Assembly: GCA_963795855.1 (NCBI GenBank)
Contig: CAWCIZ010000003.1
Location: 288,001-352,000 of the forward strand
Direction: 5' to 3'
DNA from: Vulcanimicrobiota bacterium
GTDB taxonomy: Bacteria; Vulcanimicrobiota; Vulcanimicrobiia; Vulcanimicrobiales; Vulcanimicrobiaceae
Length of the DNA stretch: 64,000 nt
This document shows positions 1 through 64,000 of this stretch, piece by piece. Positions within the stretch are counted from its first letter, which is position 1; each line of letters begins with the position of its first letter. The translations under genes and the position numbers were made by a program. The notes beneath the pieces are model-generated. The model worked only from the letters and a program-made list of their open reading frames with translations. It ran no database searches and was not told the DNA's origin.

Positions 1-2402
1 TCCTTCGAAACGACCATACAAAACTTGGCGCGTTCTCGTCCTTTGGTCGTCGCCGTTGAGGACGCGCATTGGGCGGACATTGGCACGTTGGAACTGTTGC
101 AGTACATAGTTCCACGGCTTGCGCCCAGGCGTGTCCTCCTGATCATTACATGCCGCGTCGGCAACCTTTCACGGACGCACGCGCTGCCGGCTGCGTTGGA
201 GAGATTGGCACGCCTCGGGGCCGAATGCCTGCACCTTACGGGGCTGGGCGAAATGGAGACGCGGACCTTAATGTTGCGGATGCTTCCGTCGCCCGGTTCG
301 GTGCCGGCCGAAACGTTGGCACGCATCGCGGAGATCGCCGATGGCAATCCGCTGCTGTTGCAAGAATTGCTACGCGGCGCGCTGATGCTGCCGGGTAGCG
401 CAGCGGCGGATTTACGGTTCCCGTCAAATTTGACGGATACTGTGGCGGAGCGACTAAGCCGTTTGGAACCGTCTCTTCGCAGCGTCGTCGTACAAGCATC
501 CGTCATTGGCCGACGCTTCGATTCGGAAACCCTGCGGGCGGTGGCGAGGCGGCCGGAACGCCTGATCCTCGAAGCCCTGCGACAGGCACGCGACTTACAT
601 CTCATAGCCGAAGATGCCCTCACCGGGACTTGGTACGAATTCACGCACGAGTTGATCCGAGGGCTTGTCTACCGCCAGTTGCTTAAACGCGAAGCTCTCC
701 CGCTACATGCGCGGATCGCGCAGCATTTGGAGCGAAGTGCCCACGCACCGAATCGAATCGCCGAATTGGCGTATCATTGGGCCGCCGCCGGGGACGCTAA
801 AAAGGCGGTACACTATAACGCGCTAGCCGGCGAGATGGCAATGAACGTTCATGCGCATGGTGACGTCGCTCGTTTTTATCGGCGCGCTCTCCAATTTGCG
901 CCGGATTCCGGCGTGCTCCGCGGTGAACTCTGCGATCGATTAGCATCGGCACTCTACGTTGGAGGCTTTGCCGAAGAAGCCAAGACGTGGTTTGACGAAG
1001 CAATCGCACAGTTTGACTGCGCGGATGACGATCAGCGTGTAGCGCGCATACTGCTGCGCCGGGCGCGCCTTGAGTTTTTCGAAGCGCGAGCGGAGACCAG
1101 TTTGGCCCTGGCCAATCGCGCGTTGCAAAGCTTTCGGTCCCTCTCGGAAGTCACTTCTGTGCTGCTCGAAGCGTATACGGAAGTCGCACGCTACAACGTG
1201 ATTCTTGGAAATTACATCGAAGCGATGACATGCCTCGAGCGCGCCGAGAGCCTGTCAACCGTAAATGGAGCCGCATTACCGGTTTATTTCCATGACGTTC
1301 GTGCAATCGCGTACGCTCACTTAGGCCGCGACAATGAAGCAATGGAAGCTTTCAGAGACGCCGGCGCCGCCGTCGAGTCGTCCGACGTTGAAGCGCAACT
1401 ACGCGTTTGGAACAATTATGGATGTAATGCTTCGTGGCTCGGGCATGCAGAGGAATCGATCGAGGCGTATCGGCGGACGCTTGAGCTATGCGAAGCCAAC
1501 GGCTTTTTGGTTCGGACCGCCTTTTCAACGTTGGGTCTGGCAAAAGTGATGACTCGATTGGGTCGATTGCATGAGGCGCGCACATTCGTGCACACCGCTA
1601 TCGAAGTGGGGCTTACCACCCAGCTTAATCGCATCGTCGCCGCAGAGGTGGGGATACCGCTTGGGATTGTCTTGAAAGACGACGCGCTTCTCACCCGACT
1701 CGCCGATCCGGCACTGCTCGATCATGCGCTGGAGAACGGCTCTGACTGGTTGGCTCCGCTGACCGGAGCTTTTGTCGATCTTGCGCTGCTGCGTGGCGAC
1801 CTTGAACAGCCCCACGCATTGCTCCATCGGGCGATTCGCCGAACGCGCACCGCGGATCACGCATGGCGAATGCTCGTGCTTACCGCGGCACACGGATGCG
1901 CCGGCGACATCCAACTGGCCAGGGAAATACTCATGCGCGCGCCGTCGACCGACACCACTCTCGCCGGTAGCGCCTACGCTTGCCTCTTTCAATCACACAT
2001 TGCGCTGCGCGACGGTCTACGCGAGCGCGGCCGCGCCCTTGCCCGCGCCGCAGCGGCGTATTTTGAACGATTGCGGTGGCCGGGCGAACAGGCCGCCGCA
2101 CTAGAGCCTCGCCGGTCGCCGAGCGGAAGCGGCAATAATCTACAAGCGTATTGGAAGTAAGCGTGACACCGAACGTTTAGAAGAGCTCGTAACCCGTAAA
2201 CGCCGCGGCCGGCCCGGCACCAGAGCTCACTCCAAGAGAATCCGAGATCGCTACATTAGCGGCGGCCGGATACTCGAACAAGGCAATCGCGGCATCGCTG
2301 AACCTCAGCATTCGTACGGTAGGCCACCACCTGGAGTCGGTATTTAACCGATTAGATATCCGCTCTCGTTCGGACCTCGCCGAATTTTCAGCGCTCAAAT
2401 GA
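1..2402 (+). CDS. MalT/LuxR-type (AAA/STAND ATPase-TPR-LuxR HTH) transcriptional regulator; 5'-partial, frameshifted near 2110
   Basis: ORF 25..2160 has the VVAVEDAHWAD Walker-B-like motif, GNPLLLQELL and YEFTHELIR; a different frame at about 2225-2402 encodes ELTPRESEIATLAAAGYSNKAIAASLNLSIRTVGHHLESVFNRLDIRSR (LuxR HTH). Confidence 0.85.
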
Positions 2403-2488
2403 TCATGCCGCAAATTAGGCCACGCTTTTTTCGAGAGTTTTCTGCCGTCTTAAGCGCAAGAAAGAAAGCTGCCATCCCTATCGCATTG

Positions 2489-3823
2489 CTAAGCGGCTGC
2501 GACGGCGAGCGCGGAGTGCGCCAAATCCAACGCGCGCCGTTCTTTGATTAGCAGTAGTGCGGTAACCGAAATCATCGCGCCGGCGAACAGGTAGAGGGAT
2601 AACACCCACGACGCGCCGCCGGAGAAGTGCAGGAGCGCCGTACCGACGAACGGCGTAAGCCCGCCGGCAAAAATCGATGCGCCTTGGTAACCGATGGATG
2701 CGCCGCTGTATCGGACGTTGCCGGCGAACATCTCCGCGAAGAGCGCGGCCAACGGCCCGTACACGAATCCATTCGATGTGTAAGCGAGACATTCTGCCAG
2801 GACGATGAGCGGCCATTGTTTCGTGTCGATGAGCGCATAGATTGGAAATGCCGCGACAAGCATCATTACAGCGCCGGCAAGACACAACCGCCGGCGGCCG
2901 ACTCGGTCCGATAACCATCCGGAAACCGCGACGGCCACAAAAAAGGCGACACCGCCGATCATTATCGCGTCAATGATCTCGCCGGCTGGTAATTGCAACC
3001 GTGAGTCGGGCCCGGATGCGTAACTGATGAGCTGCGTTCCGTAGAGATAGCCCATATTTGCAGTGAAAAATGCACCGCCTGCGAGTAGAATCGATTTCCA
3101 CTGCGTGCGCAGAACGGTCGCTACGGGCCGGTGAACGATCAGCGCAGCGTGTTTGATGTGTTCGAAGGCGGGTGACTCCGTGACGGTTAAGCGCACGACA
3201 AGGCCGGCAACGACTAAAATCGCGCTCAATAAAAACGGGATGCGCCAGCCGTATTGGAAAAACGCCGGCGTCAGCTTTCCACTTACGGTAAACGCAGTGG
3301 TGACGGCGACAAAAACCGCGGATGAGAGGATGGTTCCTAAAGGTGATCCGAGTTGAGGAAACGCGCCGAACAAGCCGCGGCGCTGCGGCGGCGCATGCTC
3401 CGTCGCCATGAGGACTGCTCCCCCCCATTCGCCTCCGACCGCAATGCCTTGGCAAGCGCGCAAGGCCGTCAGCAGCAACGGCGCCCATATTCCGACTTGC
3501 TTATACGCCGGCAAAACGCCAACCAAGAATGTTCCTGCACCCATGAGCGTGAGCGTGAGCACGAGCATTGTTTTACGCCCGATACGGTCGCCGTAGTGTC
3601 CGCAAATCATTCCGCCGAGCGGGCGGCCGAGAAACGCAACCCAAAAAACCGCAAATGAGGCCAAAAGACCCAATTTACCCTGAGCCGGAAAAAAGACCGT
3701 TGGAAACACAAGCGCTGCCGCCGCGCCGAATATGTAAAAATCGTACCACTCGATAGAGGTGCCAATAAGGCTTGCGAACGCAACAACGTAGGGCGATTGA
3801 CGGCGAGCGGCAGTGATATCCAT
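2489..3823 (-). CDS. MFS transporter, metabolite:H+ symporter (ShiA/ProP-like)
   Basis: GTSIEWYDFYIFG, GDRIGRK and GGEWGGA motifs; about 12 hydrophobic segments. Confidence 0.9.
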   Translation of the reverse strand: MDITAARRQSPYVVAFASLIGTSIEWYDFYIFGAAAALVFPTVFFPAQGKLGLLASFAVFWVAFLGRPLGGMICGHYGDRIGRKTMLVLTLTLMGAGTFLVGVLPAYKQVGIWAPLLLTALRACQGIAVGGEWGGAVLMATEHAPPQRRGLFGAFPQLGSPLGTILSSAVFVAVTTAFTVSGKLTPAFFQYGWRIPFLLSAILVVAGLVVRLTVTESPAFEHIKHAALIVHRPVATVLRTQWKSILLAGGAFFTANMGYLYGTQLISYASGPDSRLQLPAGEIIDAIMIGGVAFFVAVAVSGWLSDRVGRRRLCLAGAVMMLVAAFPIYALIDTKQWPLIVLAECLAYTSNGFVYGPLAALFAEMFAGNVRYSGASIGYQGASIFAGGLTPFVGTALLHFSGGASWVLSLYLFAGAMISVTALLLIKERRALDLAHSALAVAAA

Positions 3824-4025
3824 GCGACCCTCGCTCTCAGTGCGCACCATCGTAACATGTTGCGCCGCTGTACGCTACCGAGTTGGAATGCTTAGAGCAT
3901 CTCTCTATGGTTGGGGTGACCGCGAGAAGCAGCGATTTCCAGAAAATATGTTTGTTGACCGCGCAGTTTCCATTTAGTGGAACGCGGTCGGCCAATTTAA
4001 TGGATAAACCGTAACACCGTAAAAC

Positions 4026-4109
4026 TGCCCAGAAAGGGACTCGAACCCCCACGGCCTTGCGGCCACTGATACCTGAAACCAGCGCGTCTACCAATTCCGC
4101 CATCTGGGC
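4026..4109 (-). tRNA. tRNA-Leu(CAG)
   Basis: Reverse complement GCCCAGATGGCGGAATTGGTAGACGCGCTGGTTTCAGGTATCAGTGGCCGCAAGGCCGTGGGGGTTCGAGTCCCTTTCTGGGCA: cloverleaf, CAG anticodon, long variable arm, no encoded CCA. Confidence 0.97.
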
Positions 4110-4192
4110 TTGCGACCACCCGCGATTCGTGACCTGAACGGCCACCCCTTTCATGAAACCGCGCGTCCGCGAAAGGGGTTGACGGTCGCACC

Positions 4193-5119
4193 ATGTCCGC
4201 TTCCGTACGTTTTATAGCCGGCGAAGAGCCGGTCAACCCGCTCGACGCCTATTCGCAGGCCGTCGTGCACGCCGCCCAAACCGCGAGCCCCTCCGTCGTC
4301 GCAATCGAGGTTTCGAACGGGCGCCGCCGCGCCAACGGTTCGGGGTTCATCTTTACGCCCGACGGGTTCGTCCTAACCAATAGCCATGTCGTGCAAGGGG
4401 GCGATTCGATCGGCGTCTCGCTGCTCGACGGCCGGGAGCTGCCGGCGCGTCTGGTCGGGCAGGACGAGCACACCGACCTAGCCGTGCTGCGAATCGACGC
4501 GCCGAATCTGATCGCAGCGCGATTGGGCGACTCCGCGGCGCTGCGGCCGGGGCAACTGGTCGTCGCAGTCGGCAATCCCTACGGATTGCAGTACACCGTC
4601 ACGGCGGGCGTCGTCAGCGCGCTGGGTCGAACGCTGCGCGCGCAGTCCGGGCGGCTGATCGACAACGTGATTCAAACCGATGCAGCGCTCAACCCGGGCA
4701 ATTCCGGCGGCCCGCTCGTGGCCGCGGACGGCGCGGTGGTCGGCGTGAACACGGCGGTATTTCCCGGCCAAGGCATCTGCTTTGCAATCGCCGTCAACAC
4801 CGCCAAACTCATCACCGGTATGCTGCTGCGCGACGGCCGGGTGCGCCGCGGCTACCTCGGCGTTGCCGGACAAGACTTGCGCGATGGCGCTGGGCTGCTG
4901 GTGCTTTCGGTGGAACCGGGGAGTCCGGCGGAGACCGCCGGCTTGCGCGAAGGCGACGTTCTGGTCGCATTCGAACACGACTGCATCGGCGGCATCGACG
5001 ATTTGCACCGCAAGTTGACGCTGCTCGATCTGCGCCGGAGTTACCGGCTTACGTTCCTTCGTAAACGCGAACGCCTCACCACGCTGGTTTTGCCAATCGA
5101 CGCATCCGATACGCCGTGA
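4193..5119 (+). CDS. HtrA/DegP-family trypsin-like serine protease with one PDZ domain
   Basis: [29 protein letters not shown] catalytic triad motifs; C-terminal PDZ ([12 protein letters not shown]). Confidence 0.93.
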
Positions 5120-6294
5120 TCAAGCGCCTGCTGCCGATTCTGGGCATTACGTTCATCGACATCCTCGGTTTCAGTTTGCTGATCCCGCTGCTGCCGTATT
5201 ACGTAACGCACTTCGGCGCTTCGGCGGTTACGGTCGGCGTGCTGTTCGCGCTGTTTTCGTTCTGTCAGTTGATCAGCGGGCCGATTTGGGGCAACCTCTC
5301 CGATCGCATCGGCCGTAAGGGCGTACTCGTGATCAGCCAAATCGGCGCGACGATCGGTTGGGCGATGCTCGGCTGGGCGCCTTCGATTCTGTGGGTATTC
5401 ATCGCACGCATCGTCGAGGGATGTTCCGGCGGAAATATCGGCGTAACGCAGGCCTACGTGGCCGATTTGGTCGAGCCGAAACACCGGGCGCGTGCGTTCG
5501 CGTACATCAGCGCAACGTTCGCCGCCGGCATGGCGCTAGGGCCCGCGCTCGGCGCGGCCCTTTCGCTGCACGGCTACGCCATCACGCTCTACACGGCCGC
5601 CGGCCTGCAATTTCTCACGCTTGTGATCACGCTAATCGTGCTGCCGGAATCCCGCGAGAAAGTGGAAGGCGCGGTCGCGGGTCCCGCCGAGATTCTGCGC
5701 ACCTTCAAGAATCCCGCACTCGCGCCAAAACTCTGGCAGAAGCTCGCGCTTTCGCTCGCGCTCTACGGCTGGTTCGGCGTCATGGCCTTGTACTTCGCGC
5801 ACCAACTTCACTTCGGGTTGCGCGAAACGTACTTGTTCATGATCTATATCTCGGTGCTGAACGTGATCGTGAACGCGTTCTTGCTCGGCCGCGTTTCCGA
5901 TCGGGTCGGAAATCGCATCATGTCGACGGCCGGCATCGCCGCGCTGGTCTGCGCATTTGCGTTCGTGCCGTTCGTGAACACCGTGTGGCAGCTCGCAATC
6001 ATGTCCGCGTTTTTCAGCATAGGGATGGCGTTCGGCAACACGGGACTGATTGCGCTGATCAGCGGCACCGCTGAAAACGCGGTTCAGGGTACGGTGCTGA
6101 GCGTCACGTCGTCGCTCGACTCGCTCTCAGGAATTTTCGCCCCGCCGCTCTCGACCGGACTGCTCGGCGCGTTCGGCTCGCCGTTCTCCGCGGCGTCGTC
6201 GCTGCTTTTCGCGCTCGTCGCACTGCTCATGGGCCTGCGCGGCGGCAGCCTGGACGACGTGCCGCTCGCGCACGCTCAGCGCGACGTTGCGTAA
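5116..6294 (+). CDS. MFS transporter, TetA/DHA1-like efflux
   Basis: [27 protein letters not shown] and QAYVAD motifs. Confidence 0.88.
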
Positions 6295-7155
6295 CTAGGC
6301 GCTTTTCTTTTTGCGTCCGCCATCGGGACTCGCGCGATGCGCCGCGCGTTTGGGCGCGTGAGCGGCGCGTCCCGCTCGCTGCTTCTTGCTCTCCTCCAAA
6401 CTCTGCTGCAGAACGTCCATGAGGTTGACGACTTTCGCGCGCGCAGGCGCCTTTTTGGGCCGCGGCAACTCTTTGCCGGCGGCGCGCGCCTCGATCATCG
6501 CGAGCAGCTCCTCGTGATAGCGGTTCGTGAATTTCTCCGGTTCGAACTCGTCGACGCTCATCGAATCCACGAGCATCTTCGCCATCTTCATCTCGGGTTC
6601 GGGCAGTTTAACCTCCGCGGGAAACTCGAGATCGGATTGTTCGACCAGTTCATCCGCCCAATGCATCAGTTCCAAAACCAGCGCGTGACCATCCGGCTTC
6701 ACCGCAGCGATCGTTTCTTTCGTGCGGATGACCACCCGCGCTATCGCGACTTTGTTGGCGCGGGCAAGCGCCTCGCGTAAAAGGGCATACGCATGCCGCC
6801 CCTGCTTCGTGGGTTCCAAGTAGTACGGCTTGTCGAAAAACATCGGGTTGATCTTGTCGAGTTCCACGAACTCCAGAATGTCGACGCTCTGCGTGGCTTC
6901 CGGATTCACCTTTTTGAAGTCTTCGTCCGTAAGCACGACGTACTCGCCCTTTTCGTACTCGTAGCCTTTGACGATCTCGTCCCACGGGACGGGCTTGCCG
7001 TCTACGGAACAGACGCGCTCGTATTTGATGCGTCCTTCGTCCTTGGCATGCAGCATGTTGAACGAGAGTTCGTTGGCCCGCACGGCCGTGAACAATTTGA
7101 CGGGTATCGTCACCAGCCCGAAGTTAATCGACCCCGACCATATCGCGTGAGCCAT
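6295..7155 (-). CDS. ku: Non-homologous end-joining protein Ku
   Basis: AIWSGSINFGLVTIPVKL, EIVKGYEYEKG, KVVNLMDVLQQSL; basic tail. Confidence 0.96.
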   Translation of the reverse strand: MAHAIWSGSINFGLVTIPVKLFTAVRANELSFNMLHAKDEGRIKYERVCSVDGKPVPWDEIVKGYEYEKGEYVVLTDEDFKKVNPEATQSVDILEFVELDKINPMFFDKPYYLEPTKQGRHAYALLREALARANKVAIARVVIRTKETIAAVKPDGHALVLELMHWADELVEQSDLEFPAEVKLPEPEMKMAKMLVDSMSVDEFEPEKFTNRYHEELLAMIEARAAGKELPRPKKAPARAKVVNLMDVLQQSLEESKKQRAGRAAHAPKRAAHRASPDGGRKKKSA

Positions 7156-7203
7156 CGTTAAATTCGCTCTCTCCTTCCGCCCATCCGAGCAGGCGGATAT
7201 TCA

Positions 7204-8181
7204 TTATACCCTAGGCGCCTCACCTTGGCGGGAAGCCCAAGCGCGCTGCGCCTTTGCCAGCGCCGGTTCCAGCTTGGCCGGTTTCCACTTCCGCCCGCCC
7301 CACAAGTCGCCGACGCGCTCTAGGCGCTTGCGCGCATTGCGAAGCGTCCACTGGCCGATGAAGGCTTCCGGCGAGCTGCGCTTCTTCGCGAGCTCTTCGA
7401 CCTCCGACCAATCGAGCGGCATCGACACAGGCGCGCCGTCGCGCGCGCGAACGATATACGGCGGCACGACGGTTTTACCGCGCGCGACCTGTCCCCAATC
7501 CAAGTACACTGCGGTTTTCGGTCGTTTCGCGATACTGCGCTCCACCGTCGTGAGATCGGGCAGGACCGCCGCGACGTGCTCCACCGCGATCTCCGCAAAG
7601 CGCCGCGCGGTTTCGAAGTCGTACTGATTCTCGAGCGGCACGACCAGATGAAAGCCGGACGAGCCGGAAGTCTTCACCAGCGAGGGCAGACCTATCGCCG
7701 CGAGCTGGTCGCGAAACTCGAGCGTCACGCGCGCGAGCGTGCCGAGCGTGGTCTTCTCGCACGTGTCGAGATCGAACAGGACGTAGTCGGGAGATTCCGG
7801 CGTCGGCACGTGCGAATACCACACGTGCAGCACGATTGAGGCGAGATTCGCGCACCATGCAAGCGTCGCTTCGTCGTTGCACAGCATGTACGCGACTTTA
7901 CGCGATCGTTGATCCGCGGAAAGCGCTTGCGTCGGAATCCACTCGGGCGCGAATCGGGGCGCCTGCTTTTCGAAGAAAAACTGGGCGTCGATCCCGTCCG
8001 GCCAGCGCTGCAGCGTCAGCGGCCGGTCTTTGAGATGCGGAATCAGCCATTTCGCAACGCTGCGGTAGTATTCGATGAGATCGCCTTTGGTGTAGCCATC
8101 GCGCGGCCAAAGCACTTTGTCGACGTTCGAAAGCGAAACGGTTCGGCCCCCGATACTCGTTTCGAGCTTCTTCGGCGGCAT
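7204..8181 (-). CDS. Stand-alone LigD-type primase-polymerase (NHEJ polymerase domain)
   Basis: Start ATG at 8181 overlaps the upstream stop; LSNVDKVLWP, TKGDLIEYY, RWPDGI, FDLD, KTSGSSGFH motifs. Confidence 0.9.
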   Translation of the reverse strand: MPPKKLETSIGGRTVSLSNVDKVLWPRDGYTKGDLIEYYRSVAKWLIPHLKDRPLTLQRWPDGIDAQFFFEKQAPRFAPEWIPTQALSADQRSRKVAYMLCNDEATLAWCANLASIVLHVWYSHVPTPESPDYVLFDLDTCEKTTLGTLARVTLEFRDQLAAIGLPSLVKTSGSSGFHLVVPLENQYDFETARRFAEIAVEHVAAVLPDLTTVERSIAKRPKTAVYLDWGQVARGKTVVPPYIVRARDGAPVSMPLDWSEVEELAKKRSSPEAFIGQWTLRNARKRLERVGDLWGGRKWKPAKLEPALAKAQRAWASRQGEAPRV

Positions 8182-9857
8182 CAGGCGACTACGTCCGCGT
8201 CGATCGGCCGCTCGCGCACGCAGTCTTTCGCGCTCTTGTCCAATCGAAGACCCAGAAACGCCGGCTGACGCAAATATCCGTCGCGAGTCCATTCGGTAAA
8301 GCGAACCTGCGCGACCATCTTCGGCTCGACCCAGTGGGGCCGCGTATTGGAATCGACGCGATTCGCGAACGGCGAGGTCTTGCGTTCGATGCTCTTCAGA
8401 TCGGCCGTCAGGCTTTTCAGCAGTTTCGTGTTGAACCCGGTTCCCACATGACCGACGTAGTGCAGTTCTTTTCCGTCGTAGAGGCCTAAGAGCAGTGCGC
8501 CGAACCCGGTGCGGCTGCCGCGAGGTTCGGTGAATCCGCCGACGACGCACTCCTGCATCAACTGCGCTTTGATCTTCACCCAATCGCGAGTCCGCCGTTC
8601 GACGTAGTGAGAGTCGCGGCGTTTGCCGATGATGCCTTCGAGTTCTTGTTTTTCCGCTTGAGCGAACAAGGCGCAGCCGTTTCCAATCACGTGCTTGGAG
8701 TACATGACCAAATCCTCGTCGGCGATCGCGCGCTCGAGCAGATCTTTGCGATCCTCGAGCGGCGTTTTGCGCAAGTCCTTGCCGTCGGCGTATAATAGGT
8801 CGAACGCGGCGAATGTGAGCGCGTTGCGCTTTCGCGGCGCGCCGGCACCGCGGCGGCTCATCAAGGACTCTTGCAGGCGTTGAAACGACGACCGCCCCTG
8901 CGAATCCAAACTCACGATCTCGCCGTCGACGACGATGGGCAGCGTTTTCCACGCAGTTGCGAGGCTCTGGAGTTCCGGAAATTTCTTGAGCAGATCCAGA
9001 CCGTTGCGCGAAAGGAGCTCCGTCGTGCCGTCTTCGTGCACGGTGCATATAGCGCGATAGCCGTCCCACTTGATTTCGAATAGCCACTCGGCATCGTCGA
9101 ACGGCTCATCGACGAGCGTCGCCAGCATCGGCGTACTAATCGTCGGAATGGGGTCGCGCTTCCCGCGGTTCTTCGCCGCGCTCAGGCCTTTCGCGCGGCC
9201 CCTATCGGCTTTTTTTTTACTCGATATCCAATGCGGCGCTTTCGGATCTTCCGCGTACGACTCGACGGTGCGGCCGGTCTTGACCGACTTATTGTCCTTC
9301 TCGATGTTGTACTTCGTATTCACGAACTCGTCGTGATCTTTGATGAGCAGCCACGGGTCGCCGCTTTCCGTATTGCGGCCGCGGATACGCACAAGCGTGA
9401 ATTCGCCGCGCATCTTCTCGCCGTGCATGACGAATTTGATTTTTCCCTTCCCGATTTCCGCAGCAGCATCGTCGCCTTCTGCCAGGCTGTACGTGCCCTG
9501 ATCCCACACGATCACCTCGCCCGCGCCATAGTTGCCTTCGGGAATGATGCCCTCGAAAGTGCGGTAATCCATCGGGTGATCCTCGACGTGCATGGCGAGA
9601 CGTCGATCCGTCGGATTGAACGAGGGGCCTTTGGGAACGGCCCACGACTTGAGTACGCCGTCCGCTTCCAGCCGAAAATCGTAATGCAAACGGCTGGCTC
9701 GGTGTTTCTGAATCACGAAACGCAGCCGCGGACTACCCTTTTTGCGCGCGCCGCGCGGCTCGGGCGTCGCTTCGAAGTCGCGCTTTTTGTGATAGCGCTC
9801 GAGCGAACCGGACTCGCGTGTAGTCCGGTTCGCTCCGCTCTTCCTTGCTCCCGGCAT
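8181..9857 (-). CDS. ligD: LigD 3'-phosphoesterase plus ATP-dependent DNA ligase
   Basis: YHKKRDFEATPEP, QKHRASRLHYDFRLE, SWAVPKGP (phosphoesterase); EIKWDGYR, DGEIV, EGIIGK (ligase). Confidence 0.93.
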   Translation of the reverse strand: MPGARKSGANRTTRESGSLERYHKKRDFEATPEPRGARKKGSPRLRFVIQKHRASRLHYDFRLEADGVLKSWAVPKGPSFNPTDRRLAMHVEDHPMDYRTFEGIIPEGNYGAGEVIVWDQGTYSLAEGDDAAAEIGKGKIKFVMHGEKMRGEFTLVRIRGRNTESGDPWLLIKDHDEFVNTKYNIEKDNKSVKTGRTVESYAEDPKAPHWISSKKKADRGRAKGLSAAKNRGKRDPIPTISTPMLATLVDEPFDDAEWLFEIKWDGYRAICTVHEDGTTELLSRNGLDLLKKFPELQSLATAWKTLPIVVDGEIVSLDSQGRSSFQRLQESLMSRRGAGAPRKRNALTFAAFDLLYADGKDLRKTPLEDRKDLLERAIADEDLVMYSKHVIGNGCALFAQAEKQELEGIIGKRRDSHYVERRTRDWVKIKAQLMQECVVGGFTEPRGSRTGFGALLLGLYDGKELHYVGHVGTGFNTKLLKSLTADLKSIERKTSPFANRVDSNTRPHWVEPKMVAQVRFTEWTRDGYLRQPAFLGLRLDKSAKDCVRERPIDADVVA

Positions 9858-9882
9858 TCTGCTGCCGTCCTACTCCGTCAGA

Positions 9883-10041
9883 CTAGAGGCGCGCCCCTCG
9901 TCCGGTCAAGAGATTGATGATCAGCAGAATGACGGCCACCACGATCACGATGTGGATGATGCCCCCGATATGCCACACCAAGAAGCCGAGCAGCCATAGG
10001 ATGAACAGAATGACGATGATCGTCCAAAGTATACCAGCCAC
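9883..10041 (-). CDS. lmo0937-family small membrane protein (52 aa)
   Basis: Hand translation (V)AGILWTIIVILFILWLLGFLVWHIGGIIHIVIVVAVILLIINLLTGRGARL; below the ORF-track cut-off. Confidence 0.85.
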   Translation of the reverse strand: MAGILWTIIVILFILWLLGFLVWHIGGIIHIVIVVAVILLIINLLTGRGARL

Positions 10042-10044
10042 GTG

Positions 10045-10257
10045 TTAGCCTCCACCGCCGGGATTGACGTGTGTCGTCGTTGTTGAGTTAGTTGCCGAAC
10101 CACTTGTCGATCCCGTGGTCGAACTCGTGACGGTCCACGGATGCCAGACGAATACGGCAATGAGAATGGCAACCAGCACGACAATCACGATGCCGAGCGC
10201 CGCCGCTCCGCCGCCGTGTTCACCGTCGCTGTGCACTACAACCGGGCCATCAGCCAT
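10045..10257 (-). CDS. Small single-pass membrane protein with Ser/Thr-rich tail
   Basis: AAAGGAG RBS before ATG 10257; one TM segment followed by TSSTTGSTSGSATNSTTTT. Confidence 0.7.
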   Translation of the reverse strand: MADGPVVVHSDGEHGGGAAALGIVIVVLVAILIAVFVWHPWTVTSSTTGSTSGSATNSTTTTHVNPGGGG

Positions 10258-10296
10258 ACAGGTTCTTGCTCCTTTCGTCGTTGCAGTGCGCCACTT

Positions 10297-10321
10297 ATAC
10301 CCACGACCGGCAAGCGCCAAC
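10297..10321 (-). promoter_or_regulatory. Putative SigB/SigF-type promoter for the small-protein/ligD/pol/ku operon
   Basis: GTTG-N15-GGGTAT on the minus strand. Confidence 0.55.
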
Positions 10322-10345
10322 GCGTTTACGAACGAAGGGTGCCTG

Positions 10346-10624
10346 ATGTGGAGCGCGCTCGGACTCGGCCTATCAATTCTGGTGTGCATAGCGGCGACGT
10401 ATAAAAGCAAGCGCGGGGGCGGCAGCTTTTACGCGAATGAAGTGTACGGGATGACCCCTAAATCGCATCGCGCTTACGCTGCCGTCAGCGCGCTCTTTGC
10501 CGCGCTCTTCGCGGTCTCGTTCTTCGTTCGGGTGGTTCCAACCGTGCCGCTGCTCGCGGCGTATGCGCTCGTCTTCCTCTTTTACGTGTCTTCGTTCGCG
10601 CGCGGGTTCAGCGATGAAGAATAG
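10346..10624 (+). CDS. Hypothetical small membrane protein
   Basis: MWSALGLGLSILVC...; three hydrophobic segments; lies just upstream of the next gene. Confidence 0.6.
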   Translation: MWSALGLGLSILVCIAATYKSKRGGGSFYANEVYGMTPKSHRAYAAVSALFAALFAVSFFVRVVPTVPLLAAYALVFLFYVSSFARGFSDEE

Positions 10625-10638
10625 CCAAGGATATCGGG

Positions 10639-12351
10639 ATGCACTTTTCGCCGCGCCCGAATCGCGCCCACGAAATTGCCTGGATGTCCTGGGGCAGCGA
10701 AGGTTTCGAACGCGCGAAGCGCGAGGACAAGCCGGTTCTGCTCGCAATCTCGGCCGTGTGGTGTCATTGGTGCCACGTCATGGACGAAACCTCGTATTCG
10801 GACGAATCGGTCATCGCCGCGATAAACGAACGCTACGTCGCGATTCGCGTTGATAACGACCGCCGCCCCGACGTCAACGCACGCTACAACCAAGGCGGAT
10901 GGCCGACCACGGCGTTTTTGACGCCGGATGGAGCGCTGCTCGCCGGCGCTACGTATTTGCCGCCGGACCAGATGCGTCAAGCCCTCGAGCAGATCGCGCA
11001 CTTTTACCGCTCCAATCGCGAGGATATCGCGTTGCGCGCCGCGCAGATTCGCCGCCCTCGCGTCTATGAAGCCGCACCCGGTTCGGCACTGTGCGAGGAA
11101 GTCGTCGAAAAGGTCCGCGACACTGCTGCGCAGGCGTATGACCAGGAGTACGCCGGCTTCGGTACTGCGCCGAAGTTTCCGATGATTGACGTTTTGGAGT
11201 TTTTGCTGCAAGAGTATCGCGTGACCGGCGAGCAGCGCTGCTTCGACATGGTCGCAAAATCACTGCTCGCGATGTCCAGCGCCGGCATGTACGACCACGT
11301 CGAAGGCGGTTTTTTTCGCTACTCGACGACCCGCGACTGGAGCGTTCCGCATTTCGAGAAGATGACCGAAGACCACGCCGGCCTGATCCGGCTGCTCTCC
11401 ATCCTCGTGCGCACGACTCGCAACGACCGCTTTCGCCAGACGCTGCTCTCCAGCACCGCGTACGTGCGCAACGTGCTGCGCGATCCCGCCTCGCGTCTTT
11501 TCGGTGGAAGCCAAGATGCCGACGAAACGTACTATTCGCTTCCGTTGGAAGAGCGGCGCGCGATGGACGCTCCATATGTTGACCGGACGTCGTATTCGAA
11601 CTGGACCGCGGCAATGGCGGGCGCATTCGTGATGGCCGGCGACGCGCTCGAGGACGAACGCCTCGCGGCCGAAGGCGAGGCGGCGCTCGATGCGCTCCAC
11701 GACGGCATGCGCGACACGCCGGGTTTGCTCTATCATTTCATCGAGCCCGGCGGCGAACCGCGCGTTCGCGGGCTCCTCGCCGATCAGGCTGCGTATCTTC
11801 GTGCTCTGCTCGATGCCCACGAATACGGCGGAGCGCCGCGCTTTCTTGAACGGGCGCGCCGGTTCGCGCCGCTGCTGCGCGAACATTTCGGCGCTGACGC
11901 AGGCGGATATTACGATCGCGCGGGCTTTGAAGAAACGGTGGGCAATCTCGAGATCCGCGATCGCCCCTTGCCGGATAACGCGCTCGTAGCCGACTCGCTG
12001 CTACGGCTCGATGCACTCGAGGGCGACGCTCGCTACCGCTCGTCAGCCGAAGACGCCTTGCGTCTGTACGGGAACACGTACGAGCGCGCAGGTCTGTTCG
12101 CGGCACCGTTCGCACGAGCGCTGCGCCGCTATCTCTCACCGCCGGCCTACGTCAACATCGTCGGTTCTGTAGAAGCAACCGCGGAATTACGCGAAGCCGC
12201 GCACGCGCTTCCGGATCCGCTGCTCGTCGTTCACACCATCGAGCGCGACGGCGAACCGCTTGCGGCCTATCTTTGCCGGGGTACGGTGTGCGCGGCACCG
12301 GCGCGCACGACCGCCGAACTGCGCGAAGCGTACGAAACGCTGGCCGTTTAA
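10639..12351 (+). CDS. Thioredoxin-domain protein, YyaL/DUF255 family
   Basis: WCHWCHVM, GGWPTT, GMYDHVEGGFFRYS, WSVPHFEKM. Confidence 0.92.
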   Translation: MHFSPRPNRAHEIAWMSWGSEGFERAKREDKPVLLAISAVWCHWCHVMDETSYSDESVIAAINERYVAIRVDNDRRPDVNARYNQGGWPTTAFLTPDGALLAGATYLPPDQMRQALEQIAHFYRSNREDIALRAAQIRRPRVYEAAPGSALCEEVVEKVRDTAAQAYDQEYAGFGTAPKFPMIDVLEFLLQEYRVTGEQRCFDMVAKSLLAMSSAGMYDHVEGGFFRYSTTRDWSVPHFEKMTEDHAGLIRLLSILVRTTRNDRFRQTLLSSTAYVRNVLRDPASRLFGGSQDADETYYSLPLEERRAMDAPYVDRTSYSNWTAAMAGAFVMAGDALEDERLAAEGEAALDALHDGMRDTPGLLYHFIEPGGEPRVRGLLADQAAYLRALLDAHEYGGAPRFLERARRFAPLLREHFGADAGGYYDRAGFEETVGNLEIRDRPLPDNALVADSLLRLDALEGDARYRSSAEDALRLYGNTYERAGLFAAPFARALRRYLSPPAYVNIVGSVEATAELREAAHALPDPLLVVHTIERDGEPLAAYLCRGTVCAAPARTTAELREAYETLAV

Positions 12352-13496
12352 TTTCCGGTACGCACCAGCGCGTTCCAGAACCATACGCCGTAAAGGCTTG
12401 CGGCACAGGAGTACGCGATCAGCAGTTTTGCCCAAAGCGCGAGACGATCGCGCGCCGCAAGGAACATCAGCGCGACCAAGAACGGAATGAAATCGAGCGC
12501 GTGCCGCATGCCGTATTGCGCGAAACCGTTCACGTAATAGACGAAATTCGGAACGGCGGTGAGAATCGCCGCCAACCAGAGCGCAACCACGAGCCGTTGC
12601 GGACGCCGAGCGAAGAAGGCGTACACGAGAGCCGGACTCGTCCACGTCAGCGCCACGCCTGAAAACGAAGGACGAACCCACGGGAACGCGCTGGTGAACT
12701 GCGGATGCTGCACGAAGAACGACCACAGCTCGTACGGCAAGTAGATTAGACGAAACGGCGATCCGGACGGCATGCCGGCCTGATCTTGGTGATACCACGT
12801 CGTGTAGCCGGCGTCGGCGACCGTACCCCAGCGCACGAGGTTGTAGCGGATCCACAACACGGCCGCCGCGGCAAGCACTCCCGCAAAGCCGTACAGCGCA
12901 CCGCGCGAACGTTCGTCCTGCAGCAGCATCGCGGCGTACACCGGAATGGCGAGCGCCATCGTGAAGCGCGACTCCGCCGCACACACGGCCCAGAGCGCGA
13001 CAAGCCACCCGCGCCGTTTTCCGCAGAGTTCCACGAGCGCGAGCATTGTAAAGCAGACCGCAGCGACGTGCGCGACGAACCATACGTCGCCGAGCATCGC
13101 GCACCACGCGAGGTCCGTGCCGGCCAGCAGAAACGCGCAGATCCAGGCGTTCGCAGCCGGCGTCGCGCCGAGTCGTTCGCCCAGTTCCCATGCGGCGCCG
13201 ATCGCAACGCCCGCGAGAACGACGGCCAGAAGCGTTTGATTCGCCGCCGTGCCCGCAATGGCAACGTACGGCAGCAGCAGCACGGCCGGAAGCGGCGCTT
13301 CGATGACGTAATGCTGCCCATTGTAGCCAAGCGCGTCGATGTATGCGCCGGGCCACGTTATCCACGCATGCCCGTGCAAGAATGCATCCGCGAGCAGAAC
13401 GTAATTGTTGTACGGCGTCGAGCGGAAATGCGAGAGCAGCAGCGTGACGACGAAGCCCGCGATGCCTGCATACACTGCGCGGCGGGTGACGGTCAT
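12348..13496 (-). CDS. Polytopic membrane protein, possible GT-C-type glycosyltransferase
   Basis: Likely start MTVTRRAV; many TM segments; NYVLLADAFLHG and QYGMRHALDF motifs. Confidence 0.6.
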   Translation of the reverse strand: MTVTRRAVYAGIAGFVVTLLLSHFRSTPYNNYVLLADAFLHGHAWITWPGAYIDALGYNGQHYVIEAPLPAVLLLPYVAIAGTAANQTLLAVVLAGVAIGAAWELGERLGATPAANAWICAFLLAGTDLAWCAMLGDVWFVAHVAAVCFTMLALVELCGKRRGWLVALWAVCAAESRFTMALAIPVYAAMLLQDERSRGALYGFAGVLAAAAVLWIRYNLVRWGTVADAGYTTWYHQDQAGMPSGSPFRLIYLPYELWSFFVQHPQFTSAFPWVRPSFSGVALTWTSPALVYAFFARRPQRLVVALWLAAILTAVPNFVYYVNGFAQYGMRHALDFIPFLVALMFLAARDRLALWAKLLIAYSCAASLYGVWFWNALVRTGN

Positions 13497-13519
13497 GCCG
13501 CCGCTGGTTCGGTCCGCGA

Positions 13520-14980
13520 TCAGCAATGTCCCGGCTTCAAGCGCACCGTGTAGATAGGAAACGCCGCGGATTGCGGACAGAGCAACAGGCGATGCGAACG
13601 CAAAACGGGCCGGCCGACGTAATAGACCGGACGGCGTGCCAACCATCCCGGCAGATATCGCACGTCTTGATAAGGCCACGCGATGTCTATCGTTCGCGCG
13701 CCGAACCTGCGCTCGACGTACGCAGCATAAGCCAGCGCGGTTCCTCGCGTCCAATCCGAAATCACGATCGCGTCGTTCGGTGTTTTCGCGCGCACTTCCG
13801 CAATCAACGGCTCCGCGCCGAATGCCGCCCGCGTGCGCGCGTCGGAATAATTGCCGACCAAAAGAAATGCGGCGGCGCCGGCGACGGGCAGGCGAATGAA
13901 GTTGCGGTAGCGCGGGTCCAACGTCGCCGCTCCCAGGCCGATGAGAATAGTCAGTGCGATCATCGGGATGAAGAAATACCGTTCGATTTCCACCACCGGG
14001 GGATACGCAAGCGCGAACGCCGCGGGGAGAAGCACCGAGAGCAGCAGTGCAAGCGCGACGACCGCTCTTCGCCGGAAGATCAGCGCAAGGCAAATCACCG
14101 CGGCGACCGCTCCCACCGGAGTGAATTCCGTATACATCGCCGCACCGAATGTGCCGGTTTTGGCGGAATACGCCGGAAGATCGAACATGCGCGCGATACT
14201 GCCGCCCGCGTTGAACTCCGCTCCCGTAACCAGTCGCACGAATCCATGCAGCGTCTGCGGGTTATCGGTGTTCCAGATCGCTGCGCCCGCGGGTTTGCCG
14301 ATGGACGGCGCCGGATCCAATCCGCGCGCAACGACGGCGTGGCTGCGCAGCGGTAAATACGCATAAAGCAGCAAAGGCGCCCCTGCGAGCAGCAAGCCCA
14401 GCGCCGCACTTCGCCAGGTGAACAGCCCGCGGCGAGCGGCCGCGAGCAGCAGCAGTGAAGGCAGCACGAAGAGTACGATGGGGTGCGTCGCCAAACCGAC
14501 GCCCCACGCTGCCGCGGCGGCGCCGAACGCCTTTGTGCTGCGCTCGTAGTAACCGCGCAGCGCGAAGTACAACGTCAACGCGCCGCAAAACGCGCTCATC
14601 GTATGAATCTCGGCGCGCGCGCCGTAGATCCAAAAATACCATCCGAATGCGAAGAGACAGGCGCAGCAGACCGCGGTTACACGGTCACGCGTACTTGCGG
14701 CTATCGCTCCGTAAACGAGCGCAACGCAGCCGATTGCCAGCAGCGTGCAAAACAACGAGACGCGCCATGCCGGGGTTGCAACGGGGAGAACATGCGCGAA
14801 GACGCCCGCAGAGAGGACGTAAGCCGGGAAACCCGTGGGATGCGGAATGCCGAAAATCCAGGCTACGGTTTGCATTTCGCCGGTATCCCAATACGCAATT
14901 CGGCCTTGCAGCGTTGCAAGGAACGCCGCTGCCGGAACGGCGATCCACAACAGCCCGAGACTGCGCGGAACGCGGTTCAA
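13520..14980 (-). CDS. DUF2723 (TMEM260-like) membrane glycosyltransferase
   Basis: WDTGEMQ, GIPHPTGFPAY and RAEIH motifs typical of DUF2723. Confidence 0.8.
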   Translation of the reverse strand: MNRVPRSLGLLWIAVPAAAFLATLQGRIAYWDTGEMQTVAWIFGIPHPTGFPAYVLSAGVFAHVLPVATPAWRVSLFCTLLAIGCVALVYGAIAASTRDRVTAVCCACLFAFGWYFWIYGARAEIHTMSAFCGALTLYFALRGYYERSTKAFGAAAAAWGVGLATHPIVLFVLPSLLLLAAARRGLFTWRSAALGLLLAGAPLLLYAYLPLRSHAVVARGLDPAPSIGKPAGAAIWNTDNPQTLHGFVRLVTGAEFNAGGSIARMFDLPAYSAKTGTFGAAMYTEFTPVGAVAAVICLALIFRRRAVVALALLLSVLLPAAFALAYPPVVEIERYFFIPMIALTILIGLGAATLDPRYRNFIRLPVAGAAAFLLVGNYSDARTRAAFGAEPLIAEVRAKTPNDAIVISDWTRGTALAYAAYVERRFGARTIDIAWPYQDVRYLPGWLARRPVYYVGRPVLRSHRLLLCPQSAAFPIYTVRLKPGHC

Positions 14981-15648
14981 AATGAAGGCAAGGCGGGCGT
15001 GGGCAGCGGCTTGGGCGATTGAAACGTCGACTTCGGCAAGCGTGGCGGAAATTGATATGCACTGAACGTAATCCGCTCGCTCGCGGGCTTTCCCCGGATC
15101 TTTGCGTGCACGGCGGCGCTTACCGGCACCCAGTATTTTCCGGCTCGCGCAAACGCGACGGAACCCGTGCCGCTCATCGCCGCGGACGCGCTCTTGAAGC
15201 GAATTTCGGAAGGCAAGTACGTCCGGCCGTCGATCGTCATCCCGACCACCACGAACGAGCCTGTTGCGCCCAGGGGCACCGCCCTGTAAACGTACGAGTA
15301 ACCGCCGGCGCTGCGAATGCTGCGTAAAAATAAAAACGCGTATTCCGTCATGCGCGGCGCAAGCGTGTCGATCGTGTAGCGGTTGCGGTAGCGCGCGATG
15401 CGCGTGGTTTTGACCTTGAGCGTCTGACCGTCGACCTGCACCGTTTCATCCCGGACCAGTTCGCCGCTGCGATAAATCCGATGCGCCTGCTCGATCGTTT
15501 GCGGTCCGGCTTGTGAAACGGAATACGTAAACACCAGCGTCTTCGGAACGTCCGCCGTCAGCAAATGCGCGCCGTACCGCTGCAGAACGACTTGCGAGTC
15601 GAGCGGCGCGCTCGCGAGGGCGGCCGCCGCGAGCAGTGCCGGCAACAC
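14977..15648 (-). CDS. Hypothetical exported protein
   Basis: Signal-peptide-like N-terminus; translationally coupled to alaS and DUF2723. Confidence 0.65.
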   Translation of the reverse strand: MLPALLAAAALASAPLDSQVVLQRYGAHLLTADVPKTLVFTYSVSQAGPQTIEQAHRIYRSGELVRDETVQVDGQTLKVKTTRIARYRNRYTIDTLAPRMTEYAFLFLRSIRSAGGYSYVYRAVPLGATGSFVVVGMTIDGRTYLPSEIRFKSASAAMSGTGSVAFARAGKYWVPVSAAVHAKIRGKPASERITFSAYQFPPRLPKSTFQSPKPLPTPALPSF

Positions 15649-18260
15649 TACGCGAGCACAGCCTCTCGTATCGCGCGCACGGCGCTATCCGCGCCTTCGG
15701 CATTTTTCCCGCCGCCTTGCGCCTGCGCGGGCTGTCCGCCGCCGCGGCCTCCCACGAGCGGAGCGGCAAGTTTCACCAAGTTGCCTGCGTGTACGCCCGC
15801 CTTCACCATATCGTCGCTCGCACTGACGAGCAAACTGACGCTGCCGTCGTCGACGCCGGCGAGCGCGATGACGCCGCTGCGCAAGCGTTGACGAATCGCA
15901 CTGCTCAAGTGCCGCAGCGCTTCCGCGTTCGCTTCGTGCACGACGGCGCCGACGAACGTCTTCTCTCCCGCATGCTCGGCGCGTTCGACGTAGGTTTGCG
16001 CGTCGGACGCCGCCAGCCGCGCCTTGAGTTCGCCGACCGCGCTCTGCAAATCTTTGATCTCACGCTGCATTTTTGCGATGCGATCGCCGACTTCGTCGGG
16101 CGTCGAAGCCAGTGATGCAGCCAGATCCGCAACGAGTTCCTGCTGTCGCTGCGCGTACTCTTCGGCGGCGCGGGACACGCACGATTCGATGCGCCGTATT
16201 CCGCTGCCGACCGAAAATTCGCTGAGGATGACGAACATGCCGAGTTCACCGGTCGAATGCGCGTGCGTTCCGCCGCAGAACTCCACCGACCGGCCGGCTT
16301 TGACCACACGGACGCGGTCGCCGTATTTCTCGCCGAACATCATGATTGCACCGCTCGCGCGCGCTTCCTCGATGGCCAGCACGCGCGTTTCGAGCGGCGT
16401 GTCGTCCCGAATCATTTCATTGACCCGCCGCGCAACGTCGCGCTTTTGCTCGGGCGAGAGCGCGCCGCCGGGCGAACGAAAGTCGAAGCGCATGCGGTCG
16501 ATGCCGACCCACGAGCCGGCTTGCATCACGTCGTCGCCGAGAACGTCTTTGAGCGCGCGCTGCAGCAGGTGCGCGGAGGTGTGGTGGCGGCGAATTTCCC
16601 GCCGCCACTCCGCAGAAACTTGCGCGCGCACGCCCTCGCCGACGCGAAGCGTTCCGCGTGTAAGCACGCCGTGATGTACGACAGCTTCACCTTGGAACTG
16701 CGCGTCGCTCACCTCGAAATTTGCGCTGCCGTCGGCAAGCGCCAGCGTACCGCGATCGCCGATTTGGCCGCCTTTCTCCGCATAGAACGACGTGCGATCC
16801 AAAATGATTTGCGCTGCTTCGCCGCTCTGCAGTTCTTCGGCTAGTTCTCCGTTTTTGAGAATCGCTACGATGTTTGCGTGCGTATCGAGCCCTTCGTAGC
16901 CCAAAAATTCCGTTTTGACTGCCGGCAATTCCGCGAGCGTTACGACGGCTCGTTTGGAGGCTGCATCGCGGCGCGCGCGTTCCCGCTGCTCGTTCATCGC
17001 GCGCTCGAAGCCCGCATGGTCGATGGTAACGCCGCGTTCGCCCGCGATCTCACGGGTCAGCTCCACCGGGAAGCCGTAGGTGTCGTGAAGCGTGAAAACG
17101 TCCTCGCCTGAAAGCGCCCCGCCGATCGAGACGCGCTCGAGCAAGTCGTCGAGCATCGCCATGCCGCGTTCGAGCGTGCGATCGAAGGTTTGCTCCTCCG
17201 CGCGCAGCGCGTTTTGGATGCGCGCGGCATTTGCGCGTAATTCCGGATAACCGGATTCGAGCGACGCAATCACCGCCGGGACGAGTTCGGTCAAAAACCC
17301 ATTCGGATAACCGAGGAGTTTGCCGTTGCGGATCGCGCGCCGAATCAAGAAGCGCAGGACGTAGCCGCGGTCGGTGTTGCTGGGATAGACGCCGTCGTTG
17401 ATGAGGAACGTAAGCGCGCGGGCGTGATCGGCGATGATGTTGCGCCGCTCCGCCTGCGCTTTTGCGGTCAGCGAAGTCTGTCCAACGGAAGGCTGCGCTT
17501 CGATGATGTCGGTGAAGAGATCTGTCTCATACATCGACACCTTACCGTTCACGACGGCAAGCATACGTTCCAGGCCGGCGCCGGTATCGATCTGTTTGCG
17601 CGGCAGCTCTTCCATCTTTCCCGCAGCATCGCGATTGTATTGCTGGAAGACGACGTTCCAAATCTCCACCCAACGATTGCCTTTGTTCGGGCCGTCGTCA
17701 TCCGGACTAAGCGCGTTTTCCACACCGCTGTCGTAGAAAATCTCCGTGCACGGACCGCACGGCCCCGTCGGTCCCATCGTCCAAAAATTGTCTTCGTCGA
17801 AGCGGCTGATGCGCTCGGCGGGCAGGCCGATGTCCTCGCGCCAAAACTGCTCCGCTTCGTCGTCCGACGTGTGAACCGTCACGGCGAGCTTTGCCGGATC
17901 CACGCGCAACGTTTCCGTCACGAAATCCCAGGCGTACCGGATCGCTTCACGTTTGTAGTAGCCCCCGAAACTGAAATTCCCAAGCATCTCGAGGAACGTG
18001 CCATGACGTCCGGTGCGGCCGACGTTTTCGATATCGCTCTTCGCCCCCGCCACGCGCAGGCACCGCTGCACCGTTACGACGTTGGTTGCAGGCGGCGGCT
18101 CGTCGCCGAGAAAGGCGGGCACGAACTGCTCCATCCCTGCGATCGTGAAAAGAGTGGTCGACATCGCGTCGGGGATCAGGCTCGCGGACGGAACGTGCTT
18201 ATGGCTGCGCGACGTAAAAAACTCGACGAATGCCGAGCGGAGTTCTTGGCTTCTCATCAT
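15648..18260 (-). CDS. alaS: Alanine--tRNA ligase
   Basis: FLEMLGNFSFG, GPCGPCTEI, HHTSAHLL, EFCGGTH, GGRGGG. Confidence 0.98.
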   Translation of the reverse strand: MMRSQELRSAFVEFFTSRSHKHVPSASLIPDAMSTTLFTIAGMEQFVPAFLGDEPPPATNVVTVQRCLRVAGAKSDIENVGRTGRHGTFLEMLGNFSFGGYYKREAIRYAWDFVTETLRVDPAKLAVTVHTSDDEAEQFWREDIGLPAERISRFDEDNFWTMGPTGPCGPCTEIFYDSGVENALSPDDDGPNKGNRWVEIWNVVFQQYNRDAAGKMEELPRKQIDTGAGLERMLAVVNGKVSMYETDLFTDIIEAQPSVGQTSLTAKAQAERRNIIADHARALTFLINDGVYPSNTDRGYVLRFLIRRAIRNGKLLGYPNGFLTELVPAVIASLESGYPELRANAARIQNALRAEEQTFDRTLERGMAMLDDLLERVSIGGALSGEDVFTLHDTYGFPVELTREIAGERGVTIDHAGFERAMNEQRERARRDAASKRAVVTLAELPAVKTEFLGYEGLDTHANIVAILKNGELAEELQSGEAAQIILDRTSFYAEKGGQIGDRGTLALADGSANFEVSDAQFQGEAVVHHGVLTRGTLRVGEGVRAQVSAEWRREIRRHHTSAHLLQRALKDVLGDDVMQAGSWVGIDRMRFDFRSPGGALSPEQKRDVARRVNEMIRDDTPLETRVLAIEEARASGAIMMFGEKYGDRVRVVKAGRSVEFCGGTHAHSTGELGMFVILSEFSVGSGIRRIESCVSRAAEEYAQRQQELVADLAASLASTPDEVGDRIAKMQREIKDLQSAVGELKARLAASDAQTYVERAEHAGEKTFVGAVVHEANAEALRHLSSAIRQRLRSGVIALAGVDDGSVSLLVSASDDMVKAGVHAGNLVKLAAPLVGGRGGGQPAQAQGGGKNAEGADSAVRAIREAVLA

Positions 18261-18340
18261 GGAACGATGGGGTATTTGGCGGCGCAGCGACGGATGCCCG
18301 CTTGCTGTGGCCGCTCGAGAGCGGGAACAACCTCGATGTT

Positions 18341-18736
18341 ATGATTGGAGCAATCGTCTTCGCCGCCGCAGTTGCGACCGCGTCGCCCGCTACCGGAGTC
18401 GGACCGCCGACCAGTCCCAAGCAGGCACAGAGCCATGCGTCGCGCGAGTTCTCGGGCATGCCGAAACCGGGGATGGGCACTTCACCGCCGCTGCTGCAGA
18501 AGTCGGCGCCAGCGCTGAACACGCACGCAACCGCCGGTCCGCTGTTGCGCAAAGCCGCGCCCGGGGCAAGCCCGAACAACGCCGGCCGCAACGCGCTGCG
18601 CTCGTTTTCAAGCGCGGGCACGCAGGCGAACCCTACCGGGCCCGGCATGGGCAACCAAGGCGCGCGTTGGGGATGGTTTGGGTTATTCGGAGTTCTCGGT
18701 CTGGTCGGTCTCTGGCGCCGTTACAGCGGCAGCTGA
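18341..18736 (+). CDS. Exported low-complexity protein with WGxxGxxG C-terminal anchor
   Basis: Signal-like MIGAIVFAAAVA; C-terminus WGWFGLFGVLGLVGLWRR. Confidence 0.75.
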   Translation: MIGAIVFAAAVATASPATGVGPPTSPKQAQSHASREFSGMPKPGMGTSPPLLQKSAPALNTHATAGPLLRKAAPGASPNNAGRNALRSFSSAGTQANPTGPGMGNQGARWGWFGLFGVLGLVGLWRRYSGS

Positions 18737-18739
18737 CGT

Positions 18740-19530
18740 TTACTCCTGCAGCACGTGGCGCAGTTTTTCGAGCGCCTTCTGCTGCAGCCGGGAGACGTGC
18801 ATCTGCGAAACGTTCAGCCGTTTCGCGATTTCGGTTTGCGAGACGCTTTCGTAGAAGCGAAGATACAAAATCACGCGTTCGCGACCGGTCAGCACTTCGA
18901 ACGCGCGCTCGAGGTTCGCTTTGTCTTCGAGCAAGGCAAGGCCCGCATCGGTCGTCCCAATGTAATCGGCGAGCGTTTGCGCTTTCTTGTCGCCTTCGCC
19001 GGAGAGTTCGGTGTCGAGCGAAAGCAAGTTGTAAGCCTGTCCCAGTTCCTGCGCTTCCAGAATGTCTTCTTCGGTTGCGTTGAGATGCTCGGCCAGCTCG
19101 GCGACGGTCGGACTGCGTCCCATCTTGACCGAAAGCTTTCGATCGCGCGGTTGACCGCCAAATTCAGCTCCTGCAGCCTGCGCGGAACTTTGACCGCCCA
19201 GCCTTTGTCGCGAAAATAGCGCTTGATTTCACCGACGATCGTCGGTGTCGCGTACGTGGTGAACTCGACGCCGCGCTCGAGGTCGAAGCGATCGATGGCC
19301 TTGAGTAATCCGACCGTACCGACCTGAATGAGATCGTCGAGCGACTCGCCGCGGTTCGCGAATTTCACCGCCAGATAGCGCACCAAATTCAAATGCGCGA
19401 CCACCAGTTCGCTGCGAAGGCGTTCGTAGTCCGGATCGTGAGGGCCGCGCTGCTTGACTTCGGCAAAACGCGCGAAAGCTTCGCGGGTCTTGTGTCGGTC
19501 CCAGCGTTCCTCTTCCGTGTGTTGGTGCAC
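18740..19530 (-). CDS. sigB: SigB/SigF-family RNA polymerase sigma factor (frameshift near 19138)
   Basis: DDLIQVGTVGLLKAIDRFD, YATPTIVGEIKRYFRD, SQMHVSRL; two frames joined at an A-run. Confidence 0.88.
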
Positions 19531-19962
19531 TTAGCTCGTTACTTTTTTCGTCATAACCAGATTCGTGCCGCGCTCGGGATGCACGTCGTATTCGACGGAA
19601 TCCATCAGGGAACGAATCAAGAATACGCCGAGACCGCCAACGCGCGGTTCGTCGACGCGGCGCGACGAGATCGCCTCCGGACGCGTGCCGCGCCCGTAAT
19701 CGCGAACGCGAACGGTGAGCGAGTCGGGCTCGGTCTCACACATGATCTCGATTTGGTCGCTTCCGTGCGCGTGCTGTATGCAATTGGTACAGGCTTCGGC
19801 GACCGCCAGTTTCACGTCTTCGATGTCTTCGATCGAGAAGTTGAGCCGGTTCGCGACGGCCGCCACCGCGAGACGTGCGACCGCGACCCACTCCGCCTTG
19901 CTCGGAATGCGCAGCTCCACGATCCCAAGGGATCGATTGGTGTGGGCAAGCGGCTGATTCAC
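19531..19962 (-). CDS. rsbW: Anti-sigma factor Ser kinase, RsbW-like
   Basis: IEDVKLAVAEACTN, GGLGVFLIRSLMD. Confidence 0.9.
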   Translation of the reverse strand: MNQPLAHTNRSLGIVELRIPSKAEWVAVARLAVAAVANRLNFSIEDIEDVKLAVAEACTNCIQHAHGSDQIEIMCETEPDSLTVRVRDYGRGTRPEAISSRRVDEPRVGGLGVFLIRSLMDSVEYDVHPERGTNLVMTKKVTS

Positions 19963-20303
19963 ACGAGCGCCTTCATCGCGGCGTCTTCGTCGTCGTAGAT
20001 TCCGAAGATTTTCACCAGCCCGGTGATGTCGAAGATTTTCTTGATTTGGGGGTTGGTGCAGACCAAGTTCACCGTGCCGCCATGCTCGCGCACGCGCTTC
20101 AGTCCGCCGATCAGCACGCCGAGCCCGGTCGAGTCGATGTAGCGAACCTTCTCGAGATTGATCACCAAGTTGTAGTGACCCTTATCGATGAGGTCGCCGA
20201 TGGCGTCCTTGACTTTGGGCGAGGTGTAGACGTCGATCTCTCCGTTGAGATCGACGACGTACGTATCACCCTCAGCCTCTCGAACGTTGACTTTAATATC
20301 CAC
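19959..20303 (-). CDS. rsbV: Anti-sigma factor antagonist (STAS), RsbV-like
   Basis: GEIDVYTSP, YIDSTGLGVL. Confidence 0.92.
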   Translation of the reverse strand: MDIKVNVREAEGDTYVVDLNGEIDVYTSPKVKDAIGDLIDKGHYNLVINLEKVRYIDSTGLGVLIGGLKRVREHGGTVNLVCTNPQIKKIFDITGLVKIFGIYDDEDAAMKALV

Positions 20304-20311
20304 TCTCTCTC

Positions 20312-20644
20312 CTACGAGTCCGAAGATTGCCGCGACAAGTCGTCGCGGATGTGTTCCGCGCTCGTCTGACCCTCGTCGACCGCGGCGTTTATGTTTGAAC
20401 GAGCGTTCTCCACGACGTTTTTCCCACGTTCGTACAGATCCGTGGCTCTCGACCGCAAATCTCCCGTGGCGTCCACCGCGTAGTTACTCGCCTCGCGTGC
20501 CTTACCGACGATCAGATCGCGTGCGGACTCCTGGGTCAAGAGGTAGGCCGCGATGCCTCCCGCCATGGCGCCGAGCACGAAGCCGGCGAAAAATCCGCCC
20601 CCGCCCTTGCCGCCGTCATCGGGCGTCCTGCCGCCCTCGTTCAT
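20312..20644 (-). CDS. YtxH-like general stress protein
   Basis: GFFAGFVLGAMAGGIAAYLL followed by a coiled region. Confidence 0.75.
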   Translation of the reverse strand: MNEGGRTPDDGGKGGGGFFAGFVLGAMAGGIAAYLLTQESARDLIVGKAREASNYAVDATGDLRSRATDLYERGKNVVENARSNINAAVDEGQTSAEHIRDDLSRQSSDS

Positions 20645-21045
20645 GGGTTTTCTCCCGTCCGTTTGCCGTCGCCGCGAACCAAGCGCCGCACCCCCGCCGT
20701 GATTCCTCCGAGGGTTGCCCCGACGTTCACAATCGCCGGCGCGAGCGCTTCCTGCGTCAGTTTTGCGCTGTGAGCCGCGGAGCCGGCTACCTGTTCCAAC
20801 GAGGCGACGACGCCGGAGAGGCGCGCGATCGTCTGATCGGCGGTGTCGGCGATGCCGCCCACGTGGGCAAGCGTTTCGCTGACGGGCTTGCCGAGCGCCG
20901 CTACCTGTTCGTCCACGCCGTCGAGCGTCTTGTCCAGGCGGCGAAGGGTGCGGGCCAAGGCGACCATAGCGATCGATACCGCTACGCCGACTAAAAAAAC
21001 GCCGACGCCAACGCCAACATCCAAAACGATAGCCCAATCAAACAA
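20641..21045 (-). CDS. DUF948 (YtxG/YoxC-like) membrane protein
   Basis: N-terminal TM plus heptad region; sits upstream of the YtxH-like gene as in the ytxG-ytxH arrangement. Confidence 0.72.
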   Translation of the reverse strand: MFDWAIVLDVGVGVGVFLVGVAVSIAMVALARTLRRLDKTLDGVDEQVAALGKPVSETLAHVGGIADTADQTIARLSGVVASLEQVAGSAAHSAKLTQEALAPAIVNVGATLGGITAGVRRLVRGDGKRTGENP

Positions 21046-21066
21046 ACTTTGACCCTCCGTCTCGAT

Positions 21067-21092
21067 GTACCCGGACGTGAACCAACTATTCC
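21067..21092 (-). promoter_or_regulatory. Putative SigB/SigF-type autoregulatory promoter
   Basis: GGAAT-N15-GGGTAC upstream of DUF948-ytxH-rsbV-rsbW-sigma. Confidence 0.55.
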
Positions 21093-21108
21093 CCGATATG
21101 CTTCAAGT

Positions 21109-22273
21109 TTACGCTGGGGCGGGAGAGATCGACCGCAAGTCCGTGACCGCTTGTTCGAGTATGTCCGCGGCACGGTCCATCTCTGCCTGCGATGTGTCGC
21201 GTCCGAGCGAAAAGCGGATGACCCCGCGCATCCACCGCTCCTCCAAACCCAGGGCGGCGATGACGTGGCTAGGCTCGATAGCCCCGGAGGCGCACGCGCT
21301 GCCGGCGGAAACTGCGATGCCGTCCAGGTCGAGGCGCATCAGCAGCTGCTCCGAGGCGACGCCGAGAAAGCTCAGGTTCGAAACGTGCGGAGCGCGCAGC
21401 GCGTGCAGCCCGTTCACGCGGACGCCGGGGATGCGTTCGAGGAGACGTTGCTCGAAGCGGTCGCGCAACGTGCCGACCCGAGCGGCGGCCCCAGTGCGTT
21501 CGTCCGTCGCCAGTTGCAAAGCCGCGGCCAAGCCGACGATACCGGCAACGTTCTCCGTGCCGGCGCGCTTGCCGAATTCCTGGCTTCCACCGTGCAATAT
21601 TGGCACGATGGGCGTCCCATCGCGGACGTAGAGCACGCCGCTGCCCTTCGGGCCGTAGAACTTGTGCGCTGCAAGTGAGAGTAGATCGACGCCGAGCGAA
21701 GCTGACGTCAACCGGCAAATACGCCGCCGCTTGCACGGCATCCGTGTGAAAGAGGGCGCCGCGCCCGCGCGCGATGGCCGCGAGTTGCGCGATCGGCTGC
21801 ACCGAGCCGATTTCATTGTTCACGTACATGACGGAGGCCAGCACGGTGTCGGGCCGCAGCGCCGACGCAAAAGAGTCCGGCGAAATTCGGCCTTCGCTAT
21901 CGACGGCAAGCAGTGTGACCTCCCAGCCGTCGTCCCGCAGCGCTTCCAAACTGTGCAGGACGGCGTGATGCTCCACGGCGGTCGAAACGATGTGCCGGCC
22001 GCGATGACGAACCGCGCGCGCCGTGCCGGCGATCGCCAGATTGTCCGCTTCCGATCCGCCGCCGGTGAAAACGACCTCCTTGCTTTTTGCGCCCAAAACT
22101 CGCGCCACGCGTTCCCGCGCGTCGTCCAACCCCGCTCTAGCGGCGCGGCCTTCCGCGTGCACCGAACTGGCGTTGTAACCGGTCTGCGCGAAATACGGCA
22201 GCATCGCGTCGATCGCTTCCGGCCGCACCGGCGTAGTGGCCGCATAGTCGAGATAAATTCGTTCGGAAGTCAC
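21109..22273 (-). CDS. iscS: Cysteine desulfurase, IscS/NifS family (frameshift near 21700)
   Basis: IYLDYAATTP, FHTDAVQ, AAHKFYGPKG, SAGSACASG. Confidence 0.93.
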
Positions 22274-22308
22274 AGGCGATTCTCAGAGAGCATTTCTATA
22301 CTGGCGTT

Positions 22309-22389
22309 GTGCGAAGCTCCATTGCACACTCCGAGAAGTAGCAACGGGAAAGGCGGTCCGGCACCACAAAAGCCGGGCCGCCTCTTTTT
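22309..22389 (+). ncRNA. Candidate small RNA, about 80 nt
   Basis: TATACT at 22297-22302, 5' hairpin GTGC..GCAC and a 3' intrinsic terminator, with no plus-strand gene nearby. Confidence 0.4.
22351..22389 (+). terminator. Rho-independent terminator
   Basis: AGGCGGTCCGGC-accacaaaa-GCCGGGCCGCCT then CTTTTT. Confidence 0.7.
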
Positions 22390-22394
22390 GTGCC

Positions 22395-22547
22395 GCGCGG
22401 CGAGATGCTCGGTTCTGAAGTCGCTCGCAAAATCACCTCCTGCGATTTTGCTGCTTCTCCGCTTTTTCGAAAGAACGAAGTTTGGAAATCGACGTCCTGT
22501 CGAGTTCGAAAAAGTCGCAGACTTCCGAACCGAGCATCTCACCGCGC
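22395..22547. repeat. 153-bp inverted-repeat element with internal hairpins
   Basis: 28-bp arms (22395-22422 and 22520-22547) match at 26/28; internal GCAAAATC/GATTTTGC and TTTTTCGAA/TTCGAAAAA stems. Confidence 0.8.
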
Positions 22548-22563
22548 TGACGTACCGGGAAGT

Positions 22564-23835
22564 TCATTTTCGCTCGTCGCCGCGATCGCCCGGCGAATAG
22601 TACTTGCGATCGCGAAGGTTGTCCGGCAAGTTTTGCTGTTTGACGCTATAGTCGTCATGCGCGTAATGGTACTCGCGGCCGTAGCCGAGTTGCTTCATCA
22701 GGCCGGTGGGCGCGTTGCGAAGATGCAGCGGAACAGAGTCGTTGCGCGTGCCCTCGACGTCCGCCATCGCTGCGGAATACGCACGTCCGACGCTGTTGCT
22801 TTTCGGCGCCCGTGCTAAATACAGCGTGGCGTGCGCAAGCGGATAAAAGCCTTCCGGCATTCCGACGAAATGCACGGCCTGCTGCGCGGCAATAGCGACG
22901 GATATCCCGCGTGAATCCGCAAGTCCGACGTCTTCCGACGACAAAATGACGAGCCGGCGTGCGATGAAGAGCGGATCCTCTCCGGCGTCGATCATACGCG
23001 CAAGCCAATAGACTGCGGCGTCGGGGTCGCTCGCGCGAATGCTTTTGATGAACGCGCTGATGACGTCGTAATGCTGGTCGCCGCCTTTGTCGTACGATAT
23101 CGCCCGGCGCTGCATCGCATCTGCAACGACGGCAGGAGAAATGATGCTGCTGCCGTCAGCGTCATGCGGCGCTGCCGCCGCGGCAAACTCCAGCGTTCCC
23201 AGCGCGCTGCGCGCGTCGCCGTTCGACAGCGTCACCAGCGCGGCGCGCGCCTCCGGCTCGAGACGAATCGGGAGCTTACCCAAACCGCGATCTTCATCCG
23301 CGAGCGCGCGGTCGATCAGCACGCCGATGTCTTCATCGCTGAGCGCTTTCAAAACGAATACCCGCGACCGTGAAAGCAGCGCGGAGTTTACTTCGAAGGA
23401 CGGGTTCTCGGTCGTTGCGCCGATAAGCGTGACTACGCCGCTCTCGACGTAAGGAAGCACGGCATCTTGCTGCGCTTTGTTGAAGCGGTGAATCTCGTCG
23501 ATGAACAGCACCGTGCGTTTTCCGAGCGCGCGCCGATGCTGCGCCTCGGCCACGACCTTACGCAAATCCGCCACGCCGGCACTCACTGCGGAAAGCGATG
23601 CGAAATGCGCTCCAGTCATCCGCGCAATGATTTCCGCGAGCGTGGTCTTTCCGGTTCCCGGCGGTCCCCAGAGGATGAGCGACGGAATCGTGTCGGTTTC
23701 AATTGCGCGGCGCAGCGCGTGCCCGGGCCCCACGATGTGTTCCTGTCCGACGAACTCGTCCAGCGAGCGCGGCCGCATGCGGGCGGCGAGCGGTTCCGTT
23801 ACTGCGGACGATGACGAGAACAGCGAGGGTTCCAC
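22564..23835 (-). CDS. rarA: Replication-associated recombination protein A
   Basis: [39 protein letters not shown]. Confidence 0.96.
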
Positions 23836-23839
23836 GCGA

Positions 23840-24478
23840 TTACGGTATCTTCGGTGCCTTGACGGTTATCGGTTTCGGAGTCGCAATCGAGGGCGTGATG
23901 CCGGGGAACGTTACCGTAACGTTGCTGTGCGCTTCACCCATGCCGGTTTGCGTGTTGTACGTTGCAGCGTCCGCGTCCAGCGTGCGATCCGCCTGGACGA
24001 CGTGCACTTTCCCCGATAAGTCGAGTTGGTGCGTCGCGTCGTTCAGATGCGCGCTCTGCGCTTGCACGTCCGTGTCGCCCTGCACGAAGTGCACGTTGCC
24101 CGTCGCATCGTACAGGTGCGCGTCATCGTTGAGATGCAGCATGTCCGCAGTGAGCGTCGCCGGTCCGCGCGACTGCGCTTGCGTCCCTTGCGCGCTTTTC
24201 AAGCCGAACGTGCCGCTTGCGTCGTGAACCGTGACGTTGCCAAAAAGCGAGGCATGGTGCTGTTTGTAATTTCCGGTCGCGCGATTCGCCTCAATCGTCG
24301 ATCCGTCGGCGCGCGTCATCGATACGTGATCCGGTGCGGAGAACGCACCGGTCGCGAGGTTCGCGCTGAGCCGGTCGGTCACGAGATTCCACTCGCCGAT
24401 TTTCGCCGCAGGTTTCGTTTGCGGCGCCGCTGCGAGCAGCGCGGCGAGAACCGCCGCCGCGGCGATTGGGCGGATCAT
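23840..24478 (-). CDS. LptA/OstA-like beta-jellyroll exported protein
   Basis: Signal peptide; repeated ATGNVHFVQ / LSGKVHVVQ / ADAATYN strands. Confidence 0.7.
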   Translation of the reverse strand: MIRPIAAAAVLAALLAAAPQTKPAAKIGEWNLVTDRLSANLATGAFSAPDHVSMTRADGSTIEANRATGNYKQHHASLFGNVTVHDASGTFGLKSAQGTQAQSRGPATLTADMLHLNDDAHLYDATGNVHFVQGDTDVQAQSAHLNDATHQLDLSGKVHVVQADRTLDADAATYNTQTGMGEAHSNVTVTFPGITPSIATPKPITVKAPKIP

Positions 24479-24969
24479 TGCTGCAATTGCACGTGCCCGT
24501 ACAATTGCAAACCGTGCGTCGCTCCGTTCATCACCGCGCGATCGGCGTGGACGTCGCTTCCACCCTGCATGAAATGCACGCCGCCCGTTGCCACGTAAGT
24601 CTTCGTCATACCGTCGATCGTGAGGTTCTCACACGTCAGCGTCGCCGGAGCGTGCGACCCCGACTGTCCGGCGAAATTGGTGAGGACGCCGTTCGTATCG
24701 TGCAGCACCACGTTCCCCGTGAGCGTTGCTTTCTTCTGTTTGAAGTTTCCGACGGCCCGATCCGCTTGAATGGTGCTTCCGGGACGCGTGAGCGTGATCG
24801 GCAAGGGTGCAGTAAAATCGCCCGTGTCCCAGTTGCCGATGTCGAGCTGCCCTGTGGAAACGTGCCAGTCCGACAATCCGAAGCCGACGGCGCGTCCCTG
24901 CGGCGCCGGTTTCGGCGCGGCGGCCGCAAGCGTAACGGCGAGCAGCAGAGCAACGATGCGTATTTTCAT
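24475..24969 (-). CDS. LptA/OstA-like exported protein, paralog of the adjacent gene
   Basis: MKIRIVALLLA signal; ADRAVGNFKQKKATLTGNVVLHD, ATGGVHFMQG. Confidence 0.7.
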   Translation of the reverse strand: MKIRIVALLLAVTLAAAAPKPAPQGRAVGFGLSDWHVSTGQLDIGNWDTGDFTAPLPITLTRPGSTIQADRAVGNFKQKKATLTGNVVLHDTNGVLTNFAGQSGSHAPATLTCENLTIDGMTKTYVATGGVHFMQGGSDVHADRAVMNGATHGLQLYGHVQLQQ

Positions 24970-25628
24970 GACGGCGTCCTTCGAATCACGGCGTGACGTG
25001 TGACCGGCCCCAGCAGTTCGGTTAGCCGCTCCAGCGAGACAACCCCTTCGCGCAGCATCGCCGGCTGCGGACCGGTCATGTCGATGATGGTCGACTCGCG
25101 CCGAAAGCGGGTCGGGCCATTTTCGACCAGCAGATCGGCGGGCGGCAACGCGTTCCAATCTCCATCGCCGAAATACGCGCGTTCGCCGCTGAGGTTGGCG
25201 CTGGTCGCTGCGAGCGGCCCGCACCGTTCCAGAATAGCACTACAGAGCGGATCGTCGGGAACCCGGAAGCCTAGCGTGGGAAGTCCCGCCGTCACGTCCT
25301 GATCGATGAACGCAGGTTTGGGGATGATTATCGTCACCGGACCGGGCAAAAGACGCCGGCTGGCCGCGCCGACGTCGCGATAGTCGTGCGCATATTCCAG
25401 AAATTCCGCGGCGCTCGCCAAGTGCAGCGTGAGCGGTTTGTTCGCCGGACGTTCCTTCGCGCCGTAAATTCGGGCGATCGACGCAGCGTTATATGGATCG
25501 CAGCCGATTCCGTACACGGTATCGGTTGGAAAGATGACCGTACCGCCGTGCAGCACCACGCCGGCCACTTCCTCAACGACGCGGCCGTGCGACTCCTTGC
25601 GCGCATCGATGACATTCGCAACTTTCAC
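24966..25628 (-). CDS. tsaC: L-threonylcarbamoyladenylate synthase (Sua5/YrdC)
   Basis: FPTDTVYGIG, KERPANKPL, TSANLSG. Confidence 0.92.
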   Translation of the reverse strand: MKVANVIDARKESHGRVVEEVAGVVLHGGTVIFPTDTVYGIGCDPYNAASIARIYGAKERPANKPLTLHLASAAEFLEYAHDYRDVGAASRRLLPGPVTIIIPKPAFIDQDVTAGLPTLGFRVPDDPLCSAILERCGPLAATSANLSGERAYFGDGDWNALPPADLLVENGPTRFRRESTIIDMTGPQPAMLREGVVSLERLTELLGPVTRHAVIRRTPS

Positions 25629-25673
25629 TCTTCGGGTTCATACCCCGCGAATGCGTGCGAGCCTCTCGGCGCG

Positions 25674-26663
<990 letters not shown>

Positions 26664-26669
26664 CTACTT

Positions 26670-26772
26670 GAAGGCGCTCCGCCCTAGGCTGCGCGCCCCC
26701 CACTTTCGGGGGGCCGCCAAAAACTCATGGCGCCTCAATGTTTGAGCTTTGCAAACCTCCCCGAGGGCGCGG
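26670..26772 (-). repeat. Single copy of the GGCGC-hairpin intergenic element
   Basis: Shares AAGGCGCTCCGCCCTAGGCTGCGCGCCCCCC, TCATGGCGCCTCAA and CTCCCCG(A/T)GGGCGC with the 62347-62785 array. Confidence 0.85.
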
Positions 26773-26785
26773 CAAACACTGTGCT

Positions 26786-28150
26786 CTAGCTGGATTTCGC
26801 GCGGGTCCGAGGATACGCGCTCGTTTCGAAAAGCCCGTTGGGCTCGAGGAGCGGAGTAATGCCGCTTGCCCGCTGTACCTGAGCGCCCAGCGCGGACAGC
26901 ATCTCTTCCAGGCGTTCGTAGCCGCGGTCGATGTATTCCAGACCGATGATCTCGGTTTCGCCGGCCGCAGCTAAGCCTGCCACGACGAGCGCGGCACCCG
27001 CGCGAATGTCCGGCGCTTCAACGGGCGCTCCGGAAAGGCGATCGACGCCCTTGACGACGGCGGTGTTGCTTTCCATCGAAACGCGAACGTCCGCGCCCAT
27101 GCGAGCAAGTTCGTTCACGTACGAGAAACGCGCGTTGAAGATCGATTCTTCGACCACACTGTTGCCGGGAGCCGTGCATAGGAACGACACCATTTGCGGC
27201 TGCAGATCGGTGGGGAAGCCCGGATACGGCGCGGTGAGAATATCGGTTCCTCCCGTCAGCGCGTCGGCTTGGACGCGAATCCAGTCGTCACCTGACGTGA
27301 CGCCCGCTCCGCACTCTTGCAGCTTCAGACTCAACGCTTGCAGATGTTCGGGCAGGCAAGCCGTGACGGTGACATCGCCGCGCGTCGCCGCACCGCACAG
27401 CAGCAGGGTTCCGGTGACGATGCGGTCCGGAATGATCGTGTATTCTACGCCGTGCAGATCGCGAACGCCGTCGATGACGATCGTGTCCGAGCCGGCGCCG
27501 CGAATTCGCGCACCCATCGCGCACATAAAGTCGGCAAGGTCGGCCACTTCGGGTTCCATCGCCGCGTTGCGCAGCGTAGTGGTTCCGTCGGCCAGGACCG
27601 AGGCGAGCATCGCGTTCTTCGTTGCGCCTACGCTGGGCGTGCGAAATTCGACGTCCGCGCCTTGCAAGCGTTTTCGTTTCGACGTTGCGATCAGGAAGCC
27701 GCCCTCGTTTTTCACCTCGCATCCGAGCGCGCGAAATGCGTGTTCGTGCATGTCCGTCGCACGCGTGCCTAAGACGCATCCGCCCGGAAGCGGCACTTCC
27801 GCGCGTCCGAAGCGTCCGAGAAGCGGACCAACCAAATCGAAACTCGCCGCGAGTTTGCGCACGAGCGTGTACGGCGCTCGGTGTGATGCGACGTTGCTCG
27901 CATCGATCGTGACGGTACCGTTGCCTTCGTACCGCAGCCGCGCGCCGAGTGCTTCGAGCAGCGACCACATCACCGACACATCGGTGATGTGCGGAACGCG
28001 GTGGAGCGTCACTTTGCCTTTTGCAAGCAGCGCCGCGGCCATGATGGGCAGCGCCGCGTTCTTCGCTCCGTGCGTGCGCACAGAACCTTCGAGGGCCGCG
28101 CCGCCGCGCACGCGCAGCGTTGTTTCAAGGCGATCGAGTGTGTTGTTCAA
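26786..28150 (-). CDS. murA: UDP-N-acetylglucosamine 1-carboxyvinyltransferase
   Basis: GAKNAALP, LPGGCVLG, PYPGFPTDLQ, IDRGYE. Confidence 0.96.
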   Translation of the reverse strand: MNNTLDRLETTLRVRGGAALEGSVRTHGAKNAALPIMAAALLAKGKVTLHRVPHITDVSVMWSLLEALGARLRYEGNGTVTIDASNVASHRAPYTLVRKLAASFDLVGPLLGRFGRAEVPLPGGCVLGTRATDMHEHAFRALGCEVKNEGGFLIATSKRKRLQGADVEFRTPSVGATKNAMLASVLADGTTTLRNAAMEPEVADLADFMCAMGARIRGAGSDTIVIDGVRDLHGVEYTIIPDRIVTGTLLLCGAATRGDVTVTACLPEHLQALSLKLQECGAGVTSGDDWIRVQADALTGGTDILTAPYPGFPTDLQPQMVSFLCTAPGNSVVEESIFNARFSYVNELARMGADVRVSMESNTAVVKGVDRLSGAPVEAPDIRAGAALVVAGLAAAGETEIIGLEYIDRGYERLEEMLSALGAQVQRASGITPLLEPNGLFETSAYPRTRAKSS

Positions 28151-28638
28151 ACGAGTTTACTATCCTCGAGCGGTTCGCACGTGAGTACGCGCGCGTCGTA
28201 AGGGCCTCCGCGCAATTCGAGCTGCATGCCGCCTGCGGGCGTCGTCCGGACGAACACCTCGCTCCATTGGTTTCCCTCGAGCTCCAGCAGATCCGCATGA
28301 TTGCCCTGGAGCATCCCGGCGAAGCGGCGGTGTTTCGCGTCCGCGAGGCGCACTCGTCCGTCGGAGTAAAACCCCGCGACCAAGTCGACGGCGTCGTCCG
28401 CGGCGCGATAGTAGCGCGCTCCCGAATCGGCGGACTCGATGATGAAGACGCTGCGGCGTGGCTGCGCTTGTTCCCGCGGAGTTGTTTGGGGCGCCGGTTC
28501 AGGCCTAGGCGGAGGGGCGGCTCGATCTCCAGGAACCGCGCAGCCGCGGCGATCCATGACGACATAGCCGGCGAACGCCAGAGCCGCAAGCTCCAGCGCG
28601 ATACCTGCTAAACGGGTCCAACCGGGCGCACGTCGCAC
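28147..28638 (-). CDS. Hypothetical membrane-anchored protein
   Basis: N-terminal TM and Pro-rich linker; fills the atpC-murA gap. Confidence 0.55.
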   Translation of the reverse strand: MRRAPGWTRLAGIALELAALAFAGYVVMDRRGCAVPGDRAAPPPRPEPAPQTTPREQAQPRRSVFIIESADSGARYYRAADDAVDLVAGFYSDGRVRLADAKHRRFAGMLQGNHADLLELEGNQWSEVFVRTTPAGGMQLELRGGPYDARVLTCEPLEDSKLV

Positions 28639-28660
28639 CGTTCCGAGGTTCGACGGCGCG

Positions 28661-29075
28661 CTAGTGGTGTCCGGTCAGGCGAAGTTTAGCGTTCGCAAAG
28701 TCGATGGCTGCTTGCTCGCGCGCGAACACGTGCGGCTCGCCCGCCGCCTTCTGCCGTTCCGTCGCGTCCGCAAGTTGGGCGCGCGCTGCCGCCACGTCGA
28801 TTTCTTCGAACCTGAGCGCATCGTCCACCAGCACGGTCACGCGATCGGGAAGCGCCTGCATAAAGCCTTCGCTGGTTGCGAGACTCGAGGCGGCGCGGGA
28901 CGCCGTTTTCGACGATGTTCGCGCGCAGCACGCCCGGCTTGAGCGCACTCAAGAACGGCGCATGGTGCGCGAGAATGCCCTCTTCACCTTCGGTCGTCAC
29001 GGCGATCACCAGCTCGGCGTCGCCGTCGAAGATCACTTTCGTCGGCGTAATGAGTTTAAATGGGACGGTACTCAT
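28661..29075 (-). CDS. atpC: ATP synthase F1 epsilon subunit (frameshift near 28885)
   Basis: EGEEGILAHHAPFLSALKPG in one frame, EGFMQALPDRVTVLVDDA in the next. Confidence 0.9.
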
Positions 29076-29077
29076 GT

Positions 29078-29110
29078 TAAAGGGCGCTCCGGCCCACGCT
29101 GCGCGCCCCC
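29078..29110 (-). repeat. Truncated copy (terminal hairpin only) of the GGCGC intergenic element
   Basis: AAAGGGCGCTCCGGCCCACGCTGCGCGCCCCC between atpD and atpC. Confidence 0.7.
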
Positions 29111-29117
29111 GCGCCTT

Positions 29118-31592
<2,475 letters not shown>

Positions 31593-31593
<1 letters not shown>

Positions 31594-33093
31594 TAGAAGC
31601 TCTTGTTGAACTCCGTCAGCGCAGACTTCCAGGTTCTTCTTGGTATCATCGGTGAGCTGAGCGCTTTGCGCGATCGCCTGCGGAACGTCCGGATGCTTTT
31701 CGTGCAGATACGCGATGAAGCCGCGCGCCCAGTTCTGCAGCCGTGAGGTTTCCACGTCGTTTACGAAGCCCTTCGTCGCGCCGTAGATGATCGCGACCTG
31801 ATCTTCGTTTGCCATCGGCTGATATTGCGGCTGCTTGAGCAGCTCGGTCAGCTTTTCGCCGCGCATCAACTGCATCTGCGTGGCTTTGTCCAAATCGCTG
31901 GCGAGCTTCGCAAATGCGGCGAGATCGCGGTATTGCGCGAGCTCCAGTTTGAGCTGACCCGCGACGCTCTTCATCGCTTTCGTCTGCGCCGAACCGCCGA
32001 CGCGCGAGACGGACAAGCCGACGTCGACGGCCGGGCGAATGCCTTGGAAGAAGAGTGCCGGCGTCAGATAGATCTGACCATCCGTAATCGAGATCACGTT
32101 CGTCGGAATGTACGCGGAAAAGTCTCCTGCCTGCGTTTCGATGATCGGTAACGCCGTCATCGACCCGCCGCCCAGATCGTCGGAAAGTTTCGCCGCGCGC
32201 TCGAGCAGACGCGAGTGCAGAAAGAATACGTCGCCCGGATACGCCTCTCGGCCCGGCGGACGCCGCAGCAGCAGCGACATCTCGCGATACGACTGCGCGT
32301 GTTTGGTGAGGTCGTCGTAGATGATGAGCACGTCTTTGCCCGAGTACATCAGCTCTTCGCCCATTGCGGCGCCGGCGAACGGCGCGATCCAACGCAATGC
32401 GGCGGCATCTGACGGACCGCAGGTCACGATGGTCGTGTAGTCCATCGCGCCCTTTTGTTCGAGGATCTGCGCGAGCGCGGCAACCGTCGAGTTCTTCTGA
32501 CCGATTGCGACGTAAATGCAGAAGACGTTCTTGCCCTTTTGATTGATGATCGTGTCGATCGCAATAGCGGTCTTGCCGGTGCTTCGATCGCCGATGATCA
32601 GCTCGCGCTGCCCCTTACCGATGGGGATGAGCGCGTCGATGGCGCGGATACCGGTGAACAGCGGCTGCTTGACCGGCTGGCGCTGCACGACCGACGGCGC
32701 AACGTTTTCGATGGTGCGGTATTTTCGCGTTTCCACGGCGCCCTTGCCGTCGACCGGCGTACCGAGCGGATCCACGACGCGGCCGAGCAGCGCTTCGCCG
32801 ACGGGTACTGAGGCAATGCGTCCGGTGCGGCGCACTTTGTCGCCTTCCTTGATCTGCGAGTCGTCGCCCATGATGACGACGCCGACGTTGTCCTCTTCCA
32901 GGTTGAGCGCGACGCCCTGCAACCCGTTCGGAAACTCGACGAGTTCCGACGCGCGCACGCTTTGCATACCGTACACGCGAGCCAGGTTCGCGCCGACCTC
33001 GATGACCGTGCCGACTTGGTCCTCTTGGATTTCGGCTTTGAAGTTCGCTATTTGCTGCTTGAGAATTCCGGCGATTTCGTCTGCGTTAATCAC
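31593..33093 (-). CDS. atpA: ATP synthase F1 alpha subunit (an extra base near 31628 fuses it to atpG as read)
   Basis: [18 protein letters not shown]; removing one A restores ...[11 protein letters not shown] with TAATG overlap onto atpG. Confidence 0.96.
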
Positions 33094-33096
33094 TTG

Positions 33097-33416
33097 AAAA
33101 GGCGCTCCGTCCTAGACTCCGCGCCCCCCGTAAACGGGGCCCCCGATCCGCAGGGCGCATACACATAGTTTTCAGTTTGCACCCTCCCCGAGGGCGCCCA
33201 TTTAAACCTAAAACGTTTTAGACTCCGCGCCCCCCGTAAACGGGGCCCCCATCCGCAGGGCGCATACACATATTTTCAGTTTGCACCCTCCCCGAGGGCG
33301 CCCATTTTTACCTAAAACGTTTTAGACTCCGCGCCCCCCGTAAACGGGGCCCCCGATCCGCAGGGCGCATACACATGGTTTTCAGTTTGCACCCTCCCTG
33401 AGGGCGCCCATTTATA
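33097..33416 (-). repeat. Three tandem copies (about 104-106 bp) of a structured intergenic element
   Basis: Units start at 33113, 33219 and 33323 (TAGACTCCGCGCCCCCCGTAAACGGGGCCCCC...GCACCCTCCCCGAGGGCGCCCATTT). Confidence 0.95.
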
Positions 33417-33418
33417 CG

Positions 33419-33961
33419 TTACGTTTTTGCGAACAGCGTTCGCGTTAATTCCTCGAGACGTCCCTCGACCGAACCGTCGATTCGGCGGTCGCCCATCATG
33501 ATGCGTACGCCGCCGATGAGGTTCGGCTGCACGCTCTGCGTGACGCTGAACTTGCGTCCGTACAGCTTTTCGAGCCGCTCCACCAGCGAACGCAGTTCCG
33601 CGGTAGACAGGTCCTTGGCGGAGGCTACCGTCAGCGGTTCCTCGCCGCGCGCCTGCACCTCCAGCGCGTCGTACTGCCGGACGATTTCGCGCAGCAACGT
33701 CTCGCGGCGTTTTCGAACGAGTAGCAGCAGCGTGTGGAGCGCAACGTCGTTCGCTTTGCCTTCGAACGCAGTGGAAAGGACGCGCTCTTTTTCTTTGCGG
33801 TCGATGACCGGCGAAAGAAAAAATCCCTTGGTCGTTTCATCCTCGTATACGGCGTTGCTCAGCGCGTGCAGATCCCGGCCGACCCTTTCGATTTCGTGCC
33901 GCTCTTGCGCGAGTTGGAAGACGGCGACCGCATAACGCCGCGCGACGGTTTCGTTTGCCAT
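33419..33961 (-). CDS. atpH: ATP synthase F1 delta subunit
   Basis: VARRYAVA, LIGGVRIMMGDRRIDGSV. Confidence 0.93.
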   Translation of the reverse strand: MANETVARRYAVAVFQLAQERHEIERVGRDLHALSNAVYEDETTKGFFLSPVIDRKEKERVLSTAFEGKANDVALHTLLLLVRKRRETLLREIVRQYDALEVQARGEEPLTVASAKDLSTAELRSLVERLEKLYGRKFSVTQSVQPNLIGGVRIMMGDRRIDGSVEGRLEELTRTLFAKT

Positions 33962-34455
33962 TAGTTTCGGCCGCCGCCCCGTTCGAGATTGGAGAGAAAC
34001 GAACCGACGAGTTGGGCGTTCAGCCCCGTGTCGACGCGTTGCCGCGCTTGAGCGCGCGCCAGCGTCAGGGCTTGATCGAGCAGTTCTTCGCGCAGCCGCT
34101 CCCGCGCTGCGGCCCGGCTCCGGTCGAGCTCGCCTTCGGCGTTGGCGATGCTGCGCTCGCCGGCGCGGCGCGCCTCCGCCAGAATCGCTTCGCACTCGGT
34201 TTTTGCCTGCGCTTCGACGCGCTGTTTGATCGCGACCGCGTCACGCTGAGCGCGATCGATTTCGCCGCGCAGCGATTCGAGCTGCGCCTTGGCCTGGTCG
34301 CGATGGCGTTCGGCTTCCGCAATCTGCGCGTTCGCGTTTTCCTGCGCTTGCAGTACCATCGGCTGAATGAATTTGAACCACATCCACACCAGCACCAGGA
34401 TGAACAAGACCGCCGAAAGGACTTGGCTCCATAGCGCGACGGCTTCGTAATTCAT
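33961..34455 (-). CDS. atpF: ATP synthase Fo b subunit
   Basis: N-terminal TM plus long helical stalk; operon position. Confidence 0.85.
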   Translation of the reverse strand: MNYEAVALWSQVLSAVLFILVLVWMWFKFIQPMVLQAQENANAQIAEAERHRDQAKAQLESLRGEIDRAQRDAVAIKQRVEAQAKTECEAILAEARRAGERSIANAEGELDRSRAAARERLREELLDQALTLARAQARQRVDTGLNAQLVGSFLSNLERGGGRN

Positions 34456-34886
34456 CGCGCACCTTCCGCGAGCGCGCGTTCGACCATGAGGCTTGCGAGG
34501 TCGCGCACGGTTTGCGGCTCGTTGGCGCGCGCGGCTTGCAGTTCGGAACTCACCGTGCGCTCCGCTTGCGCGGCGATCGCTGCTGCTTTAGCGTTGCTTT
34601 CCGCAGCAATCGAGCCCGCTTCGTTCGAAGCGTTGGCCCGTTGTTGCGCGAGCAACTGCTCGGCTTCCCGGCGCGCCGTCGCGCGAATGCTCTCCGCCTG
34701 CGTGCGCAATTCGTGCGCCTCCGCTTGATACCGATCGTAGTCGTTGGTCACGCCGTTGATGTATTCGCGGCGCTTGACGATCGCTTTGGAAACCGGACGA
34801 ATGAAGACCACGTTCAAAATCGCGAAAAAGATCACGAAGTTGATCAGCTGGACTATCAGCGTTCCGCCCGATGGTTGGAGAAACAT
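34452..34886 (-). CDS. ATP synthase Fo b'-like subunit
   Basis: TLIVQLINFVIFFAILN...RPVSKAIVKRREYI; second b-type gene. Confidence 0.85.
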   Translation of the reverse strand: MFLQPSGGTLIVQLINFVIFFAILNVVFIRPVSKAIVKRREYINGVTNDYDRYQAEAHELRTQAESIRATARREAEQLLAQQRANASNEAGSIAAESNAKAAAIAAQAERTVSSELQAARANEPQTVRDLASLMVERALAEGAR

Positions 34887-34906
34887 GCGCGATCGTGGCT
34901 CCGCTC

Positions 34907-35185
34907 TTACTTCGCGAACGCGGCCATCAGCGAAGGCACCTTCGCCAAAACGATGAGGATGTAGAATGCGAGCGCGATGGCGATGAACGGAACGGCTTCC
35001 AACACGCCGACGCCAAGGAACATGAACGTGAAGATGTTCGAGCGCGCTTCCGGCTGACGCGCGATCGCTTCGACGGCTTTCGACGCGACGTTGCCGTCGC
35101 CGACGGCTGAACCGAACGCGACGCCTGCGATGATGAGGCCGAACGCGAGGAACGCCATGCCGATGATAAACGCTTGCGGATTCAA
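34907..35185 (-). CDS. atpE: ATP synthase Fo c subunit
   Basis: EAIARQPEA, GVLEAVP; TTG start after GAAAGGAA. Confidence 0.93.
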   Translation of the reverse strand: MNPQAFIIGMAFLAFGLIIAGVAFGSAVGDGNVASKAVEAIARQPEARSNIFTFMFLGVGVLEAVPFIAIALAFYILIVLAKVPSLMAAFAK

Positions 35186-35198
35186 GGACTTTCCTTTC

Positions 35199-35930
35199 TC
35201 AGTGGTCCTCCGCAATCGCCAGCGACAGATAGACGATTGCGAGAAGAGTGAAGACGAACGCTTGAATGGTGCCGACGAAGAAATTGAAAAACTGAATGAA
35301 GAAGGGCACGACGGTGACGGCGAGCGAGAGATTCACCGGGCCGAGCATAACTTTCGCGGTGATGATCGAAGCGATGATGATGAACAGCAGTTCGCCGACG
35401 AAAATATTGAAGAACAGCCGCGCCGCGAGGGTCGTGGGACGCAAGATCTCGTCGACGACGTTCAGTGGAAACAGAATCGGAAAAGGCCGGAAGAGATGCT
35501 TGAGATAGCCCGGTCCTTTTTTGCGGAACGCGACGAACTGAATCAAAAAGAACACCGTCAACGCGTATGGGACGACGGTGTTGAGATCGGCGGTCGGCGA
35601 GCCGCCGAACGGCAAGCCTACGACCTTGAAGGGAAGCATGCCGAACTGATTTAGGAGAAAAATGAAGATGAACAGCGCCACGAAGAAGGGCACGAACGGC
35701 TCGCCCGGCGGGCCGAGCACGCCGTATGCCAAGTCGGCGATATAATTCATCACGCCTTCGACGATCGCTTGTCGCTTCGTGACGCGCGCGCTGCGGTAGC
35801 TGCCGCCGATGAACGCGAACAAAATGAGCGAAACCGCCATGACGAGCCACGTCGTCATAACGGTATCGGCGTGCACCTGACCGATGACGGGCCAGTTCCA
35901 CGTTATATGCTCGCCTATTTGCTCGTGCAC
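35199..35930 (-). CDS. atpB: ATP synthase Fo a subunit
   Basis: SPTADLNT, RPTTLAARLFFNIF, IQAFVFTLL. Confidence 0.95.
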   Translation of the reverse strand: MHEQIGEHITWNWPVIGQVHADTVMTTWLVMAVSLILFAFIGGSYRSARVTKRQAIVEGVMNYIADLAYGVLGPPGEPFVPFFVALFIFIFLLNQFGMLPFKVVGLPFGGSPTADLNTVVPYALTVFFLIQFVAFRKKGPGYLKHLFRPFPILFPLNVVDEILRPTTLAARLFFNIFVGELLFIIIASIITAKVMLGPVNLSLAVTVVPFFIQFFNFFVGTIQAFVFTLLAIVYLSLAIAEDH

Positions 35931-36373
35931 GAACTACGCTTCCGTCGATGTGCGCTCTGCAGGCCGAGCCCGAAAAGCGCGAGCGGCGTAAAGAACCCGA
36001 TGAAATAGCACCCAAGCGTCCATAAAGAAGAAACCCGGAGCGCCAGCACCACGGGCACTATACCGAAGAGGCCTAGGCGGAGAAAACTACTTATGACGAA
36101 CACCGGTATGCTCCGGCGCTCGAGAAGTCGTTCGTTTCCGGCCATCGACAGCAGCGCATTTCCCACTCCGGCAACTCCACCCACTGCGAGCGCAACGGCG
36201 AACCATTGGTACCACAGTGCGAGGGGGAGAGCAGAGATGGCGACGAGGATCAGCGTGCCGATCGACGCGCTCCACTTGAGCCTTTTATAGAGAGCGTCGT
36301 CTGCCGCCGCTTCGGCGGGGGTGTAAGTACGGCGGGCCGGGGCGCTCTCCTCCCACTCGTCGTCCCAACTCAT
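35915..36373 (-). CDS. atpI: ATP synthase protein I-like membrane protein
   Basis: Four TM segments directly upstream of atpB. Confidence 0.7.
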   Translation of the reverse strand: MSWDDEWEESAPARRTYTPAEAAADDALYKRLKWSASIGTLILVAISALPLALWYQWFAVALAVGGVAGVGNALLSMAGNERLLERRSIPVFVISSFLRLGLFGIVPVVLALRVSSLWTLGCYFIGFFTPLALFGLGLQSAHRRKRSSCTSK

Positions 36374-36563
36374 GCGGAGCGGATTGCATCGGCGACCAGG
36401 CGGAAGGCCGCATATCCGCCGAGCACCACGCCTGCGAAAAACGCATAGATCACAATGTCGGCGCGACCGAACCGATGGTCGAGCAGGATTCCGACGAGAA
36501 TAGCGACCACGACCGTGCCGGCGAACGTTCCGCCCGCCGCCACGATCGCCAAACTCCCTTCAT
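36370..36563 (-). CDS. AtpZ/AtpI 'gene 1'-like small membrane protein (probable frameshift near the start)
   Basis: AILVGILLDHRFG motif; first gene of the atp block. Confidence 0.65.
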
Positions 36564-37711
36564 GCCGAGGCTTGAAACGGTTGCGGGTAGGCAGCGTCGC
36601 GCAGGCGCGCGAGCAGCCAGTCGACGATGCGTTCCGCCGCACGTCCGTCGCCGTACGGATTCACCGCCCGGGCCATGCGATCGTAGTGAGCGCGATCGGT
36701 CAGCAGCCGCGTCGCGGCGTGCACGATGCGCTCTCTGCCGTTGCCGGTGAGCTCGAGCGTCCCCGCCTGTACGCCCTCGGGACGTTCCGTTTCTTCGCGC
36801 ATGACGAGCACCGGCTTTCCCAGACACGGCGCTTCTTCTTGAATGCCGCCCGAGTCCGTCAAGACGAACGTGCAGTCGCGCACCGCGCTGACCATCTCCC
36901 CGTAGTCGAGCGGATCGTCGAGAATGACGCCGTTTTGCGTGCCCAGCACGGCATACGCGACCGGCCGCACGCGCGGCGAAGGATGCACCGGCCAAATGAT
37001 CTGCGGGCGCATCGGCAACTGCACGATCTCGCGCATCGCTTCGCACATTTCACGCATATGCACGTGATTTTCGCGCCGGTGCGCGGTCACCACGATAACC
37101 GGCCGGGACGGATCGATCTTCTCCCAGCCCGGCGGTTTAGAGAGATCGGTTCGATCCGCGGTCTGTAAGAACGCGTCGATGACCGTGTTGCCGGTAACGA
37201 TGATATTCTCTTGCGGAACGTGCTCTTGCAGCAGATGCTCGCGCGCGAGCTGCGTCGGCGCGAAATGATACGACGCGATCGTTCCCGTCAGGCGCCGGTT
37301 CATCTCTTCGGGAAACGGCATCCACGGATCGCTCGTTCGTAAGCCCGCTTCCACGTGGCCCGTTGGAATTTGCTGGTAGAATGCGGCGAGCGCGGCGGCA
37401 GTGCTCGTCGCCGTGTCGCCGTGCACCAGCACGACGTCGGGTCGCGCAATTTTCAACACGCCTTCCATGCCGATAAGCACGCGCGTCGTGATATCCGTCA
37501 GCGTTTGATCCGCCGTCATGATGTCCAGATCGTAGTGCGGACGGATCTCGAACAGTTCGAGCAGATCGTCGAGCATCTGCCGATGCTGCGCGGTGACGCA
37601 AACGATACCCTCGATTTGCGGATGCGACGCGAGCGCGTGCACGACGGGCGCCATTTTGATGGTGTCCGGACGCGTTCCGAAGACGGACATGACGCGCAGC
37701 GTTTGGCTCAT
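36560..37711 (-). CDS. wecB: UDP-N-acetylglucosamine 2-epimerase (non-hydrolysing)
   Basis: VFGTRPDTIKMAP, HVEAGLRT, TDSGGIQEEAP, NPYGDG. Confidence 0.95.
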   Translation of the reverse strand: MSQTLRVMSVFGTRPDTIKMAPVVHALASHPQIEGIVCVTAQHRQMLDDLLELFEIRPHYDLDIMTADQTLTDITTRVLIGMEGVLKIARPDVVLVHGDTATSTAAALAAFYQQIPTGHVEAGLRTSDPWMPFPEEMNRRLTGTIASYHFAPTQLAREHLLQEHVPQENIIVTGNTVIDAFLQTADRTDLSKPPGWEKIDPSRPVIVVTAHRRENHVHMREMCEAMREIVQLPMRPQIIWPVHPSPRVRPVAYAVLGTQNGVILDDPLDYGEMVSAVRDCTFVLTDSGGIQEEAPCLGKPVLVMREETERPEGVQAGTLELTGNGRERIVHAATRLLTDRAHYDRMARAVNPYGDGRAAERIVDWLLARLRDAAYPQPFQASA

Positions 37712-38803
37712 TTTAAATGGCGCATGAAGACCGCGCCGACGTAAACGTCCCCCGAGGGCGCCGCAGAAATCCGAGCAAAGCCGCCCGCGAGAAACAGCGC
37801 GACGGCGCCGAGCACGATGCAGATCGCGTAGATCAACAGCACGGCTTGGCGCACGTTCAAACCGTAGCGGAAAATAAGTCTGATGATGAAAATGGCCGCG
37901 GTCCGCCTCCGTGATTTTCTTTCCGGAACGCGCGCGCCGGTAGATCGCTGCGGCCGTATCGAGAATCGGGAGCGCAAGCACGACCAGCGGCGCGATCAAC
38001 CCGACGGCGATCGCCGTTTTGCTGGTTCCCATAATCGAAACGGTCGCGAATACGTAGCCGATGAAAAGCGAACCCGTATCGCCAAGAATGATGCGCGCGG
38101 GATTGAAATTGAACGGCAGAAATCCAAGCGCGGCGCCGGCAAGCGTCACGACGACCAGTGCCACCACCGGGTTCCCTTTCGTGAGCGCGATTGCGAAAAG
38201 AAAGATGCACGAGATTGCGGTGAAGCCGGTGAGCAGACCGTCCAGCCCGTCGATGAAATTGATGGCGTTCATCATTCCCAAGTACCACAGCAGCGTGATG
38301 GGAAGGCTGAACCAAAGCGGAAAGTCGACGTACTGATGCGTGATCGGATTCTGCACGTCCGATATCGTGAAGCCGTACACCATGGAGATGCCGGCGACGA
38401 CGATTTGCGCGATGAACTTGTAGCGCGGGCGCATGGTCATCAGGTCGTCCCACAGACCGACGCCCAGAATCAGCATGCTTCCGAAGAGCAGTCCGATGAG
38501 ATTGTGCACGCTCGCGAGCTGGTCGCGCAACTGGTCTTGGAGCGTGTCGTGCGGATCGACGGGGAAGAATCCGTGGACGTGTGAGAGCGCTATGCCGAGC
38601 ACCGCGAACAGGGCGAACGCGAAGCCGAAAAACACCGCAACACCGCCGATACGCGGTTTCGGCACGTCGTGCATCCGCCGGTCGCCGACCTCGTCCATCA
38701 TGCCGACGTGGTGCGCCAGTCGAATGATGAACGGCGTGAGCAGCGTGGAAACCACGCCCGCAAGCACCAGCGCCGCTATGTAAATGTAGACGGGCGCCTT
38801 CAC
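37708..38803 (-). CDS. MraY-family UDP-GlcNAc:undecaprenyl-phosphate GlcNAc-1-P transferase (TagO/WecA); frameshift near 37880
   Basis: NAINFIDGLDGL, FNFNPARIILGDTGS, ADRGHFHH. Confidence 0.9.
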
Positions 38804-39240
38804 GTGTGCATCCCCTCAAGCGCGGCGAACGGCATGAGCGCGACGCCGGCCTCGGAAAGGAGCTCTTGCGCGATAGCATCGGGATAGGCGACGTCGTAGA
38901 CGATTTTGCGCACGCCCGCGCTAATCAGCAACTTCGAGCAGTTCACGCACGGCTGATGGGTGCAGTAGGCGATGGAGTCCGCGAGATTGACGCCGTGCAG
39001 CGCGGCCTGCACGACCGCGTTGGCTTCCGCGTGCGTCGCGCGCATGCAGTGATCGTTCACCAGCATGCAGCCGACTTCCGTGCAATGCGGTACGCCGCGC
39101 GGCGACCCATTGTAACCCGTCGTGAGGATCCGGTGTTCGCGAACGAGCACGCACCCGACCGACGCGCGTGGACACGTTGCACGGGTTCCCACGGTGCGTG
39201 CAATCTGCATGAAATATTCATCCCAGCCCGGGCGCGTCAT
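38800..39240 (-). CDS. dCMP deaminase / ComEB family
   Basis: RPGWDEYFM, TGYNG, HAEANA, PCVNC. Confidence 0.92.
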   Translation of the reverse strand: MTRPGWDEYFMQIARTVGTRATCPRASVGCVLVREHRILTTGYNGSPRGVPHCTEVGCMLVNDHCMRATHAEANAVVQAALHGVNLADSIAYCTHQPCVNCSKLLISAGVRKIVYDVAYPDAIAQELLSEAGVALMPFAALEGMHT

Positions 39241-39912
39241 GCATTCTCTCTCGGACGTACCGCAACCGGCACCGAGCTCGGTGCTTCCGAACATGCGATC
39301 TCCGGCATCGCCGAGGCCGGGAACGATGTACCCGTGATCGTTCAGCCGTTCGTCGAGCGAACCGGTCACGATGCGGACTCCCGGATGCGCCGCGTGAACG
39401 GTGCGAACGCCCTCGGGAGCGGCGATCAAACTGATGAACGTCACGTCGCTCGCACCGCGCGAAACGAGCGCGTCGATCGCTGCCGCCCCGGAATTTCCGG
39501 TTGCAAGCATGGGATCGAGCACGAACACCTGGCGCTGCGACAAGTCGTCGGGAACGTTTGCGTAATACGGCACCGGCTGCAGCGTTTGCGGATCCCGATA
39601 GAAACCCAAATGCGCGACGACGGCATCGTCGATCACCGCCAGAAATCCGGGGAGCAGACCGAGGCCGGCGCGCAGGATCGGCGCGACGACGGGCCGTGCG
39701 GCGATGCGCATCGCGCGCATGGGCGTGATCGGCGTGATGACGTGTTCTTCGCGCAGCGGCAGGCCGCGCGTCGCTTCGTATGCGAGAAACGCGCCGAGTT
39801 CTTCCAGCAGCTTCCTGAATACCGGCGTCGGGGTGTCGCGATCGCGCAGGCGCGCAAGCCGATCCGCAACGGCCGGATGCGCGACGACGTGCAAACGCTC
39901 AGTGTGGGCCAT
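39237..39912 (-). CDS. upp: Uracil phosphoribosyltransferase
   Basis: PILRAGLG, DPMLATG, YIVPGLGDAGDR. Confidence 0.95.
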
Positions 39913-39971
39913 AACTGCGGTTAAGAGAATTAGGCCCGCCCGGCGTTTGGCCTCTTTAGAATACGGCGGTT

Positions 39972-41270
39972 TTACGCTTGCCGAACTTGAAAACGGGCCC
40001 GCAGGCCATACAGAAGGGCGAAATACGGGCGGACGTCGTCGCGGCTCAGCAGGAACAAGCGCTTCGGCGAGATCTTCGTGTGACGGCAGAAATGCACCAC
40101 CGCGGCCGCAAACGTCACCAAATACGACACCGTCGTCGCAATGGCGCCGCCCGCGATCCCGATGTGTGGAATCGTGAGCACCGTGACGACGCCGCAGATG
40201 ATCGCCGACGCCAAACGGAAATAAAGCGGCAGCCGCGGTTCGCCGAGCTGCTGCGAGAAGAACGTCGTCAGCGCGCCCATCATGCTGTACGCAACCATTC
40301 CCGGCAGCAGCAATTCGGTGACGATCACCGCGCCGCTGAACGCTCTTCCGTACACGAGCGGTATCACGAGCGGCACGAGTGCCGCGACCGGAATCGACGT
40401 CACGAGCACGAGCGCGAAGGAGTGACGCATGCATGCCGCGGTCGCCTGCGCCGATTCCGCTTCCGTCCCGCGCGCGATGCGGCCGAACATTGCGGTGGCG
40501 ATGGGCCGGCTGAGCTGCCACAACATTTCACCGATGCCGATGCCGATGGAATAGACGCCGAGCGCGCTGCGTCCGAGCAGAAACATGATGATGAACACGT
40601 CGATGCGCGAGTTCAGGAACATAACGGCGTTGCCCAAGCCCATTTGCGCGGCGTATTTCAGCTGCTCGGGGATCAGCGGTCCGCTATCGTCCCCGTCGCG
40701 CTGCCCCGCATACGGCCGCAGCCGCAGAATCGTGTACGCGGCACTCCAAACGTAACCCGCAGCCCACGCGATCAGCAGCCCCGTAAGGCCGACGTGGAAG
40801 AACAGCAGCAGCGCCGTGTAGCACAGGATCGGGATGATTCCCGAGACGACCGTCTGCACGTTGATGCTGCGGACGTCGGAATCGGCGAGGAAAAACCCGG
40901 TTGCGGATTGCGCGAACATGGCGAACGGCAATGCCGCCGCTACGGCGATGAGCGCGCGCTGGTCGGGAAGCACGAGGCCGACGGCAGCGAGCGCCAAAGC
41001 CGCGGGAAGCGCGACGCAGGCAAGCACCTTGCCCATCGAGTGCAGCAGCGCCGCCGGCGATCGAGAACGCTTGGTGAACTGCCATGCTATTGCGTAGGGC
41101 TGGCCGTTGAGCATCAGCAGTAACGCGAGCGTCATATAGGCGTACGTGAAGACGCCTTTTCCGGACGCTCCCAACATGCGGGCCACGACGATCGATCCGC
41201 CGATCGAGACCGCTTGCAGGGCGACGCGGGTGAGGAACGTCTGAACGCTTTTCTTTGCTATTTCGCCCAT
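39972..41270 (-). CDS. Polysaccharide flippase / Wzx-like (MOP superfamily)
   Basis: ARMLGASGKG, RIDVFII, LGVYSI, GIAGGAIATTVSY; 12 or more TM segments. Confidence 0.8.
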   Translation of the reverse strand: MGEIAKKSVQTFLTRVALQAVSIGGSIVVARMLGASGKGVFTYAYMTLALLLMLNGQPYAIAWQFTKRSRSPAALLHSMGKVLACVALPAALALAAVGLVLPDQRALIAVAAALPFAMFAQSATGFFLADSDVRSINVQTVVSGIIPILCYTALLLFFHVGLTGLLIAWAAGYVWSAAYTILRLRPYAGQRDGDDSGPLIPEQLKYAAQMGLGNAVMFLNSRIDVFIIMFLLGRSALGVYSIGIGIGEMLWQLSRPIATAMFGRIARGTEAESAQATAACMRHSFALVLVTSIPVAALVPLVIPLVYGRAFSGAVIVTELLLPGMVAYSMMGALTTFFSQQLGEPRLPLYFRLASAIICGVVTVLTIPHIGIAGGAIATTVSYLVTFAAAVVHFCRHTKISPKRLFLLSRDDVRPYFALLYGLRARFQVRQA

Positions 41271-41418
41271 GTGAAAGCAGGCGCGGGCTGCCGAACTCGC
41301 ATGGACGGATCGTAACAGGTCGCACCGGGGCCGGACGTGGGCTGTTCAAACCCGGCGCTGGGGCCATGCGGCCCGCGAAAAGACGTTCGGGCGGGACGCC
41401 TGCGGTCTGCCTGCCTGC

Positions 41419-42666
41419 CTACGGCACGTCAAAGCGAGCAGTCAGCTCGCGCACGCGATCCCGTAGCCGCTCGATCTTCGCGCGCGTCGCGATGTCGTCC
41501 AATCCTTCGCAAATGATGCGCGCCACTTCGCGGCAGTCGTCCTCGCCGAATCCGCGCGAGGTGATGGCCGGGGTGCCGACGCGAATGCCGCTCGCCACGA
41601 ACGGCTTTTGCTTATCGTACGGAATCGCGTTTTTGTTCACGGTGATCCCAATCGCGTCCAAGTACTCCTCGGTCGCCTTGCCGGTCAAACCTTTGACGGA
41701 AACGTCCACCAACATCAAGTGGGTGTCGGTTCCTCCGCCGACCAGGCGCAGGCCGTTGCGCAAAAACTCGTCGGCCATCATCTTCGCGTTGCGTACGACC
41801 TGCTGCTGATACGTCGCGAACTGCGGCTGCAGCGCTTCGCCGAACGCTACCGCCTTCGCTGCAATCAGATGCATGAACGGTCCGCCTTGAATTCCCGGAA
41901 ACACCGACTTGTCGAGCGGCTGCGCCCATTGTTCGGTGCACAGGACCAGTCCGCCGCGCGGACCGCGCAGCGTCTTGTGCGTCGTCGAGGTCACGAAATC
42001 GGCGAACGGAACCGGCGAAGGATGAAGCCCGGTCGCAACGAGACCGGCGATGTGCGCCATGTCGACCATGAAGACGGCCCCGATCTCGTCCGCGATCTCG
42101 CGGAACGGCGCATACTCCATCGTACGCGGATATGCGCTCGCTCCGGCGATGATCATCTTGGGCTTGTGTTCGCGAGCCAACTTTTGCACTTCGTCGAAGT
42201 CGATGAGTTCCGTATCCGAACGCACGCCGTACGCAAGGGCGTCGTACAATTTTCCGCTGAAACTGACTTTCGTTCCGTGCGTGAGATGGCCGCCGTGCGC
42301 CAGCGACATGCCGAGCACCGTGTCGCCCGGCTTGAGCACCGCCATGAATACCGCCATGTTCGCTTGCGCGCCCGCGTGCACTTGAACGTTCGCGTGGTCC
42401 GCGCCGAACAAGCGTTTGAGACGCTCGATCGCCAGCGTCTCGACGACGTCGACGTATTCGCATCCGCCGTAGTAGCGCTTCCCGGGGTATCCCTCCGCGT
42501 ACTTGTTCGTCATGACGCTGCCCATCGCTTCGCGCACCGCTTTGCTCGCGTAATTCTCCGACGCGATCAGTTCGAGGTTTTCGCGCTGACGGCGATCCTC
42601 GTCTTGAATTGCCGCAAAGACTTGCGGATCTTGCGCTTCGACGTGGCTAAGGGAGAGTATGGCCAT
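41419..42666 (-). CDS. glyA: Serine hydroxymethyltransferase
   Basis: [36 protein letters not shown]. Confidence 0.98.
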
Positions 42667-42678
42667 GTGCGTGCTTTC

Positions 42679-43209
42679 TTAGGCGTGAGATTCCAGGAGG
42701 TTTGGCGGCGTCTTCGCGTCGGTCACTTCACCGGCTTCGAGCGCTTTGAGCGTGCGCTCGCGCTGCGCGTCGGTATATTCGAAGAGCTGCTCGACGCGCC
42801 ATGCGTGCCTGCCGCCGTCGAAGCCGGTAGACAAAAAAACTTGTACGAGACGTTCGAGCATTTCCCACCCGGTAAGGCGCTCCGAGAGCGCGATGACGTT
42901 CGCGTCGTTGTGACGGCGCGCGAGTTCCCCCTGCAGCGGATCGAAGACGGCGGCGCAACGCACGCCGGGCACTTTATTTGCCGCCATCGCGATACCCAGA
43001 CTCGATCCGCAAACGACGATGCCGCGCTGCGCTTGTCCGGAGGCAACCGCTTCGCCGACCACGTAGCCGAACTGCGGATAATCGACCGGCGTTTCGTCGC
43101 ACGTGCCGTAATCCAGTATCGTATGACCTTGACTGCGCAGCGCTTGCGCGAGGAGGTTTTTGACTTCGAAGCCGGCGTGATCGGCACCCATTGCGATGAC
43201 CATATTCAA
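42679..43209 (-). CDS. rpiB: Ribose-5-phosphate isomerase B
   Basis: GADHAG, VDYP, ANKVPGVR, FDGGRHAWRV. Confidence 0.93.
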   Translation of the reverse strand: MNMVIAMGADHAGFEVKNLLAQALRSQGHTILDYGTCDETPVDYPQFGYVVGEAVASGQAQRGIVVCGSSLGIAMAANKVPGVRCAAVFDPLQGELARRHNDANVIALSERLTGWEMLERLVQVFLSTGFDGGRHAWRVEQLFEYTDAQRERTLKALEAGEVTDAKTPPNLLESHA

Positions 43210-43244
43210 CAGGCGATTCTACCGTGCGGAAGAACGCCCCCTCC

Positions 43245-43952
43245 ATGAAAGTCGCGTGCTCGAGTACCGCGTTCGACGCGCAGTTGCGCGGCGATCGGCT
43301 CACGCAACTGGAGTGGGTCGATCTTTGCGCGCACGAGCTGGCGGCCGACGGCATCGTTTTTGACGTGCGGCACTTTCCCCGAACCGACACCGACTACCTC
43401 GCCCAGCTCAAGAAGATGGCGGCGGACCTGGGCTTGACGGTCGCCGCGTTGCGGCACGACGGTTTCGTGGACGCGCTAGAAACGCGGTTGGAGCAGGCGC
43501 TGGAAATGGCGCTCGCGCTCGGCGCTCCGCTGCTTTCCGCGCCGCTTCCGCCGGAAACCTCGGCGAGCTGGAGCGAGATTCAAACGCGTTTGGGCGCTGC
43601 CGCTTCCGCGGCAAAGCGGCTGAACGTCACCATCGCGGTTCGCAACGCGCCCCATACGTACGCGTCGAGTTCGCACGATCTCAAACGCGTTTCTAAAGAA
43701 ACGGACTCTGCGTGGCTTCGGTATGGCCCGGACTTCGCCTCGCTCGACGCGGGCAGCGATGCGCGCGAACTGCTTTCGAAAAGCGTGCTCGTGTGGGCGG
43801 AAGCCGCCGCCGATCCGGATGCATGCGCCGATCTGCTCGCGCAGTATCGCGGATTCGTCGTGCTCGACGCGGCCGCGGGTGACGCAGAAGCACCGGAAAT
43901 GAAAAACGCGATCCGCCGCTGGCGAACCGCGTTCGTCGTCAACCACGCGTAG
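43245..43952 (+). CDS. Sugar phosphate isomerase/epimerase-like (xylose isomerase TIM barrel) protein
   Basis: DYLAQLKKMAADLGL, ALALGAP, AAKRLNVTIAVRN pattern. Confidence 0.6.
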   Translation: MKVACSSTAFDAQLRGDRLTQLEWVDLCAHELAADGIVFDVRHFPRTDTDYLAQLKKMAADLGLTVAALRHDGFVDALETRLEQALEMALALGAPLLSAPLPPETSASWSEIQTRLGAAASAAKRLNVTIAVRNAPHTYASSSHDLKRVSKETDSAWLRYGPDFASLDAGSDARELLSKSVLVWAEAAADPDACADLLAQYRGFVVLDAAAGDAEAPEMKNAIRRWRTAFVVNHA

Positions 43953-44122
43953 CGTCTTTCGCACGAGGTTCCGAACCTGCGTTCTCGCAGGTGGGTGCGG
44001 CCCGGGCGCCGGCCCCGCAACCGTGAAGGCCAAGCGAAACCGTCGTGACCGGAGCTGATGCTCCCTATGTTCTCTCGTTGGTCCAGCACCTATGGTGCGT
44101 TGCGCGCGGTGCGCAGTCGACG
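43937..44122 (-). ncRNA. ssrS: 6S RNA
   Basis: About 186 nt; closing stem GTCGACTGCGC/GCGTGGTTGAC; contains GGACCAAC..GGGAGC and GCACCCACCTGCGAGAACGCAGGTTC, resembling conserved Firmicute 6S motifs; TGGTACAGT extended -10 just upstream. Confidence 0.8.
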
Positions 44123-44184
44123 CTCCCACTGTACCACTGCGGTCAAGTACTTGACACGACGGCTTAATGTCGTGATGGCCGCGC

Positions 44185-44628
44185 ATGGCGATATCCGTAC
44201 CTGCGGCCGCTCGCTCGAACTACGCGCTCGCGCGCGCATATCTTTCGTGCGATCCGGCGGAGCGCCGCCTCTTCCAGAGCTTGCAGCACAGCTCCCGGCG
44301 CTTCCATCTGCGCATCACGCATGACGGGGACGATCACTTCGATCCGAATACCGATACGATCGCCTGGGATCCGTACAGCGCGCTGCGCACGACCCGCGGA
44401 GGGCGGCAATCGCCGGCGCTGGGCTTGGCGCACGAGATCTCGCACGCGGTCGAAGCGCCGTCGCGTGAAGCGTCGCTGAGCGCGCACGTGCTGGCGCGCT
44501 ACGACAACGCGGAAGAGCGCCGAGTCATTCGAGGAAGTGAAACCGAAGCGGCGCGAGTGCTCGGAGAGTCGGTACGGCACGATCACCGCGGTCGGGTGTA
44601 TCATGTAGCCACGCCGGTTTCCCGGTGA
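44185..44628 (+). CDS. Small HExxH zinc metallopeptidase (M91/NleD-like)
   Basis: SPALGLAHEISHA and YDNAEERRVI motifs. Confidence 0.6.
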   Translation: MAISVPAAARSNYALARAYLSCDPAERRLFQSLQHSSRRFHLRITHDGDDHFDPNTDTIAWDPYSALRTTRGGRQSPALGLAHEISHAVEAPSREASLSAHVLARYDNAEERRVIRGSETEAARVLGESVRHDHRGRVYHVATPVSR

Positions 44629-44642
44629 AACGGGCCGGGTAC
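44616..44642 (+). promoter_or_regulatory. Putative SigB/SigF-type promoter
   Basis: GGTTT-N16-GGGTAC, 18 nt upstream of ATG 44661. Confidence 0.6.
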
Positions 44643-44660
44643 ACCGGCACGGAATTCGAG

Positions 44661-44852
44661 ATGAAAAAGATGGATGAAAAAAACGATCGAGATCTAACCG
44701 GCCATCCCAGCGATTATGGCAGCCGAACGCTAGCCGACGACGACTCGCAGAGCGGCGAGGGCGAAGACATCGGGCGTACAGCGGACGGCGAACCGCGCGT
44801 GGAACGCGGGACGGCTGGTTCCGCAACGAGCCGCAAAGACAAAGGCGAGTAA
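44661..44852 (+). CDS. Small acidic hydrophilic (stress-type) protein
   Basis: 63 aa, D/E/G/R-rich, downstream of a sigma-B/F-like promoter. Confidence 0.55.
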   Translation: MKKMDEKNDRDLTGHPSDYGSRTLADDDSQSGEGEDIGRTADGEPRVERGTAGSATSRKDKGE

Positions 44853-44923
44853 ACGGCACGCGGCGGCGGTTCGCGCCGCTGGAGATTCGAGGAGCTGCCG
44901 ACGCGCGGCTCCAATGCAGACGC

Positions 44924-45943
44924 ATGCCCCTTTCGCTCTCTCTTACGACGCTCGAGCTCCCGCTCGTTCATCCTTTCACGATCGCGCGAGGCACCGCGTC
45001 TTCCGCGCGCACAGCCGTGTTCCGCGTAACCTGGAATGGTTTGGAAGGCCTCGGCGAATCCGTGCCGATTCCGCGCTATGGCGAATCCGTTGATAGCGTC
45101 ATCGCGTACTTTCGGGCCCACCCGCCGCGCGGCGACGATCCGTATCTGCTCGAAGAACTGCTGACCGAAGACATTCCGCCGGCGGCCCGTTGCGGGCTGG
45201 ACATCGCACTGCACGATCTGATCGGAAAAGATTGCGGTAAACCGCTCTATCGTCTCCTCGGCTTGGATCCGGCGCGAACGCCGGTGACTTCGTTCACTAT
45301 CGGAATCGGCGATCGCGAAACGACGCTGCGCAAAGTCGAAGAAATCGGCGAGCATCCGGTGATGAAGGTCAAACTCGGCCTGGGGGGCGCCCGCGAAGAG
45401 GTAGAAACGATCGAGTTGATTCGTTCCAAGTACACGGGCACGATACGCATCGACGCAAACGAAGGGTGGACGCCCGAGCAAGCCGTGGAAGTGCTGCGCG
45501 AGATGGAGCGATTCGACATCGAGTTTTGCGAGCAGCCCATCAAAGCCGGACAGCCGGAGAAGCTTCGTTTCATCAAGGAGCGTTCGAAGATTCCGATCGT
45601 CACGGACGAGGATTCGTTGACGGCAGCGGACCTTCCGAAACTCTACGGCTGCGTGGACGGAATCAACGTTAAACTCGCTAAATGCGGCGGCATACGCGGC
45701 GCGTTGAAAATGATTCATACCGCGCGCGCGCTCGGCTTCAAAATCATGCTGGGCTGCATGGTCGAAAGTCAAATATCGGCCACCGCCGCCGCGCAGATCT
45801 CGCCGCTCGTCGACTGGGCGGACATCGACGGACCGTTTCTGACGAAAGAAGATCCGTTTGCCGGCATTGCCTACCGCGACGGCAAAATCGTGCTTCCGGA
45901 CGGCCCGGGATTAGGCGTGCGCGAAAAGGCGCACGTTGCGTAA
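44924..45943 (+). CDS. Dipeptide epimerase (L-Ala-D/L-Glu epimerase / DgcA-like, enolase superfamily)
   Basis: PFTIARG, KVKLG, RIDANEGW, EQP, TDE, NVKLAKCGG, GCMVES, DIDG. Confidence 0.9.
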   Translation: MPLSLSLTTLELPLVHPFTIARGTASSARTAVFRVTWNGLEGLGESVPIPRYGESVDSVIAYFRAHPPRGDDPYLLEELLTEDIPPAARCGLDIALHDLIGKDCGKPLYRLLGLDPARTPVTSFTIGIGDRETTLRKVEEIGEHPVMKVKLGLGGAREEVETIELIRSKYTGTIRIDANEGWTPEQAVEVLREMERFDIEFCEQPIKAGQPEKLRFIKERSKIPIVTDEDSLTAADLPKLYGCVDGINVKLAKCGGIRGALKMIHTARALGFKIMLGCMVESQISATAAAQISPLVDWADIDGPFLTKEDPFAGIAYRDGKIVLPDGPGLGVREKAHVA

Positions 45944-47012
45944 CGCGCGGCGGCGCTACGCCGTTCTCGCGCCGGGCTCTTTTGCGCACAACGCCAAGAC
46001 TGCGCACGGCGTCATCCGGTACGGCGGCGATGAAACCGTCGCCGTTATCGACCCGTCGTGCGCGGGGAAAACCGTTCGCGGCGCGGTTCCCTATTTGGAG
46101 TGCGACGCGCCGATCGTTGCGGATTTCGCCGACGCGCTGAAATTCAGGCCGACTTCGCTGCTGATCGGGACTGCGCCCAAGGGCGGCCAATTGCCGCCGG
46201 ATTGGCGGGCGCAGGTTCTGGCCGCGATCCGCGCGGGACTCGAAATTGTAAGCGGGCTGCACGACATGCTCGCCGAGGACGCGGAATTCGCCGCTGCGGC
46301 TCGCGAGCATCATGCGCGCATTTGGGACGTCCGGCAGCCGCCGGACGTTCCGCTGTTCCGCGGCGAAGCATACGCGGTAAGGGCGCCGATCGCGCTCGCG
46401 GTCGGAAACGACTGCGCCGTCGGAAAGATGACCGTCATGCTGGAACTCACGCGCGCCGCAGCGCAGCGCGGGCGCCGCGCCGAGTTCGTTCCAACGGGGC
46501 AGACGGGAATCATGATCGCCGGCTGGGGCATCGCCATCGACCGCGTGATTTCGGATTTCGCAACGGGCGCTGCCGAACAACTGGTTCTCGAAGCGGCGCG
46601 GCGCAATCCGGAGTACATTCTCGTCGAAGGACAAGGCGGCATCAATCATCCGGCGTACGCTCCCGTGACCCTTTCGCTCATGTTCGGCTCCGCGCCGGAC
46701 GCGCTGATTCTGGTTGCCGACCCGAAGCGAACGCGCATCGACGTTTACCAGACGCCGACGTTGTCATACCGCGCACTCATCAGCACGTACGAAGCGTTGT
46801 GCGCAACGGTGAAACCGGCGAAGGTCGTAGGCATCGCATTGAACACGCATGGCCTTTCCGACGAACGCGCACGGGAAGAAATCCGGCGCGCGCATGCGGA
46901 AACGCAGCTTCCCGCGGACGACGTGGTTCGTTTTGGCCCGCACGCGCTCTGGGACGCCGTCGAACCCCATCTCACGAAAACCGCTCCGCTTTCCGTGGAG
47001 GTCCATGCATGA
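45936..47012 (+). CDS. DUF1611 protein (DgcN-like)
   Basis: AKTAHG, GLHD, DCAVGKM, TGQTGI, VEGQG. Confidence 0.88.
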   Translation: MRNARRRYAVLAPGSFAHNAKTAHGVIRYGGDETVAVIDPSCAGKTVRGAVPYLECDAPIVADFADALKFRPTSLLIGTAPKGGQLPPDWRAQVLAAIRAGLEIVSGLHDMLAEDAEFAAAAREHHARIWDVRQPPDVPLFRGEAYAVRAPIALAVGNDCAVGKMTVMLELTRAAAQRGRRAEFVPTGQTGIMIAGWGIAIDRVISDFATGAAEQLVLEAARRNPEYILVEGQGGINHPAYAPVTLSLMFGSAPDALILVADPKRTRIDVYQTPTLSYRALISTYEALCATVKPAKVVGIALNTHGLSDERAREEIRRAHAETQLPADDVVRFGPHALWDAVEPHLTKTAPLSVEVHA

Positions 47013-48645
47013 AGATTCGCAGCATCCTCGCGCTCGCACTAACGTGCGCGTTCGGGCTCTCAGCGTGTTCGAAAACCGGCGGCGGACCCAGCGGCGCAGG
47101 AGGGCATAACCCCTGGACGCAGCACGGCGTTTTGCGCGTCGGCAACGTGGACGAGCCGGACAGCCTCAATCCGCTCTTCGCGCACACGGACTCGACGGAT
47201 CAAGTCGCGGGCCTGATCTACGCGGGGCTGCTCCGCTATGACGACAACGGCAATTTCATTCCGGATCTCGCGACGGCAGTGCCGACGTACCAGAACGGCG
47301 GCATCAGCAAGGACGGAAAAACGATCACGTTCCACCTTCGGCACAACGCGAAATGGTCGGACGGCGCGCCGCTCACGGCCAACGACTGGCTGTTCACCTA
47401 CCATTCCGTCTTGAACCCGGCGAACAACACCAAGACGCGGTACGGCTGGGACGAGATCGCATCCGCCCTCGCTCCGGATCCTTACACGCTGGTCGTCCAT
47501 TTCAAAGTCGTGGACGGCTCGATTCTGGGACTTTTCGGCAGCGCCGGCGGCGCCGCGTACCCGCCTTTGCCCGCGCATCTGCTGGCGAAACTGCCCGACT
47601 TGAACCGCGTGCCGTTCAACGCGCATCCGATATCGAGCGGGCCGTTCGTTCTGCAGCAATGGAATCACGGCTCCTCGCTCGTCTTCACCGCGAATCCCTA
47701 CTACTTCCGCGGCGTGCCGAAGCTCGAGAAGATCATTTGGAAGGTCATTCCGAACGTCAACACGCTCTTCGAACAATTGCAAACGCATGAAGTCGACGTC
47801 TACGTCGGTGTGGACGAGAATCACATACCGTCGCTCGCGAACGTACGCGGAATCGTGGTAACGAAAAAGCTGATCGCCAATTGGCGGCACATGGGCATCA
47901 ACACGAGCCGCCCGCAGCTGCACGATCCGCGCGTGCGTTTGGCGCTGATCGAACTGATCGATTGGAAGCGTATAAACGACACCGTCTACCATGGATACAA
48001 CCAGCTCGCCGTGAGCGACGTCTATCCGACGCTTTGGGCCGCGCCCACCATTACCCCGTATCCGTACGACCCGCAAGGCGCGAAGAAGTCTGCTCGCTCA
48101 GGCAGGATGGTCGATGGGAGCGGACGGCGTGCTCCACAAGGGGTCGCTGGCGATGCACATCACGATTTCGACGAATACGGAAAAGCAAGAGAATCAGCAG
48201 GCGGAAGTGCAGATACAAAGCCAGTCTGCGTCCGTACGGAATCGACGTACAGATACGCAACTATCCGACGAGCCTGCTCTTCGCGCAAGGCGGACCGCTC
48301 TACCAAGGTAAGTACGATTTGGAGTGGAGCATCGAAACGAACGGGCCCGATCCCGACAACCGCGGGCTCTGGGGCGGCAAGTTCATTCCGCCGAACGGCG
48401 CGAACACGACGTGGATGAACGATCCGATCGTGAACCGCTACGCCGATCTCGCGGTGTCCACGTTCGATCGCGCCAAACGCAAAGCATACTACCAGATCGA
48501 AGAGCAGCGTATTCACCAAGTGGTTCCCGCACAGTTCTTTTATTGGGAGAACGAGTACACGGCCGCAAACAGCGATCTGAAGAATTTCAAACCCGCCGCA
48601 TTCATTCAAGACACCTGGAATTGTTGGGAGTGGTCAGATATACGA
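47009..48645 (+). CDS. Peptide ABC transporter substrate-binding lipoprotein (family 5); frameshifts near 48090, 48225 and the end
   Basis: Lipobox LSAC; PDLATAVPT, FHLRHNAKWSDG, SGPFVL; C-terminal WNCWEW. Confidence 0.85.
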
Positions 48646-48648
48646 CCG

Positions 48649-49517
48649 ATGCTCGCAATCCGGACCAACGTCGACGAACTCGCGACGTTACTCTTCGAAC
48701 CGGCCCGCGAAGGCGTCCTGAGTTGGAACACGTTCAGCGATGCCGGCTTGCTCGAATTTCGGCTTTTGCGCGGCGCATTTTCCGGCGACTCCATGGATGG
48801 CGCACGCCGAGTGGTCGGCGGACGGCCGAACGTCGTTCAGTCCTTCGCATGAGGACGTGCGCGTCGACGTCGATATCATTCGCAGCATGCAGCCGTTCGA
48901 CGGTATTGAAATTCGCGCGCGCGAGGTCGCCTTCAAGGCGATAGCGTTCGCGACCCCGGTCCGCAACGCAACCGTCGTTGCCCTACGCCGGCGAGGCGCG
49001 TATTCTCGAGGTGCCCTCTCGTTCGCAATACGTCGTTGAAGGCGAACGCGGCTGGTGCAGCCCGACCAGTCTTTCGATGCTCAACGCGTATCACGGGATC
49101 GATTACGACGTGCCTTCAACCGCGCGCGGCGTCTTCGACCGCGCCTACAACGGCACCGGGAACTGGTCGTTCAACGTCGCGTTCAGCGGAAATCTCGGAC
49201 TGCGCGCCGCAGTCGTGTACCTGCGCAATCTCGACCATGCGCAACGCCTCGTCGACGCCGGCATTCCCATAGCGATTTCGTACAGTTGGAACGGCGACGA
49301 ACTTCCCGGCGCGCCGCTCGAACATTCCGATGGTCATCTCGCCGTGCTGTGCGGATTCACCGCAAACGGCGACTGCGCGATCAACGATCCCGCGGCGCCG
49401 CATCCGCGCGTAGTCTATCCGCGTGCCGCCCTCGAGCGCGTTTGGCTTCGCACGCAAGGCATAGCGTATGCGGTCGCGCCGGCCGGCCTCGACTTCGTTT
49501 CGATCGTCAACTCGTGA
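48649..49517 (+). CDS. C39-like cysteine peptidase (frameshifted)
   Basis: [35 protein letters not shown]. Confidence 0.75.
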
Positions 49518-50030
49518 GCGTTCAGCCGCAGCACCGTTTGGTACACGCGGTGAAGTCCGGCGTGCCGCTGCACATCGCGCTCGTCGAGCCGGAGATTCCG
49601 CCGAACACCGGAAACGTGGCGCGCCTCTGCGCCGCGACCGGATCCCAGCTGCATCTGATCGAACCGCTCGGATTCCGCATCGACGACCGCGAACTCAAAC
49701 GCGCCGGGCTGGATTATTGGGAGCATCTCGGTGTCGCCGTGCACGCATCGCTGGACGACTTTCTGGCTGCGACCGCGCACTTGCGGCGCTGGTGCTTTTC
49801 TACTCGCGCGACCCGGCTGTACTCGGAGGCACAATTCGCGGCGCGGCGACGTGCTGGTGTTCGGCAAGGAAACGAAGGGTCTGCCGCAGCGTCTCATCGA
49901 TGAAGATCCGCAGCACGCACTGCGCATACCGCAGCGCCCGGGCAGCGTCCGCAGCATCAATCTTTCGACTGCGGCCGGGATCGCCGCGTATGCTGCACTC
50001 GAGCGTATCGGATTTCCCGGACTGCGATGA
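49514..50030 (+). CDS. trmL: tRNA (cytidine34-2'-O)-methyltransferase (frameshift near 49840)
   Basis: [34 protein letters not shown]. Confidence 0.9.
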
Positions 50031-50727
50031 GCGCGAAAGGTCGTGGCCGCTATCAATCGCGGAGGTCGTGCAGCTGCGCGAAATGTCCCGAACTGCGCGT
50101 CTATTGCGAACAGGTCGCCGCCGAAAAGAAACGCGCGTACCGCGACTGGACCTATTGGGGGAAACCGGTGCCGGCCTTCGGCGATCCGAACGCGCGCGTC
50201 GTGCTGGTGGGCCTTGCGCCCGGCGCGCACGGCAGCAACCGCACCGGGCGGATGTTCACCGGCGATGCTTCGGGCGATTTTCTCTACCCCGCGCTGCATC
50301 GCGCCGGATTTGCGACGCAGCCGTCCGCGATTTCGGTCGACGACGGGATGCAGTTGCGCGACTGCATCATCACCGCAGCCCTACGCTGCGCGCCGCCGCA
50401 AAACAAGCCCACGCCGCAGCAGCTTCGCCGTTGTTTTCCATATTTGGTTCGCGAACTCGAGCAACTCGATCGGGCGCAGGTCATCATCGGCCTCGGCGCT
50501 ATCGGCACGAAGGCGGCAATGGACGCGCTTAAAGCGCTCGACTATACGATCGAGCCGGCATGCTTGGCGATTCGGCCACGGCGTGGAAATCGCGGCCGGC
50601 AAAACGCCGCGCCGCTTGACGATTATTGCGTCATTTCATCCGAGCCGGCAGAACACGAACACCGGTAAACTGACCGCCGCCGATGTTCGATCGCATCTTC
50701 GAACGAGCGAAGGTGCTGCTTCAGTGA
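50027..50727 (+). CDS. Uracil-DNA glycosylase family 5 (UdgB); several frameshifts
   Basis: YWGKPVP, GLAPGAHGSNRTGRMFTGD, CAPPQNKP, FHPSRQNTNTG. Confidence 0.88.
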
Positions 50728-51091
50728 AAGTGCGTGATGCGGCCGCACGAATCAACCGCCTTGTCCGGCACCATCATGCCGCCGGCGCCCGCCCGAAAAC
50801 TCTGAATGCGTAAGGGCGGCGCGTTGACGGCTTCAGGCCCGTACGTGGCTTCGGCCCGCTTGAGAACGTCGTGGTCTTTCTCGATGTTGTGGGCGCTTTG
50901 CGCGAGCAGGTATTGCTGCACCGCGCCGTTCTTGGCGAACAGGATGCGGTAGACGACGCCGCTGCTCGCATACGTGGCCATACCGCAGAATCGCGGCTGC
51001 GCGGCGGCGCCGCGCTCGTGCCCGAGAGTGAGAACGAGCACGCCTGCAAGCAACGCGCATGCGGCGGCGATAGAGAGCGGAGTCGATGCAT
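50721..51091 (-). CDS. Hypothetical exported protein (probable frameshift near the N-terminus)
   Basis: Hydrophobic leader followed by about 100 aa of open frame; fills the gap after aspS. Confidence 0.5.
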
Positions 51092-51127
51092 CTGTACCTG
51101 GAGTATCGGCGGGTCGGGGACGCGTCT

Positions 51128-52889
51128 TTACGAAGCCTCGGGCTGCGCCGGTTTTAAGCCCAAATCCCGAACGAGACGATCGGGCACCGGCGACGGCGCA
51201 TCCATCATGACGTCGCGCGCCAGCTGATTCTTCGGAAATGCGATGACGTCCCGAATGTTCGTCTCCCCGGCTGCAAGCATGACGATGCGATCGATGCCGA
51301 GTGCCATGCCGCCGTGCGGAGGCGCTCCATAATCGAGCGCGCGAATGAAAAAGCCGAAGCGGTCCTCGATCTGCTCGTCGCTCATGCCCAGCATGGTGAA
51401 GATGCGGCGCTGGAATTCTGGCTTATGAATGCGGATGGAGCCGCTGCCCAGCTCGTATCCGTTCAGCACCATGTCGTAGTGCTGCGCGCGCATTGCCATC
51501 GGATCCTTGTCGATGAGATCCCATTGATCGGGCGCCGGCGCCGTGAACGGATGATGAGCCGGCGCGGGTTGTCCGGTTTCTTCATCGCGCTCGAACAGCG
51601 GAAAGTCCGTCACCCATGCGAACGCGAACGCTGCCGGATCGCGCAGACTGCAGCGATCGCCGATCTCCAAACGCATCTTTCCCGCGACCGCCGCGCGCGG
51701 CATCTGCGGCATCCGCGAACAGCAGCACGGCATCGCCGGTTTGGGCACCGACGCGGTCGCGCAGCGCGCCGATCGCCGCATCGTCGATGAATTTCGCGGC
51801 GGAACTCTTGGTGCCGTCCTGCCCGAGCGCGATCCATACCATGCCTTTCGCGCCTTGCTGCTTCGCAAGTTCCGTGAGCGCATCGAAATCGCGCCGTGAA
51901 AGCGCGGCGCCGCCCGGATAGCGCAGCGCGACGATGGCGCCTTTCGCGTCGATGACCGACTTGAAGACGACGAATTCCGTCCCCGCGAAGACGTCGTTGA
52001 CTTGCCGCAGTTCTAGCCCAAAGCGCAAATCCGGCTTGTCGCTCCCGAAGCGTTCCATGACCTGCGCGTGCGAATAGCGCGGAAATGCCGGCAAATCCAC
52101 GTCCAGAACGCGTTTCCAGGCAAAGCGCATGCAAGACTCCATGAGTTCGAGCACTTCGTCTTGCGTGGCGAACGAAAGTTCAACGTCGATCTGCGTGAAT
52201 TCGGGCTGCCGATCGGCGCGCAGATCCTCATCGCGCATGCAGCGCGCAATTTGCATGTAGCGCCCGAAACCGGAGATCATCAAGATCTGTTTGAGCAATT
52301 GCGGCGACTGCGGCAGTGCGTAAAACGCGCCGTGCTGCAGTCTGCTCGGAACCAGATAGTCGCGCGCGCCCTCCGGCGTGGACTTGATGAGCATCGGCGT
52401 TTCGATTTCCAAAAATCCGCGATCGTCGAAGTAGTCGCGCATCGCTTTGACGATCTTGTGCCGCATCGCGATGTTACGCTGCAGCCGCGGCCGGCGCAGG
52501 TCGAGATAGCGGTACTGCAGGCGCAAATTCTCCTCGACGTCCTCGTCGCTGTTGACGGGAAACGGCGGAACGAGGGAACGGTTCAGCGTTTCGAGGTCGT
52601 CGACTCCGACTTCGACCTCGCCAGTCGACAGTTTCGGATTCTCAGTGCCGGAAGGGCGCTTTCGCACCGCGCCGCGCACGCGAATCACGTCCTCGTGGCG
52701 CAGATGTTCCGCATCCTTGAACGACGCATGGCCGGGATCGAACACGACCTGCGTAACGCCTTCGCGGTCGCGCAAATCGACGAAGATCAGGCCGCCGTGG
52801 TCGCGGCGGCGATTCACCCAGCCGTTCAGTTCGACCGTGGTGCCGACGTCGACGGCGCGCAGCGCGCCACAGGATCGCTTTAAGGACAC
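51128..52889 (-). CDS. aspS: Aspartate--tRNA ligase (frameshift near 51695)
   Basis: RRRDHGGLIFVDLRD, STPEGARDYLVP, RQPEFTQID, GAPPHGG. Confidence 0.97.
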
Positions 52890-53794
52890 GGCTCGTCTTG
52901 ATCTTTCTCCGCCAGTGCGGTTTTGATGCCGGAAACGTAATAATACTGTTGGATGAGGTCGCGCGCAAATGCCGATTCCGCGGTCCGCCGATCGAAGTAG
53001 CCGAGTACCCACGGCAGGTTCGTTAGGGCGCTGTGCAGCCCGAGCGATACCGGCGTCATTCCCAGATTCGCTTTCACGGCGAAATGCGGGTGTTTGCGAT
53101 AGAAGCGGACGGTCGAGCGTCCGGCCAACTTCATCTTCTCGATCTGATCTTCGTGCGGCACGTCCTGACAATGGTAATTCACGGCGCGCGGTTCGTACAA
53201 AATCCGAACGCCGTCCCGCTGCAGCCGGTAGCCCAATTCCAAGTCTTCGTGCCCGTAGCCCGTGAACGTCTCGTCGAAGCAGCCGGCCTGCAGCAGATCC
53301 TCACGCCGCACGGAAGCGTTTCCGGTCAGAAAGTACAACCAACTCAGTCGTTTTCGGGCGGGCGGGTGCAGCGAACCGCGCTGGGACGGATGCGCGCGCT
53401 TATACTCGTAATCCTCGATCGAATGCACTTGCACTTCCCATCCGACGACCGCGATTTTGCGATCCCGCCGGTGATGCTCCAAATGTGCTGCCAGCAAGCC
53501 GGGATCCGCGATGATGTCGGAGTCGTTGAAGAGCACGATCTCGCCGCGCGCCTGCGCGATCCCCGCGTTACGCGCCATCGCGCGGCCGCTGTACGAGCCC
53601 GGTAAATGCCGCACGTTCGGGTGTTCCGCGTGGACCTGTTCCAAGTATTCCGCGGTTCCGTCGTTCGAATTCGAATCGCAGACGAGCAGCTCGTACGAAT
53701 CCCGCGCCGTGCTTTGATCGAGCAGCGAGGGAATTACGTGCCGGAGCGTGTCAAGCCGGTTGTACGTCGGAATGACTACGGAGAGGTCAAGCAT
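52880..53794 (-). CDS. Glycosyltransferase family 2
   Basis: SVVIPTYNR, ARNAG, GYGHEDLELGYRL. Confidence 0.9.
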   Translation of the reverse strand: MLDLSVVIPTYNRLDTLRHVIPSLLDQSTARDSYELLVCDSNSNDGTAEYLEQVHAEHPNVRHLPGSYSGRAMARNAGIAQARGEIVLFNDSDIIADPGLLAAHLEHHRRDRKIAVVGWEVQVHSIEDYEYKRAHPSQRGSLHPPARKRLSWLYFLTGNASVRREDLLQAGCFDETFTGYGHEDLELGYRLQRDGVRILYEPRAVNYHCQDVPHEDQIEKMKLAGRSTVRFYRKHPHFAVKANLGMTPVSLGLHSALTNLPWVLGYFDRRTAESAFARDLIQQYYYVSGIKTALAEKDQDEPCP

Positions 53795-54776
53795 GTCCGA
53801 TCAGATGAGCAACAGCGTCGAGGATCTCGCCGCGAAACCGCTCCAGCGATTCCGGCGAATCATTGCCCGGCTTGCGAACCTGCACGTGCGGCACGCCGTA
53901 CGGCGCCCATTCTTGCGAGTTCAGCCGGAAGTAGCGATGTTCGAAAGCGACTACCGTAGGCCTGCGCATCGCGCTTGCGACATGCGTCGCACCGGTGTCC
54001 ACCGTCACGACCGCCCGTGCGCGTTCCACGACGGCGGCCCAGCGATAAAACGGCAGGCCGCCCAGGAGCACGTCGGCCAGACGCGACTCCGCAATCGCTT
54101 TGACGTACTGTTCGCACTCGGGCGCATACGTCACCACGAGCGGGACGCCGAACCGGCGCAGCCGTTTCATGAGCGTCAGCGTTGAATCGAACGTGCTGCC
54201 GTCGCGAAACCATCGCAAGCCCAGATGGAGTACGATCGGACTGTCCGGCAAATACGCGCTTGCCGCGCGATCTTCGTCGTTGACGTACAGCCGCAACTCG
54301 TCGACTCGCTTAGTTGCACCTGCCAGCGCGACCAAGTCCAACAGCTGCTGCACCTCGTGACGCACGGGCCGTTGCGGATTGCGATCGGCAAGACCGGGAT
54401 CCGCTTCGGAGATCATCAGGCGGTTCACGAACAGCGGCGCGGTCAGGCGCGCTGCATAGCGGCGCACGTACGTATATCCGATGCGCAGGCGCGCGCCAGT
54501 TCCGCCGGCGATGGCGAGATCGGTGCTTCGAGGTGCCAGCGCGATCGCGATGTCGGCGTTTCCCCGGTAGCGTCGACCAAAGTCACGCGGACGAACGTCG
54601 CTCGTGTACTCGACCAGTTCGTCGACGTCGCCGTTTCGCTCCATGACGATGCGATTGTACGGGCTGCACACCATCGTCAAATGCGCGTCGGGAAACGAGG
54701 CTCGCACCGTGGCGATTGCCGGCGTCGAAAGAATCAGATCGCCGATGCGATCGGTGCGCACCAAAACGATGCGCAT
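53787..54776 (-). CDS. Glycosyltransferase family 9 (heptosyltransferase-like)
   Basis: RTDRIGDLILSTP, VDTGATHVASA. Confidence 0.85.
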   Translation of the reverse strand: MRIVLVRTDRIGDLILSTPAIATVRASFPDAHLTMVCSPYNRIVMERNGDVDELVEYTSDVRPRDFGRRYRGNADIAIALAPRSTDLAIAGGTGARLRIGYTYVRRYAARLTAPLFVNRLMISEADPGLADRNPQRPVRHEVQQLLDLVALAGATKRVDELRLYVNDEDRAASAYLPDSPIVLHLGLRWFRDGSTFDSTLTLMKRLRRFGVPLVVTYAPECEQYVKAIAESRLADVLLGGLPFYRWAAVVERARAVVTVDTGATHVASAMRRPTVVAFEHRYFRLNSQEWAPYGVPHVQVRKPGNDSPESLERFRGEILDAVAHLIGHA

Positions 54777-55685
54777 CAATCGCCGGCCCGCACGCGTTCC
54801 AACTCCTCGAAATAGGCCTCGCCGGCGAGACCGCGTGCCGCGCGCGCTTCGCGCGCCGTCAGCGGACGATCGATCGAAACGTCCGCGAGCGCCGCGCGGT
54901 ACCGCCGTGCCATGTCGATGCCGCGCATCCACTTGTGCAAAAGGCGCTGGACGGCGTTGTCGCCGGTCGCCAGCGCGGTGCGCCAATGCGGATGCAGGCG
55001 CTGGAGCTGAACGGCGGTGCGCGCCTGCGCCTGCGCTTGACGGATCATTCTTTCCACGCTGCCGGCCCGCGGCCGCGGCTTGTAATGAAAAACCAAGGCG
55101 TTCTTGTTGAACACCGCTTTCACGCCGCCGAAGCGCAGCCGCAGGCCGACGTCGATGTCTTCCCACCCGTACTCGGCGAACGTTTCGTTGAATCCCCCGA
55201 TCTCACGAATGGTTTGAAGCGGCACCGAAACGTTCGTCGTCCAGAAATAGTTGCCGCTATAGTTCGTCAAATTCCACACCGGCGGCGGGAGATCGTCGAA
55301 CGACTCGACGTTGATCGCGGCGCCGCGAACGATCGCCAGCGGATGAGCCGCGTGCGTACGCAGATGCTGTTCTACGAAATTCGGCAACGGCAGGACGTCG
55401 TCGTCGATGAAGATGATGCGCTCGCCGCGCGCGCGTGAAATGCCGGCGTTGCGTCCTTTTGCCAGCCCGGAATTCGGCTGCTCGACGATGGCGAAGGGGC
55501 AGGCGGCGCGCTGCCTCGCGCGAGCTGAGGACCGCGGGAGTATCGTCCGTCGATCCGTCGTTGACCAGAACGACTTCGTACGAGTCCGCGGGCACGGTTT
55601 GCTCGAAGCACGCGTCCAGCACGCGCTCGAGCAGAGCGGCGCGATTGTACGTGCAGAGTTGGATCGTTGCCGTTAAACCGCTCAC
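54776..55685 (-). CDS. Glycosyltransferase family 2 (frameshifted)
   Basis: CTYNR, VNDGSTD, FIDDD, YGWEDIDVGLRL. Confidence 0.85.
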
Positions 55686-55700
55686 CCGCGGCCGTTTCGA

Positions 55701-56671
55701 CTAGGGCTTCTTCGGCGCCTCGGACTGCACGGGCATGCCGTCGATGCGAATGGGAGGGAAACCCACGATATCGTAGGTGCCCGAGGCCACCGCGATGCCG
55801 CAATCCTTGAATGCCGCAGAATGTCGCGAAACATCGCATCCTTGATTTCGCGAATGCCGCGGTCGGGCACGATGAAACGCAGCGCGAGATCGACCCAATT
55901 GTCGGTCATTTCGTAAAAGACCCGCGGCTCCACGTTCGGCGGCTTCAAGTCGAATACGTGTTCCAGATGCCGCCGCGCCTCGCCCGTCATCTGCGCGATC
56001 GGCGTCGTGTGCGCGCGAGCGACTTCGAGCAGGATCTGCTCGGCACGTTCGTAGTCGTCGTTATAGCCGACGCCGACGTGAATCTCTTCCCAAAGGAACG
56101 GAAAATCACGTGAATAGTTGTAGACCGGCTGATCGAAGATCACGCCGTTCGTGACGGTTACGATGCGCCCGCTGTACTGACGCGCCATCACCCACATCGC
56201 CGGATCCGCTTGGCTCTCGACGGACGGCGGCTGTCCCATCTCGAGCACCGTCGTTTGAAAGAAATCGAGCGCGATCACCTCGCCGCGCACGCCGCCGATG
56301 ATGACACGGTCTCCGATGCTGAACGTCTTACCGCGCAAAATGACGACGTATCCGGCGATGGCGATGATGAATTTCTGCAGCGCGAATGCGACGCCGGCAC
56401 CGACGAGGCCGCCCACCGTTGCGAGATGCGCATTCGGTCCGACCCAGATCGAGATGAGCGCAACGATGAAGAACACTGCGGTAAGCAGATTGATCGCTTG
56501 GTGACCCCAAAAGCGGAAGCGCTCCGCCCACGAGAACGAGCGCACGATCCGCAGCAGATAGTGCAGCGCATAGCGCGCAATGACGACGACCGCGATGAGC
56601 GTAGCGGTCAGCAGCACTTTCTCGCCGTTGAGCGCATTGACGCCTACGAGCGTCACGTGATAGAGGTGCAC
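55701..56671 (-). CDS. Small-conductance mechanosensitive channel (MscS family); frameshift near 55810
   Basis: GAGVAFALQ, FSIGDRV, VRGEVI, YNYSRDFPFLWEEI. Confidence 0.88.
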
Positions 56672-56711
56672 GAGAGGGTCATTCCCCGCTCGCAGCGCGT
56701 TTAGTGCGAAA

Positions 56712-57737
56712 CTACCGGGCGCTCAGCAGCGACTCGGCGGTTGCAATCACGCGCGGCACGTCGAGATGAGCGATGCACGCGTAATCCGGACACGTTTCTT
56801 TTCGTTCGCCGGGACGGCACGGGTAACTCGCGCGTACGACTGCGGTGCGTGCGCCAATCGGCGCCCAGCGCTCCGGCGTGTCGGTTTGAAATGGAAAGAT
56901 GCCGACCGTCGGCGCACCAACCGCCGCGGCTACGTGCATCGATCCGGTCGTTATCCCGACGAAGAGCCGCGCGGATTGCGCGAGCGCGCCGAACACGCCG
57001 ATCGTGGTCCTGCCGGCGACGTCGTGGATTTCCCCGTCGTCCGCGGCCCGCGCGAGAATGTCCGCGTTGATCGCTGCATCCGCCGTCGAGCCACTCAGCA
57101 GCACCGGCATATCGAAGCGCGCTCGGAGTGCGCGTGCAAGCGCGGCCCACCCTTCGGTCGGCCACAGACCGCGCTTGGGCGCGACGGCGTTCGTGGGATG
57201 CAGTACCACATATGCGTCGACGAAAACGTTCAGCTTCTGCAGCAGCGCCGCGGCCTGCGTGCGGTCTGCGCCGGTTGGCGTGAAATGCGGCGCCGTATCG
57301 GTTGTGTCGCACGCGATCGCGCGCGCATAGTCGAGCACGATCTCCGACCAGTGGCTGGTTACGTCGCCGAGTTCGCTTCGCACCGGCACGCGATGGGTGA
57401 AACGCCGCGAATACAGCCGCCTTGCCTGCCCGACGCGAACGGGTATGCCGGCTGCGTGTGCGATGCGCGCCGTGCGTGCCGTCGCCCACGTCACGACGCA
57501 CGCGTCATAGCGGCGCTCGCGCAGGCGATGCGCGACCTCGCTTTCATCTCCGTCGTCTACGAGCACGCCGTCGATATCCGGCACGCGTTCGAGCGCCTCG
57601 CGATGAGAAGGCAGCGTCAATGCATCCACCTCGCGATACCGCTCCCGCAGCGCGCGCGCGACGAGCGAGGCCATCAGCGAATCGCCGATCCCGCCTCCGG
57701 CGCAATAGACCAGCGCTCTAACGGGAGCGTTCGCCAC
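56712..57737 (-). CDS. Glycosyltransferase family 9 (heptosyltransferase-like)
   Basis: GGIGDSLMAS, TGSMHVAAAVGAPTVGIF, PERWAP. Confidence 0.85.
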   Translation of the reverse strand: MANAPVRALVYCAGGGIGDSLMASLVARALRERYREVDALTLPSHREALERVPDIDGVLVDDGDESEVAHRLRERRYDACVVTWATARTARIAHAAGIPVRVGQARRLYSRRFTHRVPVRSELGDVTSHWSEIVLDYARAIACDTTDTAPHFTPTGADRTQAAALLQKLNVFVDAYVVLHPTNAVAPKRGLWPTEGWAALARALRARFDMPVLLSGSTADAAINADILARAADDGEIHDVAGRTTIGVFGALAQSARLFVGITTGSMHVAAAVGAPTVGIFPFQTDTPERWAPIGARTAVVRASYPCRPGERKETCPDYACIAHLDVPRVIATAESLLSAR

Positions 57738-58610
57738 CGGTTCCGTTGCCGAGCGCGCGTGCGAGTTCGACGGTGTACATCCCGTCCAGCAATTGCGCGC
57801 GCGCGAAGCCGCGAATTGCTGATGGGATGGCCTCATCCGTCGCGGCGCCCGCAAACCACGGCAGGAGCGGCTCGAGCGCTTTGGCACGCAGCAAATTCGC
57901 GGCATGCGCTCCGGTTGCCGACTTCACGCGCGGGCTTGCATTCTTCTGCAAAAAGCGCACGGCCATGCGCGCCTTTTCGACCGACTTTTGAAGTTCGGAT
58001 TCGAGCGTTGCGTCGTGCGGCGGCTTGACGTGCCAAATGTACGCGTTCCATGCGAATTTCCCGCGGATCCCGTGCTCGCGCAGACGCACGCCAAGTTCCG
58101 TATCCTCCCACCCGTACAAATGAAACGCTTCGTCGAATCCACCGACCGCGTCGAGCGCAACCTTCGGCACCGAAACGTTGCACGTGCAGAAAAAGGCGCG
58201 CGAATAGTTCGCGAGCGAGGGTTTCGGCCTGACGTCATAGCCGGGAACGTTGACGATCGGGCCGCTGACGGCGAGGTTGCTCAGCGTATGTGCCGCGTCG
58301 TGAGCCGACAGAAATCCGGGCGGCGCGTACACGTCGTCATCGCAAAACAGCACGAGGTGCCCGCTCGCCACGGAGATGCCGCGATTGCGCGCGGCGCCCC
58401 GATTCGGGCTGCGCCTCGAAAACGTACGACTATCGGATACGGTTGGGTGGAACGCGCGCGTTCGACGATTTCGTGCGTTGCATCGCTCGACCCGTTATCG
58501 ACGACCACGACTTCGAACGTCGGGGCGCCCACTTGTTTGCCGAATGCGTCGAGCGCGCGTTCCAAGTACGCGGCGCGGTCTTTTGTTGCGATGACGATGG
58601 AAAGACGCAT
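57718..58610 (-). CDS. Glycosyltransferase family 2 (frameshifted)
   Basis: SIVIATKDR, VDNGSSD, FCDDD, YGWEDTELG. Confidence 0.85.
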
Positions 58611-58613
58611 ACG

Positions 58614-59840
58614 TTATCCCCGATGCAGCGAAAGAACTCGTTCCGCCATGCGCGCCGCCGCGCCGACGTGTTCGCGATACAGCGCGCTCAGTGCCTGCGA
58701 CGAACGCTCGAGCCACCCGTCGTCGCGGAGACGGTCGAGCGTGACCCGCGCGACGCGGCCCGGCGTCAGCGTGCCGTGCAATTCTTCGATAAGCATTTCA
58801 CCCGCATCCATGTTCGGTTGCGTGTGGAACGTGAACCGCCGGGCATACGCGACGACGGCGGCGCGTTTGAGCGGCGCGCCGACCAGCGGAATGCGGTCCA
58901 GATATGTGAGCGGCCCGTTGATCGTCGACCAGTTCGGGCGCGTTCGCCGGGCGTGCACGCGATAGCGGGCTTACCTAGCGCGGCGAGTTCGATCATCTTC
59001 GTTCCCGGAATCGTCACCGTCAGGTGCGCTACGCGCGCCGCGGAGCAGAGCGTTGCGCACGATCGGGAAACCGAGCGCTGCCGTCGGCAGTCGTCAAAAA
59101 GGCGCTTCCAATTGCGTTCGCGGACGGTGCCGCGCCGCGCGAACATACGCGGATCGCCGCCGCGTTCTACCGCGTCGCGAACGGCTGCTATCTCGGTGAA
59201 CGGCGAGATGCCGAACGCGATCGGCAGCGAGGGATCCTCGCGCCGCATCGTCAGTGCGGCCGTAAAGAAAAACGGCATGAGATGCTCGACTTCGTAGCGG
59301 CGCGATCCGGGCATGAAGAGTACGCCGCCCGCGGGCGCTCCGCTTTCCGGCGGCGAGAGCGCTTCGACGCAGCGCGCCGTCGATCGCGAGATTGCCGACG
59401 CGGTCGATGCGATCGCGCGCAACGCCCCACGCTGCGAGCTGTGCCGCGTTTGCCTCGTCGACCGCGAATGCGCAATGCCGTTGCCGGCAGCGTAGCGCGG
59501 CCGCGAAAATTTGTACGTTGCCAGCGCACCGCCGAAGCGCTTGCGCAGGCGAGCCGCGTGCATCAAGTCCCCGCCCAGATACAGCACCGCGTCCGCGGCT
59601 TGCGGGGCTCCGTCGACGCGCGCGCCGAAAGCGATGCGCAGGTACGTTTTCGGATCGTAAACGTGCGCCGCGGAAAACCATTCGCGAACCACACTGTGCT
59701 TCGCGGCCGGTCGCGTAATCGTCGGGCACGTAGAAGACGTGCACGTCGCTTCGCGGGTCCCGAGCGTAAAGTTCGCGCAGAAACGGACGCAGCCACCCGG
59801 CGGTTTCGCCCGGGCCGTTGCACGTGACCGCCAGGCGCAT
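58614..59840 (-). CDS. Lipid-A-disaccharide synthase (LpxB)-like protein; multiple frameshifts
   Basis: NGPGETAGW, VGNL, MPGSR, TIPGT, FHTQPN segments across frames. Confidence 0.65.
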
Positions 59841-60341
59841 CAGCGATACCGCTGCAAGATGCGCGCGATGATGTCGGTCGTGCTCGCTCCCTGAACGTGC
59901 GGCGCAAGGCGAATCACGCCGCCATGCCGCAGGACGACGTCGCGTTCGGGCAACTCCTCTTCGCGATATTGCGCGCTCTTCACGTGAACGTCAGGTCGCA
60001 CGCGATCGAGCAGACACCTCCGGCGTGCGTTCGTCGAATCCCACGACCGCGTCCACGCTGCGCAGCGCGCACAGAATGCGTGCGCGTTCTTCGAACGGGC
60101 ACGATCGGACGGTTCTCGCCCTTTATGCGGCGTACCGAATCGTCACCGTTCAACCCGACGATCAGCGCGTCGCCTTGTTCGCGCGCCCACGCGAGATACG
60201 ACACATGTCCGGCGTGCAGCACGTCGAAGCAGCCGTTCGTGAAGACGACACGCTTGCCGTTGCGCGCGCAAGCGCTTCCCGCCAAGCGCCGCATCGTCGA
60301 GCGACAAGCAGATTGCCGAAAAGCGCTTCAGCGCGTTCCAT
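59840..60341 (-). CDS. rfaE2: D-glycero-beta-D-manno-heptose 1-phosphate adenylyltransferase; frameshifted
   Basis: [33 protein letters not shown]. Confidence 0.85.
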
Positions 60342-61310
60342 GATCGACCAGCGCAAGAATTTCATCTGCGGAGGCCGTTGCCGTGCCGAGTTTTTCGACG
60401 ACGGCGCCGGCGGCATAATTTGCGAGCTGCATCGCCAGCTCGATCGATGCGCCCGCCGCGAGCGCGAGTGAGAGCACGGCGATCACCGTGTCGCCGGCAC
60501 CGCTGACGTCGAAGACCGTGCGCGCAACCGATGGAATGTGCAGGCGTTCCCGTCACGCCCGAAGAGCGACATCCCATGCTCGCCACGCGTGATGACGACG
60601 TAGCGGCAATCCAACGATCTGCAATAACGCGGCGCCGGCGCGTTCGAGCGAGTCTTCGTCGCCGATGGCAATACCGGCGGCCTGCGCCGCTTCGTGCGCG
60701 TTGGGCGCGACGCACGTGACGCCGCGAAACAGCTGGAGATTTTGCGGCTTCGGATCCGCCACCACGATCGGACATGCCAGCGCCGCTTCGACGATTTCGC
60801 GGCAGAACAGCCCCTTCGCGTAGTCGCTAAGGACGACGGCGTCCGCATCGGCGCGCATACGTGCGAACGAAATCGTACGAGACGGTCGCGATCGTCCGCG
60901 GCGAGCGGCGCGGTCGATTCCCAATCCGCGCGCACGACTTGCTGATTGTGCGCGACGACGCGCGTCTTGCGCGTCGTAGGGCGGTCGCTCACGCGCACGA
61001 GGCCGTCACCCGAGATGCCCTCATTGGCGAGGATGTCCGCCACGTAGTGCGCGAACGCGTCCGTCCCGATCGCACCGGCGAACGTTACCCGCGCGTCCAG
61101 CGCGCGCAAGTTGTTCGCGACGTTTCCCGCGCCGCCGAGCGTGAACGAGTGGTCCGTCACCTGCACCACCGGCACCGGCGCTTCCGGCGAAATGCGCGTG
61201 ACCGTCCCCCAAATCCATTCGTCGATCATAACGTCGCCCACGACGAGCAAATGCCGTTTGCGCATGCGTTCGAAAAGCGCGCGCGCATCCGGCGCCGCAA
61301 GCATCTGCAT
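60328..61310 (-). CDS. rfaE1: D-glycero-beta-D-manno-heptose-7-phosphate kinase; frameshifted
   Basis: [40 protein letters not shown]. Confidence 0.88.
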
Positions 61311-61314
61311 GGCT

Positions 61315-61908
61315 TTACCGCTCGAACATGATGCGCTGTTCGACCAGATCGCAGACGATGTGCGCCATCGTCTGATGTACTTCTTGCACGATGGCGGAGT
61401 AGCCGTCGGGGCCGAGCAGGACCAAGTCCGCGATAGCCGCGACCGTTCCGCCGCCGTTTCCGGTGAAGGCGACGGTGACTGCATCGCGGCGCTTGGCCTC
61501 TTCGAACGCAAGGACGATGTTCTTCGACGTGCCGCTGGTCGTCAATCCGACAACGACGTCGCCCGGCTGGACGAACGCTTCGATTTGGCGGCGGAAAACG
61601 TGATCGTATCCGTAGTCATTGCCTATGGCCGTCAACGTCGAGGTATTCACCGACAGCGCTTCGCTATGCAGACCGGGCCGCTCGCGCAGAAACCGTCCAC
61701 TCAACTCGGCGGCCATGTGCTGCGCCTCGGCAGCGCTGCCGCCGTTGCCCATCCACAGCACTTTGTTGCCGCGCCGCAGCGCCTTGACCATCGTATCCGC
61801 GATCGCTTCGCACTGCGCACGGTAATGCGGCGCATCGTAAATGCCGCGCCGGTCGGCGATCAGCTCGTCGAAACCGCGCTTGCCTTTGACGTCTACGGTT
61901 CTATCCAA
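61315..61908 (-). CDS. gmhA: Phosphoheptose isomerase
   Basis: GNGGSAAEAQH, TAIGNDYG, TTSGTS, QEVH; TTG start after AGGAG. Confidence 0.93.
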   Translation of the reverse strand: MDRTVDVKGKRGFDELIADRRGIYDAPHYRAQCEAIADTMVKALRRGNKVLWMGNGGSAAEAQHMAAELSGRFLRERPGLHSEALSVNTSTLTAIGNDYGYDHVFRRQIEAFVQPGDVVVGLTTSGTSKNIVLAFEEAKRRDAVTVAFTGNGGGTVAAIADLVLLGPDGYSAIVQEVHQTMAHIVCDLVEQRIMFER

Positions 61909-62342
61909 AACAGCTCCTGACCCAGCGAGACGAGTTCGCCGTTCTCCGGTACGATGCGCGTGATGACGCCTGCGTGATCGCTCGTGATTTCGTTGAACAG
62001 CTTCATGGCTTCGAGAATGCACAACACTTGACCGGCCTCGACGCGGTCGCCGACTTTCACGTAAACTTCGGCGTCGGGCGAGGGCGAGCGGTAAAAGACC
62101 CCAACCAGCGGCGCGGTGACCTTTTTGACGTTCGCCGACGCGGAGGGCGCGCTCGTGCCGGGTGCGAGTGAAGACGCGTCCGCGGACGGGAAGGCACTTG
62201 CCGCCGCACCGGGGAGCACCGTGATGCCGGCCTCCCGCCGGACGAGTTCGAACACCTTGTCGCCGATTTTGACCTTGAGGGCGTCCAGGTCGTGCTCGTG
62301 CATGATCTCGAGCAAGTCCTTGAGCGTCTGCGTTTCGTCCAC
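61893..62342 (-). CDS. accB: Acetyl-CoA carboxylase biotin carboxyl carrier protein
   Basis: APLVGVFYRSPSP, EAMKLFNEI. Confidence 0.95.
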   Translation of the reverse strand: MDETQTLKDLLEIMHEHDLDALKVKIGDKVFELVRREAGITVLPGAAASAFPSADASSLAPGTSAPSASANVKKVTAPLVGVFYRSPSPDAEVYVKVGDRVEAGQVLCILEAMKLFNEITSDHAGVITRIVPENGELVSLGQELFWIEP

Positions 62343-62346
62343 TTTT

Positions 62347-62785
62347 AAAGGCGCTCCGCCCTAGGCTGCGCGCCCCCCATCGGAGATGGGGCCCCCAGTA
62401 CTTCATGGCGCCTCAACATGCCGGCGATATGCGCTCTCCCCGTGGGCGCCGCAACGATCGGATCAATCGAAAGGCGCTCCGCCCTAGGCTGCGCGCCCCC
62501 ATCGGAGATGGGGCCCCCAGTACTTCATGGCGCCTCAACATACCGGCGATATGCGCTCTCCCCGTGGGCGCCGCAACGATGCGATCGATCGAAAGGCGCT
62601 CCGCCCTAGGCTGCGCGCCCCCCATCGGAGATGGGGCCCCCAGTACTTCATGGCGCCTCAACATACCGGCGATATGCGCTCTCCCCGTGGGCGCCGCAAC
62701 GATGCGGATCAATCGAAAGGCGCTCCGCCCTAGGCTGCGCGCCCCCCATCGGAGACGGGGCCCCCAACGTGGGCGCCGCAACGAT
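62347..62785 (-). repeat. Tandem array of three full (122-124 bp) and one partial structured intergenic elements
   Basis: Units start at 62347, 62470, 62592 and 62716 (AAAGGCGCTCCGCCCTAGGCTGCGCGCCCCCCATCGGAGATGGGGCCCCC...). Confidence 0.95.
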
Positions 62786-62796
62786 TGAATGCATCA

Positions 62797-64000
62797 TCAA
62801 CCCACCATTTCAACAAGCTGCGGCACGAGGTCTTTTCCGAGGCCGACGCGCTCGTCGGTCCGCTGCTGCAAATCGCGCAGCACCGCCTGCCCCTGCTGCA
62901 GTTCGTCCGTTCCCACGATCAGCGCATACCGCGCGTTGTTCTTGTCCGCGGTTTTCGAGCTGCGCGAGCAGTTTGCGATCCTCGAAGTCCATGAAGATCG
63001 GCACGCTCAGCGCATAGCGCAGCAGCGCCGCGAGGATGACCAGCACGCCGCGGGCTTGCGGCCCCAGCGCGATCACTTGGATGCCGCTGCGTTCGAACTC
63101 CATCGACGCGCCCGAAGCCGCGACGGCGATGAGCAGCCGCTCTAAACCCAAGCCGAAGCCCACGGACGGAACGTTGGGGCCGCCGAGCGACTTGATGAGC
63201 GCATCGTACCGCCCCCCGGCGCAAATCGTGCTTTGCGCTCCCAGCGACTCGGACACGAATTCGAAAACCGTTCGCGTGTAATAATCGAGCCCTCGGACGA
63301 TCCGGGGATTGACGACGAACGGAATTCCGAGTTGCGTGAGGTAGCGCTTCACCGCTTCGAAATGCTCGCGGCATGCATCGCACAGGTACGCTTCGAATTT
63401 CGGCGCGCCGTCCAGCAGCGGCTGATCCTCCGGCGCCTTGCTGTCGAGCAGGCGCAGCGGATTGCGCTCCAGCCGGCGTTGCGAATCTTCACTCAAGCTC
63501 TGCGCGTGCGGGCGAAAATGTTCGAGCAGTGCTTCCCGATAGCGCGGCCTGCATTCGTCGTCGCCGATCGAGTTCACGTTCAGGACCGGCGTCAACGCCG
63601 TACGAGCGAAACAAATGCATACCGAGCGCGATCACCTCCGCGTCGGCTTCAGGACCTTTGAAACCCGTGCACTCCACGCCGAACTGGTGCGCCTGCCGAT
63701 AGCGCCCGGCTTGCGGGCGTTCGTACCGGTAGATCGGCCCAATGTAATACAGCCGCTGCGGCCCTTCGTTGAACAAGTTGCGCTGCAGGGCGGCGCGTAC
63801 GACGGGCGCCGTCCATTCCGGACGCAGCGTCATCGAACGGCCGCCTTTGTCCACGAACGTGTACATCTCTTTCTCGACGATGTCCGTTGTGTCGCCTACG
63901 CCGCGCACGAAGAGATCCGTCGACTCGAACGTCGGCGTTCGCACCTCGCCGTACCCGTAGCGGCGCGCGAGCACGTGAATGCGGGACTCCAGTTCCTGCC
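62797..64000 (-). CDS. hisS: Histidine--tRNA ligase, 5'-partial, frameshifted
   Basis: [44 protein letters not shown]. Confidence 0.96.

Follow-up and report, generated by a model that had tools for sequence, protein, structure and literature searches.

What kind of element recurs, in one orientation, directly ahead of the start codons of atpC, atpA, accB and mreB in the window, the 64,000-nucleotide stretch of DNA from a Vulcanimicrobiota bacterium that was analysed as a whole? A preliminary description had proposed either a cis-acting switch, in which a GGAG buried in a terminal hairpin is controlled by a competing G-run hairpin, or a non-autonomous mobile element that targets translation starts and brings initiation signals with it. 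Our comparison leads, with a probability of about 0.7, to a non-autonomous structured dispersed repeat of ~100-125 nt, family-specific in Vulcanimicrobiota (Eremiobacterota), which would work like the MIRU of Mycobacterium. Its main feature, a short bridging open reading frame (ORF), and the MIRU precedent for it had both been overlooked.

Copies in the window and their fold

The four loci first described all lie where they had been placed, on the minus strand, and the names of the window genes flanking the copies are consistent with Pfam. What had been missed is the tandem repetition of the unit at accB and atpA, together with a fifth copy, now decayed, ahead of wecB. The features are the following.

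26670..26772, minus strand: full single unit between murA and mreB, with 5' helix module, middle hairpin and terminal hairpin (covariance-model match 26669-26719)
26665-26661, minus strand: the Shine-Dalgarno sequence AGGAG of mreB itself (start TTG 26654), retained beside the element
29076..29117, minus strand: short copy between atpD and atpC, consisting of the terminal hairpin alone
29072..29125, minus strand: 17-codon bridging ORF, starting 8 nt inside the end of atpD and stopping on an ATGA overlap with the atpC start
33097..33417, minus strand: tandem array (2.9 x 104 nt) between atpH and atpA, with a complete terminal hairpin in the last unit only
33090..33411, minus strand: possible chain of four short ORFs (33411-33382, 33376-33308, 33305-33276, 33269-33090), the last stopping on a GTGA overlap with the atpA start
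37708..37764, minus strand: fifth, decayed copy, retaining only the 5' module and the A/T-rich end (model match E=0.086); the upstream frame reads through and stops on an ATGA overlap with wecB (start 37711)
62345..62797, minus strand: tandem array (3.4 x 122 nt) between hisS and accB, opening with an ATG that overlaps the hisS stop
62345..62797, minus strand: possible four-ORF chain (62797-62648, 62651-62535, 62541-62413, 62419-62345), two peptides of which have no Pfam match
62345..62419, minus strand: last ORF of that possible chain, stopping 2 nt before the accB start
62346..62397, minus strand: best copy of the conserved 3' core, running from a C-run/G-run hairpin through the terminal hairpin to an A/T-rich tail

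In the 3' core at accB, the GGAG (62357-62354) sits in a 3x3 GNA/GNA internal loop of the terminal hairpin. A distance of 11 nt from GGAG to start, which had been called exact, is indeed found at GTG 62342 (accB), GTG 33093 (atpA) and ATG 29075 (atpC), but the exactness is not general: 11 nt is the modal value in the window's own genome (13/24 terminal copies), whereas 10 nt is commoner in other genomes (36/117 against 16/117). At mreB the element ends, as had been noted, before the gene's own AGGAG.

Tandem periods give a unit of 104-123 nt, with a core of 95-110 nt. The reported covariation of the stems was borne out, with 99.3% of 1682 cells paired, 107 cells changed on both sides and 0 of 500 shuffles reaching the score, evidence that counts six variable pairs only, the outer stems being fixed by the search pattern. 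An additional covarying helix has the 5' motif as its left arm, and the alignment divides the six-G run 4+2, so that both hairpins are able to form simultaneously; the atpC copy is without the upstream hairpin, and both facts speak against a switch based on competing hairpins. The hairpin loops are mostly of DNA type (87/109 triloops, 49 C(GNA)G, against a background of 9%), which hints at single-stranded-DNA mobilisation; such loops are much stabler as DNA than as RNA (PMC13037366). Folding-energy z-scores of single copies were mixed (RNA 0.8 to -3.6, DNA -1.0 to -2.4) and were given no weight. Rfam searches returned no match for the element at the gathering level or at relaxed E, in line with the first impression, which recognised no named family in it, nor did the AYGGAY-loop hairpins of the copies in one relative (G011) match any Rfam family.

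Distribution and the bridging ORF

The window's own genome holds 64 profile matches at E<=1, in 45 loci, and 46 covariance-model matches at E<=1e-4, well above what chance would give; by rough gene calls, 36 of the 45 loci lie between co-oriented genes. Of 32 genomes sampled from the window's family (Ca. Baltobacteraceae-like, Vulcanimicrobiota), the covariance model matches 18, and of 68 from elsewhere in the phylum, none; the copy number per genome ranges from none to 66. Copies were also met in records labelled Limnocylindria (19), Binatia (66) and Acidimicrobiaceae (2), which we do not count as spread to other phyla: their flanks are 63-79% identical to proteins of the window's own genome, like those of records labelled Eremiobacterota. 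Viral contigs and phages gave no match, and eight short matches in plasmids are at chance level. The flanking genes have no pathway in common by Pfam. Copies with a downstream gene call are strongly biased to the sense orientation (131/163), and in the own genome there is no replichore bias beyond that of the genes (29/45 against 58% of genes); 6/371 copies are in frame inside protein genes, and related copies also occur antisense and within RNase P RNA. A longer sister form is not start-bound (7/20 sense) and tracks the replichores in G011 (2/15 co-directional, p=0.007, post hoc).

Filled sites mostly carry one short ORF that spans the interval between the stop of the gene before it and the start of the gene after it, with a median length of 41 codons. 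It was found in 49/57 loci (frameshift controls 9 and 5), in 31/41 loci of four congeners (10 and 4) and in 16/20 metagenome loci (controls 10/40), sets that overlap in orthologous loci and hence are not independent, with gene ends taken from our own rough caller. An A/T tail lacking a stop is followed by an NTGA start in 27/28 cases against 21/54 (p=2e-7), and in the congeners in 21/21 against 8/20. A -4 overlap occurs at the 3' end of the bridging ORF in 53/114 cases and at both ends in 27/114. Because all three reading frames are in use (72/17/25 of 114), the encoded peptide is not what is kept, and stem changes in the element alter its residues. Antisense copies, which offer no GGAG, bridge in 7/15 cases (controls 2 and 1), a test made on the short form only, with earliest in-frame starts.

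These patterns suggest a scenario in four steps. The element would spread by copying, probably in a single-stranded DNA form in which an enzyme acting in trans recognises the hairpins. As genome comparison shows, it mostly sits at start codons in tight operon junctions, with a start, often NTGA, at both ends. A ribosome ending the upstream gene would then re-initiate at the left start, translate a throw-away ORF of ~41 codons, melt the terminal hairpin, stop on the true start or at most 2 nt from it, and re-initiate there, helped by the exposed GGAG where one is present; the pattern can be read directly, and it is from this pattern that we infer the function. Finally, copies breaking the relay in housekeeping operons would be purged or repaired by point changes, which would explain the position, the orientation bias and the fixed spacing of those that persist. 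Tandem arrays would arise by local slippage.

Site turnover, mobilisation and start codons

The preliminary description had suggested looking for empty sites in orthologous intergenic regions, and they exist: 22 of 33 junctions filled in congeners are empty in the window's own genome, and at 17 of these 22 the gap is <=10 nt (nine of them -4 overlaps), against ~41% of 2150 gene pairs. The congeners carry the element at different junctions. For the window's own copies, the hisS/accB junction is a plain stop/start overlap in the congener G001 and in G016, G021, G022 and G023, the atpD/atpC copy is absent in the congeners G002, G004 and G007, and genome comparison gives one unit at atpH/atpA in G002 and G005 and none in G007, which has a full copy at the wecB junction where that of the window is decayed. 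Some "empty" sites contain remnants, so decay accounts for a share of the turnover. Two copies at unrelated loci of the own genome are 96% identical over 100 nt; the median for orthologous copies is 73% (20 pairs). The empty sites, the junctions differing among congeners and the 96% pair all fit the mobile alternative of the preliminary description. Long target duplications are rare (a small shift, 11.3 against 10.2). A subset of copies has NTGA at either end, and a few show repeats of 9-15 nt, which occasionally include the start region on both sides (loci L363 and L320). Terminal inverted repeats are not apparent in the start-bound form, and outer inverted arms were seen by eye in the G011 copies.

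A RAYT/IS200-like partner flanked by the motif had been suggested as something to look for, and no such gene was found. The Y1 transposase (PF01797) is absent from 8/8 genomes of the genus and present in 1/24 other genomes of the family (genomes 72-97% complete); TnpB, IS110, DUF559 and reverse transcriptase gave no match in the 86%-complete own genome, where the search covered these five families. Among 361 flanking ORFs no mobilising gene was recognised by clustering and by eye (65 via Pfam). Two GIY-YIG genes (one small, one uvrC by eye) were discarded as candidates, the element flanking neither, and so was a guide-like role for the variable linker, whose longest match to its own flanks is 6.0 against 5.9 for other flanks. 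A bolder version of the mobile reading, which we regard as doubtful, would have a single-stranded-DNA element aimed at start codons and mobilised by an enzyme that belongs to none of the searched Y1, IS110 and reverse-transcriptase families. The hairpin-locked GGAG of the element would take the place of the native initiation region in essential genes, which would then be translated only via the element's mini-ORF. If this were true, losing the element precisely would carry a cost, and subunit ratios, for instance in the ATP synthase operon, would be tuned by the number of tandem copies.

The same null result would be expected of an old insertion burst that is now dead and no longer mobile, its copies having since decayed unequally, been lost precisely between the duplicated starts, or been altered by gene conversion and slippage. 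The remnants agree with this, as do the orthologous atpA copies, up to 88-90% identical across the genus. We nevertheless find it improbable: near-identical copies stand at unrelated loci (the 96% pair, and 13 copy pairs at >=85% identity in each of G001 and G007), copy number varies from none to 66, and subfamilies differ at one and the same junction between genomes.

A start opening a long ORF lies 5-8 nt past the terminal GCGCC in 82/141 terminal copies, against 6.2% in two nulls, and the spacing is sharp (6-7 nt in 67/141); the other 59/141 have no start at 5-8 nt. The GGA variant more often has a close start (75/109 against 7/32 for non-GGA), an association weaker in the congeners (42/60 against 9/19, p=0.10). 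The GGAG favours a nearby start, yet is not required. A host cis-regulatory RNA (thermometer, riboswitch or protein-bound switch) hiding the GGAG and so setting downstream translation could make use of this association, of the covarying stems, of a computed pairing of ~-5.8 kcal/mol with the canonical anti-Shine-Dalgarno and of a GGAG predicted to be mostly paired at accB, atpA and atpC (unpaired probability 0.22-0.39). Such a role is still less probable than the dead burst, since copies without GGA are spaced in the same way ahead of smc, smpB, gmd and an aminotransferase, and the GGAG, at 10-12 nt from the start, falls outside the genome's own 5-8 nt peak. The compatible hairpins, the DNA-type loops and the lack of an Rfam match also weigh against it, as do sites that change within the genus, flank unrelated genes and are not kept upstream of related functions across relatives, and copies found on the antisense strand, within coding regions and inside RNase P RNA. 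Least probable of all is insertion aimed at starts by translation itself, for instance by way of an RNA intermediate or of transcription bubbles marked by ribosomes, and not merely filtered by selection: the sharp spacing, the sense bias and the occasional start-region repeats would suit it, against which stand the missing reverse transcriptase match in the own genome, the DNA-type loops, the sister form that is not start-bound and follows replichores in G011, and the linker that does not match its flanks as a guide would.

Significance and relation to known repeat systems

Judged by its sequences, this is an undescribed repeat family of an already known, MIRU-like kind. MIRUs are in daily use for typing, and the proposed coupling-preserving role of their ORFs rests on little; the present family shows the same design in a distant phylum. 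Its filled and empty natural junctions number in the hundreds and come in both orientations, NTGA compensates measurably when the tail has no stop, and the family makes the coupling-rescue model directly testable. The family also directs attention to a single-stranded-DNA mechanism of movement. It is a hazard for annotation as well: its copies invite spurious calls of small genes and of riboswitches, and they invade core genes and RNase P RNA.

With REP, BIME and REPIN sequences the element shares short G+C-rich extragenic hairpins, clustered copies and hints of single-stranded-DNA structure (PMC6006769; see also PMC3733652); it differs in having no conserved GTAG-type tetranucleotide at the hairpin 5' foot, the GGAG lying in the 3' arm, and in units arranged head-to-tail where REPs form inverted doublets (PMC6006769). 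From REP systems with their TnpA-REP (RAYT) transposase it differs further in that no Y1 transposase was found in the element-rich genus and in the association of its copies with starts. Rickettsia palindromic elements (RPE) are likewise palindromic, similar in size and inserted in frame in protein genes, whereas in-frame copies are rare here and have no conserved peptide (PMC10969869). Neisseria REP2 and Borrelia IR-A/IR-B are also repeats directly upstream of genes, with stem-loops, ribosome-binding site and start codon, but carry a promoter (PMC3184786), while at the present copies, which lie inside operons, neither a sigma-70 promoter nor an intrinsic terminator was flagged.

The closest likeness is to MIRU (Supply et al. 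1997), compared by the published description of its design: 40-50 copies per genome, intercistronic, 40-100 bp long, with G+C-rich internal inverted repeats, an internal ORF that overlaps the flanking genes, often by -4, empty and filled sites, and a 4-nt end repeat in a subset (PMC12548453, PMC3184786). The present family matches this in copy number (45 loci, 46 model matches), in its intercistronic position within operons, in its G+C-rich internal inverted repeats, in a bridging ORF that abuts or overlaps both flanking genes with -4 coupling, in its empty and filled sites and in a tetranucleotide repeat limited to a subset (27/114 at both ends). Its units of 100-125 nt stand at or slightly above the upper end of the MIRU size range. 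It differs from the described MIRU in its hosts, which are Vulcanimicrobiota, a phylum other than that of Mycobacterium, and in its modular multi-helix fold with subfamilies, its use of three frames and its antisense, in-gene and RNase P copies.

Copies in the window and their relatives

The elements that the preliminary description placed upstream of mreB, atpC, atpA and accB are present as it described them, the genes being now named with Pfam, and its reader had missed both tandem arrays among the following features.

33113-33417, before atpA: tandem array of 2.9 units of 104 nt; putative four-ORF chain
62347-62766, before accB: tandem array of 3.4 units of 122 nt; putative four-ORF chain
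about 37708-37764, before wecB: fifth element copy, decayed
atpC junction: clean bridge (a short ORF from upstream stop to downstream start across the element) of 17 codons
mreB junction: the gene keeps its own SD
4026-4109, minus strand: tRNA gene, the sole Rfam match in the window

The reading frames of atpC (28686-29075) and atpA (30727-33093) shift close to the gene ends, which suggests indel errors of assembly, so the G-run lengths within the arrays may be sequence errors too.

In the whole genome (3.06 Mb, 86% complete), a profile search at E ≤ 1 gave 64 matches at 45 loci, the lowest-scoring matches being partial, and a covariance model gave 46 at E ≤ 1e-4. By rough gene calls, the downstream gene lies on the element's strand at 40 of the 45 loci, the genes on both sides are co-oriented at 36, and the element is antisense to both neighbours at four. 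The flanking genes are assorted housekeeping genes, including prfA, ffh, glmS, smc, gyrA, smpB, rbfA, argR, fliG and those of ribosomal proteins (65 of 90 flanking frames were run through Pfam, and ribosomal genes were assigned by eye). In the ribosomal-protein superoperon (L209, C2:79309-97830) six copies or more are present, full or remnant, among them an array of four units before rplQ.

Scanning species genomes with a sequence pattern yielded at least 122 loci, nearly all from Vulcanimicrobiota or Eremiobacterota among the 80 titles listed. The pattern was present in 7/7 congeners and 19/24 family genomes, in 0/5 genomes of the order and in 1/11 of the class, that one seemingly by chance; two unpublished genomes (G014 and G036) count among the negatives, here and in the Y1 transposase search, and no further result depends on them. 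The covariance model was positive in 18/32 family genomes and 0/68 others of the phylum. Named relatives of AccB belong to Ca. Baltobacteraceae. The element also occurs in five records labelled with other phyla (L085, L116, L138, L148 and L149), where the genes next to it share 63-79% identity with those of the window's genome; these records are possibly mislabelled or mis-binned.

The proposed search for empty orthologous sites succeeded at three junctions: hisS-accB is a simple stop/start overlap in G001, G016, G021, G022 and G023 and is filled in six congeners, the window's genome included, atpH-atpA lacks the element in congener G007, and atpD-atpC lacks it in G002, G004 and G007. Among the matches listed, which include repeated loci and some remnants, 60 of 86 congener loci mapped in the window's genome to sites without a full element and 25 to filled ones, with one unmapped; a stricter pass over 33 distinct junctions gave 22 empty, 10 filled and one remnant. 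The gap is at most 10 nt in 17 of the 22 (background about 41% of 2150 pairs), and nine have a -4 overlap, one of these with a remnant by eye. Two copies at unrelated loci of the window's genome are 96% identical, which gene conversion could explain too, and 20 orthologous pairs have a median identity of 73%. The suggested RAYT/IS200-like partner transposase was not found, nor was any mobiliser among Y1, TnpB, IS110, DUF559, reverse transcriptase, GIY-YIG and flanking ORFs. A dead burst of old insertions, with no present mobility, seems improbable.

Fold of the element

The element begins with a start codon, 10-20 variable bases and a 5' module, continues with a G-run/C-run palindrome, a variable hairpin opened by the C-run and a six-G run, and ends with a terminal hairpin containing a 3x3 GNA/GNA internal loop and 5-8 A/T-rich bases. 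The G-run 5' of the middle hairpin (alignment A1, columns 3-7), palindromic with the C-run, is conserved. Some copies carry an insert of a second hairpin type nested within a stem (L045, L047, L048, L037; also C3:401485, C4:173648, C4:260126 and C6:61571 in the window's genome).

Covariation of the stems held in 110 aligned cores, with pairing in 99.3% of cells, six pairs altered on both sides, a score reached by 0/500 shuffles and slid controls far lower, figures that are inflated by kinship of copies and include 10 invariant pairs set by the search pattern. The commonest 5' module is a 6-bp helix closing a loop with a 23-29-nt variable linker; it pairs 6/6 in 47 of 71 copies, against 9.6% with arms exchanged between loci, and the linker has no match to its own flanking sequence. 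The middle-hairpin loop is 3 nt long in 87/109 and C(GNA)G in 49/109 (GNA makes up 9% of 1402 comparable triloops in the genome), and RNA-type GNRA or UUCG loops number three among the 109. According to PMC13037366, C(GNA)G mini-hairpins are exceptionally stable as DNA and much less so as RNA. The triloops, mostly of DNA type, suggest structure at the DNA level. A cis-acting RNA switch controlling downstream translation is unlikely.

The bridging ORF and the start codon

Among 141 terminal copies, 82 have the start codon of a long ORF 5-8 nt past the terminal stem, against 6.2% in the null. Of these 82, 25 were dropped for want of a usable upstream stop, and the remaining 57 were scored for a bridge, that is, one ORF from -8/+12 nt around the upstream stop to at most 10 nt from the downstream start. 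It was present in 49, against 9 after adding one base and 5 after adding two. The corresponding counts were 31/41 with controls of 10 and 4 in congeners G001, G002, G005 and G007 (22/22, 30/41, 30/37 and 30/50 matches taken in), and 16/20 with controls of 10/40 in metagenome loci, the three sets overlapping in orthologous sites. When the tail is stopless, the start is NTGA in 27/28 copies, otherwise in 21/54; in congeners the figures are 21/21 and 8/20. Taken together, the 114 bridging ORFs are spread over the three frames (72/17/25), with a median length of 41 codons; relative to the start, 53 of them stop at -4, 34 at +1 and 10 at 0. Antisense copies bridge in 7/15 (controls 2 and 1). We consider coupling rescue, in which the short ORF would pass ribosomes to the next gene in a MIRU-like relay, the probable reading of these sequences (about 0.7).

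Close starts accompany GGA in 75/109 copies vs 7/32 without it (p=3e-6), and less clearly in congeners (42/60 vs 9/19, p=0.10). Pairing of GGAG with the canonical anti-SD was computed at about -5.8 kcal/mol; the GCA and GAA variants reach only -0.7 to -1.5 kcal/mol and nevertheless retain the spacing, and the genome-wide GGAG peak lies 5-8 nt upstream of starts. GGAG is thus a useful yet dispensable SD, slightly distant. Translation-aimed insertion at start codons is very doubtful.

The wider family and known systems

Other genera have a longer form, with an extra hairpin past the tail, in both orientations. Six of 371 copies lie in frame within genes: three in dxr and, as identified by eye, one each in dnaE2, valS and a hydrolase gene; the dxr insertion is antisense and at one same position in L160, L229 and L236. 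In genome G011 a dnaE2-like gene contains one copy in frame, and another, in inverted orientation, lies directly upstream of the gene (L246:1400-1700, ~3300-3650). On its single contig, 2/15 copies are co-directional with replication and 13/15 run against the fork (p=0.007, post hoc), and its long-form copies have two hairpins with AYGGAY loops and, on the outside, inverted arms. The RNase P RNA of the window's genome (L205:10488-10600; C1 ~512490-512600; Rfam 250.8 bits) carries a ~110-nt insert that is a long-form copy, in a helix we take to be P12. The sister form and the in-gene and RNase P copies therefore make the family a general interspersed repeat, whose start-bound form is one survival mode in operons.

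The family is real and of a known kind and, as far as searched, new: no description was found in the literature covered, which left out most subscription journals. The element does not qualify as a REP (PMC6006769), its in-gene copies resemble the in-frame insertions of RPE (PMC10969869), and its way of working, compared by description and not by sequence, is like that of MIRU (PMC12548453, PMC3184786), whose host differs, so that by host it is no MIRU.
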